A stretch of DNA of 63,954 bases, counting the filler, from Sanchytrium tribonematis (Eukaryota), in NCBI GenBank assembly GCA_018985235.1. It is 5 parts of 5 records of this genome, joined end to end, with 100 filler letters (N's around TTAATTAATTAA, not from the genome) between each part and the next. Parts side by side here need not be neighbours in the genome. Positions count along the whole stretch, not along the records: positions 52,592 to 63,954 come from JADGIG010000261.1; 4 more parts are not named here. One strand, given 5' to 3'. The number at the start of each line of letters is the position of its first letter. Within the stretch, counting starts at the first letter, position 1. The translations under genes and the position numbers were made by a program. This document shows positions 1 through 63,954 of the stretch, one piece after another. The notes beneath the pieces were generated by a model. That model worked only from the letters and a program-made list of their open reading frames with translations. It was not told the DNA's origin and did no database searches.

Positions 1-194
1 TGGATTGTAAAAAACGTGAACTGCTATTACGAAATGAATAAAAAATTGTATTTATGTATCTCGAGTTTAAAAGTTGCGCTATAATGCTCAGCGAAACCTT
101 ACAATGTTAAATAACTGATCACGAGGAAACGGATACACTGTACTTGGACAAGAAAAATTTGAAAATAGGATTAGCCGTTAAACTTGAAACCTGG

Positions 195-1896
195 ATGAGC
201 TCGGATGAAGAAGTGTCTATTTTTGACCAGAGTGACATTATCGACTTGGAAAGTTTAACTCAAGAGGAATTATTTAAAATTGAGCAGGATGTATTCCAAG
301 CGATAGTTTTATTTAATCAAAACAAGTTCAACGATGCAATAAAAATGCTTGAAGTTAGAGCAAATCAAGATGGTATTTTTGCTGTTGCGGTAGGCTGTTT
401 ATTATTCATGAGAGCCATAAGTACTTTTAATAAGGACGACATAGATAAAGCGATGGCAGCGTTGGAATTGTCTATATCTGTTGCAAATGCACAAAACACC
501 AAACAATCTTATATTAGTAAATTCACGAGCGTCCTATTCAAGCAAGAAATGCACTGGATAACGGCTAGGTGTTCAACTATACAAAGTGAAGCAAATATGC
601 TTAGTTCATTTTTATTTATACTGCAAGAAAATATGACGGGCCTATTAAAAGCGGGACTTTTTCTAACTAAAGGTGTTAATGGTATAGAAGAAGTTTATAA
701 ATCAAAAGATGTGGAAATGGATCAAAATACTACAGGCGCAGTGAATTTTTGTTTTGGAGCAATCCAAGCGGTAACAGCGTTATTGCCTTCAAGAGTATTA
801 AAACTGATCAGTATATTCGGATATTCAACTAACAAAGATCTGGGATTTGATCTTATGCACCAATGTGAAAGCGGAACTAGTATCTATAAGGAGTTGGCAC
901 CAATTTTTCTTCTTGGTATTCATTGCATATTAATGAGTTTTGCACCCAACACTCAGCAGCCCAGCCAAGTCAAGGCCATGCAAGACAGATTAGATATCTG
1001 CTTATCAAAAAATCCTGATTCAGTATTTTATTTAATTATAAATTCAAGATTTTCAAGAGGGAAAAGAGATTTAAAAATGGCCGCATCAATTCTTCAAAAA
1101 GCCATTGACGTCCAAGACGAATGGATTGGTATTAAGCTCCTTAGTGAATTTGAACTTTGTATGACAAACCTTTTTTTACTTAAGTTTGAAGTAGTATTCT
1201 CAATGCTAGATAAGCTCCAAAAGGAGACTTTTTGGAGCAAAGCTTTCTTCACTTATTGGAAAGGGGCATGTTTAGACATGCAAGATGCTGATGGTATGGA
1301 GCATTATGCTGAATCCTTAACATTTATAACCAGAAAATTTGGGGGTAAGACAATTGCTATTGAGCAATTTGTAATGAAAAGGGTTCAGTTTTTCCAGACA
1401 ATCCCTCAAAAGATAAGAAGACTCTATCTTCCAGGACTAGAGATAGCATATCTCTTTTTGGGATTTTCTTTTATGGGAAAAGCGGAATTAGAAAAGGCAA
1501 TTGTTTTAATTGAAGAGTCTCTGGAAGCGTCAAAGGAAGTGACACACGATTGCAAATCTCATTTGATAAATCATTTGCAATTGCTGCATTGCAGCTGCGT
1601 GCGTAATATTAATTTCATCAATCAAAAATATGATCTTTCTAAACTGGTACTTCTCGAGGAAATTAATGACATAATTGATATGGACTGGCTGAAACCGTTT
1701 AGCGTGTTCGAGCAAGCTCAGACGTTTGTAGATGCCTATTTGCTGAAAAAAGACAAAATGTATCTGGAAAGGGCACAAACTTTGCTTTCAGAAACGGCTA
1801 ATTATAGCGGATATGTTTTGGAATTTCGGTAAAATTCACTAACACAGAGTCAATTTCAGAGTGCAAATGGTCCAAGATCAATTAAAACATTTCTAG
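195..1896 (+). CDS. TTC39/Iml2-family TPR protein; exons 195-1828 and 1848-1896
   Basis: Motifs WSKAFFTYWKG and GKTIAIEQFVMKR; removing the 19-nt intron gives the family-like C-terminus YVLEFRVNFRVQ. ATG 195 preferred over TTG 144. Confidence 0.8.
1829..1847 (+). other. 19-nt spliceosomal intron GTAAAATTCACTAACACAG
   Basis: GT-AG ends, CTAAC branch site; removes an in-frame TAA and restores the TTC39 C-terminus. Confidence 0.85.
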
Positions 1897-1944
1897 AATT
1901 ATTATATTGAGAATAAATATATTTGATATCCTAAGGGGAACACA

Positions 1945-4038
1945 ATGAAATCAAGGGATACTCTCTTAAAAATACAACGTAAATGGTGGGAACCGACTGA
2001 AGCTGGCGAATTTGGAAATATCAAAGAAGCAGAGCAATTATATAAGGAAGAAGTATACAAATTTGAAAAATTGAATAATGCGGGAAAAACGGATGAAAAA
2101 TATTTTAAACATATCGTAAAAGACGGTACATTCAATGACAAAATCACACTATTTTCGCATGCAATTCAAGAATCTCCGCTGCACAATCTTCAAAAATTTC
2201 AAGATTTGCTCAGTATGGCCGGGAAAAAAAATAGAGATCAAGTTAATCGATCGTTAGAGGCTCTTGTCACTATTTTTACTGCACAGGGTGATTACAGCAT
2301 ATTACCGAAAAGAAACTTGAGAGTATATCGCGCTTGTCTTGATATAAAACCAACTACTGGTCAGATTATTCAAGCATATTTTGAGGATAAGCTAAGAGAA
2401 ATATTTTTTGCAATGCTTCAAATTATAGAAGAGTGGCTCAAGGACAATGTCCAAAACTCTAAGCTCCGTATGCTTTCTTTTTTGTATTCTCTGGGGGTCT
2501 ACACCTTTGAACATTCTGAAAATATTATTCGTCTTGTTGCAAACAAGCTGGGTGATCCTGACAAAAAAGTTGCATCCAAGGCTGGTTACGTACTAATTAC
2601 AATCTCAAACGAAAAATCGGCTTTAAAATGGAGTGTCATACGAAATTTAAAGTCGCAAATTTCAAAAACAGATAATATTAATTGCAAGTCTGTCTCTCTA
2701 AATCACTTATCTCAGATAAAATTTAGCCTCAAAGACGACACAAAACTTTATTCAGATGTAATAACAATATATATGGAGATAATGGACGAAGTTATGGGTA
2801 TAAACCCAAATGTGATATCATTTGATGTCAAAGAAAAGGATAAGAAGAAGTTAAGAGTTCCCGATGAAGGACCTGAATTTAAGGTGATTCATTACTCTTT
2901 GACTGGGCTTAAGCGCGTTCTTCCTTACATTGAAAGTACTATGGAAAAAATCGATGACATTTCGAAAGATTTGAAAAAATATGAGAAGTTGCTTTTTTTA
3001 ATTAACCAGCATTCGCCGTCGACGTTAACTTGCTTCCAAACTTTGGGAGTATTAGTTCAATTCGGCCGGCTGATGCCCGAAATTAAGCAGAAGTTGAAAA
3101 AGGCTCTAATTGATATTACAATTGACGCAAAAATCTTCAACACAAAATATCTATCATTATACTTAGAAGTTCTCGAATCTTATTTAAATGATGCTCCCTC
3201 AGATTTGGTTTTGGAATTTGTTAGAGCTCTTTTGTCAATTTCAATCCATTTTGTTGACTCTAACGCAAAAATTCAAGTTCTAGAATTTGTTATCGATATG
3301 TTTAAAAAAGATTTGACCTTCTTCAAGCGCACAATTCCACCACCAAAAGCAAGCGTTCCTAATAGAGAAGATATTGAGAAATTGAATGAAGATTCTCTTC
3401 AATTACATCTCACTGTGAACGACGAACAAGAAATACTTTCTGATGTGCTTCTTTTTGAGATCACAGCTTTAATCAAAGATTACGACCCTTCTATGGCTAT
3501 CAAAATCAAGGAATTACTTTCATTGAACAAACGGTCGATCAGGGAAACTACAAAAAAAACAGAATTTGTAAAATCGGCACCAATTATGTTTTTAGATATT
3601 TTCACCAATAGAAAACAAAAGAAACGCAATGACAAAGGCCATAATGAACTTCAGAAAACTTTAATGTCAAAAAAGCCGTCGGAAATCCGGGTTGATGAAC
3701 TTTATTTATATGAATTCTTCAAAGATAAAAAACCAAAATTAGCCAAATCTAATGACGAAGATGTTGATGGCGAGTCGATTTTGAGTGCTGAAATTGAATT
3801 GCCGAGTGATTTGGACGACAAGGATCTTACTTTTTCATCCTCTGATTCAGAAGTATCTAATGATGAAATTATAGACCATGATATGGATGTTGATCCTTTT
3901 GAGAGACTGGAGGAATCTCTGGGTGATGATAATAAGAAGAAAAAGCGTAAGCTACCATTATTTATGACCCCAGAAGCAATTGAAGAGATAATTCACAAAA
4001 AGAAAAATGTAAAAAGATTAGATGTGACTAAATTTTAA
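1945..4038 (+). CDS. MAK21: Ribosome biogenesis protein Mak21/Noc1/CEBPZ
   Basis: GTFNDKI...ESPLHNL, YFEDKL, ANKLGDPDKKVASKA; acidic/basic C-tail. Confidence 0.85.
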   Translation: MKSRDTLLKIQRKWWEPTEAGEFGNIKEAEQLYKEEVYKFEKLNNAGKTDEKYFKHIVKDGTFNDKITLFSHAIQESPLHNLQKFQDLLSMAGKKNRDQVNRSLEALVTIFTAQGDYSILPKRNLRVYRACLDIKPTTGQIIQAYFEDKLREIFFAMLQIIEEWLKDNVQNSKLRMLSFLYSLGVYTFEHSENIIRLVANKLGDPDKKVASKAGYVLITISNEKSALKWSVIRNLKSQISKTDNINCKSVSLNHLSQIKFSLKDDTKLYSDVITIYMEIMDEVMGINPNVISFDVKEKDKKKLRVPDEGPEFKVIHYSLTGLKRVLPYIESTMEKIDDISKDLKKYEKLLFLINQHSPSTLTCFQTLGVLVQFGRLMPEIKQKLKKALIDITIDAKIFNTKYLSLYLEVLESYLNDAPSDLVLEFVRALLSISIHFVDSNAKIQVLEFVIDMFKKDLTFFKRTIPPPKASVPNREDIEKLNEDSLQLHLTVNDEQEILSDVLLFEITALIKDYDPSMAIKIKELLSLNKRSIRETTKKTEFVKSAPIMFLDIFTNRKQKKRNDKGHNELQKTLMSKKPSEIRVDELYLYEFFKDKKPKLAKSNDEDVDGESILSAEIELPSDLDDKDLTFSSSDSEVSNDEIIDHDMDVDPFERLEESLGDDNKKKKRKLPLFMTPEAIEEIIHKKKNVKRLDVTKF

Positions 4039-4045
4039 TAAATAC

Positions 4046-4600
4046 TTAAGATAACCAATTTCCAAATAAATGATAAAAGGTGTGCATTGCTCGAAGTTTT
4101 AGGCCTTCAATTGAATTCATTCTTGGCCTGACATCAACAAAAATGCTATTAAAATTATCAGAATGTTTTCCCTTGTAAAAATCTAGATAATATTCTATGT
4201 CTCTATTAGACTGAGAGACCTTCCAGATATGAACGTCGAATGGCTTCTTGTATCCTAAAATGTAGTGGTTCCATAAAGCTTTTGGAGTCATGTACAATGG
4301 CGTTCCTTGAAATTCTTTTAGAATTGGCTTTTCTTTATAAATTCGAAAACTTTCCCATTTTAAGACCTTTTGCCACGCCATTTCGTTGACTGTATTGTGA
4401 ATGTGAACGACTTGATTCATGTCTTTTTTATCAATAGTATTGTGCTTTTTCTGCAGTGCTTTGTATAATTGACTTTCACTTGGGTAATTCCAACTTTCAT
4501 CCTCATTTTTCAAAATACTGGATGTTTCTTTTTCCATAGATAAGCCCTCAACAGGCGTTTTTGCAAACTCTTCATATTCTTTGTGAGACGGACATCCCAT
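4046..4600 (-). CDS. HCCS: Holocytochrome c synthase (cytochrome c/c1 heme lyase)
   Basis: N-terminal CPxH, WNYPSESQ, IHNTVNEMAW, PFDVHIW, DVRP. Confidence 0.92.
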   Translation of the reverse strand: MGCPSHKEYEEFAKTPVEGLSMEKETSSILKNEDESWNYPSESQLYKALQKKHNTIDKKDMNQVVHIHNTVNEMAWQKVLKWESFRIYKEKPILKEFQGTPLYMTPKALWNHYILGYKKPFDVHIWKVSQSNRDIEYYLDFYKGKHSDNFNSIFVDVRPRMNSIEGLKLRAMHTFYHLFGNWLS

Positions 4601-4649
4601 TTACGATAACGTGAAAAAAGGAGCAATTAATTGAAATAAATTTATTCAG

Positions 4650-4844
4650 TTATCTAGATGTTGCATAAATTGGAGTATTTGGCGGAGCAGGTGGAGTAAT
4701 TGGCATCCTTCTGAAGGTAGCAGAGAGTGGCATGTTTGGGGAAATTGCAGCAACTTCTAAGCAGGAAATATTTGCGGATAATGGTCCCTCTTCAATAGGC
4801 AACTCTGTATGGACGGATAAAGAAAGTGATTTAAAGTTTCGCAT
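4650..4844 (-). CDS. Small Pro-rich hypothetical protein
   Basis: 64-aa ORF in an otherwise unexplained gap; stop followed by AATAAA on the minus strand; no recognised domain. Confidence 0.35.
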   Translation of the reverse strand: MRNFKSLSLSVHTELPIEEGPLSANISCLEVAAISPNMPLSATFRRMPITPPAPPNTPIYATSR

Positions 4845-5206
4845 TGGAGTATTATGGTGCCAAAAGTTGGGAATGGGGGAATTTATCTAATCTGTTGTGT
4901 CTTAAAACCAATCAATTCGAGTCACAGGATCTGTGTTTGACAATTGAAGACCTAAGCTCAGATCAATCAAACAATCTTGGTGTGACCATCTGTTATGCTA
5001 TGAACAAAGTCAAACTCCTGTTAAATCTACAAAACTATTAAAATTATAAAATATATTCTAAAATCCACTTCATATGCCAACATTTTTTTCATACTGAATA
5101 AATTACTGCTACATGCATTGGTTCACCAGTGGTGGAATTTTTGCTTCAACTGTGGTATTGATATTCCTATGTAAACTTTTGGCTTGAAACAATTTGAAAT
5201 TTTTAA

Positions 5207-5863
5207 ATGAACAAAAACCAAAAAATAAAAATTGATCCAGCTCGGGTCGAAGAAACCTTCCAATGGATGGAAGAAGTGCTTGGAGAGAAGCTTGAGCATG
5301 ACCTTCAATCCACTTTAAAAGATGGAATCGTGCTTTTAAAGCTGATGTCAAAAATCACTGGAAATGAATACAAAATTGAAAAATCTACCCTTGCCTTTAA
5401 ACAAATGGAAAATATAACTCGGTTTTTAAACGAGGCCAAGAAAGTTGGCGTACCTGACATGGAAATATTTGTCACTTTAGATTTATATGAGGCAAAAAAT
5501 TTAAACAAAGTCATTGAGTGTATTGGTTCTTTAGCCAGAAATGCCCACCAAAAAGGATATTCAGTGCCGCTGTTAGGTCCTAAATTAGCAGATGCCAATG
5601 TTCGCCATTTTAGCGATGAAAAATTGCGTGAAGGTCGTGCTGTATCCAGCTTTCTAACAAGTAATGAGAGAAGTGCTCAATACGCTATGGAAAGGGCTGG
5701 TGGTGAGTTGATTCCTCAACCCCATATGCCTCGACAAGTTGCAGATCAAAGGGTCGATAAACCTATTAGTTCCGAAATGTCGCAATTAACAAACATGCAC
5801 GGCCCTCAGCAAGATGCTGGGGCTTTTGGAAAAAGAAGGGAAATTGGTGGAGAGTATAAATAA
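5207..5863 (+). CDS. Calponin-homology protein (transgelin/Scp1-like)
   Basis: LKDGIVLLKL, AFKQMENITRFL, IFVTLDLYEAKNL; calponin-repeat-like C-terminus. Confidence 0.88.
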   Translation: MNKNQKIKIDPARVEETFQWMEEVLGEKLEHDLQSTLKDGIVLLKLMSKITGNEYKIEKSTLAFKQMENITRFLNEAKKVGVPDMEIFVTLDLYEAKNLNKVIECIGSLARNAHQKGYSVPLLGPKLADANVRHFSDEKLREGRAVSSFLTSNERSAQYAMERAGGELIPQPHMPRQVADQRVDKPISSEMSQLTNMHGPQQDAGAFGKRREIGGEYK

Positions 5864-5867
5864 ATAT

Positions 5868-8279
5868 TTAATTTTTGTCTCTAATTATTTTTCTTAATTC
5901 ATTGGCAGCAACTTCTAATAGTTCCACTCTATCTTGAGCATCGATCTGGCTTTCCACTTTAGTATTCTCCCCGATTAAATCTCTTGAAATATTTCTGTAT
6001 TTAGAAAATACTCGGTCCTCAAGCTCGAATGGCAATCTTGTGTAGGTTTCAAGAACAAGATCTAACCAAATGTATTTTGCAGTTATTGAGGACATTTGTG
6101 TTGCTAAGGCAAACAAAAATGCTTCAGGGCAATATATTGATTCTCTTTTCGTTCTCATTATGGGATTTAATGATTCATCTATTAATAAGGTATCCGATAT
6201 GGGGGTGTCATCATTTTCCTTGGAACTGTTAAACCAGGAAAACCAATTATTTGGGGCAGAATGATAGAGAGGGGTTAAAGGACCTTTGCAGGCCTTACTT
6301 GAGATTACGTCAACTCTCGCTTTAAGTAATTCTGCCCTTGATTCGAAATATAAAGCTTCCTGAACTAATTTGTATTCATCAGTATCAAGATTGTTCAATT
6401 GACCAGTAGTCTTTAGTTCTTTTAATAACGTAGGGAATTTCCACCTCCCAAAATGATTTTGAATAGCATAGTAATTGTCCCATGAGTTTTTCATTTCACT
6501 TTTCAAAATACTCAAGGATTGTTGTCGACTATTTTCCCATATATCGCCCACTTCGCTTCCAATGTGCTCACTTTTCCAAGGTTTGAGAATATGCTCAATT
6601 TGATCTACAGTTCTTAACAATCGCTCTTTCACAACATCTTCGATACATTTATCGATGTCCATTATAAGTTCGGGATGATGTTGAAATGCTTGTAAACTGC
6701 GGACTCCCAATTCTTTACTCAGTTGTTCGTGTACACTATGAGTCGCTAATCTTCCAATACCGGATTTCGTCAATAATGAGGCCGCATTTAAAAGATTATT
6801 TACCCAGTAGTCCGAACCGTCTATATTTCCTATATTTTCATCTGTGAAGTAAGTGTTTTCTAATATTTGGAGCATTTTCAGGTTAAGCATTCCCTGTATA
6901 TCATGAAGAACTCGTTCTTCATTATATCGTCTGACAGTTTTACGAATATGATGTTTAATTTGGTCGTGAAGGGCATCAATGTAGCCCTGCGGGGTCATTC
7001 GAGTATCATGGAATTTAACATTAAAAGAGTATTTTTCTTTATCCAATTCACCTAAAACTTTTGAGAGTGTTACTTCTGAGTAGGATTTCATGGAGCTAGT
7101 AAGTATTTCTACAAGGCGGGAACGCAGAGTGTCAATCCCGACCTCGTGGTCGGGAAAAGTTTTTTGTTTGAGTAAAGTAGGATCACCGGGTGGACAAACA
7201 ACTCCAATATATCCAAGCCTCAACGGAAAATTCTTGTTGCCCAAAATATTCGCTGCCATTTGCGGTTCTACCCTATCTAGTTTTGTAATAACTCCCAGGG
7301 TTCGTTTGCCTTCTGGGTCAACACGTTTTGCAATTCTCAAGGAATCAGAATTCGCAAGATCAACATCGGCTGCAGATACAGCTAGTATTATATTTGGAAA
7401 TTGAACATACTTTTCGCATAAATTTTCTATGCCATCTTTTAAAGAAGGTGGTTGATCCTGTGAAACCACACGAATATAGCCTGGTAGATCTATCAGTCTA
7501 AGGTCCGGGACGTAAGGGGAATGAATTGTCAATTTAATTGGTTTTGCGTTTTCCATTTGGTCAATTGAAACAGAATTATTCAAGGCCGATAATGTGTGAG
7601 ATATTTCCTTGAAAGAACTTATTTTTCCTAGATCCGTCATATCATCAAAAGTTGCAAATACATCATTCCCATTTATCAATGTAAGTTCTAAAGGCCTTTT
7701 GGTGACCATATTGTTGCCTTTAGGTAAAAATTCGTGACCAATAATACTTTCAAGCACTGATGATTTCCCACTACTCTGACTTCCGATAACAACTATAGAG
7801 GGAAGTTGTATATCAGCTCCAACCCCGACTCCATTGAGCTTTTCCAAAATACCCTGGACATTTAGTAACTTCTTAATCAATGGATTGAATTGTTCATGAG
7901 GCTGAGACTTCATTAAAATATTCTCCGCAAGAACTTCAAATTCATCAGCATTATCCAACATATCCATATCATCTTTTAGAGTTTCTACAACTCCAGTCTT
8001 CCAATTGTCAAGAGCTTCTCGCAAAAGCTCCGGAAAATGATCTTCGTCGTCATTTAACGATACAGCCATGGACTGCATTTTATCACTCAAATGTTCTTTC
8101 ATATTAAATGCATGCTGTTTAGTATTTTGGTAAGCGGAAGATATTCCTTGGGAAATCTTACTATATAAATGATGGGTTTCTGATCCAACATATGTCGCAA
8201 ATCCTGCACCACTCGCAGTACCAAATATAAGTGTGTATTTACCTATTTTTGCAAAGCTTTTTAAATGCCACATAAGCAT
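5868..8279 (-). CDS. MGM1: Mitochondrial dynamin-related GTPase Mgm1
   Basis: LPSIVVIGSQSSGKSSVLESIIGHEFLPKGNNMVTKRP, DLPG, TKLD, LTKSGIGR; N-terminal presequence/TM. Confidence 0.93.
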   Translation of the reverse strand: MLMWHLKSFAKIGKYTLIFGTASGAGFATYVGSETHHLYSKISQGISSAYQNTKQHAFNMKEHLSDKMQSMAVSLNDDEDHFPELLREALDNWKTGVVETLKDDMDMLDNADEFEVLAENILMKSQPHEQFNPLIKKLLNVQGILEKLNGVGVGADIQLPSIVVIGSQSSGKSSVLESIIGHEFLPKGNNMVTKRPLELTLINGNDVFATFDDMTDLGKISSFKEISHTLSALNNSVSIDQMENAKPIKLTIHSPYVPDLRLIDLPGYIRVVSQDQPPSLKDGIENLCEKYVQFPNIILAVSAADVDLANSDSLRIAKRVDPEGKRTLGVITKLDRVEPQMAANILGNKNFPLRLGYIGVVCPPGDPTLLKQKTFPDHEVGIDTLRSRLVEILTSSMKSYSEVTLSKVLGELDKEKYSFNVKFHDTRMTPQGYIDALHDQIKHHIRKTVRRYNEERVLHDIQGMLNLKMLQILENTYFTDENIGNIDGSDYWVNNLLNAASLLTKSGIGRLATHSVHEQLSKELGVRSLQAFQHHPELIMDIDKCIEDVVKERLLRTVDQIEHILKPWKSEHIGSEVGDIWENSRQQSLSILKSEMKNSWDNYYAIQNHFGRWKFPTLLKELKTTGQLNNLDTDEYKLVQEALYFESRAELLKARVDVISSKACKGPLTPLYHSAPNNWFSWFNSSKENDDTPISDTLLIDESLNPIMRTKRESIYCPEAFLFALATQMSSITAKYIWLDLVLETYTRLPFELEDRVFSKYRNISRDLIGENTKVESQIDAQDRVELLEVAANELRKIIRDKN

Positions 8280-8454
8280 TGACTCCTTGTTAGATTCAGT
8301 AAAATGTCAATTGGTTTTATTTTTAAGTAGTCATAAACCAATCTGAATTCAATTTATCGCAAAAATATCTATCGACCAATTTGTGATAATATACTTGCTT
8401 ATTCATTTTCAATTTATTTTCTTTCTTTCTTACATAGCCCCTTGACTCAAAATT

Positions 8455-9384
8455 ATGGGAGGAAATGCTTTAACTAAATTAGGCATAGATGCTAGGCGCA
8501 TAACTAGGGACGAATACCGCATTTTGACTAGCGAATTATTGAAAAAGATACAAGATGGCGGCTATTATCAAAATATAGCTCTTCCAGAAGTATTTCCAAC
8601 AAAAGAATCTTTTGGGGACATTGATATACTGGTACAGGGCAAAGTAAAGGAGTTTGGCATATCGACCAAAGGTCATACAACAAACGGAAATGTACATTCA
8701 TTTGAATACAAAGGAGTTCAGGTAGATTTAATTGAAATTAAAAATTCCTTAAACATGGCAAAATTTATATATTCTTGGGGAGAATTTGGTCAGTATTTGG
8801 GCATGAATGCAAGAAAATATGGGTTTAGAACATCCTGTGACGGATTATTTATTCGCGACAAACCATTTTTTTTATCATCAGACCCTCAATCCATCATGAA
8901 ATTTTTCGATTTAAATATTAAAAGATATGAAGAAGGATTTACTAATAGCAAAGAAGTTCATGAGTTTTTTTACAATTCCAAATATTTTTGTGGATTGAAA
9001 TTCAAAAAACGCGAGAGATACCGCGATGTGGTCTTAGAATACTGTGATTTTGTTGAAGAAAAACAAGTCGCAAATAACGTCATACCTTTTCAGCAGTTGA
9101 ATGAATATAACATTTTGCTTCAAACTTGCATTAGCTATTTTGACAAGCAAAAAGAATTTGATAACGCAAAAATAACCGAATTAAACAATGAAAAATTTAG
9201 AAAGGCATTTAACGGAGACAAAGTCAAATCTATAACTGGATTAGATGGTAAAAACTTGGGCAACTTTATGCAACAATTTCTCGAAGTTTATGATAAAAAG
9301 ACAATTTCCGATAAGGCGGATCTGGAAATAGAAGAATTAATAAGAACTATGAATGACAAATTTAATTTAACTAAAAATTTATGA
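8455..9384 (+). CDS. Pol-beta-superfamily nucleotidyltransferase of the MGGNA-start type
   Basis: MGGNA start, KESFGDIDILV (G-D-x-D), third Asp in QVDLI. Confidence 0.7.
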   Translation: MGGNALTKLGIDARRITRDEYRILTSELLKKIQDGGYYQNIALPEVFPTKESFGDIDILVQGKVKEFGISTKGHTTNGNVHSFEYKGVQVDLIEIKNSLNMAKFIYSWGEFGQYLGMNARKYGFRTSCDGLFIRDKPFFLSSDPQSIMKFFDLNIKRYEEGFTNSKEVHEFFYNSKYFCGLKFKKRERYRDVVLEYCDFVEEKQVANNVIPFQQLNEYNILLQTCISYFDKQKEFDNAKITELNNEKFRKAFNGDKVKSITGLDGKNLGNFMQQFLEVYDKKTISDKADLEIEELIRTMNDKFNLTKNL

Positions 9385-10315
9385 TTTTGCTCGTTTTTAA
9401 AATTTTGGAGTTTTTCCTCTTCAATTGTTTGTTATTCACCATCATTATGGTGTTGAATTCAGAACTGACATTAAATACCGCACTTCCTGAGGGTGTTCTT
9501 CTCCTGTACAACAAAATATCAGATTCATCCTTAAATAAAAAGACGGATTTAGCATACTCTACATAATCATTCTCATTCGTTTTAGAATTAATTGAAAATA
9601 GACATTTTAAACTGTAGTAGACTTTCTCATTTACAGGTTTTTTCGAAGCTTTGAATAATTGATTTAGATGAAAAGTAGGTAATTCTGAAATTGGTGATTT
9701 GCTTTCGATATACAGGTATCTGATAGATGACAGATACGCGTCACTAATACAATTTACCGGGAAGTGGAACATTTGATTTAAAGGAAGGCCTTTATATGAA
9801 ATAGCTCTCTTTATTCCAAATTGAAATTTAATAAATTGAACATATTCGTAACTGCTTGCTTCTTTTGATTTTTGGAACAATCTTCTTAAATCGGGAATAA
9901 CACCTGTATCGATTCGAACTCCAAATAAATGTCTCAAATTCGGAACGTCCTTAAGTTTTGAAGAATTTTTCCGAAAAAGATGCTTGAAATAGACAGAATT
10001 TTGAGATTTGGCAATATTTTGAGTAGCAAATAAATATCTGACACATTTTAAATAATTGTAAGGAATTTCAACATTGATGTCTTCCTTTGACATAATCTTT
10101 CGCAATTGATCAGCTATACCCGAGTCGACAAACCCAAGGCTCGTATATCCTGTCCATGAGATTTTGCTGGCAAGAATTTGGTATTGCTCAAATCTTAATT
10201 TTATTTCATGCTTCACTTTGAGTAACTCGATTTCAATTTCATTGAAAAGAATCATAAGTCTCGAAGTTAAATATACTGATTGTAATCCAAAAGGGTCTTC
10301 AGAGACCACCTCCAT
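9371..10315 (-). CDS. Hypothetical protein (314 aa)
   Basis: Long ATG-initiated ORF with upstream CCC motif; no recognised domain. Confidence 0.6.
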   Translation of the reverse strand: MEVVSEDPFGLQSVYLTSRLMILFNEIEIELLKVKHEIKLRFEQYQILASKISWTGYTSLGFVDSGIADQLRKIMSKEDINVEIPYNYLKCVRYLFATQNIAKSQNSVYFKHLFRKNSSKLKDVPNLRHLFGVRIDTGVIPDLRRLFQKSKEASSYEYVQFIKFQFGIKRAISYKGLPLNQMFHFPVNCISDAYLSSIRYLYIESKSPISELPTFHLNQLFKASKKPVNEKVYYSLKCLFSINSKTNENDYVEYAKSVFLFKDESDILLYRRRTPSGSAVFNVSSEFNTIMMVNNKQLKRKNSKILKTSKIINF

Positions 10316-10392
10316 TTGAAAATGGGTAATTTTAAAATTCGAATCATTTGACCTGTGCTATTATTTTTGAGACATTGTGACGAGTCTGAAAT

Positions 10393-12040
10393 ATGTCCAC
10401 CCAAGTCATACTCTACCAATTAAGTAGCTCTGTAGTATTAAAAAAGTCAAGCAGTATTGAAATTGGTCTCGATGTGCGATTGACTGACAAATCTACCCAA
10501 CAAGGACGAGTTTATCATGGAGTCATTGGTGTTATACATCTTGTTAATACTCATATATTTTTGATCAAAGAACATGTAAAGGTTGGACAGATCCGAAACT
10601 GTTCAATTTACAAAATTACAGCAATTGAAATTATTAATTGCACGAAATCTGAGTTGACTATGCAACAGTTGGAACAAGAAAAATATTGCTTGGAAGGGCT
10701 GAATATGGCCTTGCAAAATTTGTACTATTCGAATGAATATGACTTAACAATGCCGCTTCGCTTCAATACTAAAATAATATCTACTTTAAATCAAGGAAAT
10801 GTAAATGAGAATGTCAAAAATGATTTTTGGTTTAACTTTTATTTGCAACAACCCTTAAAAGAGCATTCTGAATTTAGATTAAAACTAATAAGTGGTTTTT
10901 TAGAAATTAAGTCTATTTCACTAAAGTCCCAAACAGTCACGAATCAGGGTGTCTTAGTTTTGATAAGTCGGAAATTTAACAAGCGCGGTGGAACAAGATA
11001 TCATAGCAGAGGGATTGATTCAGAGGGAAATGTTAGCAATTGTGTTGAAACCGAACAAATTGTTCTAATTGATAGAGAATGGCAGTCATTTCTACAAATC
11101 AGAGGAAGTATTCCATTATTTTGGAGGCATGTTGTCACGGGAACATATACACCAACACTCTTAATTCACGACCCAGCATCTGTTGAGACTAAAGAGGCAT
11201 ACTTACTGCATTTAAAATGGTTGGAGGATTATTACGGTAAACAAACGTTTGTAAATCTTGTAAATCAGAAAGGAAGTGAGCTTCAACTTGCTCAAGGATT
11301 TGCGAAACAACTGATCTATTCCCCACAGGTTCACTACGTGGCTTTTGATTTTCATAAGGAATGTTCCAAATTAAGATGGCACAGATTGTCAATTTTACTT
11401 GATCAAATCAAAAATGATTTGGACAAAAATATGTAATTTCTGTTAAATAAGGTATGATAGTCCTAGTTGTAAGCAGTCTGGAGTTATTCGAACAAATTGC
11501 ATAGATTGTTTAGATAGAACCAACGTGGTTCAGAGTAATATTGCTAAACACGTATTAGATGGATATTTAAAATCAAAAGGCATTACGGTGGAAGGAGATT
11601 TTGACTTTGTATTTAGAAACCTTTGGGCGGATAATGCAGACGCAGTTTCATTTTTATATAGCGGTACGGGAGCTTTGAAAACTGATTACACTCGAATGGG
11701 TGTTCGCACAAAGGTAGGAGCCTTACAAGATGGACAGAGGAGTGTCATTCGGTACATAAAAAACAATTTTCTAGATGGAGTTCGCCAAGATGGATACGAA
11801 CTAGCACTCGGAACTCCTTATTCTAAAGTTTCTATCCCAAAAAAGCCTTTAAAAGAAGTTGTATTTTATCTCTTTTTGACCGTTTTGATACAGTTTATAG
11901 TTGGCACTTCATCAATTTTGTCATTTATAGTTACAAATATACTCGTTTGGTCGTCAATCGTGTTTTCCGCAATTGCTTTTAATGGTAGGAAATTAGTTGA
12001 TTTGCCCAAATTAAAGCAAATTAAACAACATTTAAGCTAA
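10393..12040 (+). CDS. SAC1: Phosphoinositide phosphatase Sac1; exons 10393-11432 and 11452-12040
   Basis: GTRYHSRGID..GNVSNCVETEQ, RGSIPLFW; splicing restores catalytic RTNCIDCLDRTNVVQ; two C-terminal TM segments. Confidence 0.95.
11433..11451 (+). other. 19-nt spliceosomal intron GTAATTTCTGTTAAATAAG
   Basis: Joins the two Sac1 ORFs in frame and recovers the CX5R motif. Confidence 0.92.
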
Positions 12041-12089
12041 ATAAATTTACTTGAAGTGACCCAATAAGTGGAGTAGAATTCAGCAATAT

Positions 12090-13147
12090 TTATATATCAA
12101 TATTACTTGATAAAGAAATTGTTCCTAGATCCTTACTAGCAAGACTGCTAACATCACTTTCTTCATCTTCTGACTTTGCATTATTCTTCAAATCATTCCC
12201 TGGGTGGGAAACATCAAAATCTGGTCCGTTGCTAAATATTTGTTCCTGGTCTGATGATTCTTCTTCGGCCTCTTCTTTAATGACCTCTTCGACTAAGGAA
12301 TTAGATCTGCTAGTTTTTTTCTCCATTCTTGGAATTTCCTCGTCCGTTTTGGGGGACCCAGTGGAGTCCGCTTTAACTTGTTTGACCTGTTCTTGTAGTG
12401 TATTTCTCTCTTCTTTTATAAATTCTAAATCAATTGTCAAAAATTCTACCTTTTTAGTAAGGTCTGCCAATGAATTGGCATATTTAGTAAATAAAATTTG
12501 AGATGATTCGAATGTCTCTTTTGTGTCATTAGACTGCGAAGTCATATTTGCCAATTCTGATGCAAAAGTTTTTGAGGAATTATGCATTTCTGCTATCGAA
12601 TTCTCCATATTTGTAAGATTCTCTCCCATGCTTTTAAAGTTATTCTCAAGGCTACATAACCGTTTGTCTAAAGATTTTGTTTTGCTTTCTATAAGATTTA
12701 CCAATTCTTCCACCTTTAAGTCCAAGGCCTCAACTTTGTTAGATAATGCCATATTTTCTTCAAGAAGAAACTTTTGTTGAGCCTCGTGATTATCAATCCT
12801 GCCTTCTGCTGTGAAAACAGTCTCCCGAATATCCGTAATCTTCGAGGCGTGACCGCTAATATTTCCTTTATTAGTTTCAATCAATTTTGCATTCGCTTCG
12901 ATATTCTCATTCAATTTTATATCCTCAGTAGAAAGGAGCTTGATACTTCCTTGATTTTTTTGAATTTTCGAATTTAAATCCGCATTATCTTTTATAAAAT
13001 TTTGCTGCTTTCCATCTAAATTCAGAATCGTTTGTTCTACGTCAACGATTTTATTCAGCAGAGACTTACTAGCTATAATATTTGCTTCCTCGTGCAATTT
13101 TAATTTGTTGGTAATTTCTGTTATTTTTTTCTCGTATATATCTCGCT
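12090..13147 (-). CDS. Coiled-coil protein, 5'-truncated at contig end
   Basis: Frame open to the contig edge; heptad-rich, acidic Ser-rich tail. Confidence 0.7.
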
Positions 13148-13247
13148 NNNNNNNNNNNNNNNNNNNNNNNNNNNNNNNNNNNNNNNNNNNNTTAATTAAT
13201 TAANNNNNNNNNNNNNNNNNNNNNNNNNNNNNNNNNNNNNNNNNNNN
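13148..13247. other. Artificial contig linker (N44-TTAATTAATTAA-N44)
   Basis: Identical 100-nt all-frame-stop spacer occurs four times. Confidence 0.98.
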
Positions 13248-13735
13248 ATAGTGTCCCTCCAGGTTCCATCTTGAGAATACTTTTCCTCGATCGGGTTTCC
13301 TACCAAATTTAACTCTTCTAAACTTGGCAATTCCTTCAAAGGTGCCAACGCATCCCACGCCTTGATTCTGTTATTTGCACAGTAAAATACTCTCAATTTT
13401 TTGCACTGTTCAATCCCATTGCATTTCTCAATTTGATTGTAACTTAACCACAATTCCTCCAACGTTTCTGCAACACCATCCAATCCTTCAATTTTTTTAA
13501 TATTATTTCTTCCCAGTGAAAGAATTTTTAAATGAGATAGTCCATTTAAACTGGAAATTTTGTCAATCATGTTTGTTGAGAGACTCAGTTTTTCCACTTG
13601 CTGCAATTGCTGCAATGCACCATCCATTTTTTGTATAAATGGTTGACACATTAAAAGCTTGACTACTTTTGCCTCAGATGCTGGCTGTCCATTTTTCTCT
13701 TCCCACTTTTTAATTGCATCCTTCAAACTTGACAT
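13248..13735 (-). CDS. DNAL1: Axonemal outer-arm dynein light chain 1 (LC1), 3'-truncated
   Basis: [61 protein letters not shown]. Confidence 0.93.
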
Positions 13736-13836
13736 TTTTGGCCTTAAATTGAATTTTTAACACGAAAAGCAATATTATGATTTAAAAAATATGAATTGCT
13801 TCTTTTTAAAAAATGTTATTTAATAAGTGAATATAG

Positions 13837-14019
13837 TTATTTCTTGTCCAGTTTCTCGTTCAATATTTTTAATTCCGCCTCAATATCGTCAAAGTTATCT
13901 TGCTTGACCCTATACATACTGTAAAAATAAGTTCCGAAAACCAATGATGCTAGACCTAGTCCAATGTACTTATTTGGAAATCTTTGTGACGATAAAAACT
14001 TTGTAGCGGGATGAACCAT
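13837..14019 (-). CDS. COA3: Cytochrome c oxidase assembly factor 3-like (COA3/CCDC56)
   Basis: RFPNKYIGLGL..LVFGTYFYSMYRVKQDNFDD single-TM pattern typical of COA3. Confidence 0.75.
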   Translation of the reverse strand: MVHPATKFLSSQRFPNKYIGLGLASLVFGTYFYSMYRVKQDNFDDIEAELKILNEKLDKK

Positions 14020-15360
14020 GGAGATTTCGAGGATTTTGATGATTTTGACAATGATCATTACGACGATAGATATGAAGACATTTCACACAAATTAGACAAT
14101 AAAGTCAAAAGATTTGAGCAAAAATTGACTTCTCAGCTAACAAAAAATATGAGTGAACATGTGAAAACAATTGAACAGTGTTTAGACGGACGAACTGTTG
14201 CAATTTTGTACAAATGGATAAACAATGATATTCTCCAGGCTATCTATGGCTGTATTAAAACGGGTAAAGAAGGAAATGTGTATTATGGAAAGATTGGACA
14301 AAATTGCGTTGACCAGATGAAAAGTGGAAACATTGTTGGATTGTCTTGCTCTAATGTGGAATCAGTTGAAGCAAAGTCTGGGAGCATAGCTGCACTGAAA
14401 ATTTACAAGACATCATGTATGACCTTCAAATCAAGAACCAGGTATATGGATGGAGAGAGAAGATTCCGAACGTTCTGTAAATCGAATTCTCGAAAGTTGG
14501 CTACAGCTTGGGGCGAAAAAGAAATCCGAAATTTAAACAGGTTATTTAATAGCGGTATAATATGTCCTAGACCCATTGGAGTCAAACTACATATTATTTT
14601 GATGGAATTTATTGGAAACGTAAATAACGAAGATGACGTGGAGGCTGCTCCAAGGATTGGAGACGTCAAAGGAGACACAGAATTTTGGAGTGAAATTTAT
14701 ATCGAGATTCTGTTAATTTTGTACCGGATATACCACGATGCGCAACTTATTCATGCTGACTTTTCTGAATATAATATACTTTTTCATAATGAAAAGCTTT
14801 GGGTTATTGACGTTGCTCAGGCAGTTGAAAGAAATCATCCTCACGCACTTGAATTTCTTAAAGCGGACATATCTAATGTGGAGCGGTTTTGTAAATCTAA
14901 AAATGTAAAAGTCTTCTCACGATCTTTTGTTTTAGACTGGGTGTTAGGGAAAGTGGAGATAAACGATCTAGATAATGATCGTATGCGAACATGTGAAAAG
15001 GTCTTACATAAAACCGGGATGCAAATTTCAAGCGATATTTTGGAAAAACTGTGTTCAAGTCCTACTATTGATCAAGAGAACGACATGCATTTCAATAGCC
15101 ATGTTCCAAATTCGCTTTGGGAGTTTGATGGGATGGAAAAGGTTAATGATACTTGCATGGAAGAATTGGTTGTAGAGATAGAATCCGAAAACATGTCAGA
15201 TGCAGAAAGCACTAATAATTTAAATGAAGCTCGCGAATACTTAGAGAAAGAACCTCGTGGACACAGGCACGAAAATAGGGATGATAAGAAAGCTCGAAAG
15301 AAACTTGTAAAGGAAGAAAACAAGAAAAAAAGAATTATTAAAAAGCAGAAAAAAAAGTAA
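14011..15360 (+). CDS. RIO1: Atypical kinase Rio1
   Basis: TIEQCLDGRT, GCIKTGKEGNVY, KIYKTS, WGEKEIRNL, LIHADFSEYNIL, IDVAQAVE..HP; Lys-rich tail. Confidence 0.94.
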   Translation: MNHGDFEDFDDFDNDHYDDRYEDISHKLDNKVKRFEQKLTSQLTKNMSEHVKTIEQCLDGRTVAILYKWINNDILQAIYGCIKTGKEGNVYYGKIGQNCVDQMKSGNIVGLSCSNVESVEAKSGSIAALKIYKTSCMTFKSRTRYMDGERRFRTFCKSNSRKLATAWGEKEIRNLNRLFNSGIICPRPIGVKLHIILMEFIGNVNNEDDVEAAPRIGDVKGDTEFWSEIYIEILLILYRIYHDAQLIHADFSEYNILFHNEKLWVIDVAQAVERNHPHALEFLKADISNVERFCKSKNVKVFSRSFVLDWVLGKVEINDLDNDRMRTCEKVLHKTGMQISSDILEKLCSSPTIDQENDMHFNSHVPNSLWEFDGMEKVNDTCMEELVVEIESENMSDAESTNNLNEAREYLEKEPRGHRHENRDDKKARKKLVKEENKKKRIIKKQKKK

Positions 15361-15369
15361 ATTTAGGTA

Positions 15370-16064
15370 TCAATTTAGTTTTTTTACCAGCTCTGCTCCG
15401 TCATACTGGACATCTATTTGAAACTCTTTCATCATTGCAGATGACAGAAATCGTCCTCCAACATAGTGAATACCATCGAAATACTGGATGCATTTTTTAG
15501 GAGCGCTTAAACTGACAACCATTTTTGGCAGAAATTCAGTTTTGTAAACATCACCTTTCTCCACATCCCACCCTGAAGGGATGTCAATTGATACCACATT
15601 TTTAGCTGAATTAGCCAAGTATTCGATCAAATCTGAGTACGGGGGCCTTGGAGTTCCTTTTGTACCAAACCCTAACAATCCGTCAATAATCAATTCACAT
15701 CTATTTAAAGCGTTATAAATTTTCTCTGATTCCCGCCAAATCGCAATCTCAAAGCCGGTTAGTGATTCTAGAAGCTGTGATTTTGGCTTAGCTATGGCCA
15801 CTTCGACATCAAATCCAAAAGTCTTTAAGTATCGAGCACAAACAATGGCATCATTCCCATTATTTCCGCTACCGGCTAATACAACAGTCTTTTGCGGTTT
15901 GAATTCTTTGGATATTGCAATTGCACATGCCTGCCCTGCAATTTCAATCAGCTGCTCAATTTTAAATGATTCCAATAGCCTGACGTCTAAGGCAGTTGCG
16001 CCAGCTTGAGACAACATATGTTTCAAGCTATGTTGTCAATTGATTCGTACAATGATAGACGCAT
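15370..16064 (-). CDS. NAXE: NAD(P)H-hydrate epimerase (YjeF-N/NAXE); start at 16064 via a possible 23-nt intron (16028-16050), or at ATG 16017
   Basis: QLIEIAG, GSGNNGNDAIVCAR, DGLLGFG, SIDIPSGWDVE, SLSAPK, HYVGGRF. Confidence 0.88.
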
Positions 16065-16480
16065 TTGAGTTGCTGCGAAATTAATTAAAGAAGATTAATT
16101 TACTTAAGAGTGAAAGAACAAAATTGCGGATTAAATTTATATTGTGTTCGCACATGGATTGGGATTCTACAAACAGTAAATCTCACAAATATGCGTTGCT
16201 CTCCAACAAATTAACGGCCGATGCAAAAATTTTACATCAGTGCTTTTTGATATTGTCGTGGATGTCAGATCCCTTTACCCCAATTGTCGAAGTCGATGAC
16301 ATTTTTTTAGTTGTTTGCAAAAATCATCATATTAAAAGCTTTCGAATGGTTAATTTGGATATCAGCAATAGCAGCTCAGTTGTAAATTATCTTTTTTAAA
16401 GATTTTGACTGGGAAATTCCCACTGAGAATTTTTCGCTAAGAAATAAGCTCGCAAGTTGACCTACATAGATTGGAAAAGT

Positions 16481-17215
16481 TTATTTTTTAATAATAGACA
16501 AAATGATATGAGGCGAAGCTAAGCAGCTTAAGTAATTTAGATATTGTACAAAAGCTACGCGATCGAATTCTGTAAGTAAGAAGACGCTAGAGAATACTGC
16601 AATAAAGGTACATATAATAATTTTCGCCTTGTTTATCAAGTGGAATTCGCTGATAGTGCTATAATAACTATGGCTACATAAGTAATAGACAGAGAATGCA
16701 TAAAATGAATTTAATTGGCTAAACATAGCCATTTCTAGAGCTGATTTGAATTTAACAGAAATTTTCGATTCCGCAGAATATATTGTATAGAATAAGACCA
16801 TAACGCCCTTCAATAAAAAGTAATTTTTAATTTTTATGTCCACTAATGCATTCAAGTAAAGCGTGTCTCTATCACTATGTAGAATCCCACAAATAATTGC
16901 TAAACCCTTGAATAAATATTTCCTTCCCTTATTTTCAAAAGCTGCATCTTCTATTCCAAAATGATACGCAGACAAAGATAGAAAGACCACAAGTGCTAGT
17001 TTCGGAGCAATGTACCATAACACTCCATGAATGGCAATAACTGATAGATACCAGCCATAATCTTTCTTTTTCAAATAAGCAAAATCAAATAATCCATGAA
17101 ATAAAGCTAAAATGTGTAATGCTGCCAATGTACCATCAATAATTTGTGACGAAGCACTTCTAATTAAAATTATTCCTAAAAATTCTAGAATTAGTGAATT
17201 CAAGCTGTGGTCCAT
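16481..17215 (-). CDS. blh: Brp/Blh-family beta-carotene 15,15'-dioxygenase (membrane protein)
   Basis: Multi-TM protein with the four family His motifs: FHGLFD, SAYHFG..D, CSHS, SPH. Confidence 0.78.
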   Translation of the reverse strand: MDHSLNSLILEFLGIILIRSASSQIIDGTLAALHILALFHGLFDFAYLKKKDYGWYLSVIAIHGVLWYIAPKLALVVFLSLSAYHFGIEDAAFENKGRKYLFKGLAIICGILHSDRDTLYLNALVDIKIKNYFLLKGVMVLFYTIYSAESKISVKFKSALEMAMFSQLNSFYAFSVYYLCSHSYYSTISEFHLINKAKIIICTFIAVFSSVFLLTEFDRVAFVQYLNYLSCLASPHIILSIIKK

Positions 17216-17354
17216 GATGACCTAAAATCCGTATCCTCAGCATTATCATAGTGGATTTGTGAATTTTAAAAAGCCTAAAGCCAGAACTTTCGGTCGGATT
17301 TTGTTTTTTTTTAAATCAAGGAGCCTGCTTAGCCAGGATTTGCCAATTACCTTG

Positions 17355-19266
17355 ATGAAACAACCTACGCACTATCAACAATTTATCAGTTTTGTCAATC
17401 AAAAACATGGCTTGTCAATCAAAGATAAAGACGATTTGTTTGCCTACTCTGTATCCAATTTCAAATTTTGGACGGATGTCGTTTTGTATACAAAATTGAA
17501 AACAAGCGGAAATATTGATCCAGTATTTTTACCAGACACTAAACTAGACTTAAACGGTAATCCGATTATGGATGAGTTTCCACATTGGTATCCCAATCTG
17601 AAAATAAGTTACGCTCAAAATATACTAGAACAAGACAATAAAGATAGGATTGCTTGTATTGGATACAGAGAGTCGGGACAATATCAATCGCTTACATTTA
17701 AAGAACTTTATGACCAGGTTTCCAAATGCCAACAAGCTTTATTGAAATTTGGAATCAAAAAAGGTGATATTGTATGTGCCTTGGCCCCAAATGCTCCTAT
17801 TGCTATTGTTTGGTTTCTAGCTGCCAATTCAATTGGTGCAATATTTTCTTCATGTAGTTGCGATTTTGGAATAACTGCAGTTGCTCAAAGATTTGCCCAG
17901 CTATCCCCAAAACTGTTTTTTAGTGTGAATTGTGTTCAGTACAACTCCAAATTTTATTCTCAAATTGAAAAACTCGCTGAATTAAAGTCTCAAATCAATT
18001 GTCCTTTCATTATTCATGAATTTATCGACGGAAAGCCTATGGGTGATTTTCAGTCATATGAAACTTTTGTAGATTCTTTCAGCCCGAAAGAAATTACTTT
18101 CGAACAACTTCCATTTCACTCTCCATTATATATTTTGTTTAGCAGTGGTACAACTGGTACTCCAAAGTGTATTGTTCATGGTTATGGCGCTTTGCTTCAA
18201 CACGTCAAAGAACATGTTATTCACCAAAATGCAACCAATGAAGATGTCATTTTACAATATACTACCACTGGATGGATGATGTGGCAATACATGGTTTCCT
18301 ATCTTTACTCTAGTACCATTATTTGCTATGATGGCAGTCCCTTCCATCCTGATCATGAACATTTATGGAAAATAATGAAAAAACATAATGTGACAATTTT
18401 TGGCACTTCTCCAAAATATTTGCAATCACTAAAAGACATGAAGTACACTACAAAAGAACATCAACTCAGACTCATGACTTCTACTGGCAGTCCATTGTCT
18501 ATTGAGCTTTATGGGTATATCCATTCTATTTCTGATGCTTACATAGGAAGCATGAGTGGCGGAACTGATATAGTTGCCTGTTTTATGGGTCCGTCTGTTG
18601 ATTTTGATGGTGTAGATGGAGAAATTCAGTCTTGCTTGGGAATGCATATTCAATGTATTAAAAACGGAAAACAAACTTATGATCAACCTGGTGAATTGGT
18701 TTGTGATAGAGTATTTCCATCCATGCCATTGTATTTCATGTTTGATCCTGATCACGTTAAATATAAAAAGTCGTATTTTAATGAGATTCCGCATGTTTGG
18801 GTCCATGGTGATTATATGCAAATGAGTTCTAAGACGCATGGAATTGTGATGATGGGTAGAAGCGATGGAACTTTAAAACCAGGTGGTGTCAGATTTGGCA
18901 GTAGTGATATATATGGCATTCTAGAGAAATTTAATTACATAGAAGATAGTGTGGCAGTAGGGCAACAATGGGAAGGTGATGAGAGAGTTTTATTGTTTAT
19001 CAAAATGAGAACGCAAGAACAATTGACAGACGACAGAATTAAAGAATTGAAAGTCAAGATTAGAACTGAATTGAGTGCCAGACATGTCCCTTCAATTTTT
19101 ATGGCCTGTCCCGATATTCCGGTAATTATTATTTATAAAGTATACCATGAATGGCAAGAAAGTAGAGTTAGCCGTGAAACATATCGTAAATGGAAGAGAG
19201 GTAAATGAAGAAACTGTGTCAAACAAAGAGTGCCTAGTGTGGTATCGAAATCTAAGTTGGAAATAA
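17355..19266 (+). CDS. AACS: Acetoacetyl-CoA synthetase; exons 17355-19121 and 19141-19266
   Basis: PLYILFSSGTTGTPKCIVH, TTTGWMMW, SMSGGTDI, GRSDGTLKPGGVRFGS; splicing restores DIPYTMNGKKVELAVK. Confidence 0.93.
19122..19140 (+). other. 19-nt spliceosomal intron GTAATTATTATTTATAAAG
   Basis: Restores the conserved catalytic-Lys motif P-YT-NGKK of AACS. Confidence 0.92.
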
Positions 19267-19332
19267 ATAATAAACTTTTCATTTTACTGAAATATGTCAA
19301 ACATCGAGTGACAAATTTATAGCTAATATCAT

Positions 19333-20253
19333 TTATTTGAACAAAAATTGGACGTTTGTCCTTAATTCTGAAAGCTCAAATAATTTTTTGGCCACAGTTG
19401 TGTCTATTGCTGCAGCAGGCGGGGCAGTCTCCACTGGGCTTCCTCCTAATCCGAGCAAGCCATTTGGACCATAATACAAGCCGCCCTTAATATCTTTGGC
19501 TGTTGCGGCGAAAAGCGATGGCCAAGCCCCTTTGTCCGCATTTTGTGCAAAAACCATCCCCAGGCCTTTAAACAACCATGAAGATACATAGTCACTCGAA
19601 TTTTGAATGTTTGTATTCGACCAGCCTGGGTGAACTGCGACAGCTTGTACTTTGGAGCCAGCAGCTTTTAATCGCCTGTCAAGTTCAAATGTAAAAAGTA
19701 GATTTGCCAATTTTGAGGACCCATAAACCGTCATCGCAAAATATGTAGTCTTTTTGTAGTCCATATCGTCAAGCGGAATACTTCCGGTAGAAGCGTTCAA
19801 GCTACTGACAGTAATAATCCTAGGATCAGATGATTTTTGCAACAGTGGCATCAATTGCGCCGTCAATGCAAACGGACCAAAATGATTAGTTCCCATGTGT
19901 GATTCGAAACCATCTTTTGTGACTAGTCTTGTCATGGCGCCCATGACCCCAGCATTATTAATTAAAATATCTAGTTTTTTGTATTCTTTACCGATTTTGT
20001 GACTAAAATCCTTGATGCTATGAAGATCAGCCAAATCCAGGTGCTCGTAGATATAGCGGCCATCTGGAACCAATTTTTTCATCTCTTGAATTGCCAAATC
20101 GGCTTTTTGTTTGTTTCTACAAGCACAAATAACTGTAGCATGTTTTTTACCCAACTCAAAAGCTGTGAAATACCCTATTCCGCTGTTGGCTCCTGTAACA
20201 ATGCATATTTTTCCATTTAAATCTGGAATATCTTCTACTTTCCAATTTGACAT
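19333..20253 (-). CDS. Short-chain dehydrogenase/reductase, retinol dehydrogenase (RDH11-14)-like
   Basis: WKVEDIPDLNGK, TGANSGIG, NNAGVM, GTNHFG, YGSSKLANLLF, VHPG. Confidence 0.88.
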   Translation of the reverse strand: MSNWKVEDIPDLNGKICIVTGANSGIGYFTAFELGKKHATVICACRNKQKADLAIQEMKKLVPDGRYIYEHLDLADLHSIKDFSHKIGKEYKKLDILINNAGVMGAMTRLVTKDGFESHMGTNHFGPFALTAQLMPLLQKSSDPRIITVSSLNASTGSIPLDDMDYKKTTYFAMTVYGSSKLANLLFTFELDRRLKAAGSKVQAVAVHPGWSNTNIQNSSDYVSSWLFKGLGMVFAQNADKGAWPSLFAATAKDIKGGLYYGPNGLLGLGGSPVETAPPAAAIDTTVAKKLFELSELRTNVQFLFK

Positions 20254-20350
20254 TTTATATGTATATTCTTGTTTCAAATTTAATTTTAGCTTCAAAATAA
20301 TAATATATCAATTTATTGTATTCTTAATAATGCATTCCAAAGCCTCTTTT

Positions 20351-21238
20351 TCAAACGATATTGAGCAACAATGTGTAGAATATAATTGACAACGCATTTG
20401 ACGATGAATATGGCTTGGTAGGAGTCGTGGTTGTTTTTGATGGTGTTGTGGTAGGTGCTGGGGGCGTGCTCGAATTGTCTGTTGCTGGTGGAAAAGTTGG
20501 AGTCGGTGGTGTCACAACTGGCGTGGTTGTATATCCATTAAATTTACATTGAGCCACCTTGCAAATATTTCCAATGATGACTGGAGGGTCGCAAATTAGT
20601 GCTGCACCAGCATCCGTAGGGTCAACTGCCGGACTATAGGCGCAGAATGAAGGGTGAGCAGAAGTGGATCTCAATTCAATGTCTTTAACAAGAAATTTAG
20701 GAGGGCTTGGGTGCCATCCATTAGCAGGCTCAACAACCCATTCTGCCCATCCTTGGTCTTGTCCTTGTAAATCGAAATCGAATGTGACAACTTCACCTGT
20801 TTTTAAATTCCTAACTGTTTGCCCCCATACGGTCGTACCAAGTCGCAATTCGATAATCATTTCTAATTCGTCTCCAACCTGAACTGCCATACGACTACCA
20901 CCTTTACATCCAGTAAATCCTGGATAGTTACCAACTGTGTTAACGTATTGGGCAGAAACCCACCAGGTTTTACTGTAATCGATATTTAAAGTGGTAGGAT
21001 CTGGTGCGCAAGATGCGCCATAAGTCAAAACCGGTTGAAGTACACCATTATCAATTGGTAGATACTTTTTTCCACCATTTGGTTGTAATCCTGGCCATAA
21101 AAACAAGGTGGACCATTCTGCATCAGGAATTGCCGGAACTACTAAAGTCGATTTGAAATAAACAAATGGAGCAGCATCAGTGTCTGTATACCAATTTGCA
21201 CTTGGATTGCAAAATATTTGAGAAATAATGCTCAACAT
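20351..21238 (-). CDS. Secreted, probably GPI-anchored beta-sandwich protein, peptidase G1-like
   Basis: Short signal peptide, LWPGLQP..GVLQPVL, WAEWVVE, Thr/Pro stalk, hydrophobic C-terminus. Confidence 0.6.
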   Translation of the reverse strand: MLSIISQIFCNPSANWYTDTDAAPFVYFKSTLVVPAIPDAEWSTLFLWPGLQPNGGKKYLPIDNGVLQPVLTYGASCAPDPTTLNIDYSKTWWVSAQYVNTVGNYPGFTGCKGGSRMAVQVGDELEMIIELRLGTTVWGQTVRNLKTGEVVTFDFDLQGQDQGWAEWVVEPANGWHPSPPKFLVKDIELRSTSAHPSFCAYSPAVDPTDAGAALICDPPVIIGNICKVAQCKFNGYTTTPVVTPPTPTFPPATDNSSTPPAPTTTPSKTTTTPTKPYSSSNALSIIFYTLLLNIV

Positions 21239-21393
21239 GAATCAGAATGCAAAGTGTGTTTATCTATCAGATTCTTAATTTTTCTGATTGGCAAATCTTA
21301 AAAGCCCAATCATTTTGATCCACAAAATATTTAGTGGTTATAAAGCTTAATCTTAGTTTAAGTTAAAATAATAATTTAATAGTGTTCATTTGA

Positions 21394-21669
21394 TCAAAAC
21401 TTCTCATTCATTTCTGCATTGGCTGCGTCGCTGAAAGCATATCCGACTGTACCGTGAGTTCCAACTTTTTCATACAGCTTTTGAGAAATCTTGTGTTTAA
21501 CAAATGATCCTGGATGAGACATGTTGTATTCAGCTTGGTGAACTTGATATTGAGCAGAGTGAAATTTTCCAGTCTTTGCTCCGATTTTAGCATGAATCTT
21601 CTGCTTCACAGCATATTTAATGTCCTTTTCGAAAGTGTCCGTAAATGTCCCTCTCGATTCGTCTTCCAT
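21394..21669 (-). CDS. Small hypothetical protein (91 aa)
   Basis: ATG preceded by CCCTT motif and AAA; internal quasi-repeat VKQKIHAKIG/VKHKISQKLYEKVG. Confidence 0.6.
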   Translation of the reverse strand: MEDESRGTFTDTFEKDIKYAVKQKIHAKIGAKTGKFHSAQYQVHQAEYNMSHPGSFVKHKISQKLYEKVGTHGTVGYAFSDAANAEMNEKF

Positions 21670-21888
21670 TTTGTTTTAAGGGATGATTTTTGGTATTTGA
21701 AGCATTTGGTTGATCACAAGGCAATTTAAGCCAATCAGATACATTTTAATTTGTCAGAAATTATTTACATCTCTTATCCTGGGTATATAATCCAGATTAT
21801 TGCTACTTCATGGTGAAAAGCCTTTGAATGCTCTTATATCGGCTTCTTGCATCAAACGACTCCAAATATTTTCATTTACAAGGGTGAA

Positions 21889-22770
21889 ATGCGGAAAAAG
21901 CAATGGTCAAAGCGAGCGAATGATTTGTTAAAAGAGATCGAGGTAAATAGGGCCGAAGCAAGCGTAGGTGATTTGTTCTTCTGCGATGATAAAAAGGCAA
22001 ACAGCATTGACAAAAAAGAGCACGTAAAGAACGCAGTAACTCCGAAATTGTCACAACACGAGTATGAAAAAATTAAAAAAATGAAAAATCTTGACATCAA
22101 AAAGCCTAAAACAGAAATCAACAATGCTGTTTCTGATCTATGGGAAGGTGATATTTCTGAAGTCGTCCCAATGAAAAAATCAGTCACGATTCACTCCGGA
22201 ATGAGTTATAGGCCGGAGAAAGAATTTCATTCCCAATTAATTGAGAATGTGGCTTCCGAGGAATTGAAGAAAGACTACATGTATGAACGAAAAGTTGAGA
22301 CTGTTTTAATTCCAAAAGCTGTCACTACTGCTTCCGACGTTGAAAGTCGCCCAACACAATTGCGAATTCGCAAAATTAAAAAAGATAGAAACAAGGAAAT
22401 GGTCGAGCGATATGAACAAGAGAGAAGACAACAAAAATTAATCCGCCGAAAAATATTGAATCAGCTTGATCATCTGCCAGAAATTTTGGCAAATTTAAAA
22501 CCTCAAAAAGAAGCAACCGCAAAAAGAAAATTTAAACAAATTCGAGACAATGTTAAGATTGGAAAGTTTAGACTTAATGATCCAACTCCAGTTCAATTAC
22601 AGGAACAAATTTCCTCATCTCTTCGACAAATGCCCTTTGAAACTAATCCTTTGAAAAATATGTACATGAATTTGATTAAAAATGAAAAAATTGACTTCAG
22701 CAAATTTAGATTGAACAGAAAGAAGAGAAAAACCAAAGAGATTACTAAAATGACACATCGAATAAATTGA
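21889..22770 (+). CDS. NOP53: Ribosome biogenesis protein Nop53/GLTSCR2
   Basis: RKKQWSK, LFFCD, DLW, GMSYRPEKEFH, VQLQEQISSSLRQM..ETNPL. Confidence 0.8.
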   Translation: MRKKQWSKRANDLLKEIEVNRAEASVGDLFFCDDKKANSIDKKEHVKNAVTPKLSQHEYEKIKKMKNLDIKKPKTEINNAVSDLWEGDISEVVPMKKSVTIHSGMSYRPEKEFHSQLIENVASEELKKDYMYERKVETVLIPKAVTTASDVESRPTQLRIRKIKKDRNKEMVERYEQERRQQKLIRRKILNQLDHLPEILANLKPQKEATAKRKFKQIRDNVKIGKFRLNDPTPVQLQEQISSSLRQMPFETNPLKNMYMNLIKNEKIDFSKFRLNRKKRKTKEITKMTHRIN

Positions 22771-22799
22771 GTCATTTGAAATTGAAACATTTTTTTATT

Positions 22800-24039
22800 A
22801 TGATCATGTCACAACTCACACAAACTTGCCCTACTTACAATCAATTTGTAGAGATACCAAGAGGGTGCTTTGGATATCTACAACACACCAAAATTGCCAT
22901 GCTTCCTAATGGTGGTGAATTTGTGATTGGGAGGGGTCATCATTCAAGCCTTATTTTAAAGGATTTGATGGTAAGCAGAAAGCATTGCGTCGTTAAACAA
23001 GTTGATGGTAATGCATGTATATTTGTATTGGCAAAGATTTTACTTAATGAGATCCCTGTGCAACGAGGATTTTATTTGTTAAATAATTTGGATATGATAA
23101 GAATTGGACAACACTGTATAGTTTTTCATAGTGTCAATAAAGAGAGGATTGTTCAAGATCCAATATTAATGGATCACGAATACACAATTGGCAGAAATTT
23201 GGGTAGAGGTGGCTTTTCAGACGTTTTTTTAGGAATGAATCGAGACGGCAAATTATTTGCAGTTAAGATAACTGATAAAAGGGTATTTGAAAGACATTGC
23301 AATAGTAACGAACTAGAATATTCTAATTACGACCATCCAAATATTGCGAAAATCCAGACATTTATAGAGTCCACGAATTCTCATTTCTTCATTATGGATT
23401 ATTTTGGCCATGGTGACTTGTACACATTCATTAGAGACAAAAGACACCAATCTGAAGATGTTTTCAAATGGATTATGTACCAGCTTCTCAAATCTACAGC
23501 TTATTTGCATAAAATGAATATCGTTCATCGAGACATCAAACCAGAAAATGTGGTTATGGACTACACCACAGACTCAATTTTCGCTAAGTGCGCTCTTAGC
23601 GACTTTGGACTAGCCCAGGAATTGAAAGACTCTAATGACAGAATATCGGATACATCAGGTACATATCCTTACGTGCCTCCTGAACTTCTTAGAGGACAAG
23701 GACACACAGAGAAGTTTGATTGCTGGAGCCTTGGTATTGTGATGACACAGTTGTACTTTATGCTTATCTAGGTATTGCGATGAGGTAGTAATAGGTACAT
23801 ATGATACACAGACCTGGAAAAAGAAATTGAAACAAGGATCCCTTAAAATTCAAGATAAGGATTTGGAAAATGCCTCTGAACCCGCCCGTGATCTTATTTT
23901 AAAGCTTGCTGATCCAGAAGAAAAGAAAAGAATCTCATGCGAGGATGCTCTTAAACACCCTTGGTTTGCAGACTCTTTCTTCATGCTTGATTTTCTGTAT
24001 CGACACATTTGTCCTGTCCTTGGGGAAATGGAAGAATAA
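22800..24039 (+). CDS. FHA-domain Ser/Thr kinase (Chk2/Dun1/Mek1-like); exons 22800-23752 and 23772-24039
   Basis: FHA IGR...VSRKHC; kinase LGRGGFS, AVK, HRDIKPEN, DFG; spliced exon supplies ARDLILKL..PEEKKRISCEDALKHPWF. Confidence 0.85.
23753..23771 (+). other. 19-nt spliceosomal intron GTACTTTATGCTTATCTAG
   Basis: Joins kinase subdomain IX to X-XI in frame. Confidence 0.88.
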
Positions 24040-24058
24040 ATCTGGTAATTGAGTTTAT

Positions 24059-26341
24059 TTAAAATTTTAGTAAGTCGTCCAGCTCGTCCTCTACAGTTCT
24101 AGTTGGTGGGCTGGGTTTTTGTTTCGCAGGCTGGTTTTGTAAAGGTTGAGCCGGTTGAAATGAAAAAGGATCAGGCTGAACAACACTAGCGGACTTTGAT
24201 TGTGAAGTCGGGACTACCTGAGGCTGTGGCGGTGGGCTTTGTGCAAATGAAAAAGGGTCTTGTTGAACATTAGCTGGTTTTGCTTTGTAATTTGATTGTT
24301 GTGCAGAGGGTTCCTGTTGAGGAATAAATTGGGCAATAGGAGGTGGTTGGCCAAATTGTGTTGGTGAAGGTGGATTAGAATTATTTTGCGAGGAGATCGG
24401 TCGCGCACTAGAATTCGATTTTGCAGGTGGCTCATAAGACTCTTGTGATTGCAAAGGTAGATCGGGCGATTTTGTTTTTTTGAATGTTTTTCTCTCTGGA
24501 GATTTGTAGTCATCTTCAACTTCTTTGACACTCCCTGTACCAGTTGTATTCACCTCCATACTATCACTAACTGTATTACTACTTGGGCCCCTATTGGCTT
24601 TTAATTTGATCATGTTATCAATTTCAACTTGTTTAGACTCCGGAGTCTCTGAGGCACTTTCGTATGGTGGGATTTCTTGCACCTCATCCATTATCGAAAC
24701 CTTTTTTTGCATCGGGGATGTTATATCACCTAAAGGCGGTGCACTATTTGGATAAGCAGCCTTTGCTTCTTTTAAAAAATCTCGGGGATGTTGACCATTC
24801 TCATCTTGGTGTTGCCTTGCTAATTTCTCAGCAAAAAGTCTATGCATATGGTCTGGAAATTCGCTAGCATCCTCGACATCACAAATTCGTTCAGCCAATT
24901 TCTTTCTGTATATTAAAATTCCCTCGTTATCATTAATTTCTGATTCCTTGGTTCCATCCGTAACCAACCAGGATTTCCAGTCTTCGATCAAATTTGGTAA
25001 TAAATGAGGAACATATTGTCTTGCCATAAGACAGGCTTCAGCGTACAAATTGCTTGATTGCAAAATAATGCAACAAACCTCATACTCTTTCAAGAGAAAT
25101 GCTGCATTAAAAGCGACATTATATTTCTTTAAAGATTTGCACATTTTAATTAGATTTTGAAGACCACTCGTATTATTTTGACAGCTGTAAAATAAAAGCA
25201 AATGATCCACGTCATTACCGAGCAACAAGCAGCGTTCCGCAACTTCAAATTCCCAGTTTTGTAAAGCGATCTGACTCAGCAATTTGTATTTTTCCTCGCT
25301 TGGATCCAACTCACACATCTGTAAAGCAACATTCAGTCGTTTTAAATGAATAGCCAAGTCAAATTTGTGTTGGATATCTTGTGATATGTCCAAAGCTAGT
25401 TCATGCTTGTTCAAACCTTCCAAAAATCTTGCAAGTTTGTTTTTATAAGGCTCAGTTAGCTGGCTGGTATCTGCTTCATTGCTTACAACAAATTTTAATA
25501 AAATTTGTATATAATTTAAAGGCAAGTTGAAGCCATAAAATTGGTCTTTGTGCAGTAAATAAATGACATCGTTTTGGTAGCCTACAAGATAGCCCTGTTG
25601 TGTAGTGATGGCCATATTTATGTCTTTTATGACATAATTTAATTTGTTTTGTTTCGTAGTGTAAATGAGGCAATTTTCAACAAATAGAGCACTAGTTACG
25701 GCATCACTGTTTTGGTAAATTACGGAAAACGCTTGTTCAACCCCATCCTCGGGTAAACTTCCAGTGTTGACCGCATTAATGTATTGTTGTTGATGGTATT
25801 GTAATATAAATAGTTTGTCAGAAGTACAAATTGCGACTATAGTACCTGAAGGATTCCACTTAATTTGTTTCGCAACGCATTCTATTCGACGAACAATATA
25901 ACCAGAGCTGAAGTCATAAAACATCAAATGATACTTAGATTGAACACCTAATAAAGGGCCACTGAATAAACCTTCAACATTGTTCACAGCTGGATTCAAC
26001 CCGCACTTCAACTTGAATCCTTTATCTAATATTTGAACACCTAAATTAGTATAATCTACCTTCAGAATGTTTAACAGCGCATTCATTATCATATGACCAG
26101 GCAAACAAATCAGCAGGCCCGAATGCTTTATTTCTCCATGCCAAGGCAGTATAAATAATATACTGCCCATCTCCTACGACCACTGCAAACCTTCCGTTGG
26201 GTGAATGCTCAATAAAACTAGGATAAATTTCACATGTTCCCAATTCCTTCTTTTGCAAGAATAAAATATCACCATCCTTGCAATTTTCTGCGCTAAGCAT
26301 GTATTGATAAACATCAAAATGCTTATTTACAAGCAATTTAC
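24059..26341 (-). CDS. SEC27: Coatomer beta-prime subunit, 5'-truncated; intron 26041-26059
   Basis: KELGTCEIYP..HSPNGRFAVVVGDGQYIIYTALAWRNKAFG, HKFDLAI; Pro/Gln-rich tail. Confidence 0.93.
26041..26059 (-). other. 19-nt spliceosomal intron GTAGATTATACTAATTTAG
   Basis: Joins the two Sec27 frames (HSEG-VQILDKGF); CTAAT branch site. Confidence 0.9.
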
Positions 26342-26441
26342 NNNNNNNNNNNNNNNNNNNNNNNNNNNNNNNNNNNNNNNNNNNNTTAATTAATTAANNN
26401 NNNNNNNNNNNNNNNNNNNNNNNNNNNNNNNNNNNNNNNNN
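26342..26441. other. Artificial contig linker
   Basis: N44-TTAATTAATTAA-N44. Confidence 0.98.
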
Positions 26442-26510
26442 AACTTAACCCTGAAATAATTTGAATGTGAATAACAATTTTTCTTAAAACTTGGAGTACA
26501 AAATTGCAAA

Positions 26511-27616
26511 ATGTCAGTTTTTTACAAATTTACAAGCGCGAAATCTTACAATAAAATTGCTTGCGATGGTTTATCGATAGATATCATAACACTGAAACAG
26601 GAAATTGCCAGTAAATTGCATCTAAAAGGATATTCTACAGATTTTGATCTTTTGGTTTCTAACGAAGAAGACGAACCTTACTCTGAATTGGATAAGGTTC
26701 CGAGAAATGCAAAGATTTTGTTGAAAAGAGTTCCGATAACAAATAAACAAAAAGTTCATGCTCAACCTGCTCAGCCAGTTCAGTCTACATCAGGCTACAT
26801 ACCAGGAACCAATGTTACAACCAATCAACTAGAATCGCTGCTCTCAACCATACCTGGTCTGAACCAAAACAACGAGAAATCTGAGGAAATGACTGAGGAT
26901 CAAAAGTTGGCGGAAATGTTCAAAGAAGCAGACGAAGCGAATAAACGCGCAGGTCCCCAGCAAAGTCAAGCAAAACGCATGAAAGGCGAATTGCCACCAC
27001 CAAACTATGTATGTTATAAATGCGGCCTAAGAAATCACTGGATCTATGATTGTCCAAATGCAGTGGACGACGGATCCACTCCAAAACGGATCCAAAGAGC
27101 CACAGGGATCCCAAAGTCGATGCTGAACGTTATAGATAAGGTTCCTGTAAATGGCATTCAGAATTTACAACAATCTAGCGCCACAGGTGAATTAATGGTG
27201 ACAGGTGACGGTAATTGCCTGTTAATATAGGATCAGTGGTTCAGGTAATTACAGATGATTCGGCTCTTGCAAATTTGCAAGGCCCTACAGTATCTACTGA
27301 TCAGCTTTATGAACAACTATCGAAAGAAAACTTTCCAGCCATTTGGAAATGTGTATTTTGCTTTAAGGTGGCTCGAAATTGTATGAAGCTACCTTGCACT
27401 CATAATACTTGTGAAGTTTGTTTAAATGAAGCAGTTGAAAAAGCGAAATTGGAATGTCCGAAATGTCATAAACCGCTCCGACTAGATCAATGTAAAGCTA
27501 ATCACGAAATTAGAAAAGCCATTATGACAAAACTAAAGCGTATGGTCAAAACAACAGAAGAAGTTATAAATCCTCCCTCGCGTGGAAAGCCAGCTCCATC
27601 CAGCGTGAGACGATAA
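26511..27616 (+). CDS. MPE1: Mpe1/RBBP6 (DWNN, Zn knuckle, RING); exons 26511-27210 and 27231-27616
   Basis: MSVFYKF DWNN domain, PPPNYVCYKCG..HWIYDCP, ATGIPKS; RING/U-box-like Cys pattern in exon 2. Confidence 0.9.
27211..27230 (+). other. 20-nt spliceosomal intron GTAATTGCCTGTTAATATAG
   Basis: Links MVTGDG to SVVQ in frame with the RING exon. Confidence 0.85.
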
Positions 27617-27632
27617 TAAATTTTTACTTTAT

Positions 27633-29090
27633 TTATTTTTTGTACAGACAAGCTTTTTCGCTGATGCAAACAATATTTTTGCAAGTGAAATTTATACCAT
27701 CAAATCCAGTGACGCACCAAATTTGTTTAAGATCTGATGGATTTGTCTGGATAAAATAATCAGCATTTTCGATTTTGTCAGGTACATCGACCCTATTAAG
27801 ATTTAAGGCTGCCATGTTGAAAGATACATAAAATGGTTCCTGTTTATCAGACTTTCCAATTTTCAAGTAGTTTGGGAATGAAAATAATGTTGCACCTGAT
27901 TGTTTAGTTCCAAAATCTATCCATATGGAAGAATTAATTTTAGGTCTCGGAAACACAAGGTCAGATAAAACTTCATAGTATAAAGTAGATGGTCTATCAA
28001 TCAATTTTTGACTAGCAAAAGATATGGAAGCATAGCCACCAAAATAATTTAAACTAGAAACATACGAAAAGAAGCAAGATATCACAAACTGCCCCAAAAT
28101 AATCAAATATACCAATTTGCCGATTTTTTTCTCCACTCTTCTCATCCCAATAGCGCTTACGACATTAATAAGTGGAAATAAATAAATGATAAAACGCCAT
28201 TCTTTATGCCCGACAGTAGACAAAATTCCTGTCACGAATATTATTAAAAATGATAGTTTAAAAGACAGCTTTTCATTAAATGCAAATGGTATAAAAAGAA
28301 GGGATAGATTGCAGATCCGGATTATGTCTATGATGTATTGGTACCATGGACTAATTCCCCAATGTGAGCTTTTGTTAAAAACAATGTTGTACACAAAACC
28401 ACTAAATTCTGGCCAAGTAATTACTTCCCACATATATGAATCAATAGATATTGATATTGCGACAGCTACAAGTAAATCGTATATAATGATCGGAACAAGT
28501 CTAAATACAGACCTTCCTTGGATTCTTTCCAAAATTATTATTCCAAAAAGCAAAGCTACAAGTTCTACTCTAAAAATTGCAGCAGCGTAAACAATAAATC
28601 TAATGGCATTTCTAGTTAGTCTAGAGTCATAGAAGCTTCCAATTAAATCTGTGAGCCCAAGAATCGCCAAAGGAAACGCAAAAGAGTTTGGAAGAGTTCT
28701 TGACAAATAAAATGGTAGATGAAACTGAGAGTAAAATATCCATAAAAAATAAGGTTGATACTGCGATAATCTTGTTGAGAATATTTGCACTGCGAATGCA
28801 TTCAGTAGGTAAAGTAAAGATCGAACTGTCAACATCTGCAACAAGCCTTGGAAAACCCCACTGTATAATAGCGATATTAATTTTGATGGAATGTAAGATA
28901 AGATAGATATGAAGATGCTGCCCATAAACGTCCTGTGAACCGGTCCTGGATATATTTCATGATCAAATGGCCTACTTGAATTTAACATGTCATAAATAGC
29001 ATGTAAATTAAAATGCTCTTCGACTTTAGTAAATGGACAAACCAAAACGTATATTAAACCGATCAAATATATGTGCTTCCAAAGTCCCAT
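27633..29090 (-). CDS. ALG12: Alpha-1,6-mannosyltransferase Alg12
   Basis: CPFTKVEEHFNLHAIYD, DHEIYPGPVHRTF, QFHLPFYLSRTLPN, HKEWRFIIY. Confidence 0.93.
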   Translation of the reverse strand: MGLWKHIYLIGLIYVLVCPFTKVEEHFNLHAIYDMLNSSRPFDHEIYPGPVHRTFMGSIFISILSYIPSKLISLLYSGVFQGLLQMLTVRSLLYLLNAFAVQIFSTRLSQYQPYFLWIFYSQFHLPFYLSRTLPNSFAFPLAILGLTDLIGSFYDSRLTRNAIRFIVYAAAIFRVELVALLFGIIILERIQGRSVFRLVPIIIYDLLVAVAISISIDSYMWEVITWPEFSGFVYNIVFNKSSHWGISPWYQYIIDIIRICNLSLLFIPFAFNEKLSFKLSFLIIFVTGILSTVGHKEWRFIIYLFPLINVVSAIGMRRVEKKIGKLVYLIILGQFVISCFFSYVSSLNYFGGYASISFASQKLIDRPSTLYYEVLSDLVFPRPKINSSIWIDFGTKQSGATLFSFPNYLKIGKSDKQEPFYVSFNMAALNLNRVDVPDKIENADYFIQTNPSDLKQIWCVTGFDGINFTCKNIVCISEKACLYKK

Positions 29091-29106
29091 GGTTTTAAAA
29101 AAGATT

Positions 29107-30181
29107 TTATTTGTCAAAGATTGGCATCTGCAAAGCTTCTTTGGCGGAGACACGTTCATTAGGTAAAACTGTCAGGAGTGCACTTAATAATTCAAACAAA
29201 TCATCCGACCAATTACAATTTGGATTAAGTGCTAAAACTGCAGATTTCCAACCCATTCCATAATCAGGGTCAATATGTGGTGTTCTTATATCTACAAATC
29301 TTCCTGAATTAACAAAAATTACCAATCTGGCTTGCAAGCTCTTTTATCGGCTTCACACCAGTTATAGTAGCAATTTCTAATAAAGCCTCATCATCGGTAG
29401 TACTATTGAAAAATGGATATCTTTGTGCCAAAATGCAAAGGAGTATAACGCCTACGGACCAGACATCAATCTTTGTAGTTTGATATTGCCATCGTAGTAA
29501 AACTTCAGGAGCTCTAAATCCACGGGTTCCAGCTCTATCAGCCCTTAAAGAAGGCCTTGATTCTGTTTCATCAATATACACGATCTCATTATTGACATCA
29601 TAAAGACTCGGTTCTTTAGTGATTGTAGGTTTTTTCCTCTTCTTGGTTGTTTCATCGATTTGAGCTAATCCAAAATCAGCCAAACAACCTGTTTTTGCTT
29701 TAATATTGTACAGAAAATTGCTTGGTTTTATATCTCTATGTATAACGAGATGATGATGAATGCTCCTCAGAGCTGTTAATAAATTAAACATATACATTTT
29801 GACCATTTTAGAATTCATTCTTTTGTAAAAACTTTTAAATTCGTGAAACTTCACAAATGGCATGATTACTGAGGTTTGATCTTGAAATCTATAAAAATCA
29901 ATGATATCAATCACATTTGGAAGGTTTCTGAGTTTAAACATGAATTCTAATTCGCGCATGATTCTTCTTTCATCTGATTGTTGGTATATGCACTTAACTG
30001 CGAGATATTTAGAATCAACTGCTGCAGCATAACTAGGATTTTTTACAAATTTATAATCTCCATTTGGATTTATGGGCAATGACTGATATACAGCAGCAAA
30101 TGTGCCTTCCCCGACCTTCTTTAACAGCTTTACACCTGGTGGTTTATGATGGCAAGCTTCAGCAAACCCAACAAAAGTCAT
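29107..30181 (-). CDS. CDC7: Cdc7 kinase; exons 30181-29323 and 29303-29107
   Basis: VGEGTFAAVY, HRDIKPSNFLY, LADFGLAQ, RADRAGTRGFRAPEVL, QTTKIDVWSVG, RYPFFNS. Confidence 0.92.
29304..29322 (-). other. 19-nt spliceosomal intron GTAATTTTTGTTAATTCAG
   Basis: Joins Cdc7 to its terminal exon carrying PNERVSAKEALQMP. Confidence 0.9.
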
Positions 30182-30221
30182 TTAGAAAACTCCGAATGTT
30201 CGAAAAATCGCCAAAATAGAT

Positions 30222-30719
30222 TTATTTTTTCAGATAAAATTGTATTAATTTCTTAAAAGGTAATTTAAGCTGCAGTATAACAACCAAGAATAAAATCAAA
30301 CTCAACCTTTTCATCCATTTAAGTTGCACGGAAAGTGATTTGTTTTGCCTAATCAAGTTGAGGTTGGATTCTTCTTGATCTTGAATATCAGAGTTTGAAT
30401 CAACTTGGTCTATATTGGGCTGATTGCTACTTAATTGTTGTGCTATAAGCGGGTATTCATCTTTGACGCGTTCTAGAATTGTAATCGCCAAGAAAACATA
30501 TTTTCTTTTTGCCTCTTCAATTGGAACGCCTTTGAGCTCATTGTAAGCATCATATTTGGCTTTTTCAACAACTTGATAAAAGGAAGGTCGAGTTCCACTA
30601 CAGTCACCGAGAGTAGCCTGTTTGTAATTTGCATATAAGGACAGTTTTTCAGATGCACTAATTTGTATTTCACTTGGACAAGCAGACATAAGTTCTACCG
30701 CTTTCTCAAATTCCATCAT
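30222..30719 (-). CDS. Acyl-CoA-binding domain protein with C-terminal TM anchor
   Basis: FEKAV, KLSLYANYKQATLGDC, KAKYDAY, EAKRKYV; hydrophobic tail. Confidence 0.88.
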   Translation of the reverse strand: MMEFEKAVELMSACPSEIQISASEKLSLYANYKQATLGDCSGTRPSFYQVVEKAKYDAYNELKGVPIEEAKRKYVFLAITILERVKDEYPLIAQQLSSNQPNIDQVDSNSDIQDQEESNLNLIRQNKSLSVQLKWMKRLSLILFLVVILQLKLPFKKLIQFYLKK

Positions 30720-30795
30720 TTTTGTTAACAAAACTTTTTAGGTGGTTTCAGAGTTTGCTTAGAAATTTCTGCAATATGACCCCTGTCAAAAAGTG

Positions 30796-33700
30796 ATGTC
30801 TGACCAATTGTCTGCAGATATTCGATATGCCTTGAAAAAGCTAGACGTTCCATTTGTGATTGAGAGATCTCAATCAGTAGACTATAGAATATTGCATGAT
30901 CATGATTACAAGGACCATTTACTGTTATTTAGTAGCTCGTTTGTAATTGATAACAATGGCCATTATCCATATCAATTGGTGGAACTACTAAGTGAAAATC
31001 ACAAGCAAGAAATTATTTTAAGAAGTATTGCTGGTCAAAAGCCTTGTTGCAATTTATTAAGTTGTTTACGATTTTACAAAAGTAATATATCTAGCCGAAT
31101 ATTGAAATTTTATTTACAATTGAATCCGGAATTATTTTCTGCAACGAGTTTGGTTGACAATTTGGCTGAGACTGAAGAAACTTTCGAAGTTTTAACTGAT
31201 ATTGAAAGATTCGATATTTTAAAAGCGTATAAATTATTGCAAGACACAAGATATGACATAAGCCTAGTATATCACTTGCCAATAATATTGCAGTCTTATA
31301 TTTTCACTTTTCACTTTGAATTGGTTTTTAAAAAGGGTTGGGATTATCGAGTTCTTCTTCGAAACTCGCTTTATTTGGATAAACAATGTCGCCATCACAT
31401 TTTTAGGATGTTGGAACCTCTAGGCTTTGAAGGTGATATTCATTTTTTACTAAGAGGTTTTGATGATGGAGAAAGGGATGATGAGGATGAATTTATCAAC
31501 AATGAAATTATGAGTAGTTATAATTTCAATCAGTTATTAGTAGCTTACTCATTTCTGTCAGATGATTTGCGCACCAAAAGAAAGAGAATTACTCACATTA
31601 ATAGGTTAGAGCTCAAGTTACTATCAAATATAACTTTTAAAGACAAATGGTGCTTAAAAGCAATAATATTATTAAAAGACCGAAAGCCCTTAGAATGCTT
31701 ATCTCTGATGCTACAGCTTTTAGATTGTGATTTAGTTTCTACATCTGTGGTAACAACATGTTTTGAAGTAATCAACAACTTGTGGAACTCATTGGACCAT
31801 TTTATTAAAAGAGATCTAATTACTCAATTTGTGCTTCCGATGCTATATAAATCATATAATGCGCCCCTTGTTACTAGAAAAGCACTTGACATTTTCTATA
31901 GATTTGAAGACGATGATTTTATAGACTTAAAACGAATAATTTGTTTATCATTATGTCCACCATTACCAGCTATCTTGAAACCAAAAATCAAACAGCAAGA
32001 TGATCAGGAAATTACAATAGAGATTCCTAATATTTATTACGACCATCAAGTAGGATGTTCTGCTTTAAAGTGTCTTTCCTCTATACCAGTAAAATCAATC
32101 TACGAATATATCAAAAGTGAAGCAAAAGAAATATTTTCATATGTGGCTAGTCTTAAAAGCGACGATGCAAACTACCTGCTGAGGTATATTGCAGAAAATG
32201 AAGTCGAAGATCTGAATAGAAGTAATTACCTTTCAGAACATACACATTCAAAGTATAGTAATACAATTATGAACCCGGAATCTGAGTTACAGTTTGATAA
32301 TAATTGGCTAACTCTGTTGTTAATTATTCAATTGCCTTACACAAAGGAGCAATTTAATTTCGATTATTTAAATATTGTCGAAATGTCGCATGAGATAATT
32401 CGCTTTTCTCAATTTATTTATCACGCATCTGGTGATAAGAAACAAATTGTTATGAGATACTTGAGCCAACTATACGACTCTGTCAGTCAAGTCCGTTTCA
32501 AATCCTCGGCGCACATGTGTGCCTTGGGCTGTTTGTATAATGTAAGTACCAACCAAACTATCAAATTGATGGAAGATAATCAATTTATGACTTTATTGAT
32601 AAAATTTTATGATATTTTAGATTCCGCGGAGAGGGGATATGCATTTAGTGGATTTAAGATCTTTTATCAAAATGTAGAGTTTTCCACCCCATTCAAATTA
32701 CATACCGGGAATGTTTTGATAGAAAAAATTCAAGATATTAGCTCTATAGATATACCTGCTCTCAGTACTTCCAACAATTTCGCTAGAGTGGAAGATCAAA
32801 GGATTATCTTATGGAGAATTGGGTTTTGTAAGGAAAACCAGGATCTCCTTAGTCTTTGCACAGCTGATAGCTTATCTTATTTGAAATTGGCAGTAGAATA
32901 TATTACAAACCGTGTGAATCCACATAAACTTTACACAGCTACCGCAATTTATACTCCTCCTAAATACACGCTGCTTTTTCATATTTTAGAAAATAAGATG
33001 TGGAAATGCTTGGAATTTGAATCAGTTTTGCCAACGATTGATTTTCCCGACCCTTCTTTCACAATAATTGAAAATCAAGCACCTTTCAACCCGACACTTT
33101 CGTCATACTTCTTGAATCATTTTAATCGATACTTGAATAGAGATGGATTTAAATTGTTGCTGAATTTGTTTGGAATTTTTGATGAGGAGTTTAATTCTAA
33201 GATCAATAAAAGAGGCAAGAAAACATCAATGAGCTGCCTGGATCCAACCGATATCCGAGCAATTGATAAATTTACAACAAAAATTGACTGGCTTTTATTT
33301 GCAAGTGTCTTGAAAAGTCATACCTGCATAGTGAATGTTGAAGCTGCAAAATTTGTTCAAAACTACCTATTCGAGAAACTCTCACATTCCGGTTCCGAAT
33401 CTCTATTGCAGTTTGATTATAAAGGATTACAGTATCATTTCCAAGATTGTATATTTGAAAACATTGGTGGAGAATTTATTATGTTAAATGTAATGAAGCT
33501 ACTGGAACGCAATATTCAATTACAGGCATCAGAATTTGTATCACACGACCTTGAAGGCATTTATCTGAAGCATTTGCCTAAGCTGATGACAAGGAGTCAA
33601 TTTATTGATTTGATGATGTACCATAAACGATCTTTTGAAGAAATTATGGCGGTTTTGGAAGTTATTGGCAAAAATGAGATTCTCAAGTTAGAATCGAACA

Positions 33701-33813
33701 GACTAGGGTGTTTGATGAAGCAATATCCCGAATCTTTAGCTACAATTAGCAATTTGTATTTTCAACCAAACAAAGCCATCGAAGAAGTATTCGAAGATGT
33801 ATTTAAACAATAG
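30796..33813 (+). CDS. Large hypothetical, probably alpha-solenoid protein (~1005 aa)
   Basis: Uninterrupted Leu-rich ORF; no confident motif. Confidence 0.7.
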   Translation: MSDQLSADIRYALKKLDVPFVIERSQSVDYRILHDHDYKDHLLLFSSSFVIDNNGHYPYQLVELLSENHKQEIILRSIAGQKPCCNLLSCLRFYKSNISSRILKFYLQLNPELFSATSLVDNLAETEETFEVLTDIERFDILKAYKLLQDTRYDISLVYHLPIILQSYIFTFHFELVFKKGWDYRVLLRNSLYLDKQCRHHIFRMLEPLGFEGDIHFLLRGFDDGERDDEDEFINNEIMSSYNFNQLLVAYSFLSDDLRTKRKRITHINRLELKLLSNITFKDKWCLKAIILLKDRKPLECLSLMLQLLDCDLVSTSVVTTCFEVINNLWNSLDHFIKRDLITQFVLPMLYKSYNAPLVTRKALDIFYRFEDDDFIDLKRIICLSLCPPLPAILKPKIKQQDDQEITIEIPNIYYDHQVGCSALKCLSSIPVKSIYEYIKSEAKEIFSYVASLKSDDANYLLRYIAENEVEDLNRSNYLSEHTHSKYSNTIMNPESELQFDNNWLTLLLIIQLPYTKEQFNFDYLNIVEMSHEIIRFSQFIYHASGDKKQIVMRYLSQLYDSVSQVRFKSSAHMCALGCLYNVSTNQTIKLMEDNQFMTLLIKFYDILDSAERGYAFSGFKIFYQNVEFSTPFKLHTGNVLIEKIQDISSIDIPALSTSNNFARVEDQRIILWRIGFCKENQDLLSLCTADSLSYLKLAVEYITNRVNPHKLYTATAIYTPPKYTLLFHILENKMWKCLEFESVLPTIDFPDPSFTIIENQAPFNPTLSSYFLNHFNRYLNRDGFKLLLNLFGIFDEEFNSKINKRGKKTSMSCLDPTDIRAIDKFTTKIDWLLFASVLKSHTCIVNVEAAKFVQNYLFEKLSHSGSESLLQFDYKGLQYHFQDCIFENIGGEFIMLNVMKLLERNIQLQASEFVSHDLEGIYLKHLPKLMTRSQFIDLMMYHKRSFEEIMAVLEVIGKNEILKLESNRLGCLMKQYPESLATISNLYFQPNKAIEEVFEDVFKQ

Positions 33814-34438
33814 ATAACTGCTCTTGGAAAGTTTTTTTACGATAGATTACTGATTGCGTAAACAGAATAAGGCTCATTAGTATGCTTGCACAAGACAATA
33901 ATACCTTGGTCGAGTTCAATCTCAAAATATCACTGTAAATTAATTTTTGAACATATCCGTCATAAAACAATTGAGAAATGCTCAGTATTCCACCTAAAAT
34001 ATCCATGGCAATGCTTTCTGTAGAATATCCGATTGTGCTTTTTCTTTGATAGTTTAAAAATATTTGTGGCATGTACTTTATAAGAGTAATAAAAACTTTG
34101 ATATATCCCAACAAAATAAAGCTTATATTATACAATATAAATAATACGAGAGGAACTCCGAGGTATCTCCATTGCCAACCATCGTAAATCCAAGCTTGGA
34201 TCAAAATAATTGAGGAAAGAATCAATGCGTGTGCCGCGAATATTTTGTCATTAAGACTCACTAAGTTGGTAGAATATAGTGTAAATAATAAATATGCAAA
34301 AAAACCAAAAATATTTAAACACAAAAGCATTTTTGAAATTGCAGTACAAGATTTCAGCTTCCAATTTAAATAAACGTGCGGATAAAATGAGAACGACCAC
34401 ACGAAGAAATATGACCAACCTAAAATTTCGGATATCAT
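33803..34438 (-). CDS. CTNS: Cystinosin/Ers1 PQ-loop transporter
   Basis: GWSYFFVWSFSFYP, NDKIFAAHA, KYMPQIFLNYQRKSTIGYS, DILGGILSISQ. Confidence 0.88.
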   Translation of the reverse strand: MISEILGWSYFFVWSFSFYPHVYLNWKLKSCTAISKMLLCLNIFGFFAYLLFTLYSTNLVSLNDKIFAAHALILSSIILIQAWIYDGWQWRYLGVPLVLFILYNISFILLGYIKVFITLIKYMPQIFLNYQRKSTIGYSTESIAMDILGGILSISQLFYDGYVQKLIYSDILRLNSTKVLLSCASILMSLILFTQSVIYRKKTFQEQLSIV

Positions 34439-34548
34439 GTTTTATGGGCAAAATCACCCGTGCTCAGGTAAAATGACTTGGTGACACTTCGACAGTGTGC
34501 CTCAGATTTCATATAACTTCTTTTCTCCATCTAAAACCTTAAAAATAT

Positions 34549-35788
34549 ATGGGGAAGGAGAATTTTGATAAAGGATTTGGTACTAACGATTCCTTTAACA
34601 GATCACCATATCCTAAAAGAATTAGGAAAAAGAGAGATTTGAGTTTTGCAGAGGAGAAAACTAGAGAAACGATGAATTTAAAAATTTTATCAAAAACACA
34701 TGCGGAAATTAAAAATCATAAAATGAAGCCATTCAAGCTGTCTCAAATCGAAATCAAACAGCTAAAAGAAGTTGTTTTTGGGAGTCACAAACGCTCCATT
34801 CCGGCCAGTTGGAAAAATAAGGGTTTTGAAATCAATCGATATTGCACATTCGGATTTATGCAAAAAAGGGGTGGTCCTTGTACGGTTTTGGCAAGTATAA
34901 ATGCTTTCCTGATCAAGCATTTGTTGTTTTCAGAGTTTCAAGATTTTGATTGTTTAGTTGAAGAATCTATACCACTTTTAAAGCCTTCTGAAGAACAAGT
35001 CTACCGAGCTTTTTCGTACGCCCTTACAGAAATTCTCTGGAAATGTGCGAGCAACACAAGAGTTGTAAAGCTTTGTGTTTTTAATGACACTCAAACTGAA
35101 ATATCGAAATGTGACGGAATTACCGAATATATGCAAATTTTTCAATTTAAATGTAAAGACAATCTCGAGGAAATGAGAGATTGTGCCAATTTTATTTTTG
35201 ACAATATTGAAATATTTAAAGGAAACACAATAAGGAATTCCTCTCATGCAATACTGGCGACACTATATAGTTGCATATTAACCAGAGGGTTTGATCAAAT
35301 TATGAGAGATGTATCCTGTAATTTGCCGCTAATCGATAATGACGAAAATGCATTTGGAAGTCAGAGTGTTGTCAATTTAATGTTGGTGGGAGAGGCAATT
35401 ATTGACACACTTGATCATGAACAGGCTAGCATTATCGGAATGCAAGGTATAAAATACAGGAGTGAAATTGGATTTATGACTCCAATAGCGGAAATGGTTG
35501 GGAATAGATTGATGAATCCCAAACACCCCATTTGGATTCTTCATTTTGATAGTCATTACACAGTTATGTTTAAACCCTCGAGTAACAGCAACGTTTACAC
35601 GTATTATGATATGCTAGCGCTAAAAAATAGTCTATATTATTTTGAATTAAAAGATGGTGGTATTTTATTTTTATTTAGAGGCTAAGACTCTCACTGAAGC
35701 TTTGAAAGATGACAAGATGAATGAAGACACCATTCAGTTATGTTGCCTTATGAAATGGCCAGGGCAAACTGTCGAATACCTCAGTTGA
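34549..35788 (+). CDS. MINDY3/4-family deubiquitinase; exons 34549-35659 and 35679-35788
   Basis: QKRGGPCTVLAS (catalytic Cys), PIWI...SHYTVMF (His); splicing restores LCCLMKWPG C-terminus. Confidence 0.85.
35660..35678 (+). other. 19-nt spliceosomal intron GTATTTTATTTTTATTTAG
   Basis: Restores the MINDY terminal KWP motif. Confidence 0.85.
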
Positions 35789-35803
35789 TTCACTCAAAAT
35801 AAA

Positions 35804-36286
35804 CTAGACTATAATCCCAATGTGTTTTTTCTCAAAACTATCAATCCAAACCAATATACCTTGGCAATAAGGGACCTTCCACTTGATACCTACAACCTGA
35901 AAAGAAACTAGTGATAGTATAACGTAAATAAAGATTGTATTAACCAGCATATTGCCAAAAATTAAACTTCCAATAACAACAGTCAGACAAGCCAGTCGGT
36001 AACCAATATTTAACCTCATGACTGCCAGCCAATTCCTTTTCAAGTACAGATATAGAAAATAAATTAGTAAAAATATGAAATTTAAGTTGAAAACGGCGCT
36101 GTGGAACAAAAGAAAGATTGCATAATGAATGTACACAAAAAATGATACCAGTGGGACGTGCTGTATATATATTGATAGTATATCTAAGATAATTAAAGTA
36201 TAAGCAACATATTCGTTTGAAAACAAAAATACTAATAAAATGGGCGAATATTTGAGAGGGAAGTGGTATGAGATACAAGGGTACAT
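35804..36286 (-). CDS. Hypothetical multi-pass membrane protein
   Basis: Very hydrophobic 160-aa ORF; CCCCTT motif upstream of the ATG. Confidence 0.55.
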   Translation of the reverse strand: MYPCISYHFPLKYSPILLVFLFSNEYVAYTLIILDILSIYIQHVPLVSFFVYIHYAIFLLFHSAVFNLNFIFLLIYFLYLYLKRNWLAVMRLNIGYRLACLTVVIGSLIFGNMLVNTIFIYVILSLVSFQVVGIKWKVPYCQGILVWIDSFEKKHIGIIV

Positions 36287-36374
36287 TCTCAAGGGGTGAA
36301 TTACAAAATAAGTGAAGTCAGATGAGGTGAAGGAAGAATTTGAGTCTGGATCAAATTTTGGGAAATTTCAAGCC

Positions 36375-37785
36375 ATGTCAACAAGACAGGCTGTCAAAAG
36401 AAAACCAATTGTTTTAGACACCTTCGTTCCAACAGAATTACCAACCAACGCGATTGAATCTCATAACAAGCAAGAAAATATTAAACTGAGAATGCCAAGC
36501 TCACAAACAATACCCATAAATAATTTGAAGAAAGTTCCAGAGCTTAAACCTAATTTAATGAATCATGTTAAAAATTCAAGCAATTCTTTAGATGTTACCT
36601 CTTTGGAAGTTCATGGGATCCCCCAACAGTCAAGTAGGAAAGCTACGATTTCAAGCATCGATGATGAATTTCATGACACCTCATCTTTGGAATCACCTAA
36701 GCGGCAGGGATTTATGAACACAATTAAAGCAAAAGGAAGGGTTAGAGAATTAAATAGAAAAATGTCAATATATGATCCTAAAAACGAAACGAAATCCTAC
36801 AGACATGAAGTGGCATCTGCTTTGCTAGAGAAAAAGACAGATAGTGATGAGTACTTTAGAATGAGGGACGAACTTCAAAAAAAAGAAAATGAATTAAGGC
36901 GTCTAAGGGAGAAAATTTCCATCTTAGAAAATGGAAATGCTGTCAAGAATGAAACAAATTACAAAGTAGCATGTTCTATTTTGAAAGAGTTGATAAAAGT
37001 CCAAACTGGCCAAATTCCTATGGAGGAATCGGATTTAATCAACGATTTTCTCTCATCCATTCCTAACCACTCACGAGATCATTGTGAGAACAATTTAGAC
37101 ACCGAAGCAGAATATAAGCAAATTATAAAAGAGTTATTTTTTGTATTAAGACAGGCGATTCAAAAGAATTTGCTTTTAAATGATCATTTGAATCAACTAG
37201 GACTAGGTCTTCCAAATACAATAATACAAAAAAATGCCCTGTCACAATTAGTTGCAAAATATGAAAATCTATTTAACTCTGAAGAAGACGAGCCTACCAT
37301 TGAATTACCGATTGAAAATATAGAAGAGAGTATTAAAAAGCAGTTGGAGTCTATTGAATGTGAGAAATGGGATCGAGAAGCAACTAATCGCGAAATAATT
37401 TCTGAATATACAGTAATTTCGATTCATGTAGAGTAAATTCAAGCAAATTATTGATTGCTTATTAAAGTCGCGTCAAGATTCTAAAGTTGAATTAAAAATA
37501 ATTGAGGATTCTGAGCTTTCGACTGACGACACAATGATAGAGTCTCAACATCGCAACATTATTGAGAAAGTGACGTCTGAAGATCTGTATAAGTTAGATT
37601 TTTCAATTATAGCAAACTCCGTCGCCGCATTGGATTCAAATCAATGTCAACTTCAAGATGTAGAGGCCGATGACTCAAAATTTTTGAAGGACAAGGTTAA
37701 ATTAGATAGCCACAACTCGTTTGGGCTTACAGATTTGCCTTCCATCTCATTAGATATCGACTTCAGTAGTTTGACATTCGAGTAA
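36375..37785 (+). CDS. Hypothetical coiled-coil protein; exons 36375-37412 and 37432-37785
   Basis: Two ORFs joined in frame by a 19-nt intron; start uncertain. Confidence 0.65.
37413..37431 (+). other. 19-nt spliceosomal intron GTAATTTCGATTCATGTAG
   Basis: Fits the consensus (A-6, T-8) and opens the frame through to 37785. Confidence 0.75.
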
Positions 37786-37829
37786 ATTAGTTTCATTTCC
37801 ATTCTCGGTATTCTCCGATTGTTTCTTGT

Positions 37830-39437
37830 ATGATAAAGCGATCTCGTTCCTCCCTTGATTTGCCGAAAACTACTTCCTACCATTCATCTTGGATGCACAA
37901 AACTCCAGTTAATTACATTTTCAAGTATCATGGAAAAGTAGGTTTACTGTGCACAATATCTGAAGATGGTATCCTTAAGTTTTGGTCATTGCCAAAAATC
38001 GAATTTATCAAAAGCATCAAGCTTTGTGAGAACGTAATAGATGCTCATTTATTTCAAGATAATCTAATCGCCATCTGTAACAAAGAAAATAGAACTGATT
38101 TAATTTTAACAAGTATAGCGTCAGCCGATGTTTATTTTTCTAAAAATCTCTCCAAATTATATCATTTATGTTTAACAGACTCGAAGAAGATTTATTTAGT
38201 TTGCGGCAAATCTATAGACGTAATTTCATTCAGTGGCGATGTAATAGGTAATATTAAAGTACATGATCGCGCTATAACTACAATCAACTATAGCGCTACA
38301 CTAGATTTGTTGATATCTACGGATGAATCTGGTACAGTCAACATTTACTCCACAAATGAACCATTTCAGCCCAAAAATGTAGACTGGACAAGGAAATTTC
38401 AAACAGACTTGTATCTCTTGAATAAGCTAAATATTCATGCTATGAACTCCAATATTTCCAATGACGGCCTTTTGGTGTCTTTGTATTGCAACGATCAGGT
38501 TGTTCGTATTTTTGAAATCAAGAGTGGTAAACTCATTTTCGAGTTTGCAACATCGCTTGAGGATTTTAAAAGTACCTTGGAATACTCTCCCACAGAGTTT
38601 GCTAGACGCCAGGCTGTAGAGTTATCACTGGGTTCGAATCCTATAAAGTTGGGTCTCGAGTTTGACCAAACTGACAATTATATTTTGATTTCAACTTGGC
38701 AAGGAATTCTTGTAGTGAATATTAAATCAAAATCAATAGAAGCTGTTTTTGGTCAAGAGGATGCTTGTAGATTCAATAGATGTGTCGTTTATCAGCACAT
38801 AAAAGCAGATTTATCTACAATGGAGCTAGCAACTGCTGAAAATCCAACTTTTAAAGACATGATGACTATTGAACCTGTAATAATTGCAAGTGCCATCGGT
38901 AGCAGGCGCTTTTTTGTATTTAATAATGAGGAACCCTTGACAACCAGGGATTATCAAAATGAGATCATTGAAAAGGCCGAGGCTAATGTCAAAAACGATG
39001 AAGAAACAATGCAAATTGACGTAGAAAATCTGCCTAAACAAGCAGTACTTCATACAAGTAAAGGGGATTTTAAAGTTGAATTCTACCCTGAATATGCTCC
39101 TAAATGTGTTTATAATTTTACTCAATTAAGCAAAAATGGAAAGTACAGGAATTTGCTTTGGCATAGAGTGGTAAAGGGCTTCATGAATCAGACCGGAGAC
39201 CCGAAAGGCGATGGAACTGGAGGTGAGAGTATTTTCGGGCACCCTTTTTCAGACGAAATAGGCCTTCAGCACGACGCGTATGTGCTATCTTTTTCTAATC
39301 AAGGTCCCAACAAAATCACTAGCCAGTTTTTTGTTACTGTGAGGCAATGTCCTTGGTTGAATTTGAAATATTCTGTTTTTGGAAAGGTTATCGAAGGAAC
39401 TGATACCATACACGCCATCAATGATGTCGAGACGGAT
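37830..39437 (+). CDS. PPWD1: WD40-cyclophilin PPWD1, 3'-truncated
   Basis: SWMHK, DGILKFW, QTDLY, EFARRQAVE, HRVVKGFMNQTGDPKGDGTGGESIFG. Confidence 0.9.
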
Positions 39438-39537
39438 NNNNNNNNNNNNNNNNNNNNNNNNNNNNNNNNNNNNNNNNNNNNTTAATTAATTAANNNNNNN
39501 NNNNNNNNNNNNNNNNNNNNNNNNNNNNNNNNNNNNN
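39438..39537. other. Artificial contig linker
   Basis: N44-TTAATTAATTAA-N44. Confidence 0.98.
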
Positions 39538-40273
39538 ACAAAGACTATATGAGTATTTTTTATTGCAATTGAAGACAACTGAGGAAGTCACCAAGCTTGA
39601 TATTCAACATCTAGAAGAAAAACAACTAGGCATATCTGAAAAATTGAAATCGGAAGAGTTGAAATATCTTGAAGACAAAAAACACTATGATAATATATTA
39701 TATGGACTTGGAATAGAAATCGAGAGAGTTCAAAATGAAATGAAAATAGGAATTTCAAGAGAATCAAGCTTCAAGGAACAGGCGTTTAAGACACTTGGCA
39801 CAATCAGATCAGAATGGGAATTGTACGAGGCGGATGCGCTACAAGCAAAACATTTGAAGTCTCTCGAACTTGAGAAAAGTTATAATGAGTTTCTTAGATC
39901 TCTTCAAAACGAATTGGACGATTGGATAGATCGGAAGAAAAGAATACAATTTGAGCTGGCTGAGTGGGAAAATAGATTTAATCAGGAGTCGTCAGAAAAT
40001 TTAGATGTTATTTGTCGCCTTGAAGCTGAATTAGCATCAAAGACCAAAATGTTGGAAGAAACAAATCGAAAATTGAACGATATCACACTAGTTTACAACA
40101 AAATTTTGGAGGATAAAGAAAATATGTTGAAAACTCAATTTAACGAAAAGTTGCTTAATCTTTCACAACGAATTGCTGCAAAAAAGATCCAAAAACAGTG
40201 GAGAGTATATAAAATAAAAAATCCACCTTTAAAAAAAGACAAGCTGAATGTCAAAAAGAAAAAAAGTAAATAA
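39538..40273 (+). CDS. Coiled-coil IQ-motif protein, DRC10/IQCD-like, 5'-truncated
   Basis: Long coiled coil, C-terminal AAKKIQKQWRVYK IQ motif and poly-Lys tail. Confidence 0.55.
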
Positions 40274-40332
40274 TTAAAGATATGCACTACATTTTGATCG
40301 TGTTGTGAAACCATTTAGAATTCCCTTTAGAT

Positions 40333-42810
40333 ATGCAAAAAATCGAAGAAAATAAGTTGGAGGAAGCTCTGTTCTATGAATTTCAAGACCAGCTTATTCA
40401 AACACAATTTGAGGTAGAACAGAAGAGATTGGAGAAAGTGGAAGCAGAATTAGATTTGCTTCCTGATGATGAAGAACTTTTGATTGAGTATAATTCGATA
40501 TTGTCAAGAATGGCAAATCTTAAGGAACAGCTGGATCGCAATGTCAGTTCTTCAGAAGATGAAATAATTATAGATGTAGCAGATGCACAAAAAGATGATG
40601 TTTCTGTTGCTGAAATTGAAAAGACTCCTGTGATTGATGATATGAACAATCAAGATTATTCCACCAGAGTATCGAATTTGCCCAAAATTGAAAAATTTCT
40701 CACTTTTGAGATTCCCAATTCGATCAAAACCAGGTTATTTGACTATCAAATAGATGGTGTTAATTGGATGGTAAATTTATACAAAAAGGGTAAAGGTGGC
40801 ATATCGAGTGATGAGATGGGGTTGGGTAAATCAATACAAGCAGTTGCATTTCTAGCAGGATTAGCGTGTTGCAATATCCTAAAGAATGCTTTAGTAGTCA
40901 CGCCTGGCACATTGCTTATACAATGGATGCAGGTATTTCACCATTGGTTTCCACATTTTAGAGTTATTGTATACCACAATACCATGACCACTAGTCTGAA
41001 GAAGCTAACAAAAATTTTAAAAGAACGCGAAATTCCAATTATTATCATAACAACTTACGAATCTATCAGACTTCACAATTTTTTCAAGAGATCGTGGGAT
41101 TGTTGTATACTTGATGAAGGTCACAAAATAAGAAATGATTCTGCCCAAATTACAAAAGCATGTAAACAAATTAAAACGCCCTATCGATTTATTTTATCAG
41201 GGACTCCGATTCAAAATAGCTTGAAAGAGCTATGGTGTTTAATGGATTTTGTATACCCTGGATTGCTGGGTACATTAGATATTTTCGAATCTCAATTTAT
41301 TGTTCCAATTAATTTAGGAGGCTACACTAAAGCAACAAGCATGGAAGTAAATGCAGCATACAGCTGTACCTTAAGCCTGAAAAAATTAATAGATCCCCAT
41401 TTTTTGCGAAGGCTAAAGAAGGATGTGGCAAAACAGCTGCCGAAAAAATCAGAATATGTTTTAATTTGCGAATTGACAAGCTCTCAGTATACACAATACT
41501 GTAACTATATTGAAAGCGAAGAAGCCTCCAAAATTTTTAATGGTAAGTTGAACATTCTTGTTGGAATCGATATGCTCCGAAAAATAGCAAATCATCTAGA
41601 TTTAATTTCTGAACACTCCCGCACGCAAGCGTATTTGGAGACCAGTGTAACTGAACTAGCCAGTAAAAGTGGGAAGTGCAAGATATTGTTAGAATTAATG
41701 ACCAAATGGAATTCAGAAAATGTTGAACTTAATTCGAAAAATAAGTTGCTGCTTTTTTGCCAGACGCGGCAGATGCTAGACATATTAGAGCGTCTGATCT
41801 TTCTTTCTAATTTCAAGTATCTTAGAATGGATGGGAACACTTCTATGAAAAATAGACCGTCTTTAGTTGATAACTTTAATCAAGATGACGAGATTTTTGT
41901 CTTTTTACTTACAACGAAAACAGGCGGATTAGGGTTGAACCTGACCGGCGCCAACAAAGTTATAATTTTTGATTGTGACTTTAACCCATCTAATGATGAG
42001 CAAAGTAGGGAAAGAACTTACCGTTTGGGGCAGAAGCGAGAAGTAGAAATTTACCGCCTCATTTCTTCGAAAACAATCGAAGAGAAAATTTATCACCGTC
42101 AAATTTTTAAAAAGTTTTTGGCAAATAAGATATTAGATGACCCTCATCATAAACGATTTTTCAAATTCGAAGATATGAAGGATTTATTTGCAAAGCCAGA
42201 TCTTTCTAATATTGCAGAAACTAGAAAGGAGATTTCGAGTATAGCGGGAAAAAGAAAGACGTTTATACGAAAGGGTTCTGGCCCAGAGCAACCAACCAAA
42301 GACAAAATTTTTGATATATTGCAAAACAAGTCTGTTAAAGCTTTGAATCACGATAATATAATGCAGTCAGGCTCTGATACACATTTAGTTCAACGCGAGG
42401 CCGAGAGAATTGCACAAAATGCATTAGCCGCACTACGGGAAAGTCGAAAAGTTAGACATTATGAGATGTCAGAAGTTTTAGAACCTATGCTAAAGAAACG
42501 GCGGTTAGATAAGAACCATTCTTCTTCAATTTTGGCAGGACTTAGAGTCAAAAAACAAATAGATTCTGGATCACCAAGTGCTGTGAGAAGCGTAGCACTT
42601 TTGAATGAAGGAAATAAGGAAGCTATGATAACCGAAATCTGCTCGTATTTAAAACATTGCAAGCCAAGTACCAAGGAAATTATATCGAAATTTTGCTCAA
42701 CCATGTCTAGTAGTGATAAAGCAATATTTTCGAAAATGCTAAAAGGAATTGCAATTTTAAAGAAATTAAAAGAAAGTTCTTATTGGGAATTAAAGGATGA
42801 GTTTCGTTAA
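40333..42810 (+). CDS. RAD26: SNF2 ATPase Rad26/CSB
   Basis: DEMGLGKSIQ, LDEGHKIRN, GTPIQNSLKELW, PINLGGY, GGLGLNLTGAN, IEEKIYHRQIFK; C-terminal winged helix. Confidence 0.92.
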   Translation: MQKIEENKLEEALFYEFQDQLIQTQFEVEQKRLEKVEAELDLLPDDEELLIEYNSILSRMANLKEQLDRNVSSSEDEIIIDVADAQKDDVSVAEIEKTPVIDDMNNQDYSTRVSNLPKIEKFLTFEIPNSIKTRLFDYQIDGVNWMVNLYKKGKGGISSDEMGLGKSIQAVAFLAGLACCNILKNALVVTPGTLLIQWMQVFHHWFPHFRVIVYHNTMTTSLKKLTKILKEREIPIIIITTYESIRLHNFFKRSWDCCILDEGHKIRNDSAQITKACKQIKTPYRFILSGTPIQNSLKELWCLMDFVYPGLLGTLDIFESQFIVPINLGGYTKATSMEVNAAYSCTLSLKKLIDPHFLRRLKKDVAKQLPKKSEYVLICELTSSQYTQYCNYIESEEASKIFNGKLNILVGIDMLRKIANHLDLISEHSRTQAYLETSVTELASKSGKCKILLELMTKWNSENVELNSKNKLLLFCQTRQMLDILERLIFLSNFKYLRMDGNTSMKNRPSLVDNFNQDDEIFVFLLTTKTGGLGLNLTGANKVIIFDCDFNPSNDEQSRERTYRLGQKREVEIYRLISSKTIEEKIYHRQIFKKFLANKILDDPHHKRFFKFEDMKDLFAKPDLSNIAETRKEISSIAGKRKTFIRKGSGPEQPTKDKIFDILQNKSVKALNHDNIMQSGSDTHLVQREAERIAQNALAALRESRKVRHYEMSEVLEPMLKKRRLDKNHSSSILAGLRVKKQIDSGSPSAVRSVALLNEGNKEAMITEICSYLKHCKPSTKEIISKFCSTMSSSDKAIFSKMLKGIAILKKLKESSYWELKDEFR

Positions 42811-42907
42811 ATTTGGTCATAATTGATTGACCGCAATATGATAGCAAGTATATCGGAATGTTTTATGAAATAAAATTTAATCTCTTTCTAGGGTCAAGTT
42901 AGGAGAA

Positions 42908-45460
42908 ATGCTTCTGGATTTATTTTACCACCTGTCAGATGAAGACCCGCAACTTAGAGGTACAGCAGCAAACAAACTTATAGTAACTCTTTCAAATTTA
43001 CCAGAAAGATCCGTTGGACTAGCAGGTCACGAAGATTTGGAATATTGTCTCAAACGACTTTTTAAGGGTCTTCAAAGTAGTAGAGAAAAAGCACGACAAG
43101 GATTTGGTATGGCTCTTACTGAGCTATTAAATGTTCTTCATAAAAGAAATCATAAAATCAAATTGCAAGATTTATTACAGCTTTTGGAATTTAAGAGTTG
43201 CAAGGGACACGAATATCGAGACTTGGTTATGGGAAAGATATTTGGGTATGCATGTATCTGTCAATCTGCAATTCTAACTGAAACTGGAAGTATTTCTGCA
43301 TCTAAAGAAAGTCTTTTTTTCATGGTCGATCAGTTATTAATCATTTACGAGAAGAAAACTTACCTCAAACCAATTATTTGGCAAATTGTCTATCAATTGA
43401 CCGCAATTAACACAGATGCTGCTCAGTATACGTCTTCAAAAATTGTATCCATGGATAATTTATTAATCGTAGCCGTTGCGAAAGATTTTGATTTTGAAAA
43501 TGTTGTAAAATATCTTCACGGAACGACAGGTTTGGCTCCAATTCTACACCCAGTCTACTTTAACATATTAGAACAATGTCCAAAGGATAAACAGATGGCA
43601 GTTTGGAATGATGTTGTAAAATTTTTAAGTGGAGATAATAGAAAAAGATTCCTGCTGCTCAAATTGTATAACAAGGTCATTGAGGAATACCGTTCCTCGT
43701 TTGAACCGATTGTAACCGATGACCGTATTTATAATCTGATCTCCAAATCTATTTCGTCGCGATCGAAATCTCTCAAAAATATTTGTCATGTTGTTCTTCC
43801 CAACATTTCAAATCTATCCAAAAATGTATCGGAAATTAGTCTTATTTTATCAAATTACAGCAATTTAAAGGAACATGCCCAAATGGACAACTTGTCTCTA
43901 GAATTGATGGAAAAGTTTCTGAATGACGATTCCAAAGACAAATTGCTCTTATTTAAACATTTAATACGTTCAAAGAAAGTCGACCTTGTTAAAAAATATT
44001 TCCAGTTTGTTTCTGAGGAAGAATCAATGTCAATTTTAAAGTTTACGATCGAAATTCCTATCGAAAGCGTGAAGCTTGATCTCATTTTATTCATTTTAAA
44101 ATCATTAGATTTCAAACATTCCAAACTCTTGGAAAAGTGTCTTGAAAAGAACAGAATGGCCGCAGCCTCTTGTTTGATAGCTTACTTTTTGGTTGAGAAA
44201 AACAATTTTGTACCTGTTGATGAGGACATGGAACAAGATATTCTGAATGCATGCGAAAACAAGTTTCTGAAGGACGGAAATGCATACGATGTTTTGGCGG
44301 ATATTTATGTCAATTTTTTAACCATCTCGTCGTCTGTTATTAGACACATTATTTCCATGGGCTCCAAGGATTTATCAATGGGAATTTCAAAGGCAGGACT
44401 GCAGGTTATTTTGGATGTACTTCTCAATCAAGAAGTTGAATTTGAAGACGCATCTGATGAGGATATGAGTGACGCTATGACCATATCAACTGATGACGAA
44501 AGCGATGAAAGTTCTGAAGTAAGTGAATCAGATATGAGTGACGTTGAGTATAGTAGTGAAGGTCAAGATTTAGAAGCCGCATTAAATACTGCTGTGAAAG
44601 AAATTGGCAGCGAGGAAGACGATGCATCCAGTGTCAATTCTGAATACATGTTTAAAATAGATGCTCATTTTGAGAAAATGTTCAAATTGAAAAAGCAAGA
44701 AAATATAAAAAAATTAGACGCAAGCCATTTTCAATCAAAAGTTTTAGATATTATTGAGCAGTTTTTACATGTTAGAAATGAGCCTGCCATGACTTATATT
44801 GCATTTTATTCTATTTTTCAATATCGTAAAAGGCTTACATCAGAATCAGTTCTCAGCACTAAATGCGACAAAATGGCTCAGTATCTCAATCAGAGTGATA
44901 GAGATTATCAAAATTTAAATTTAACAAAATTACAAATTGATGATGTGAAGAAAATTCTAGAGGAAATTAATTTGAATGGCGCGTTTAAAGTTTACTATTC
45001 TGTTGTGATCAAAATGACGTATCACTTAAAAGATTGCAAGGAAATTATTTTTGAAAAATGTTCAAAGTACATGAATTCTCAAATTAATGATCTTCCAGGA
45101 TATAATATGGTTTTGAGAGACATTTTATCAAGCAGTCCAGATCAAGATCGATCCAAATTACTCGCTCAGGGGATGTTGGATGGTTCTGGCTCGATTTTAT
45201 TATTTAAAGAGTTATTCTCAACCAATGAAAAAATGCAAAAATTGAGAAATAGATTGAAACCACTTCTACAGCTCTGGAGAAATTTGAAGAAGAATGAGCA
45301 AATTGCTGACGTACAGAACAAACTTATCGAAATCATAAACGAAAAAACTCAAGATTTAAAAAAAGAAAAGCAACAAGTGGGAGCATTGAAAGGAATTGTA
45401 CACAGTATAGTGGATGCAACAGGTATTAAAAAGCAAGATATTTTGTTATTCAGTAAATAA
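42908..45460 (+). CDS. POL5: Pol5/MYBBP1A nucleolar protein
   Basis: LDLFYHLS, LEYCLKRLFKGLQSSREKARQGFGMALTELL; acidic tract; MFKID..F. Confidence 0.87.
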   Translation: MLLDLFYHLSDEDPQLRGTAANKLIVTLSNLPERSVGLAGHEDLEYCLKRLFKGLQSSREKARQGFGMALTELLNVLHKRNHKIKLQDLLQLLEFKSCKGHEYRDLVMGKIFGYACICQSAILTETGSISASKESLFFMVDQLLIIYEKKTYLKPIIWQIVYQLTAINTDAAQYTSSKIVSMDNLLIVAVAKDFDFENVVKYLHGTTGLAPILHPVYFNILEQCPKDKQMAVWNDVVKFLSGDNRKRFLLLKLYNKVIEEYRSSFEPIVTDDRIYNLISKSISSRSKSLKNICHVVLPNISNLSKNVSEISLILSNYSNLKEHAQMDNLSLELMEKFLNDDSKDKLLLFKHLIRSKKVDLVKKYFQFVSEEESMSILKFTIEIPIESVKLDLILFILKSLDFKHSKLLEKCLEKNRMAAASCLIAYFLVEKNNFVPVDEDMEQDILNACENKFLKDGNAYDVLADIYVNFLTISSSVIRHIISMGSKDLSMGISKAGLQVILDVLLNQEVEFEDASDEDMSDAMTISTDDESDESSEVSESDMSDVEYSSEGQDLEAALNTAVKEIGSEEDDASSVNSEYMFKIDAHFEKMFKLKKQENIKKLDASHFQSKVLDIIEQFLHVRNEPAMTYIAFYSIFQYRKRLTSESVLSTKCDKMAQYLNQSDRDYQNLNLTKLQIDDVKKILEEINLNGAFKVYYSVVIKMTYHLKDCKEIIFEKCSKYMNSQINDLPGYNMVLRDILSSSPDQDRSKLLAQGMLDGSGSILLFKELFSTNEKMQKLRNRLKPLLQLWRNLKKNEQIADVQNKLIEIINEKTQDLKKEKQQVGALKGIVHSIVDATGIKKQDILLFSK

Positions 45461-45524
45461 ATTTTATTAAAGCTAGTTGATTGGTAAAAATTGAATTAAA
45501 AGGGGCCCGCTACTTTTTGGGAAA

Positions 45525-46502
45525 ATGAATCCTTTGTTCAAAAAAATTTTCAAATTCCTTAAAAAGATAAAAAAAATAATCGACGAGGGCAAGGATGTAT
45601 CTCATGATAACTCCACTCCAGAACAACAAACACAGCAACAGCAGTCGACCTCTCAACCACCTATTGAAAAGCAGCACAACCAAAATATTGAAAAACCAAC
45701 TAAATTCAGTGGTACGCCGACCACTGAGGAGTTACAGACTGCAAGTGCGGCTTTGCAAAAGCTTTGGGACTTAGACGTTAGGCTAAACATCAACATCAAT
45801 AGACAAGGTAAGACCACCGTTTTCAACAGAGGTGACAAGGCCAAAGATCCCTTATTCAGTAGTATGGATCTGAAAAGTCTTTCTCCTTCCTTTCAAAGTT
45901 TTATTGCTTTGCTCGATAATTACACTAAGGAAACCGGCAAGGCAGAAAAACATGGCTCGATTGAATTGGAAGAACAGAAGTCATTCATTGCAGCTGTTCT
46001 AAAAACTCCAGTGGGAAATTATCTAAGAAGTTATTTAACTGGCTGTGGAGTATCTCAAAATGCTGAGAAATATCTAATTGATCTTTGGTTTGGATTGCAA
46101 AAAAGGGACACTCACCAGGATTCAAGTCCCTTCGAACACGTTTTTGTGGGAGAGATTCGAAATAATAAAGTTATTGGTATGCACAACTGGGTCCAAGCCT
46201 ATTGTGAGGAGCAAAAGGGCGTATTTGACTATCAAGGATTTGTGACGTCTCCATACAAATCTCAGTACGTTACAAATGTTCAATTTACTTGGCATGGCTA
46301 CATGAAGCAAGTCTCTTCCATGTTCATTGGGACAACTCCAGAATTCGAATTGGCAATGTACACAATATCATATTTGCACATCGTGAAAAATAATCTGGAA
46401 AGTATTGATGCGATTTTTGATAGCGTTCCTTTGAAAATTACCGTGCATACTTTTGGTAAAGGGAAAATCGGAGGAGCTTATCCCGAGATTGCACGGCAAT
46501 AA
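45525..46502 (+). CDS. EndoU/XendoU poly(U)-specific endoribonuclease
   Basis: LWDLD, ALLDNY, SSPFEHVFVGE, GMHNWVQ, FIGTTPEFELAMYT, GGAYP. Confidence 0.92.
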   Translation: MNPLFKKIFKFLKKIKKIIDEGKDVSHDNSTPEQQTQQQQSTSQPPIEKQHNQNIEKPTKFSGTPTTEELQTASAALQKLWDLDVRLNININRQGKTTVFNRGDKAKDPLFSSMDLKSLSPSFQSFIALLDNYTKETGKAEKHGSIELEEQKSFIAAVLKTPVGNYLRSYLTGCGVSQNAEKYLIDLWFGLQKRDTHQDSSPFEHVFVGEIRNNKVIGMHNWVQAYCEEQKGVFDYQGFVTSPYKSQYVTNVQFTWHGYMKQVSSMFIGTTPEFELAMYTISYLHIVKNNLESIDAIFDSVPLKITVHTFGKGKIGGAYPEIARQ

Positions 46503-46580
46503 GGCATTTCAATAAAAAATTTTGGAACCAATAAAACACGTCTCAAACGGCATGAAAATAGCCTCACATCTGAAGATCTA

Positions 46581-47063
46581 ATGAACTCCTTGAAAAAGTA
46601 TTCAATGGTGTCAACAGATCAATTGCAAGTAGCTACGATTGTTCACAACGCATTATACAACACTGACAATGCTGAACTGCAACATCAAGCTTTTCAATTT
46701 ATCTCTGATGACTGCCAATTTGTAAATCCAATCGTTCATTTGAGTGGGAAAAAACAAATCGACAGCAACTTTAGTTTATCTTCCAGATTCTCTCCAAACA
46801 CAAAGGTGCTTTCAATTACATCCACAAACCAAAATATTGTCATCATTGATTGTTTGGTCACATGGAATTTCTTTTTTAACGTCAAATTCAGACATTTAAC
46901 TAAGATGAATATCAAAAGTAGCAAAGTTGTATTTATAGAGGATGTTTGGTCAGTCCAAGATATGATTTCTGGAATTCCACTTATCGGTGCGGTATACAAA
47001 TCTTTGCTACCTCACGCTGGTACTTTCTTCAGCAAATGGGGAAGCTCTTTTAAATCAGAATAA
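46581..47063 (+). CDS. NTF2/SnoaL-like fold protein
   Basis: DCQFVNPIVHLSG...IEDVWS...IPLIG pattern. Confidence 0.65.
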   Translation: MNSLKKYSMVSTDQLQVATIVHNALYNTDNAELQHQAFQFISDDCQFVNPIVHLSGKKQIDSNFSLSSRFSPNTKVLSITSTNQNIVIIDCLVTWNFFFNVKFRHLTKMNIKSSKVVFIEDVWSVQDMISGIPLIGAVYKSLLPHAGTFFSKWGSSFKSE

Positions 47064-47269
47064 ATATTTGAGAATAAAATTTATTATACTAGTTTTAAGC
47101 CAAATACAGAATAGTTTTTACCTCCACTTATATGGGCAATCTGTGAACCCTCATTGAAAAATGATGCGCTTTGACTAAAATTGACTCCAATTAAACAGAA
47201 TTTGATCAGGTTGAACAAGTAGGTCAATCAGCACATCGTTTGAAATTTATAAAATTGAAAACATAGGAG

Positions 47270-50200
47270 ATGATTGAGGAAGAAATTCTTCTTGAAGAAC
47301 AAAATTACGATACATATATAGAGATAGACATAGATACCCCATTAGAAATCGAGTTTACAAACGAGAAGCCCAAAGAAAAGCAAAAAATTTTAGCCAAGTT
47401 TAAAAAAGCTGAATTTGAGTATCTCGATCAATATGCTATAGCAGAAAAATCAACTGAATTTGTAAGACCAAGGCACTTGATAATGGGCTCTGTTGTAACT
47501 GAGTATACCTATGACATGGACATTTTGGACACAGAGTATTTGAATGCACTCCGCCAATTGAAAATGCATATTGACAAAAGAGATTTTCAAATTCTAATGA
47601 AAAAATTTGATCTTGAATGGCATTATTTAACAAAAGACTTGATAAGAGCGCATCAGCCAGATAATCCTTGTCAGATTTGCATGTCTAACGAGGTCCACCA
47701 CAATTCTAATGCAATCGTCTACTGCGATAGTTGCAATTTGACAGCGCACCAAGACTGCTATGGTATACCTTATATATGCGATGGGCCCTTTTTCTGTCGC
47801 AAGTGTATTTTAGACCCAAGAGGGAACCCAAAATGTGTTTTTTGTAATCAATCCGGAGGCCCAATGAAACGAACCAAACAGAATAATTGGGGACATGTTA
47901 TATGTGCATTTTTTTTACCCGAAGTTTATTTTGCAAACGATGTATATTTGGAACCTATTGACGGTGTAAAGAAAATTCAAAAGGATCGATGGAGGTTAAT
48001 CTGTACTATCTGTAAACAGAAAGGAGCTTGTATTCAATGTTATAAGAAGGGATGCTTTACAGCAATGCATGTATATTGTGCACAAAAAGAAGGGTACTGT
48101 CTTAGATTTCCTGGTCAGTGTGAACCAAGCGAGAACTTTTGCGGGTACTGCAGCAAACATACTCCTGAAAATTGGAAAGCAACTAATTTGAAGCTGAGTC
48201 TCAGCAATTCCTTAGACAATAACCCAATACCACAGGACTTGGCGAAAAACCCCGTTATGCCTGAGAAAGGCTTTGTAAATGCTACAAAGAATTTAAATAT
48301 ACCCGAAAAAGAGAAATACGCGCTCGTAAAGTACTGGTCTATGAAAAGATCTCACAAGGGAACAGCTCTTGTGAGGCAACTGGAGCACGAACCTCGCAAT
48401 ATCAGTCCTAAAGATCGGCAAAAGGTAGAAGATTTAAAAAGCGAATTAGAAACATTGAGAAAGTATTTGCATAGTATTAAACAAGAGTCACAAATTGAAC
48501 TCTCTTTGTTTCGAAACTACTTCAGAATATGGCAATTGATAATTAAACCGAAGCACCAAATGATCTCTCAGGCTGTTGAACGATTAAAAGGACTGGACCC
48601 TCAGCACATCTTTGCTACAAAAGTGAGTGATGATGTGCCACAATATTACGATATTATTAAAAATCCGATGGATTTTGAATCAATGGAGCTAAAACTTCAA
48701 TATTCAAAATACAAAACGTACGAAGATTTTGAGATAGATGTTCAACATATTTGGAAAAATGCCCAAATTTATAATTCCCCGGAAAGTATTTACTATGCTG
48801 CTGCTGAAGATTTGAGACTTGGGTCGCTAGAAATATTGCAGGAGGTCAAAAACAAGTGGCAACAGCTTCCAATTAATATGGAAACAGAATTACTTACCAA
48901 TTACAAGGATCTTGATAACAGTAAACTTGTGAAACTGTTGGAAATAGCTCGTAATATACTTGGTGGCAAATCAGATAAAGAAATTGTGTTAGATGATGAA
49001 ATATTTGCCGACGTTCCAAATAGACAATTCAATGTTACACCAGAAGGACTCCGACCTTTAGTATTGCGAAATAGTGTTAAAATTAGTCCACCAAAGAAAA
49101 GGAAAGCTGATGTGTTAGAAACCGTTGTTCGGTCTCCAAAGCCGAGAAAATCTAAATCTATGCAAGTCAGCATCATTTCTGAAAATTCAACTTCCAGGCG
49201 AAAAACGAGGTCGCGAGCAAATTCTCCTGAAAAAGAATTTTCTTCTATTAGAGTCACAAGGTCACGAAAAGCAAGCCTGGAAAGCCTTGAAGTTGCTACA
49301 AATGCAGTCGCGACTCCAGTTTCTAAAAGTAACTTGAGCAAAATTCAAAAGCAGATACTTCAAGACGTCTTCTCTAGCTCTCCAAGTCCTAAGAAAAAAA
49401 ATTATCAAATAGAGGAACAAGATGGCGATAATACTGGACAACAGTCTGATATCAGTGTACCTTCAGACTTTTCTATACTTTCAAATGCTGAAGACACTCA
49501 AAGGGTAAGAAAATCAAAAAGAATAAATTCTAAGAGCGTCGAATTAACCACTAGGCGAAGTACTAGAACCAAAACAAAGAAAGCAAATCAAACGAAAAAG
49601 AAGAAAAGTCTATCAAATATATCAGAAAGCATTAATCGAAAATTATCGGAACTTGATGAGATTATAAATAGCACTGAATCTAAAATCATAGACAATGTGT
49701 TGCGAAGAGCTAGTGCTGAAAAGAGGAAATCAAAAAAGCAAAAGAAAAATTCTTTAAAAATTGATACTGACTTTGATTTTAATGATGAAGTTCTTAGCAC
49801 CCCAAAACGAATGGACAGGGTAATTGTTACACGTCCGGGAACCCCAGAGGATGTACTTTTACCGCTAAAAAGATCACCAAAATATCCAGTAACAAATGAA
49901 GCCAATCGTTCGAAATCGAATGATTCTTCTAAAGACATCGGCAAAGTTGCAATAACATGGAAGCTGAATGATATATGTTGGGCCAAGGTTGTTGGCTTTC
50001 CATATTATCCCGCAAAAGTGCAAAAACCAAATTTAAATGAAATTAAATCAAAAAAGGGAGACCAAATTTATGTTCAATTCTACGATTCTAAAAACTACTA
50101 GTATTTCTTATTTATTAAGTGGTTGGGTCGACTCGTCCAGTATTAAGCCTCTGGGTGGCAAAAACATTGATAATTCTACATTCAAAGGCCAAAAGTACTC

Positions 50201-50288
50201 TTCATCGGTTAGCAGATCAGACGTTTTACATGCATATCATCGTGCATGCAAAGAAAATGACATTTCACCAAATTTACCTGAACACTAA
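47270..50288 (+). CDS. BRPF/Nto1-like scaffold (EPL, PHD-Zn-PHD, bromodomain, PWWP); exons 47270-50100 and 50120-50288
   Basis: YDMDILD, CQIC..NAIVYCDSCNLTAHQDCYG, YYDIIKNPMD..NAQIYN, WAKVVGFPYYPA; splicing completes PWWP (YYGWV). Confidence 0.9.
50101..50119 (+). other. 19-nt spliceosomal intron GTATTTCTTATTTATTAAG
   Basis: Converts TA|G stop into TAT and completes the PWWP domain. Confidence 0.88.
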
Positions 50289-50322
50289 CTGAAGTGAAAT
50301 AAATCTGGTATTTTTGATACAT

Positions 50323-51036
50323 ATGGAGACTGTTTTGCTTGGTGGATTGCAAATTAATTTATATTACAGCAGTGAAAGCAGTAGCATGCTCATTCTGATG
50401 CTACACGGTAGACTTGGGAAACATCAAGATGTTGAGTTTCTGGCTAAAGCTTTAGTTGATTTTGATCCAAGATATACAGTCGCAACTTTTGATTTACAAA
50501 ATCACGGGACACGTTCAATTGATCAATCCAGGAATGAAGATTGGAAAGCTGGAAATATGACACACCACTTAGACATGTTGTCTTGCCAACTAGGAACGAT
50601 TCGAGATTGCCAAACAATAATAGATCTTATACCCTTGTACAAGCCCAGATTCAACAAATTTGGTGTTTGTGGAGTTAGTCTGGGTGGTCATGTTGCATTG
50701 ATGCTAACTGGAATAGACTCCAGAATATCATTTTGTATTTCATTTATTGGGTCTTTGAATCAAACCAAATTGATGAAAGGTCGCAAAATCGGAGGTGTTC
50801 ATTTTTCGACATATTATTTAGATTTGATGAAGCAATTCAATCCTTTTAATACCCTTAGATCGTCTTCGGTGCCTATATTAATGCTCAATGGATCCCAGGA
50901 TACTTTGGTTCCCTCTTCAACTAATGAAGATCATCATTTATTTAATATTGATTATTTTGAGTTTCCTTTTGGTCATACAGTGAAAAAGCCAATGGTTGAA
51001 AAATGTCTGAGTTGGATTGCTGAAATGAATTTTTGA
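50323..51036 (+). CDS. Alpha/beta hydrolase
   Basis: LHGRLG, FDLQNHGTR, GVSLGGH nucleophile elbow, GSQDTLVP, GH. Confidence 0.88.
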   Translation: METVLLGGLQINLYYSSESSSMLILMLHGRLGKHQDVEFLAKALVDFDPRYTVATFDLQNHGTRSIDQSRNEDWKAGNMTHHLDMLSCQLGTIRDCQTIIDLIPLYKPRFNKFGVCGVSLGGHVALMLTGIDSRISFCISFIGSLNQTKLMKGRKIGGVHFSTYYLDLMKQFNPFNTLRSSSVPILMLNGSQDTLVPSSTNEDHHLFNIDYFEFPFGHTVKKPMVEKCLSWIAEMNF

Positions 51037-51216
51037 AACAAAGGAACTGTAACTTTTATTTTAAGGAACTTGATGTAATATAAATTTTACATTAGCATTA
51101 CTGAAAGCTAAAATCTTTACACTTTTTGAATACTGGGCATAAACGTTAGCTGCCAAGATTTTACGTTTTCGACGTTTTCTGGGTATAATCATATTTTGAA
51201 AATGTATTGAAACAAA

Positions 51217-52387
51217 ATGTATTTATTTTTACTTTCTGCTGTATTTTCTAAAGTGTTTATGGGTTATTATACCAATTGGTCGGGTCTACCGGTCTCTTCC
51301 ATACCTTGGTATTTAACTCATTTGTCTTACGCTTTTGCCCAAGTGGGACCTGATGGGACAGTGTCCAATTTTGACCCTGTGGATGTAGGCAATCCAAGTG
51401 GATGTAATGCGGGTGGATTGTACTATGAAATTTATAAGTTGAAACAGACTAGGCCGTGGTTGAAAAACATTTTGTCAATTGGAGGTTGGACATTTAGGGA
51501 CACGTTCTACCCTGTGATGAGTGATCCCGTCAAGCGAGCCAAATTTGTGAGTAGTTCAATTACTCTTGCAATGAATTATGGTTTTGACGGTAATTTATTT
51601 TAATTTAGGTCTAGATGTAGATTGGGAATATCCCAATAGTTTGCAAGAAGGATCATTTTACGTGACCATGATGAAAGATTTAAGGAAAGCGTTAGATTTT
51701 GCTGGTCTAAGGGATGGAAAACATTACATTTTGACATCTGCAATTCCTGCTAGTCAGTACCTCTTGAATAACTTCTTATTGGAACAATCACGAAAGTATG
51801 TTGACTGGTTTAATTTGATGGCTTACGATGCATCTGTAGGGACTAGTGCTGCGGTGAACCAAAGTCCTTTGTATAAAAATCCAAATGATCCTACGGGGTC
51901 AAGCTCGAGTGAAGTTATCAACTATATGCGAGCTAAAGGTGTGAACAGAAATCAAATCGTATTAGGCATACCGTTATATGCACACCAATACAATGTAGCA
52001 CCAAATGATCCTAAAAATGGACTGTTTAGTCCAAAAACTTCTAGTACAGATTCTTGGATTACCAACAAAGACATTGTAAGTTTATTGAATACTGGTAAAT
52101 ATAAGCAATTTTATGACGGTACTTCTCAAGTTCCATATCTCTATAATTCACAAGATGGCTTATTTGTGACATATGACAACGTACAATCGGTGACTGCCAA
52201 AGTGAAATATACAAATTACAAAAAATTAAGAGGCATTTTCTTTTGGGAGATTAATCAAGATTTTTTGACAGATCAATTAGAAGTCGCCGTATTGCCACAC
52301 GCACAGGAAACAATCTCGGGACTTACTTATTGGCCTGCTACAAAACTCTGCTCACCGACATCTATTTATTGTAATATAAAATGTTAA
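51217..52387 (+). CDS. Secreted GH18 chitinase; exons 51217-51589 and 51609-52387
   Basis: Signal peptide, THLSYAFA, SIGGWT; splicing gives FDGLDVDWEYP; NLMAYD, FFWE. Confidence 0.94.
51590..51608 (+). other. 19-nt spliceosomal intron GTAATTTATTTTAATTTAG
   Basis: Splits the GH18 catalytic DxxDxDxE motif; removal restores it exactly. Confidence 0.93.
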
Positions 52388-52398
52388 TAAAGTTTGTT

Positions 52399-52491
52399 TT
52401 AATATCTTGGTCTTTTATAATGATCTCTCTCTGAATTCCCTCTTCTTCTGTCATCATCAAAGCTTCTTCTATCTTGATACCCGCCATTGTT
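52399..52491 (-). CDS. 3' fragment of an Arg/Asp-rich protein ending ...DHYKRPRY
   Basis: Open frame from the contig edge: NNGGYQDRRSFDDDRRRGNSERDHYKRPRY*. Confidence 0.5.
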   Translation of the reverse strand, partial: NNGGYQDRRSFDDDRRRGNSERDHYKRPRY

Positions 52492-52591
52492 NNNNNNNNN
52501 NNNNNNNNNNNNNNNNNNNNNNNNNNNNNNNNNNNTTAATTAATTAANNNNNNNNNNNNNNNNNNNNNNNNNNNNNNNNNNNNNNNNNNNN
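52492..52591. other. Artificial contig linker
   Basis: N44-TTAATTAATTAA-N44. Confidence 0.98.
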
Positions 52592-53250
52592 ATGCTTGTT
52601 TCAACAAATTAGAAGGTTTAACGTATCCCCTACCAGATACTTTAATCCGTTTAAATTTGGATAACAATAAGATTAAATCACCACTGATTTTGCCACCCAA
52701 TTTAGAAAGCTTTACGGGGCAAGGAAATATGTTTTATGGCTCTTTAGATTTGCTTCCATTATCTCTGACTGATATTTTTATCGGATTTAATGATCTGTCT
52801 GGTGACATCTCAAATATCACATTTTATCATTTGCAGCAAAATGCTGTTTCCCAATTAAAAGAACTTCAAGTACATTACAATCAATTTAGTGGCCATTTAC
52901 CCCAATTACCACCGAATATGAATAAATTGGCGCTTCATGGTAACTTATTTGTGGGTTCTTTAGGTTTGATTCCAGATACATTGAGTGAATTATATATTTA
53001 TGGTTTGTAATTGCCAGGAGCCATTTATTTGAAACGACCAACAGTTTTGCACATAGAAGATACATTGGTGTATAATTTGACTTTAGCAGATACTTCTCAA
53101 ATTGCATCAGTAACAGATTGTAGCTTTTCAAGAACTCCTTTATTGAATAACTCATTTGTAGAAGTTTTATTTCCAATTTGTCAACATGACAATTTGTTTC
53201 TTAATGCTCCACTACAATTGATTTCCACTAAGAGCAACGGGATTTCGAGC

Positions 53251-53379
53251 CTATCTGAATCCACTATTGTAGAGTATTCAACAAGTGATCAAATGGAATC
53301 TACCTTATCTGAAGCCACAATTGTATCACATTCAACAAGTGATCAAATGGAATCTACCTTGTCTGAAGCCACCATTGTT
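53251..53379 (+). repeat. Coding 54-nt tandem repeat (~2.4 copies)
   Basis: LSESTIVEYSTSDQMEST / LSEATIVSHSTSDQMEST / LSEATIV, starting at 53251, 53305 and 53359. Confidence 0.9.
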
Positions 53380-53476
53380 ACTAGAAACTTCAAATTTACT
53401 ACTACGACTAGCTTTTTCAAGCTACAAAGCAGTGAAATTTTAAACATGACATTATCCACCATTTCAAATGTAACAA

Positions 53477-53495
53477 CCTCTGTTAAAATGTATAA
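53477..53495 (+). repeat. 5' target-site duplication CCTCTGTTAAAATGTATAA
   Basis: Identical 19-mer at 58441-58459. Confidence 0.95.
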
Positions 53496-56400
53496 CACGG
53501 AGATTTATCAAAAATGACGTCCTCCAGTAAAAGTGTTATGTTGAAACCCCAAGGCCCACTGCAGCCCGCAAACCCAGCAGAAATTGAAGACCCGAAAAAA
53601 TTACAATGGATATGCTGTCTAAAGGTTCAAATTAGACAGTTTAAAACAAATATTTACGAATTACCTGATTTGCAACTTGCTCGTCGCCAAATGATGAAGA
53701 TTTTGAAAATCAAGTCTCAAGATATTCGTAGAATGGCATTTATTCACAAAAATCGCTATTTAGAAGTCATTTGTACTGCTAAAGTTTTAGAGAGAGTTCT
53801 AGAATATGTCAGAGAATCCCTTGGAGGAACCCCTTTTTCCATGGGTAGCTGGCTAAAATTTATTAAATTGCCAATTAACAAGAGTCTTTACAAGGAAGAA
53901 TACGTCAGACTCAAATCTGATATTTACGAAGTCGCCCTTTCAATTCATTCTCCATCCCGTTTTGAAAATGATGTCACCAAGTTATTAGGTTATCTCTGTC
54001 ATCAATTGAATGCCAATTTCCATTATAACACGTACATTCGTACTGTTAAATCCAATATTGAAGAAGCAAAGAAGAAAAAGATTGATCTACCTACTTCAAC
54101 TCCAACATCTGCTCCGATTGCAATTGATGATGAATTGAATGCATTAATGGCCGACCTAAACAATTGCTCCACGTCATCTAGTGATGACAGCTTGTATGTG
54201 ACCATGGACGATGCCAATCAGAGCTGCAATGTGAAAAAACGAAAGATTGATGAGATGGATACCATTCTATGCTGTTTTACAGTAGATGGTACAATTGAAA
54301 CTAAGACGTTCCCCAAAGGTCTAGTCATTGGTCAAATTTGTGATTCTGTTGAGTTTGAGCATGTTGTGATGAATTTGCAAGCAATCTCAGATTGGCAAAC
54401 ACCAGTGATTGATGGAAGTTCAATTTTATGTACAAAGGAAAATTTGGCCCATAAAATTGAAATTGATGTTTTGGGAATCAAATCCAATCTATTTGTCCCT
54501 TTTGACACATTGGCATCCCATTTAGTACCACCAATGTATTGCAATGAAAAGTTTTGTGTATCAATCGATGGATTGGGATTGGATGATTCTGGAATGCTAT
54601 TGGATAACTTGAAGAGTATCTTTATTTCTTCAGTAAATGAGATTGCAACTTATTTACCTTCCCCAGGCAATGATAAATATGCCAGAAATGCCCATGAATT
54701 GAAGACAGATCGCGATTTTGATTTTCTTAAATTGCCCAAAATTGCAGTCATATTCTTTAAAAATGTCAATTGCATGATTTGGCTGTTTTTAATGTCTCAA
54801 ATAATGCCAATCATGGCATTCCATATTCATTTTGGAGGTAAAATAATCAATATTGATGCCCCTATTAATATTGCACAGGATATTGCTATTCAGATGTGTG
54901 CCCGTGGAATAGCAGCCGGGAAAGTTATATTTGAGGGTAAAACATTACCAATGGGACACCAAATTACTAGTGATCATAGTGGACGTGTCTACTACAAATT
55001 AAATGAAATGAGAGATTTGCGTGTGCAAGAAGTTATTTCAACAAAAAACACAAAATTGCGAGTTTTGGGGTGGAATGTATGCGGTTTAAAGTATAACACA
55101 CATGACATTCTAGCCATAATCCAGGCCTTTGACTTGGATGTTGTTTTTCTTTCAGAATGCAAAATATCCCAAAATACTCATTTGCCATCTAATTTTATTC
55201 TATTCAACAATTCCAATACATGTTATGGATGCGCAGTAGTATATAACAGCTTAAAATATAGCAGAGGGGATTTGAATATCAGTGGAAGTGAATATCACCT
55301 GCTCTTGAAATTAGAATCAATCGATTTATTATATGTCTATCGTCGCTTAAGCACGAATTGTATTGACTGGTACCATTCCATAAGACATATGATTAGTAAT
55401 AAGGTGTTTATGTTTGGGGACGTAAACGTGAATAAACTAAAAGCACTGAATACTCAGCAAATTTCCATGTTTGACTACATGGCAATGGATGGACTATATG
55501 AGTATGATTTGGGCGGCGATTATTCCTTTTTAAAAAATGGAAACATCAGTTACCCAGACTTGGCATTTTATAAAGGACAAACTAGTTATAAAGTCATTGA
55601 GGGATATTTGATGCAACGCTTTGATATTTCAGATCATTGCGGGATGATCTTTGAATTTGAATTAGAAGATGAGAATGTGGTCATTTATCCCAAGATGCCA
55701 CGCTGGAATGTTCATAAATTGAAGGATGAAGATACTGATTTTCGATTCAAACACGAGGAGGATTTGGAAATTATTCGTGAAGAAGGCGTATTGGAACAGC
55801 ATTTATTGGAATTTGAAAACGACAACTTGCCTGGCTCCCATAGATATGCAGCTTGCACTCATATTGGTGATGTTCTGATTCGTATCCTTCATTCATCCGC
55901 AAACAGAAGCATTGGCAAGTCTCGTCTCTTTCATGGAATTGATACGCAGATGCTGCAGGATAGTACCACTGCGCGACTTAGAGGCAATCATGCCATAGCC
56001 AATAGTATAATTGATCAGGCACGCAAGCTAGCTCAAAAGAAATTCAAATCTGACATTGATAAATTAGAATCTTGCCAATTTCTAAAAGTGATTAATTTGG
56101 TGTCCCGTCGCAAAGGAGTGAGCCGGCAACATTTGGATAGACTACGCCTTGAACAACACTTTGAGAAATGGGATGATAAATGGCATTTAAATTCGAATCA
56201 ACATGGTGCATTTATCCCAACGAATTTTAATAATTTTACGTGGATCGACTATAATATGGAGGATTTGGAAAAGATTATAAGTAAACTACCCAGTCACAAG
56301 GCCGCAGGTCCCACTGATGTACCAAATGAGCTGTTAAAGCACTCCAGTGCTCGATTTAAATCAATCTTATTAAAATATTTCAACTTGATTGGTAGAACTG

Positions 56401-58440
56401 GCATTGTGCCGGATATATTCAGATTCTCATCCATATTGCCAGTTCACAAAGGAAGATCAGACGATTATGAGTCCATGGTGGAATATCGTCCAATTGGACT
56501 ATGCTGTTGTTTACGCAAAATGTTTGAAAAAATGTTGAAACCCCTTTTGATGCCATTTCTGAAGACATCTGAAAACCAATTTGGATTTAAATGTGCCACC
56601 ACCTTATTAGATGCTGCTTGGTACTTTGAAAGTATTTTGGATGACTTAAACTACAACCCTCAAGATTATATACTCATTAAGGGCGATTTATCAGCAGCAT
56701 TCGATAGCTGTTCCCATGAGTCTCTTTTAAACATGTGCCAAAGTACGGGAATGCCTGACAATATCACTTCCCTAATTCAGAATCTTAACATGAGACAGAA
56801 TATTAAATTATCCCTTGGTGATCGCTCTACAAATTACAAAAGCATCAACCAGGGAATAATTCAGGGTACAATTATCAGCCCAAATCTTTTTACAAAACTA
56901 GTGGACTGGGCGATGACAAACATTGATGCCCATTGTGTATGGTTTGCAGACGATTTATTGATTCTAATGAAAAGAAGTGAAATGGATGCCAAGATGACTG
57001 AAATAATCGCAGCACTGGGCAACATCGGTTTGCATTTTAATATGAATAAGACACATGAGGTTACCGAGGTATTTGAAAAGTGGCTTGGTCTTCAGCTAAA
57101 CCACTTGGGTACTAATTCAGAACAGCAAATAAACGCCAATCTCAAAAAAGCAAGAAATCGAATACGAAATGCCAGGAACTGTGGCATTTTTAGCGGCGGC
57201 TATAAACAAGAGCATTTATTGCGCTATGTGGGCTCGGCAATCTTGCCATTACTGGAATTTGGTATTGGAATTCATGAGCCAATTTTAGAATTAGCATCAA
57301 AAGTAGATGTGTTTTTAAATACGGTAGTAAGGGATCTACTTGGCATCCCTAAACATACACCTGTTATTGACATTCGAACATTAAGCGGGTATACATCCTT
57401 CTTTGATAGATGGACAGCCGTAAAAGTAAAATTCACAAACAAAGTGAATGTACTAAATAACGATACAGATGATCTAGAGTACCAGCCAATGGCAAAAATG
57501 AGTTTTAGTTTGAATAAGAAGCTAAAATCATTCTTTAAAGAGAAAGATAAATCCCATATTTTGCAGGTTTGCAAAAGATCCTATCCAAATAGGGATACAC
57601 GATGCAGTCACTGTATGGGGGAACACAAATATGTAAATGGGATATTCAAATGTCATTCTAATTTGATATCCCAACCAACTGAAAAATGTGAGAAATTTGA
57701 GGGTGTGACGTATCTCTCCTTCCCAAACTCATGGCAATCTGTGATTCAACAACAACAAACGAAATTAAATAGTAACCAACTACTAGTGTATACGGACGCT
57801 AGTCTCCATTTAGATCCAGAGATACAAGCAACGGGTGCTGCAATTGCAATGTCACAATCTCATCTTCACGTAAAATCTTATGATCTATTAAATCTACAGC
57901 CTGACAACTCAACTCGTTGCGAATTAGCCACAGTGGTATGTATTTTGAAAGATATACAACAAATTAGTAGCTACAATACGCATGAAATCACTATTTACAC
58001 GGATTCAAAAAGCACCATTGACATTTTAGAAGCAGCTAAAGATAACACTATTCCACTTTATAAATTATATGGATGTGATCTCATTAAACATGTACTAAAT
58101 ACACTAGATAGAGTGTCATTGGTTTATACGCCAGGACATGATGATTCCAACCCCCACTCATTGAATCATCTATGTGACTATCTGAGCCATTCTCACGACA
58201 TTGCATCACCAGCACCAATTGAATTGACTGTTGATCCTGATTGGGTGAAATACGACAGGAAAATGAAGGCCGAAAGAGCAAAAGAAATTAATTTATTTAG
58301 ACTAAATCACTTAATGAGCACGGAAATGAATAAGAATGTACTATATGAAGTACTGAGAGAATTACACATCAATTGCATTCCAACAACCTAACGATTGTCA
58401 ATCTACCTGAGTTAATACTCAATAAATAACAAAAAAAAAA
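53496..58440 (+). mobile_element. Apparently full-length single-ORF non-LTR retrotransposon (LINE)
   Basis: Perfect 19-bp TSD, 18-nt 5' UTR, intact 1625-aa ORF, AATAAA at 58421, A10 tail at 58431-58440. Confidence 0.95.
53514..58391 (+). CDS. LINE polyprotein: N-terminal region, APE endonuclease (~55056-55660), RT (~56298-57120), Cys/His knuckle (~57600-57656), RNase H (~57780-58190)
   Basis: GWNVCGL, LSE, GDVN, SDH; KAAGPTD, YRPIGL, QFGF, DLSAAFD, GIIQG..SP, FADD; YTDAS, RCELA, YTDS, PGH..NHLCD. Confidence 0.95.
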   Translation: MTSSSKSVMLKPQGPLQPANPAEIEDPKKLQWICCLKVQIRQFKTNIYELPDLQLARRQMMKILKIKSQDIRRMAFIHKNRYLEVICTAKVLERVLEYVRESLGGTPFSMGSWLKFIKLPINKSLYKEEYVRLKSDIYEVALSIHSPSRFENDVTKLLGYLCHQLNANFHYNTYIRTVKSNIEEAKKKKIDLPTSTPTSAPIAIDDELNALMADLNNCSTSSSDDSLYVTMDDANQSCNVKKRKIDEMDTILCCFTVDGTIETKTFPKGLVIGQICDSVEFEHVVMNLQAISDWQTPVIDGSSILCTKENLAHKIEIDVLGIKSNLFVPFDTLASHLVPPMYCNEKFCVSIDGLGLDDSGMLLDNLKSIFISSVNEIATYLPSPGNDKYARNAHELKTDRDFDFLKLPKIAVIFFKNVNCMIWLFLMSQIMPIMAFHIHFGGKIINIDAPINIAQDIAIQMCARGIAAGKVIFEGKTLPMGHQITSDHSGRVYYKLNEMRDLRVQEVISTKNTKLRVLGWNVCGLKYNTHDILAIIQAFDLDVVFLSECKISQNTHLPSNFILFNNSNTCYGCAVVYNSLKYSRGDLNISGSEYHLLLKLESIDLLYVYRRLSTNCIDWYHSIRHMISNKVFMFGDVNVNKLKALNTQQISMFDYMAMDGLYEYDLGGDYSFLKNGNISYPDLAFYKGQTSYKVIEGYLMQRFDISDHCGMIFEFELEDENVVIYPKMPRWNVHKLKDEDTDFRFKHEEDLEIIREEGVLEQHLLEFENDNLPGSHRYAACTHIGDVLIRILHSSANRSIGKSRLFHGIDTQMLQDSTTARLRGNHAIANSIIDQARKLAQKKFKSDIDKLESCQFLKVINLVSRRKGVSRQHLDRLRLEQHFEKWDDKWHLNSNQHGAFIPTNFNNFTWIDYNMEDLEKIISKLPSHKAAGPTDVPNELLKHSSARFKSILLKYFNLIGRTGIVPDIFRFSSILPVHKGRSDDYESMVEYRPIGLCCCLRKMFEKMLKPLLMPFLKTSENQFGFKCATTLLDAAWYFESILDDLNYNPQDYILIKGDLSAAFDSCSHESLLNMCQSTGMPDNITSLIQNLNMRQNIKLSLGDRSTNYKSINQGIIQGTIISPNLFTKLVDWAMTNIDAHCVWFADDLLILMKRSEMDAKMTEIIAALGNIGLHFNMNKTHEVTEVFEKWLGLQLNHLGTNSEQQINANLKKARNRIRNARNCGIFSGGYKQEHLLRYVGSAILPLLEFGIGIHEPILELASKVDVFLNTVVRDLLGIPKHTPVIDIRTLSGYTSFFDRWTAVKVKFTNKVNVLNNDTDDLEYQPMAKMSFSLNKKLKSFFKEKDKSHILQVCKRSYPNRDTRCSHCMGEHKYVNGIFKCHSNLISQPTEKCEKFEGVTYLSFPNSWQSVIQQQQTKLNSNQLLVYTDASLHLDPEIQATGAAIAMSQSHLHVKSYDLLNLQPDNSTRCELATVVCILKDIQQISSYNTHEITIYTDSKSTIDILEAAKDNTIPLYKLYGCDLIKHVLNTLDRVSLVYTPGHDDSNPHSLNHLCDYLSHSHDIASPAPIELTVDPDWVKYDRKMKAERAKEINLFRLNHLMSTEMNKNVLYEVLRELHINCIPTT

Positions 58441-58459
58441 CCTCTGTTAAAATGTATAA
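58441..58459 (+). repeat. 3' target-site duplication
   Basis: Directly follows the poly(A) tail; matches 53477-53495. Confidence 0.95.
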
Positions 58460-58860
58460 ATATCAAGCAACTCCATTTCAATTGGTACTGACTGTGAAAA
58501 TGATACTCCGATTGGCCATTTCAGTCATTTTTATAATATCATTGATTGCTAAAATGCCTTGGAAGAGAATCAAATCCAAGAGGGCCACTTTATTCTCTTT
58601 TGCATCCAAAAATCCAACATCAAAATCAAAACTTCCAAGTTATGCGTGAAATAAATAAATACCCCTCTAAACCATTCTTTTTGGCACTTGGCAATATTAA
58701 TTATAGCTTCATCATCCAACAAAATCTCAAAAATACCATCCAATGAGCTTCTATTTATGTTATTGGTTAAAATTAGCCACTTCAAGAATATTCTAATTCT
58801 TTACCAATAAATGACCTCCGAATCTATGTAAAAAGCAACAGCGACCCCGGTTATATCCAC

Positions 58861-60215
58861 ATGTTGTTATTCTGTCTCGGTTACGCTCTCACAGATTGTC
58901 AAAATCTAAAACAATTTGCAATCAATTTAAACATGAATATAGCAAATCCAACAACCATGAATCAAATTACAAATAATTTCTGCACGGGTATTGTTGATGG
59001 TGTTGTATGCAATAATGGAGTCATTGAATCTATAAGTTGGGTCAATTATGGATTAAGTGGAAGTTTCAAAGCATATTTACCGTCTCAGTTAATCAGTTTA
59101 AATTTGGAAAGCAATCAAATTACTGGATCACTACCCACTGCAGGATATCCGAGTACGCTCAAATCATTTTCAGTGCTAGATAATAAATTAAGTGGAATTG
59201 TTCCAAAATTCCCAGATGGTTTAGATAGTTTAACAGTAGATACCAATCAATTCACTAGTTTCGGAGTACTTCCAGCCAATTTGACGTATTTCAATGCCAA
59301 TGTCAATTTGATTAAACGCACATTTCCGAATAATTTGCCAAAAAATCTAGTTTATTTGAGACTACAAAGCAATCAAATTAGTGGCACCCTTTCTAATCTT
59401 CCTTCTTCTCTCATTGAAATTGATATTTGCGGTAATAATATAGGTGGTACCATTCCCAAATTACCACCGAATCTCGTAAATTTCAATGCATGCATCAACC
59501 AATTCAAAAATATCATCTATCCACTCCCAAATACATTACAGCGCACCAATATGTACTACAATATGATCCAAGCACCGGTAATTTTACCTCCAAACATCCA
59601 AGCAATTTGTTTTATGGCAAATTAGATCCATTTCCAATTTCATTAATTGAATTTAATGTGGGTGGTAATTTTTTGAGTGGAGATGTGTCAAATATCACTT
59701 TTTATCAAGTGCAACCTGATGCTGTGTCTGCTTTGACTTCTATTCAATTGCATGAAAATCAATTCACGGGGTATTTGCCATTATTTCCACCTAATTTGGA
59801 CACATTAGCACTTCATGGTAACCGATTTAGTGGCTCATGGGTGTCTATTCCAGAGTCAGTGACTGTTTTATTCTTGTATGGATTGCCATTAACTGGATCC
59901 ATTTATTTGAAACATCCTCTAAATGTGTTGATACAAGATACGCTTATTCACAATTTGACAATTGAAGATACATCACAAATGGCAGATTGTCGGTTTTCAA
60001 ATACCCCAATGCTGAATAATTTAAATGTTCAAAAATTATATCCAATTTGTGAACACTTGAATTTATTTAATTATACAGCACCAATTTATGGTACCATAGA
60101 GCCATATAAAACAGTTTTTAAACCTGAAATAGCAATTGATTCTGATACAGCAATGGGTTTTTCAGAATTAACAAGAGAAACGAGCCAATTTGTAACTACC
60201 AGTTATCATGGATGA
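58861..60215 (+). pseudogene. LRR surface-protein gene copy 2: frameshift near 59600, TM tail missing
   Basis: Signal peptide plus DC cap and LP..L..L LRRs; five codons plus 1 nt missing after PPNIQ relative to paralogs; stalk runs into copy 3. Confidence 0.75.
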
Positions 60216-61917
60216 AATTAACAACAATTGCTGTATTGCACCAGTAACAGGGGTTGCTTGTTCTGGGGGAATCATTAGTTCAATAAGTTGGACAGATATT
60301 TACTTTAATGGGACTTTTCCGACTTCACAACCCATATTTCCCCCTCAATTGACATATTTCAATGTGGAATTCAATGCATTAACTGGAGAACTACCAAAAA
60401 CAGGATATCCAAGTACATTAAAGTTCTTTTCAGTCACTCACAACAATCATATGAATGGAACCATTCCTCGATTCCCAGACGGACTAGAGACATTAGCTGC
60501 TGGAGACAATAGTTTTTCTAATTTCGCAACACTGCCTACAAATCTAACGTATTTAGATATAAGTCAAAACTTTGTTTTATATAAAGAATTTCCAAGTCAT
60601 TGGCCTCCCAATTTACTAGCTTTAGGTGTTCAAAACAACAACATGAATGGCACTGTCACCAATTTACCTGATGGCTTGCTTATGTTGACACTCCGTGGAA
60701 ATAAAATCACTGGTACCATTCCAAAACTACCCAGCAAGTTAGTCGATTTCACAATTTGCTCAAACCAAATCACAAATATTACTTATCCACTCCCCGACAC
60801 AATCACAAATATCAACATGTACTCCAATATAATCAAAGCACCACTTATTTTACCACCTTTGATTCAATCTTATTACGCAAATTCGAATTTATTGTACGGA
60901 CCAATTCCAAGTGTTTTACCCCCTACTTTAGGTGCATTTGTCGTGGGAATCAATCAATTGACTGGAGATATATCCAATTTGACATATTATCATGTGCAGC
61001 CCAATTTTAATTCTCCTTTAACCGATCTCGAAATGCAACACAATTTTTTGACTGGTCATATGCCTAAATTACCAGCCCTTTTGAAAGTACTCAAATTACA
61101 TTATAACCAATTAAGTGGCCCTGCTGTTCCTATTCCAGATACTGTCACCTGGTTACAAATTGGCAATCAGCCTCTAACTGGAACCATCCACATGAAACAA
61201 CCAGTCATGCTTGAAATTGACAATACTTTAATTCATGATGTGATTGTAGATGATGCATCTCAATTGACTATTAATTATTGTAAAGTATCAGGGACTCCAA
61301 CTTTAAATAATACAAATGTGGAATCATTTTTTCAAATTTGTGAAAGAACAGATTTATTTTTATATATTCCACCAGTCTACAACACCACAGATATTGGGTA
61401 TACATCAACAATAGATTCATCAACTATTGATTCATCGATGGCTACTAGTGATGCTATTATGTTCACTAAAAGTGCCACTTTACAGAATTCGCAATCATTT
61501 GCCATTTCTGCAACTATTTCAGAAGAAAATCAAGAAGTATTGGCATCCATCATCACCAGAAGAATCAAATTTGCAATCAGCACAGCATTATTGTCTATCA
61601 ATACCACCCAATATGCATCTACCTTGCAAATATCCACAACAACCACAAAATTGTCTCAAACAACAATGGCACATTTCCAATATCAACCTGAACCACTCCA
61701 ATTTAATATCAGTATATCCTCAATCATCAGAATAGCCATATCCATTATGATACTCGTGAATATATTCCGTGATACGCCATGGAAACACTCAAAAACTGTT
61801 AAAATGAATCGATTTTCAACTACAAAATCAGTAAAAACATGGGGTATTTCCACAAATTCATCTGTTAAACAATCCATGATGACATCCATGGGCACATCTG
61901 TCAAAACAGGCTTTTAA
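60199..61917 (+). CDS. LRR receptor-like protein copy 3 (LRRs, Ser/Thr stalk, TM, basic tail); lacks signal peptide, possibly pseudogenised
   Basis: PVIMDEINNNCC aligns to internal PTTMNQITNNFC of copy 2; TM IIRIAISIMILVNIF..PWK. Confidence 0.75.
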   Translation, partial: PVIMDEINNNCCIAPVTGVACSGGIISSISWTDIYFNGTFPTSQPIFPPQLTYFNVEFNALTGELPKTGYPSTLKFFSVTHNNHMNGTIPRFPDGLETLAAGDNSFSNFATLPTNLTYLDISQNFVLYKEFPSHWPPNLLALGVQNNNMNGTVTNLPDGLLMLTLRGNKITGTIPKLPSKLVDFTICSNQITNITYPLPDTITNINMYSNIIKAPLILPPLIQSYYANSNLLYGPIPSVLPPTLGAFVVGINQLTGDISNLTYYHVQPNFNSPLTDLEMQHNFLTGHMPKLPALLKVLKLHYNQLSGPAVPIPDTVTWLQIGNQPLTGTIHMKQPVMLEIDNTLIHDVIVDDASQLTINYCKVSGTPTLNNTNVESFFQICERTDLFLYIPPVYNTTDIGYTSTIDSSTIDSSMATSDAIMFTKSATLQNSQSFAISATISEENQEVLASIITRRIKFAISTALLSINTTQYASTLQISTTTTKLSQTTMAHFQYQPEPLQFNISISSIIRIAISIMILVNIFRDTPWKHSKTVKMNRFSTTKSVKTWGISTNSSVKQSMMTSMGTSVKTGF

Positions 61918-61951
61918 TAAATTCATAAATCATCTTAACCCCTTGTCAAAC

Positions 61952-63007
61952 ATGGATGCTCAAAAATTGCCATTTGAATTATTAATCAAATGTATCCCAC
62001 ACCATCAACTATTTTTACTCAATAAACCATTAACCAATGTTTATTTCCAATATTATTATACTGAATATACTATTTCTCACAAATATCCATATTTGCCAAC
62101 ATCCAATATTTTCAATTTAAATGCCATGATTCACCATTTAATCATTCAGAAACCAATTGATATTGATTTTAATCAATTAACCAGTCTCAAATCTGTTAAA
62201 ATTAAGATAGTAGATGGTTTACTCATGAATTTAATACGCAATGAACCTGATGTGTTTAAACAATTGGCATATTCCCATATTGTAATGAATATCACCTCAT
62301 TATCACTTTATAGACCATCTAATGAGTCGTATATGGACCATATTATCCAATTTAAACAATTAAAATCACTTTTAATGCCTAAGTTGCATCCAAACATGTC
62401 CAATTTAAATGAATTATCCCAATTAACTCATCTCACCATCATGGATATCAAAGATACATTCGACTACAATACAGTACATCCATTTATACAGATTACTCAT
62501 TTAACCATTTTTAGAGCCACACAACATTTCATCAATCAATGTCTCAAATTATTCCCAAATGTCTCTCATCTCCAATTTAAATTATCTAAAAATGGATTAA
62601 ATGCATCCAATCTTACTCAAATCACTCATTTCACAACAGAACAACCCATGTCACAATTCCCTCCCAATCTCAAATATTTAAAATGTATTGGTGCCACCAT
62701 TCATGTGGATTTGCCACATTCTATTCAATCTTATGGCCATGTCTTTTATTGTGGATGGCATCAACAAAATGAAATGAATTTTATTTATAAAATGATGGAA
62801 TACATGTCATTTTATTCAAATATTTTAATTTATTTGATTTGTGATGGATATTTCATGATTTCAAATCAATTAGTGCCGAATGATGTGTGGCATGATGTAA
62901 AATATAGGCATATAGAGATATTAAATGGATATTATCATTATTATAAAGATGGGGCACATGATTTATTTCATAAATATACACAAGAAATGTATTTGAATGA
63001 AAAATAA
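61952..63007 (+). CDS. F-box-like/LRR (FNIP-like) protein
   Basis: LPFELLIKC at N-terminus, repeated LTHLTI/ITHL and LPHSI/PPNLKYL motifs. Confidence 0.55.
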   Translation: MDAQKLPFELLIKCIPHHQLFLLNKPLTNVYFQYYYTEYTISHKYPYLPTSNIFNLNAMIHHLIIQKPIDIDFNQLTSLKSVKIKIVDGLLMNLIRNEPDVFKQLAYSHIVMNITSLSLYRPSNESYMDHIIQFKQLKSLLMPKLHPNMSNLNELSQLTHLTIMDIKDTFDYNTVHPFIQITHLTIFRATQHFINQCLKLFPNVSHLQFKLSKNGLNASNLTQITHFTTEQPMSQFPPNLKYLKCIGATIHVDLPHSIQSYGHVFYCGWHQQNEMNFIYKMMEYMSFYSNILIYLICDGYFMISNQLVPNDVWHDVKYRHIEILNGYYHYYKDGAHDLFHKYTQEMYLNEK

Positions 63008-63037
63008 ATAGATTTATTGAATTTGAGAATGCCGTTG

Positions 63038-63724
63038 CTAAATCATATCTTGATAAAGCAATTCTAAATTTGCTTGAGTGATGGCTTGTAAATTAATTTT
63101 AAATTTGGCCTGAATTGCACGAATGTTGGAATTTGACCACTTAAAATTTAGAAATGCCTCTTGTTGTATTTGAATTAGCCAATAAATTCTTTGTAAATTA
63201 TTTTCTTGAATGGCTGTAGATAATTTTAAATCAAATAATCCCATTAAATCTTCTTCTTTTTTTAAAATGAAACCTGGTTGCATCAACACCTCATATAAAT
63301 GAGCAAAATTATGTGTTTTTAATGATGTTGTCACTGCTTCCTGTAAAGTATTTGGATATTTCACAAATCGTTCAAAATATTTCATTACAATTTCTTTTAC
63401 GCCAAAAGTCATTTTCCAATTGTAATTATTAAACAAACATACATGAATCCAATTGTATCCTCTATATGATTTGACTACATTATAAATGTAGATTTTATTC
63501 ATTTCGAGCATTTTAATACAATTATCACTTGTAAATTGTCGTCTGTAAACATCATAAACTGGTTGGAGCACATTATCTGTTACAAATAGACTCGACTCTT
63601 CATACATTGGAACCTTGGATAGTAACTCTATAGCTTTATCTTTATATTGACTACCATTTTCACCAATCAAGTATGTAAAGAAGTGAGCAAATTGATTTTT
63701 ACATGTGTAAACATTGTGCGTCAT
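63038..63724 (-). CDS. Hypothetical protein
   Basis: ATG 63724 preceded by CCCCT motif; no recognised domain. Confidence 0.55.
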   Translation of the reverse strand: MTHNVYTCKNQFAHFFTYLIGENGSQYKDKAIELLSKVPMYEESSLFVTDNVLQPVYDVYRRQFTSDNCIKMLEMNKIYIYNVVKSYRGYNWIHVCLFNNYNWKMTFGVKEIVMKYFERFVKYPNTLQEAVTTSLKTHNFAHLYEVLMQPGFILKKEEDLMGLFDLKLSTAIQENNLQRIYWLIQIQQEAFLNFKWSNSNIRAIQAKFKINLQAITQANLELLYQDMI

Positions 63725-63954
63725 ATGACACGAGGGGATTTCGATTTGGAAGATCCGCCTCGATTGCGTCAATTTTCGCGCATAATAAACAGTTCATTTT
63801 CACATTTGAACAGAGAAACGAATAGTCATTTTACTATTCATTGCAAACCCAATAATACTTTCGCGTATTATGACATGAGAAAACATAAAAGATTTATTTT
63901 GGCAAATGTGCCACCAGATATATGTGCAAAGTCATTGCGTAGGTTCCTTCGGGG

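What the first reader, a model, noticed from the sequence alone, without database searches (positions are those of the whole stretch)
1829..51608. A genome running on fixed-length 19-nt spliceosomal introns
Seen: 11 genes on four independent contigs are split by GT-AG segments. Ten are 19 nt (1829, 11433, 19122, 23753, 26041-, 29304-, 35660, 37413, 50101, 51590) and one is 20 nt (27211). Excision restores hallmark motifs: Sac1 CX5R, GH18 DxxDxDxE, AACS PYTxNGKK, the PWWP end and kinase subdomain XI. Known: introns this small are reported from chlorarachniophyte nucleomorphs (18-21 nt), heterotrich ciliates (15-16 nt) and a few other reduced lineages; typical fungal introns are much longer. Inference: a flagellated fungus-like nucleus has independently evolved a near-minimal, length-measuring splicing system. 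Standard gene predictors would mis-annotate these genes as frameshifts.
Basis: partly seen in the sequence, partly recalled or inferred. Interest (0 to 1): 0.92.

Follow-up and report, generated by a model that had tools for sequence, protein, structure and literature searches.

The report
19-base introns in sanchytrid fungi
Eleven genes in this compact genome, which likely belongs to a close relative of the alga-parasitising fungus Amoeboradix, are each interrupted by a 19- or 20-base segment with splice-type signals; these are likely true introns, which would be shorter than any fungal intron found in the papers searched and would be missed by the intron-blind gene predictions published for this group.

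Summary
All 11 GT-AG segments are where stated (ten 19 nt, one 20 nt). They also share an unreported signal: Y-T-N-A, with the A six bases from the 3' end, in 11 of 11, against 16 of 312 other GT-AG 19-mers. In unconstrained deletion scans the 19-nt GT-AG cut ties for best in AACS, chitinase and Sac1 (against its close relative); COPB2 is ambiguous. Sac1 places the organism with Amoeboradix gromovi (Sanchytriomycota; 73% identity; others 33-39% at like coverage). Two relatives' Sac1 ORFs, one from A. gromovi, end in tails that back-translate to the same 19-nt pattern if the stop is TAG. Best reading: ordinary major-spliceosome introns eroded to a size floor, about 0.3 per gene and mostly in 3' halves. 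Splicing of RNA is untested and an active length ruler is not shown. Tiny fixed-length introns are known from nucleomorphs, Stentor and Mikrocytos. I found no report for sanchytrids, whose published annotation ignored introns, and none below 22 nt in fungi or microsporidia. The scan earlier noted 25-32-nt Rozella introns, nothing on sanchytrids.

The parts
1829..1847 (+). 19-nt phase-2 intron near the 3' end of an Iml2/TTC39 gene (about 195-1896); adds a 16-aa last exon
   Evidence: consensus and frame rescue only; weakest site (rank 183 of 3,915)
11433..11451 (+). 19-nt phase-2 intron in Sac1 phosphatase (10393-12040); exon 2 holds the CX5R motif
   Evidence: colinear without a gap with uninterrupted A. 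gromovi P0172; two ENA relatives break at the same place
19122..19140 (+). 19-nt phase-0 intron in acetoacetyl-CoA synthetase (17355-19266)
   Evidence: joint best of 1,718 unconstrained deletions against an HMM of 149 homologues (755.2 bits; unspliced 701.9)
23753..23771 (+). 19-nt phase-2 intron in an FHA-domain kinase (22800-24039)
   Evidence: Pkinase 1-188 in exon 1 and 221-263 in exon 2; only short GTA+branch candidate
26041..26059 (-). 19-nt phase-1 intron in coatomer beta' (COPB2; 5'-partial, 26341-24059)
   Evidence: best GT-AG (386.2) but a 16-nt GT-AG scores 385.6 and a non-GT-AG 16-nt cut 391.1; only the 19-mer has GTA and the branch motif
27211..27230 (+). 20-nt phase-1 intron in an MPE1/RBBP6-like gene (26511-27616); the extra base lies 5' of the branch A
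   Evidence: DWNN and zinc knuckle in exon 1, RING in exon 2
29304..29322 (-). 19-nt phase-1 intron in CDC7 kinase (30181-29107)
   Evidence: exon 2 supplies Pkinase 227-263
35660..35678 (+). 19-nt phase-1 intron in a MINDY-3/4 deubiquitinase (34549-35788)
   Evidence: model 1-292 of 344 in exon 1; exon 2 had no Pfam or PDB hit
37413..37431 (+). 19-nt phase-0 intron in a gene with no Pfam family (36375-37785)
   Evidence: consensus and frame rescue only
50101..50119 (+). 19-nt phase-2 intron inside the PWWP domain of a BRPF/BRD1-like gene (47270-50288)
   Evidence: PWWP match stops at model position 49 of 93, exactly at the donor; exon 2 alone had no relevant hit
51590..51608 (+). 19-nt phase-1 intron inside the GH18 chitinase DxxDxDxE motif (51217-52387)
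   Evidence: model 107 | 109; joint best of 1,234 deletions; uninterrupted 59-60% relatives P0006 and P0007 are colinear

Best explanation
The eleven GT...AG segments of 19-20 bases are likely ordinary major (U2-type) spliceosomal introns of a probable sanchytrid fungus, predicted to branch at the conserved A six bases from the 3' end and likely shrunk to near the smallest size the spliceosome can hold.

Shown: the donor GTA(A/T)TTT, a U-rich middle, Y-T-N-A-(T) with A at -6, the first AG after it as acceptor, frame rescue, and colinearity with uninterrupted homologues.

Inferred: U1/U6 pair with GTA, and U2 pairs with the YTNA motif and bulges the A. The lariat would have a 14-nt loop (15 in the 20-mer) and a 5-nt tail, too short to need Slu7 or Prp18. 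Deletion bias erodes introns until the donor-to-branch distance reaches a steric floor, which gives the near-uniform length without a separate ruler. Retention of any of them shifts the frame or meets a stop, so unspliced RNA would be visible to decay.
For: - Branch motif in 11 of 11 versus 16 of 312; acceptor is the first AG after it in 11 of 11.
- Deletion scans with no GT-AG requirement put the 19-nt GT-AG cut at the top score, tied with slid cuts: AACS (1,718 candidates) and GH18 (1,234), and Sac1 against A. gromovi (616).
- Relatives: ENA P0171 and P0173 ORFs stop at the Sac1 junction. P0173 ends S-Y-F-E-L-M-stop, and A. gromovi P0172 ends G-Y-L-K-F-M-stop at another site. Both read like the window's own phase-2 intron (Y-F-M-L-I-stop) and imply 19 nt with Y-9, T-8, A-6 if the stop is TAG. 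Only these 2 of 290 held proteins end so; 8 of 7,397 stops in the window's six frames do.
- A. gromovi's published annotation lists PRP8, BRR2, SF3B1, U2AF1, U2AF2, BBP, U1-70K, PRP5, PRP22 and PRP43. It has no row for SLU7 or PRP18, factors dispensable at short branch-to-acceptor distance (PMC10158995 and PMC10711555, passages).
- No hairpin: intron-alone folding energy 0 to -0.9 kcal/mol.
Against: - Excision from RNA and the branch position are untested.
- GT-AG spacing alone gives no 19-nt peak.
- With distant homologues the best unconstrained cut was a non-GT-AG 16-mer for COPB2 (391.1 versus 386.2) and for Sac1 (495.7 versus 493.7); only Sac1 was resolved, by a close relative.
- IML2 and 37413 lack homology support, and exon 2 of BRPF and MINDY found no relevant hit.
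- The relatives' tails come from proteins, not DNA: the stop codon is unknown, and the Y in P0172 also matches the exon residue.
- Absence of SLU7/PRP18 rests on an annotation covering about half of the intron-blind ORFs of a relative.
- No snRNA lies in the window, and no whole genome was held.
- n = 11, so the tails of the length distribution are unknown.
Confidence: 0.83

Rival explanations
1. The introns are spliceosomal, but length itself is an actively measured signal: the spliceosome counts about 13 nt from donor to branch A and rejects longer or shorter substrates.
For: 10 of 11 are exactly 19 nt with the branch A at position 14. With the same consensus no other length from 13 to 60 nt is clearly in excess, including stop-free 18 and 21 nt. 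The donor carries little beyond GTA and T-richness.
Against: A 20-mer is tolerated, and an explicit branch motif plus first-AG choice accounts for the 3' end. Erosion to a floor predicts the same spike (PMC10245619, passages). Nothing here measures rejection of longer introns.
Confidence: 0.25
2. The segments are decayed or rarely spliced relics, or assembly errors, so the genes mostly yield truncated products or are pseudogenes.
For: Microsporidian tiny introns are spliced inefficiently (median 25%; PMC4435813, passages). 9 of 11 lie in the 3' half, where retention might cost less. Contig 5 holds LRR genes with a real nonsense codon and a frameshift.
Against: Several interrupt catalytic cores of conserved genes (Sac1 CX5R, GH18, CDC7, COPB2) whose downstream exons stay open and conserved. 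Errors would not share a branch motif or recur at the same Sac1 site in relatives 67-73% identical. Contigs of run X1 show no gap across the 6 of 11 sites laid; X1 may be the window's own source, so this checks the assembly only.
Confidence: 0.06
3. The segments are removed by something other than the spliceosome: Ire1- or tRNA-type cutting of hairpins, DNA-level excision, or ribosomal bypassing.
For: Their size is close to HAC1-type unconventional introns (recalled, no call).
Against: GT-AG ends and a U2-type branch motif in 11 of 11; no stable fold (z from +1.1 to -2.6 with flanks, only one below -2); all three phases occur; the ten 19-mers are all different (8-17 of 19 positions identical). 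The relative keeps a spliceosome.
Confidence: 0.03

Closest known systems
Heterotrich ciliate (Stentor coeruleus) 15-16-nt introns (PMC9505925, passages)
   Same: GU...AG, GUA start, AU-rich, branch A at a fixed place leaving a 5-nt 3' tail; the longer class adds its base 5' of the A.
   Different: Here 19-20 nt (14-15-nt loop versus 10-11) with a clear Y-T-N-A motif. Stentor introns are 5'-biased; here 9 of 11 lie in the 3' half. Different supergroup.
Chlorarachniophyte nucleomorph 18-21-nt introns (PMC10245619 and PMC2483917, passages)
   Same: Same size, '19 nt' in Bigelowiella natans; compact genome.
   Different: The nucleomorph is a relic endosymbiont nucleus and intron-rich (more than 800 in about 300 genes). 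This is a main nucleus with about 0.3 introns per gene.
Mikrocytos mackini 16-17-nt introns (PMC10245619, passages)
   Same: Parasite; few introns; one dominant length plus a +1 class.
   Different: Mikrocytid introns are sequence-conserved throughout and the spliceosome is cut to 17-19 proteins. Here the sequences vary and the relative keeps U1-70K, BBP and U2AF.
Microsporidian introns (E. cuniculi 22-76 nt; PMC3629993, passages) and Rozella (25-32 nt per unchecked scan notes)
   Same: Holomycotan parasites with short GT-AG introns that shift the frame or contain stops.
   Different: Longer and more variable; microsporidia have a few dozen introns, often 5' in ribosomal protein genes. Separate lineage from sanchytrids.
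Myxobolid and dicyemid introns, median 22-27 nt (PMC13644364, parts 1-2 of 3)
   Same: Parasitic opisthokonts; donor reduced to GTa.
   Different: Longer. Their putative branch A moves away from the AG as introns lengthen; here it stays at -6 (one 20-mer only).
Blastocladiella emersonii introns, 55-333 nt (PMC2773782, passages)
   Same: Sister phylum of sanchytrids (PMC8371127); GT-AG with a CTAAC-like branch site.
   Different: Three to four times longer at the mode, which suggests shrinkage on the sanchytrid stem (inference).

Membership tests
U2-type spliceosomal intron | GT...AG ends | tested here: met
   11 of 11
U2-type spliceosomal intron | Branch-point motif (YTNAY-like) near the 3' end | tested here: met
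   Y-9, T-8, A-6 in 11 of 11 versus 16 of 312; sequence conservation only, no lariat data
U2-type spliceosomal intron | Excision gives a protein colinear with uninterrupted homologues | tested here: met
   Met for AACS, GH18 and Sac1; length ambiguous for COPB2; the other 7 were not scanned
U2-type spliceosomal intron | Removed from pre-mRNA through a lariat | not testable with these tools
   Needs cDNA, RNA-seq or lariat sequencing
U2-type spliceosomal intron | Major spliceosome encoded in the organism | tested here: inconclusive
   No genome held; no snRNA in the window. The relative A. gromovi's annotation lists core proteins
U12-type (minor) intron | Strict [GA]TATCCTT donor and TCCTTAAC branch site (consensus recalled, no call) | tested here: not met
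   Column counts show GTA(A/T)TTT and YTNAT
Constrained tiny-intron class (heterotrich, nucleomorph, mikrocytid type) | Length 21 nt or less in a 1-4-nt range | tested here: met
   10 x 19 nt and 1 x 20 nt; no clear excess at other lengths 13-60; window only
Constrained tiny-intron class (heterotrich, nucleomorph, mikrocytid type) | The range holds genome-wide | not testable with these tools
   No whole genome; relatives' tails P0172 and P0173 are indirect support
Mikrocytid-type intron | Highly conserved sequence along the whole intron | tested here: not met
   10 distinct 19-mers, mean 12.8 of 19 positions identical
Sanchytriomycota (placement of the organism) | Groups with a named sanchytrid in protein trees | tested here: met
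   Sac1: window, A. gromovi and two ENA proteins form one branch, SH-aLRT 100, quick tree of 29 rows chosen from 120 listed hits, long branch. Nearest named chitinase is also A. gromovi (43%). One tree only; species not determined

The most novel reading that the evidence does not exclude
The whole phylum Sanchytriomycota uses a 19-nt intron class, the shortest modal intron among fungi and animals, with roughly two thousand unannotated introns per genome. They are biased to the 3' half of genes and still turning over between species. They are spliced by a spliceosome that kept U1-70K, BBP and U2AF but dropped Slu7 and Prp18, so that the branch A plus five bases defines the acceptor.
Probability: 0.5. 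Interest if true: 0.86.

Novelty: new member of a known kind. Interest (0 to 1): 0.74.

Why it matters
It would add a new, independent origin of near-minimal spliceosomal introns, and the first below 22 nt that I found for a fungus. It also converges on Stentor's geometry (branch A, 5-nt tail), which bears on the open question of what sets the lower size limit of an intron. The sister phylum has 55-333-nt introns, so before and after can be compared.

Practically, the published sanchytrid proteomes were predicted without introns. At about 0.3 introns per gene many entries would be truncated or split, as seen for A. gromovi Sac1 and possibly BBP. Gene-loss inventories for this phylum therefore deserve a re-check.

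Tried and rejected
- No whole genome was held.
- The look-up of sequencing runs: no RNA holder listed.
- Raw GT-AG length spectrum against 60 shuffles: no peak at 19; too little power.
- Rfam (E up to 0.5) and ARAGORN: nothing in the window.
- Search for relatives' DNA: metagenome scan with ERCC6 gave one distant locus, L001 at 37%, not studied. The Sac1 alignment found nothing in genome contigs or viral contigs.
- COPB2 'longer' search: only 3 homologues, at 31-34%.
- Hidden in-frame introns: 9 stop-free 3n candidates with GTA and the branch motif. Five translate to residues that look coding: the two in Sac1 and the one in CDC7 align with homologues; those in cyclophilin and SNF2 lie inside Pfam domains in recalled motifs. 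Four (8632, 36966, 60091, 62474) could not be tested.
- A 22-nt candidate at 52371 was rejected: relatives end the chitinase at the same place without splicing.
- Three extra 19-nt pattern hits: 25261+ and 29367+ are antisense to genes; 5094- rescues no ORF.
- GC-AG donors of 17-23 nt: 10 listed; none looked convincing by eye, none tested further.
- PDB searches with exon 2 of BRPF and MINDY found nothing.
- Hairpin-type excision rejected.
- The careful Sac1 tree did not finish; the quick tree was used.
- Literature search was swamped and uninformative.
Full report
1. Observation. The window joins five contigs of 11-13 kb with N-spacers; GC is 34.9%, and about 38 genes cover about 94% of contigs 1-4 (approximate gene bounds). 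All 11 segments are present as described, ten of 19 nt and one of 20 nt, all GT...AG and all starting GTA. Internal GC is 14%. Without excision the frame stops within 0-28 codons; with it the frame runs 16-660 codons further. All three phases occur.

2. More than chance? Counting GT-AG pairs by length gave no peak at 19. The acceptor is the first AG after that A in 11 of 11. With this pattern there are 13 hits at 19 nt against 2.6 expected. That number is circular, but the useful part is that no other length from 13 to 60 nt exceeds 6 hits (2.1-3.0 expected). A leave-one-contig-out matrix ranked 10 of 11 in the top 19 of about 4,000 pairs per contig, IML2 at 183. An exhaustive scan found 934 frame-rescuing GT-AG pairs, 83 with T-8/A-6. 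Nine stop-free in-frame candidates were checked for the bias against seeing 3n introns: five look coding and four are untestable.

3. Homology. I scored every frame-restoring deletion of 1-70 nt near the junction, with no GT-AG requirement. The 19-nt GT-AG cut tied for best in AACS (1,718 candidates, HMM of 149 homologues) and GH18 (1,234). For Sac1 an HMM of 101 distant homologues preferred a non-GT-AG 16-mer by 2 bits, but against the close uninterrupted relative P0172 the 19-nt cut tied for best of 616 and aligned without a gap. COPB2 stayed ambiguous: 19-nt GT-AG 386.2, 16-nt GT-AG 385.6, best unconstrained 391.1, on four homologues. Pfam and PDB show that exon 2 completes both kinases and supplies the RING of MPE1, and that the PWWP and MINDY matches stop at or near the donor. 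Exon 2 of BRPF and MINDY gave no relevant hit. IML2 and 37413 have no homology test.

4. Organism. Sac1 exon 1 is 73% identical to Amoeboradix gromovi EP00835_P001089 and 67-73% to two unnamed ENA proteins. The other listed hits are 33-39%, apart from one at 47% over half the query. These four form one long branch with SH-aLRT 100 in a quick tree of 29 rows picked from 120 listed hits; the tree does not itself place that branch inside fungi. The nearest named chitinase is also A. gromovi, and the top named AACS hits are fungal. GC near 35% fits published sanchytrid values. So the organism is likely a sanchytrid other than A. gromovi; the species was not determined.

5. Relatives. Both ENA Sac1 ORFs stop at the window's junction. 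P0173 ends S-Y-F-E-L-M-stop, and A. gromovi's ORF, intact at that site, ends G-Y-L-K-F-M-stop at a site where the window has no intron. A 19-nt phase-2 intron of this consensus reads through as Y-x-x-(F/L)-(I/M)-stop, as the window's own kinase intron does. Only these 2 of 290 held proteins end so, and 8 of 7,397 stops in the window's six frames. Intron positions differ between relatives, and the chitinase intron is absent from 59-60% relatives, so gain or loss has occurred within the group.

6. Mechanism. The signals are those of U2-type introns squeezed together: donor, about 7 U-rich bases, branch motif, 5-nt tail. A lariat would have a 14-nt loop, and the 20-mer adds its base upstream of the A, as in Stentor (PMC9505925, passages). 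The A. gromovi sheet of the published eggNOG table lists PRP8, BRR2, SF3B1, U2AF1, U2AF2, BBP, U1-70K, PRP5, PRP22 and PRP43; a debranching enzyme appears in the second species' sheet, which was cut short in storage. No row matched SLU7, PRP18 or U1C (ids partly recalled; only about half of the ORFs are annotated). Slu7 is unnecessary at a branch-to-acceptor distance of 9 nt or less (PMC10158995, passage), and Prp18 has been described as imposing a minimum distance (PMC10711555, passage), so their loss would fit. It is a lead, not a result. I favour erosion to a steric floor (model in PMC10245619, passage) over an active ruler, because sequence signals already explain the 3' end; the data cannot exclude a ruler. 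Nine of 11 introns lie in the 3' half (COPB2 placed by homologue at 0.48; one-sided p=0.03), and the inferred A. gromovi site is at 0.85. This is opposite to the 5' bias reported for Stentor, yeast and microsporidia, and is unexplained.

7. Known and new. Tiny narrow-range introns are described from nucleomorphs (18-21 nt), heterotrichs (15-16), mikrocytids (16-17), Paramecium (20-33), E. cuniculi (22-76) and myxobolids (median 22), so the kind is known. For sanchytrids I found no description. Searches returned 8, 1, 9, 3 listed and 0 papers. Of these I opened PMC8371127 and PMC10459994 (passages); in both 'intron' occurs only in a reference title, and the preprint has no 'intron', 'splic' or 'exon'. 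The rest were seen as listings only. The genomes were annotated with TransDecoder on contigs (section 18 read). The main supplementary PDF and one spreadsheet were too large to read and one PDF had no text; these and subscription papers could mention introns. Searches showed no fungal intron class under 22 nt in the listings or in the passages read (PMC8476143, PMC2483917, PMC3629993, PMC4435813, PMC5381614, PMC2773782; PMC13644364 parts 1-2 of 3).

8. Verdict. Observation confirmed; spliceosomal introns very likely; RNA evidence outstanding. A new member of a known kind, in a kingdom where I found no case this small. A rough extrapolation from 0.22 introns per coding kb gives about two thousand per 10-Mb genome (inference). 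Interest 0.74.

Noticed in passing
window 13248-13756 (-): A well-conserved outer-arm dynein light chain 1 (DNAL1; E=1e-52 to a solved DNAL1 chain), although sanchytrids are reported to lack axonemal dyneins (PMC8371127, passage). It may be a retained light chain outside the paper's list.
   Followed up: partly
window 16481-17221 (-): Blh-type beta-carotene 15,15'-dioxygenase (PF15461, E=9e-11). The sanchytrid paper reports the carotenoid oxygenase missing and retinal taken from the host; this enzyme could make retinal from host carotene.
   Followed up: no
window 53496-58391 (+): Intact 1,631-codon ORF with reverse transcriptase and RNase H domains, likely a non-LTR retrotransposon, among LRR genes.
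   Followed up: no
window 52592-53517, 58777-60215, 60196-61917 (+): Cluster of paralogous LRR genes on contig 5. One has an in-frame stop at about 53008-53010 and one a frameshift near 59600; neither break is a GT-AG intron of this kind. This contig has no tiny intron.
   Followed up: partly
window 8446-9384 (+), 9371-10357 (-), 20351-21241 (-), 30763-33813 (+), 35804-36367 (-): Long ORFs with no Pfam family; 20351-21241 looks secreted, with a Pro/Thr-rich tail.
   Followed up: no
window 4601-5206: About 600 nt between genes in an otherwise very dense genome; only short ORFs and no Rfam hit.
   Followed up: partly
window 39538-52491: X1 contigs differ from the window by scattered substitutions on this contig (33 listed places) but hardly at all on 26442-39437; this may reflect heterozygosity or mixed strains.
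   Followed up: no
PMC8371127 supplement file 4, A. gromovi rows 1135-1136: The branch-point-binding protein is annotated as two adjacent ORFs on one contig, as an unannotated intron would cause.
   Followed up: no
window 37791-39437 (+) and 26511-27616 (+): A WD40-cyclophilin (PPWD1-like, a spliceosome-associated protein; name recalled) and an MPE1-like 3'-processing factor are in the window.
   Followed up: no

Follow-up and report, generated by a model that had tools for sequence, protein, structure and literature searches.

The stretch of DNA analysed here (the window, 63,954 nucleotides from Sanchytrium tribonematis, likely an early-branching fungus) contains an intact APE-type LINE of 4.9 kb with defined ends, in which a single 1625-aa frame joins a likely ORF1-like region to APE endonuclease, reverse transcriptase (RT) and RNase H domains. 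The segment that directly precedes the endonuclease is predicted to adopt a ubiquitin-type beta-grasp fold, and this layout, in which an ORF1-like region is fused on, one or more predicted integral ubiquitin-like domains (UBLs) stand before APE and a His-type RNase H follows a Cys/His motif, is apparently undescribed. The preliminary description had proposed a single-ORF LINE with a long N-terminal extension that carries tandem beta-grasp modules. The single ORF and its conserved extension were confirmed, and the fold prediction was upheld for segment 3, whereas segments 1 and 2 gave no structural or profile match.

Structure of the element

The features of the element are as follows.

52593..58649, + strand: host LRR/transmembrane gene split by the LINE; both flanks match an LRR paralog
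53475..53495, + strand: target-site duplication (TSD), 5' copy, 21 bp, exact repeat
53496..53513, + strand: 5' UTR, 18 nt, from sequence; 5' end of the element placed at 53492-53496
53514..58391, + strand: single ORF, 1625 aa (P0002); ATG at 53514, TAA at 58389-58391, no internal stop
53601..54083, + strand: basic N-terminal domain (aa 30-190), net charge +14/+11, conserved in P0004
54084..54251, + strand: acidic linker with NLS-like KKRK (aa 241-244; 54234-54245), 36% identical to P0004
54258..54440, + strand: segment 1 (aa 249-309), candidate beta-grasp, 31% identical to P0004, low-confidence model
54447..54638, + strand: segment 2 (aa 312-375), candidate beta-grasp, 47% identical to P0004, pLDDT 24-34
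54741..54812, + strand: stretch that is hydrophobic in P0002, P0004 and P0005 (aa 410-433), helical by prediction
54813..55004, + strand: segment 3 (aa 434-497), predicted ubiquitin-type beta-grasp without terminal GG, from model and structure comparison
55053..55667, + strand: APE endonuclease (aa 514-718), with a Pfam Exo_endo_phos match that misses the curated cut-off (E 0.0019)
56478..57095, + strand: RT core (aa 989-1194), Pfam RVT_1 E 2.3e-24
57603..57656, + strand: knuckle of non-canonical form ahead of RNase H, Cys/His motif C-x2-C-x3-H-x8-C-H (aa 1364-1381)
57774..58187, + strand: RNase H, D-E-D-H-D (aa 1421-1558), Pfam RNase_H E 1.3e-5, at the cut-off
58392..58438, + strand: 3' UTR, 47 nt; AATAAA at 58421-58426, A-tail at 58431-58438
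58439..58459, + strand: TSD, 3' copy, exact repeat of the 5' copy

The other two frames over 53514-55100 contain 34 and 55 stops, and the APE motif GWNVCG begins at aa 519, in agreement with the earlier claim that about 514 residues precede the endonuclease in the same frame. The 21-nt repeat occurs twice in the window, the 3' tail consists of AATAAA plus A8-10, and no long terminal repeats were present among the best 20 direct-repeat families by size in the window. With APE catalytic motifs upstream of a non-LTR RT, a TSD, an A-tail and no LTRs, the element is an APE-type non-LTR retrotransposon.

All of the catalytic motifs checked for in the APE, RT and RNase H domains are present. The Pfam match to APE covers the start of the domain only (aa 520-578), and the motifs N, E, DxN, D and SDH are found in both P0002 and its relative P0004. 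The RT motif WFADD lies at aa 1143, and the best PDB sequence matches of the RT were R2 and L1 ORF2p, which do not separate R2 from L1. The Cys/His motif ahead of RNase H is the sole one found and has identical spacing in P0004; five RNase H motifs, and PGH, are kept in both families. The RNase H downstream of the Cys/His motif (57603-58187) is of the His type. Since the order of Cys/His motif and then RNase H has been described for plant and oomycete L1s with an Arg-type enzyme, the RNase H of this LINE may be an independent capture.

Insertion site and copies of the element

The two flanks of the LINE align with successive parts of a nearby LRR paralog (60196-61917), one with residues 329-472 at E 3e-19 and the other with residues 494-541 at E 4e-4, which indicates that the LINE interrupts a host gene. 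That gene belongs to a tandem LRR cluster (52593-61917) whose members have a Ser/Thr-rich stalk and a hydrophobic C-terminal segment, and many more contigs that resemble LRR paralogs were seen in run X1. TAAC stands directly before the A-tail and before the 5' TSD copy (58427-58440 and 53471-53476), a possible priming-site microhomology.

Contigs of run X1 were compared with the window, although this run is possibly the window's own source and its support is not independent. The multi-copy contig that begins at 53492 is 2407 nt long and covers 53492-55898 at greater depth than the flanks. A mis-join is therefore disfavoured, and the LINE seems to be present in several copies with a common 5' end. 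Depth, which does not equal copy number, was 132 over the 5' half of the LINE, 203-239 over the 3' half and 27-90 in the flank contigs. An assembly artefact was ruled out by the 2407-nt contig; the nearest N spacer ends at 52592. Another contig links 53474 to 58439, with 21 letters that fit both sides; this contig, which bridges the flanks without the LINE, probably stems from a paralog or allele.

Eight of the 11 ORF differences listed between run X1 and the window are synonymous. A diverged copy in the same run (record 7; window 53904-54223) has a 91-nt deletion, a stop and a frameshift and is dead. The sample seems to contain three or more LINE families of this type. The 18-nt 5' UTR appears to be the true 5' end, common to several copies; with a leader this short, any internal promoter would fall inside the coding sequence.

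Elsewhere in the window, N-run spacers with a TTAATTAATTAA core recur about 13.1 kb apart (13147-13250, 26339-26442, 39436-39538 and 52491-52593). The window therefore looks like concatenated contigs, and two genes separated by such a spacer do not adjoin in reality. At 51211-52387 lies a gene for a GH18 chitinase that spans two frames and probably has one intron, and at 47267-50101 one for a PHD-bromo-PWWP chromatin protein.

Relatives and conservation

When 5.8 billion proteins were searched by words, P0002 itself and P0004 were the only matches, and a HMMER search of 1.84 billion representatives with aa 1-514 returned three proteins at E ≤ 0.001 (P0004, P0005 and P0006). Their source assigns P0004 (1621 aa) and P0005 (122 aa) to Sanchytrium tribonematis. 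P0004 has the layout of P0002, likewise in one ORF, and is 59% identical overall to it, with 70% identity in APE, 69% in RT and 54% in RNase H. Peptides of P0004 are encoded by three loose ends in run X1, so that P0004 probably represents a second family of the same genome or sample and not the ortholog of another species. It matches the N-terminal extension over 99% of its length (45% identity, E 3.5e-128), so the extension is beyond chance; chance spacer read-through was ruled out as its source, since frame and domains are kept in P0004.

The sole independent lineage is represented by P0006 (108 aa, from one ENA contig of 1004 nt, E 3e-4), which consists of segment 3 followed by the APE-start motif; its start may be real or may be a gene-calling edge. 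The LINE lineage as a whole is known from four sequences. Pattern scans of metagenome and viral sequences with the N-terminal region gave no relative. Of 95 loci in an RT scan, 80 were retained, each with 22-34% identity; none of the 80 matched the extension at E < 0.05, with an ORF of at least 700 aa in just 23 of them. An RT tree was built from 36 of 82 rows, after removal of short or near-identical ones; in it P0002 and P0004 share a stem of 3.58 changes per column among 34 unlabelled RTs. Five metagenome LINEs (L027, L028, L030, L032 and L033) have a frame of 1100 aa that opens, by eye, with a PHD-like Cys pattern before APE, in the position that the UBL occupies in P0002.

The N-terminal basic domain and linker

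The basic domain noted earlier at aa 30-190 was borne out, with a net charge of +14 in P0002. Its first part (aa 30-125) is 60% identical to P0004 and the remainder (aa 126-190) 51%. Neither Pfam nor PDB sequence searches gave a match to aa 30-190, nor anything usable for the extension as a whole or for each segment, and single-sequence AlphaFold of aa 1-514 reached a pLDDT of 33, at which its Foldseek rows are meaningless. No CCHC knuckle was seen by eye in aa 1-514. The domain is likely the ORF1p-like RNA-binding part of the protein; an RRM-like pattern was seen by eye only. The NLS-like KKRK was found as described and is retained in P0004, and we infer that it acts as a nuclear signal.

The three candidate beta-grasp segments

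The three segments and the hydrophobic stretch quoted in the preliminary description were located at the positions it gave. For segment 3, a predicted model whose top structural matches are ubiquitin-family chains supports the proposed beta-grasp. Its comparison with integral UBLs gave an rmsd of 2.1-2.9 Å over 65-69 residues (VIA rows) at no more than about 22% identity, and Pfam gave no match to the segment. In profile-profile comparisons with ThiS/MoaD and TGS, segment 3 outscored all 47 pol windows with both profiles. Its identity to P0004 is 56%, versus 54% for RNase H. A mostly hydrophobic residue occupies the Ile44-like position (ubiquitin numbering). A beta-grasp fold is very probable for segment 3.

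Segments 1 and 2 had no structural matches that covered them, with model pLDDT of 24-62. The model of segment 1 has strand-strand-helix-strand-strand order (pLDDT 52-62, then 34-36), and is weakened at its start because alignment A6 put the first 8-9 residues on scattered P0004 residues. ThiS/MoaD and TGS profiles (30 sequences each) gave no significant score on either segment and were weak even on segment 3: 33 and 134 of 500 shuffles scored as high as segment 1 in the ThiS test, and 500 and 254 of 500 as high as segment 2. In the profile-profile comparisons both segments aligned to just 5-11 columns. A beta-grasp fold is somewhat favoured for segment 1 and falls slightly short of an even chance for segment 2. 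Of the three proposed modules, one is supported, by prediction. No similarity was found among the three segments, by which recent tandem repeats were ruled out. An ESM Atlas feature search with aa 245-505 and P0006 gave no match; a structure search with the P0006 model (pLDDT 0.41) gave one ThiS-family row in 10 (TM 0.35/0.43), which was not counted.

The hydrophobic stretch contains the Kyte-Doolittle maximum of the protein (19-residue mean 1.76 at aa 410-428) and a predicted helix at aa 409-430 (pLDDT 39-47). Only 16% of aa 415-433 is identical to P0004, and 26% of aa 376-414.

As the preliminary description had remarked, no segment ends in GG: Gly-Gly occurs within the first 520 aa only at positions 104 and 441, and a C-terminal Gly-Gly following the last strand is absent in all four sequences. 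Segment 3 thus lacks the terminus of a conjugatable ubiquitin-like modifier and has, by prediction, the character of an integral UBL, a beta-grasp inside a larger protein. A cleavable ubiquitin fusion was rejected for want of this GG, which also makes processing by a deubiquitinase at a canonical site unlikely. 2A skipping was rejected as well, as no 2A motif was found near segment 3, and no Met is conserved at a domain start between aa 190 and 520. Without GG, 2A motif or conserved start codon, segment 3 most likely stays on the enzyme.

Possible role of the predicted ubiquitin-fold domain

APE, RT, TSD and A-tail together are the signature of target-primed reverse transcription. In the model that we favour, translation from the first ATG would give one protein, in which the basic domain would stand in for ORF1p and bind the RNA of the element in cis, and KKRK would carry the particle into the nucleus. 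Segment 3, still attached to the enzyme, would dock a host protein during target-primed reverse transcription, its surface recruiting a host factor of chromatin, repair or turnover that binds ubiquitin. The UBL would then correspond in role to what is proposed for the PHD finger with which ORF2 begins in some CR1/L2 elements. The reasons for this preference are the conserved position next to APE and the mostly hydrophobic Ile44-like position, and we rate such a docking surface as about an even proposition.

The beta-grasp domain might instead serve its own particle by packing on the endonuclease or by binding element RNA or target DNA, with no host partner. TGS domains and the SF3A1 UBL do bind RNA, but aa 434-500 are not basic (net charge +2 and -2) and the top structural matches are ubiquitin-family chains, so that we regard this role as unlikely. 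Segment conservation bears on a further reading, in which the segments stem from a captured piece of host sequence or from spacer read-through and persist only as a linker for folding or solubility, without a specific role. Segment 1 is as poorly conserved as the linker before it, and the degenerate X1 copy lacks part of the region; however, segment 3 is as conserved as RNase H and recurs ahead of APE in a distant protein, and the deleted copy is dead anyway through its frameshift and stop. A neutral linker is accordingly very unlikely.

It has also to be considered that one or more UBL modules are a processing or dosage device, through which a host protease or the proteasome would split the ORF1-like from the enzymatic part or degrade the latter, and which would restore the ORF1 excess that two-ORF LINEs obtain by translation. 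Without processing, the fused ORF would yield both parts at 1:1. The variability of the linker hints at a former ORF1/ORF2 boundary, and in three sequences the last residues of the hydrophobic stretch ahead of segment 3 are, by eye, small, as at a protease site. Pestivirus polyproteins with ubiquitin inserts, which have a processing role, were among the viral fold matches. P0006 begins exactly at segment 3, but that start may be a mere gene-calling boundary, and the lack of GG past the last strand, of 2A and of a conserved Met at a domain start stands against processing, which we consider improbable. More speculative still is a deep, long-branch LINE lineage with fused ORF1/ORF2 in which three tandem beta-grasp modules at the old junction would mimic a ubiquitin chain, host ubiquitin-proteasome machinery freeing the RNA-binding part and limiting the enzyme, and in which the His-type RNase H was captured independently; if true, the array would be a new way of setting the ORF1:ORF2 ratio.

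The fused frame poses the question of how a LINE functions with ORF1 and ORF2 made one to one. Being compact and intact, with known ends, the element lends itself directly to deletion tests with a reporter.

Comparison with known systems

ORF1 proteins reportedly fall into types I-IV of Khazina and Weichenrieder, with RRM and CCHC, coiled coil-RRM-CTD, PHD or esterase. Unlike the L1 clade with its separate ORF1 and ORF2, the P0002 and P0004 families each have one frame. Ingi/L1Tc-type elements likewise have a single ORF with APE, RT and RNase H, but P0002 differs from them in the absence of a 2A motif, in its 514-aa extension and in the Cys/His motif before RNase H. This motif order also separates it from the I-group LINEs that bear RNase H (I, Tad, R1 and Ingi). 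Like the integral UBLs of Dsk2, Rad23, parkin, BAG1 and SF3A1, segment 3 is a predicted beta-grasp inside a larger protein with no free GG; unlike them, it sits in a retrotransposon enzyme.

Metcalfe and Casane (2014, PMC4120745), in whose main text the word 'ubiquitin' does not occur, describe a PHD with a proposed part in genome targeting for subgroups 4 and 6 of CR1 and subgroups 4 and 5 of L2, where it stands at the 5' end of either ORF2 or a single ORF. P0002 resembles the elements described there in having a small accessory domain right before APE, sometimes in a single ORF, but its domain is a predicted beta-grasp, and it has in addition an RNase H and an in-frame fusion to a whole region of ORF1 size. 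According to Ustyantsev et al. (2017, PMC5348765), a C-terminal archaeal-type RNase H occurs in the L1 elements of oomycetes and in plant Ta11 L1, and other RNH-bearing non-LTR elements have CCHC downstream of RNH. P0002 shares the order APE-RT-Cys/His motif-RNase H with the Ta11 and oomycete L1s as described, but has His, not Arg, at the semi-conserved position of RNase H, a single ORF with a UBL, and non-canonical knuckle spacing.

No LINE with a ubiquitin-like domain was found in the literature searched; Repbase, Dfam and subscription papers lay outside the search, and absence from print is not proven. 'Ubiquitin' does not occur in the short accessory-domain review PMC6338049, nor do 'transpos' and 'ubiquitin' in the main text of the sanchytrid genome paper (PMC8371127). 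The LINE accessory domains named in the compared parts of the literature are RRM, CCHC, PHD, esterase, helicase and RNase H, and a domain of ubiquitin fold joined to the endonuclease would add to this list.

A link between transposition and the ubiquitin system has long been suggested (PMC2836005), and transposons of the Ginger, Mutator and Helitron types are described as carrying Ulp1/OTU protease domains (Bao et al. 2010, PMC2836005; Arkhipova and Yushenova 2019, PMC6431247). Like the transposons in these accounts, the P0002 LINE carries a part of the ubiquitin system; in contrast to their proteases in DNA transposons, this part is a predicted ubiquitin-fold domain in a LINE, which would give a concrete handle on that link.
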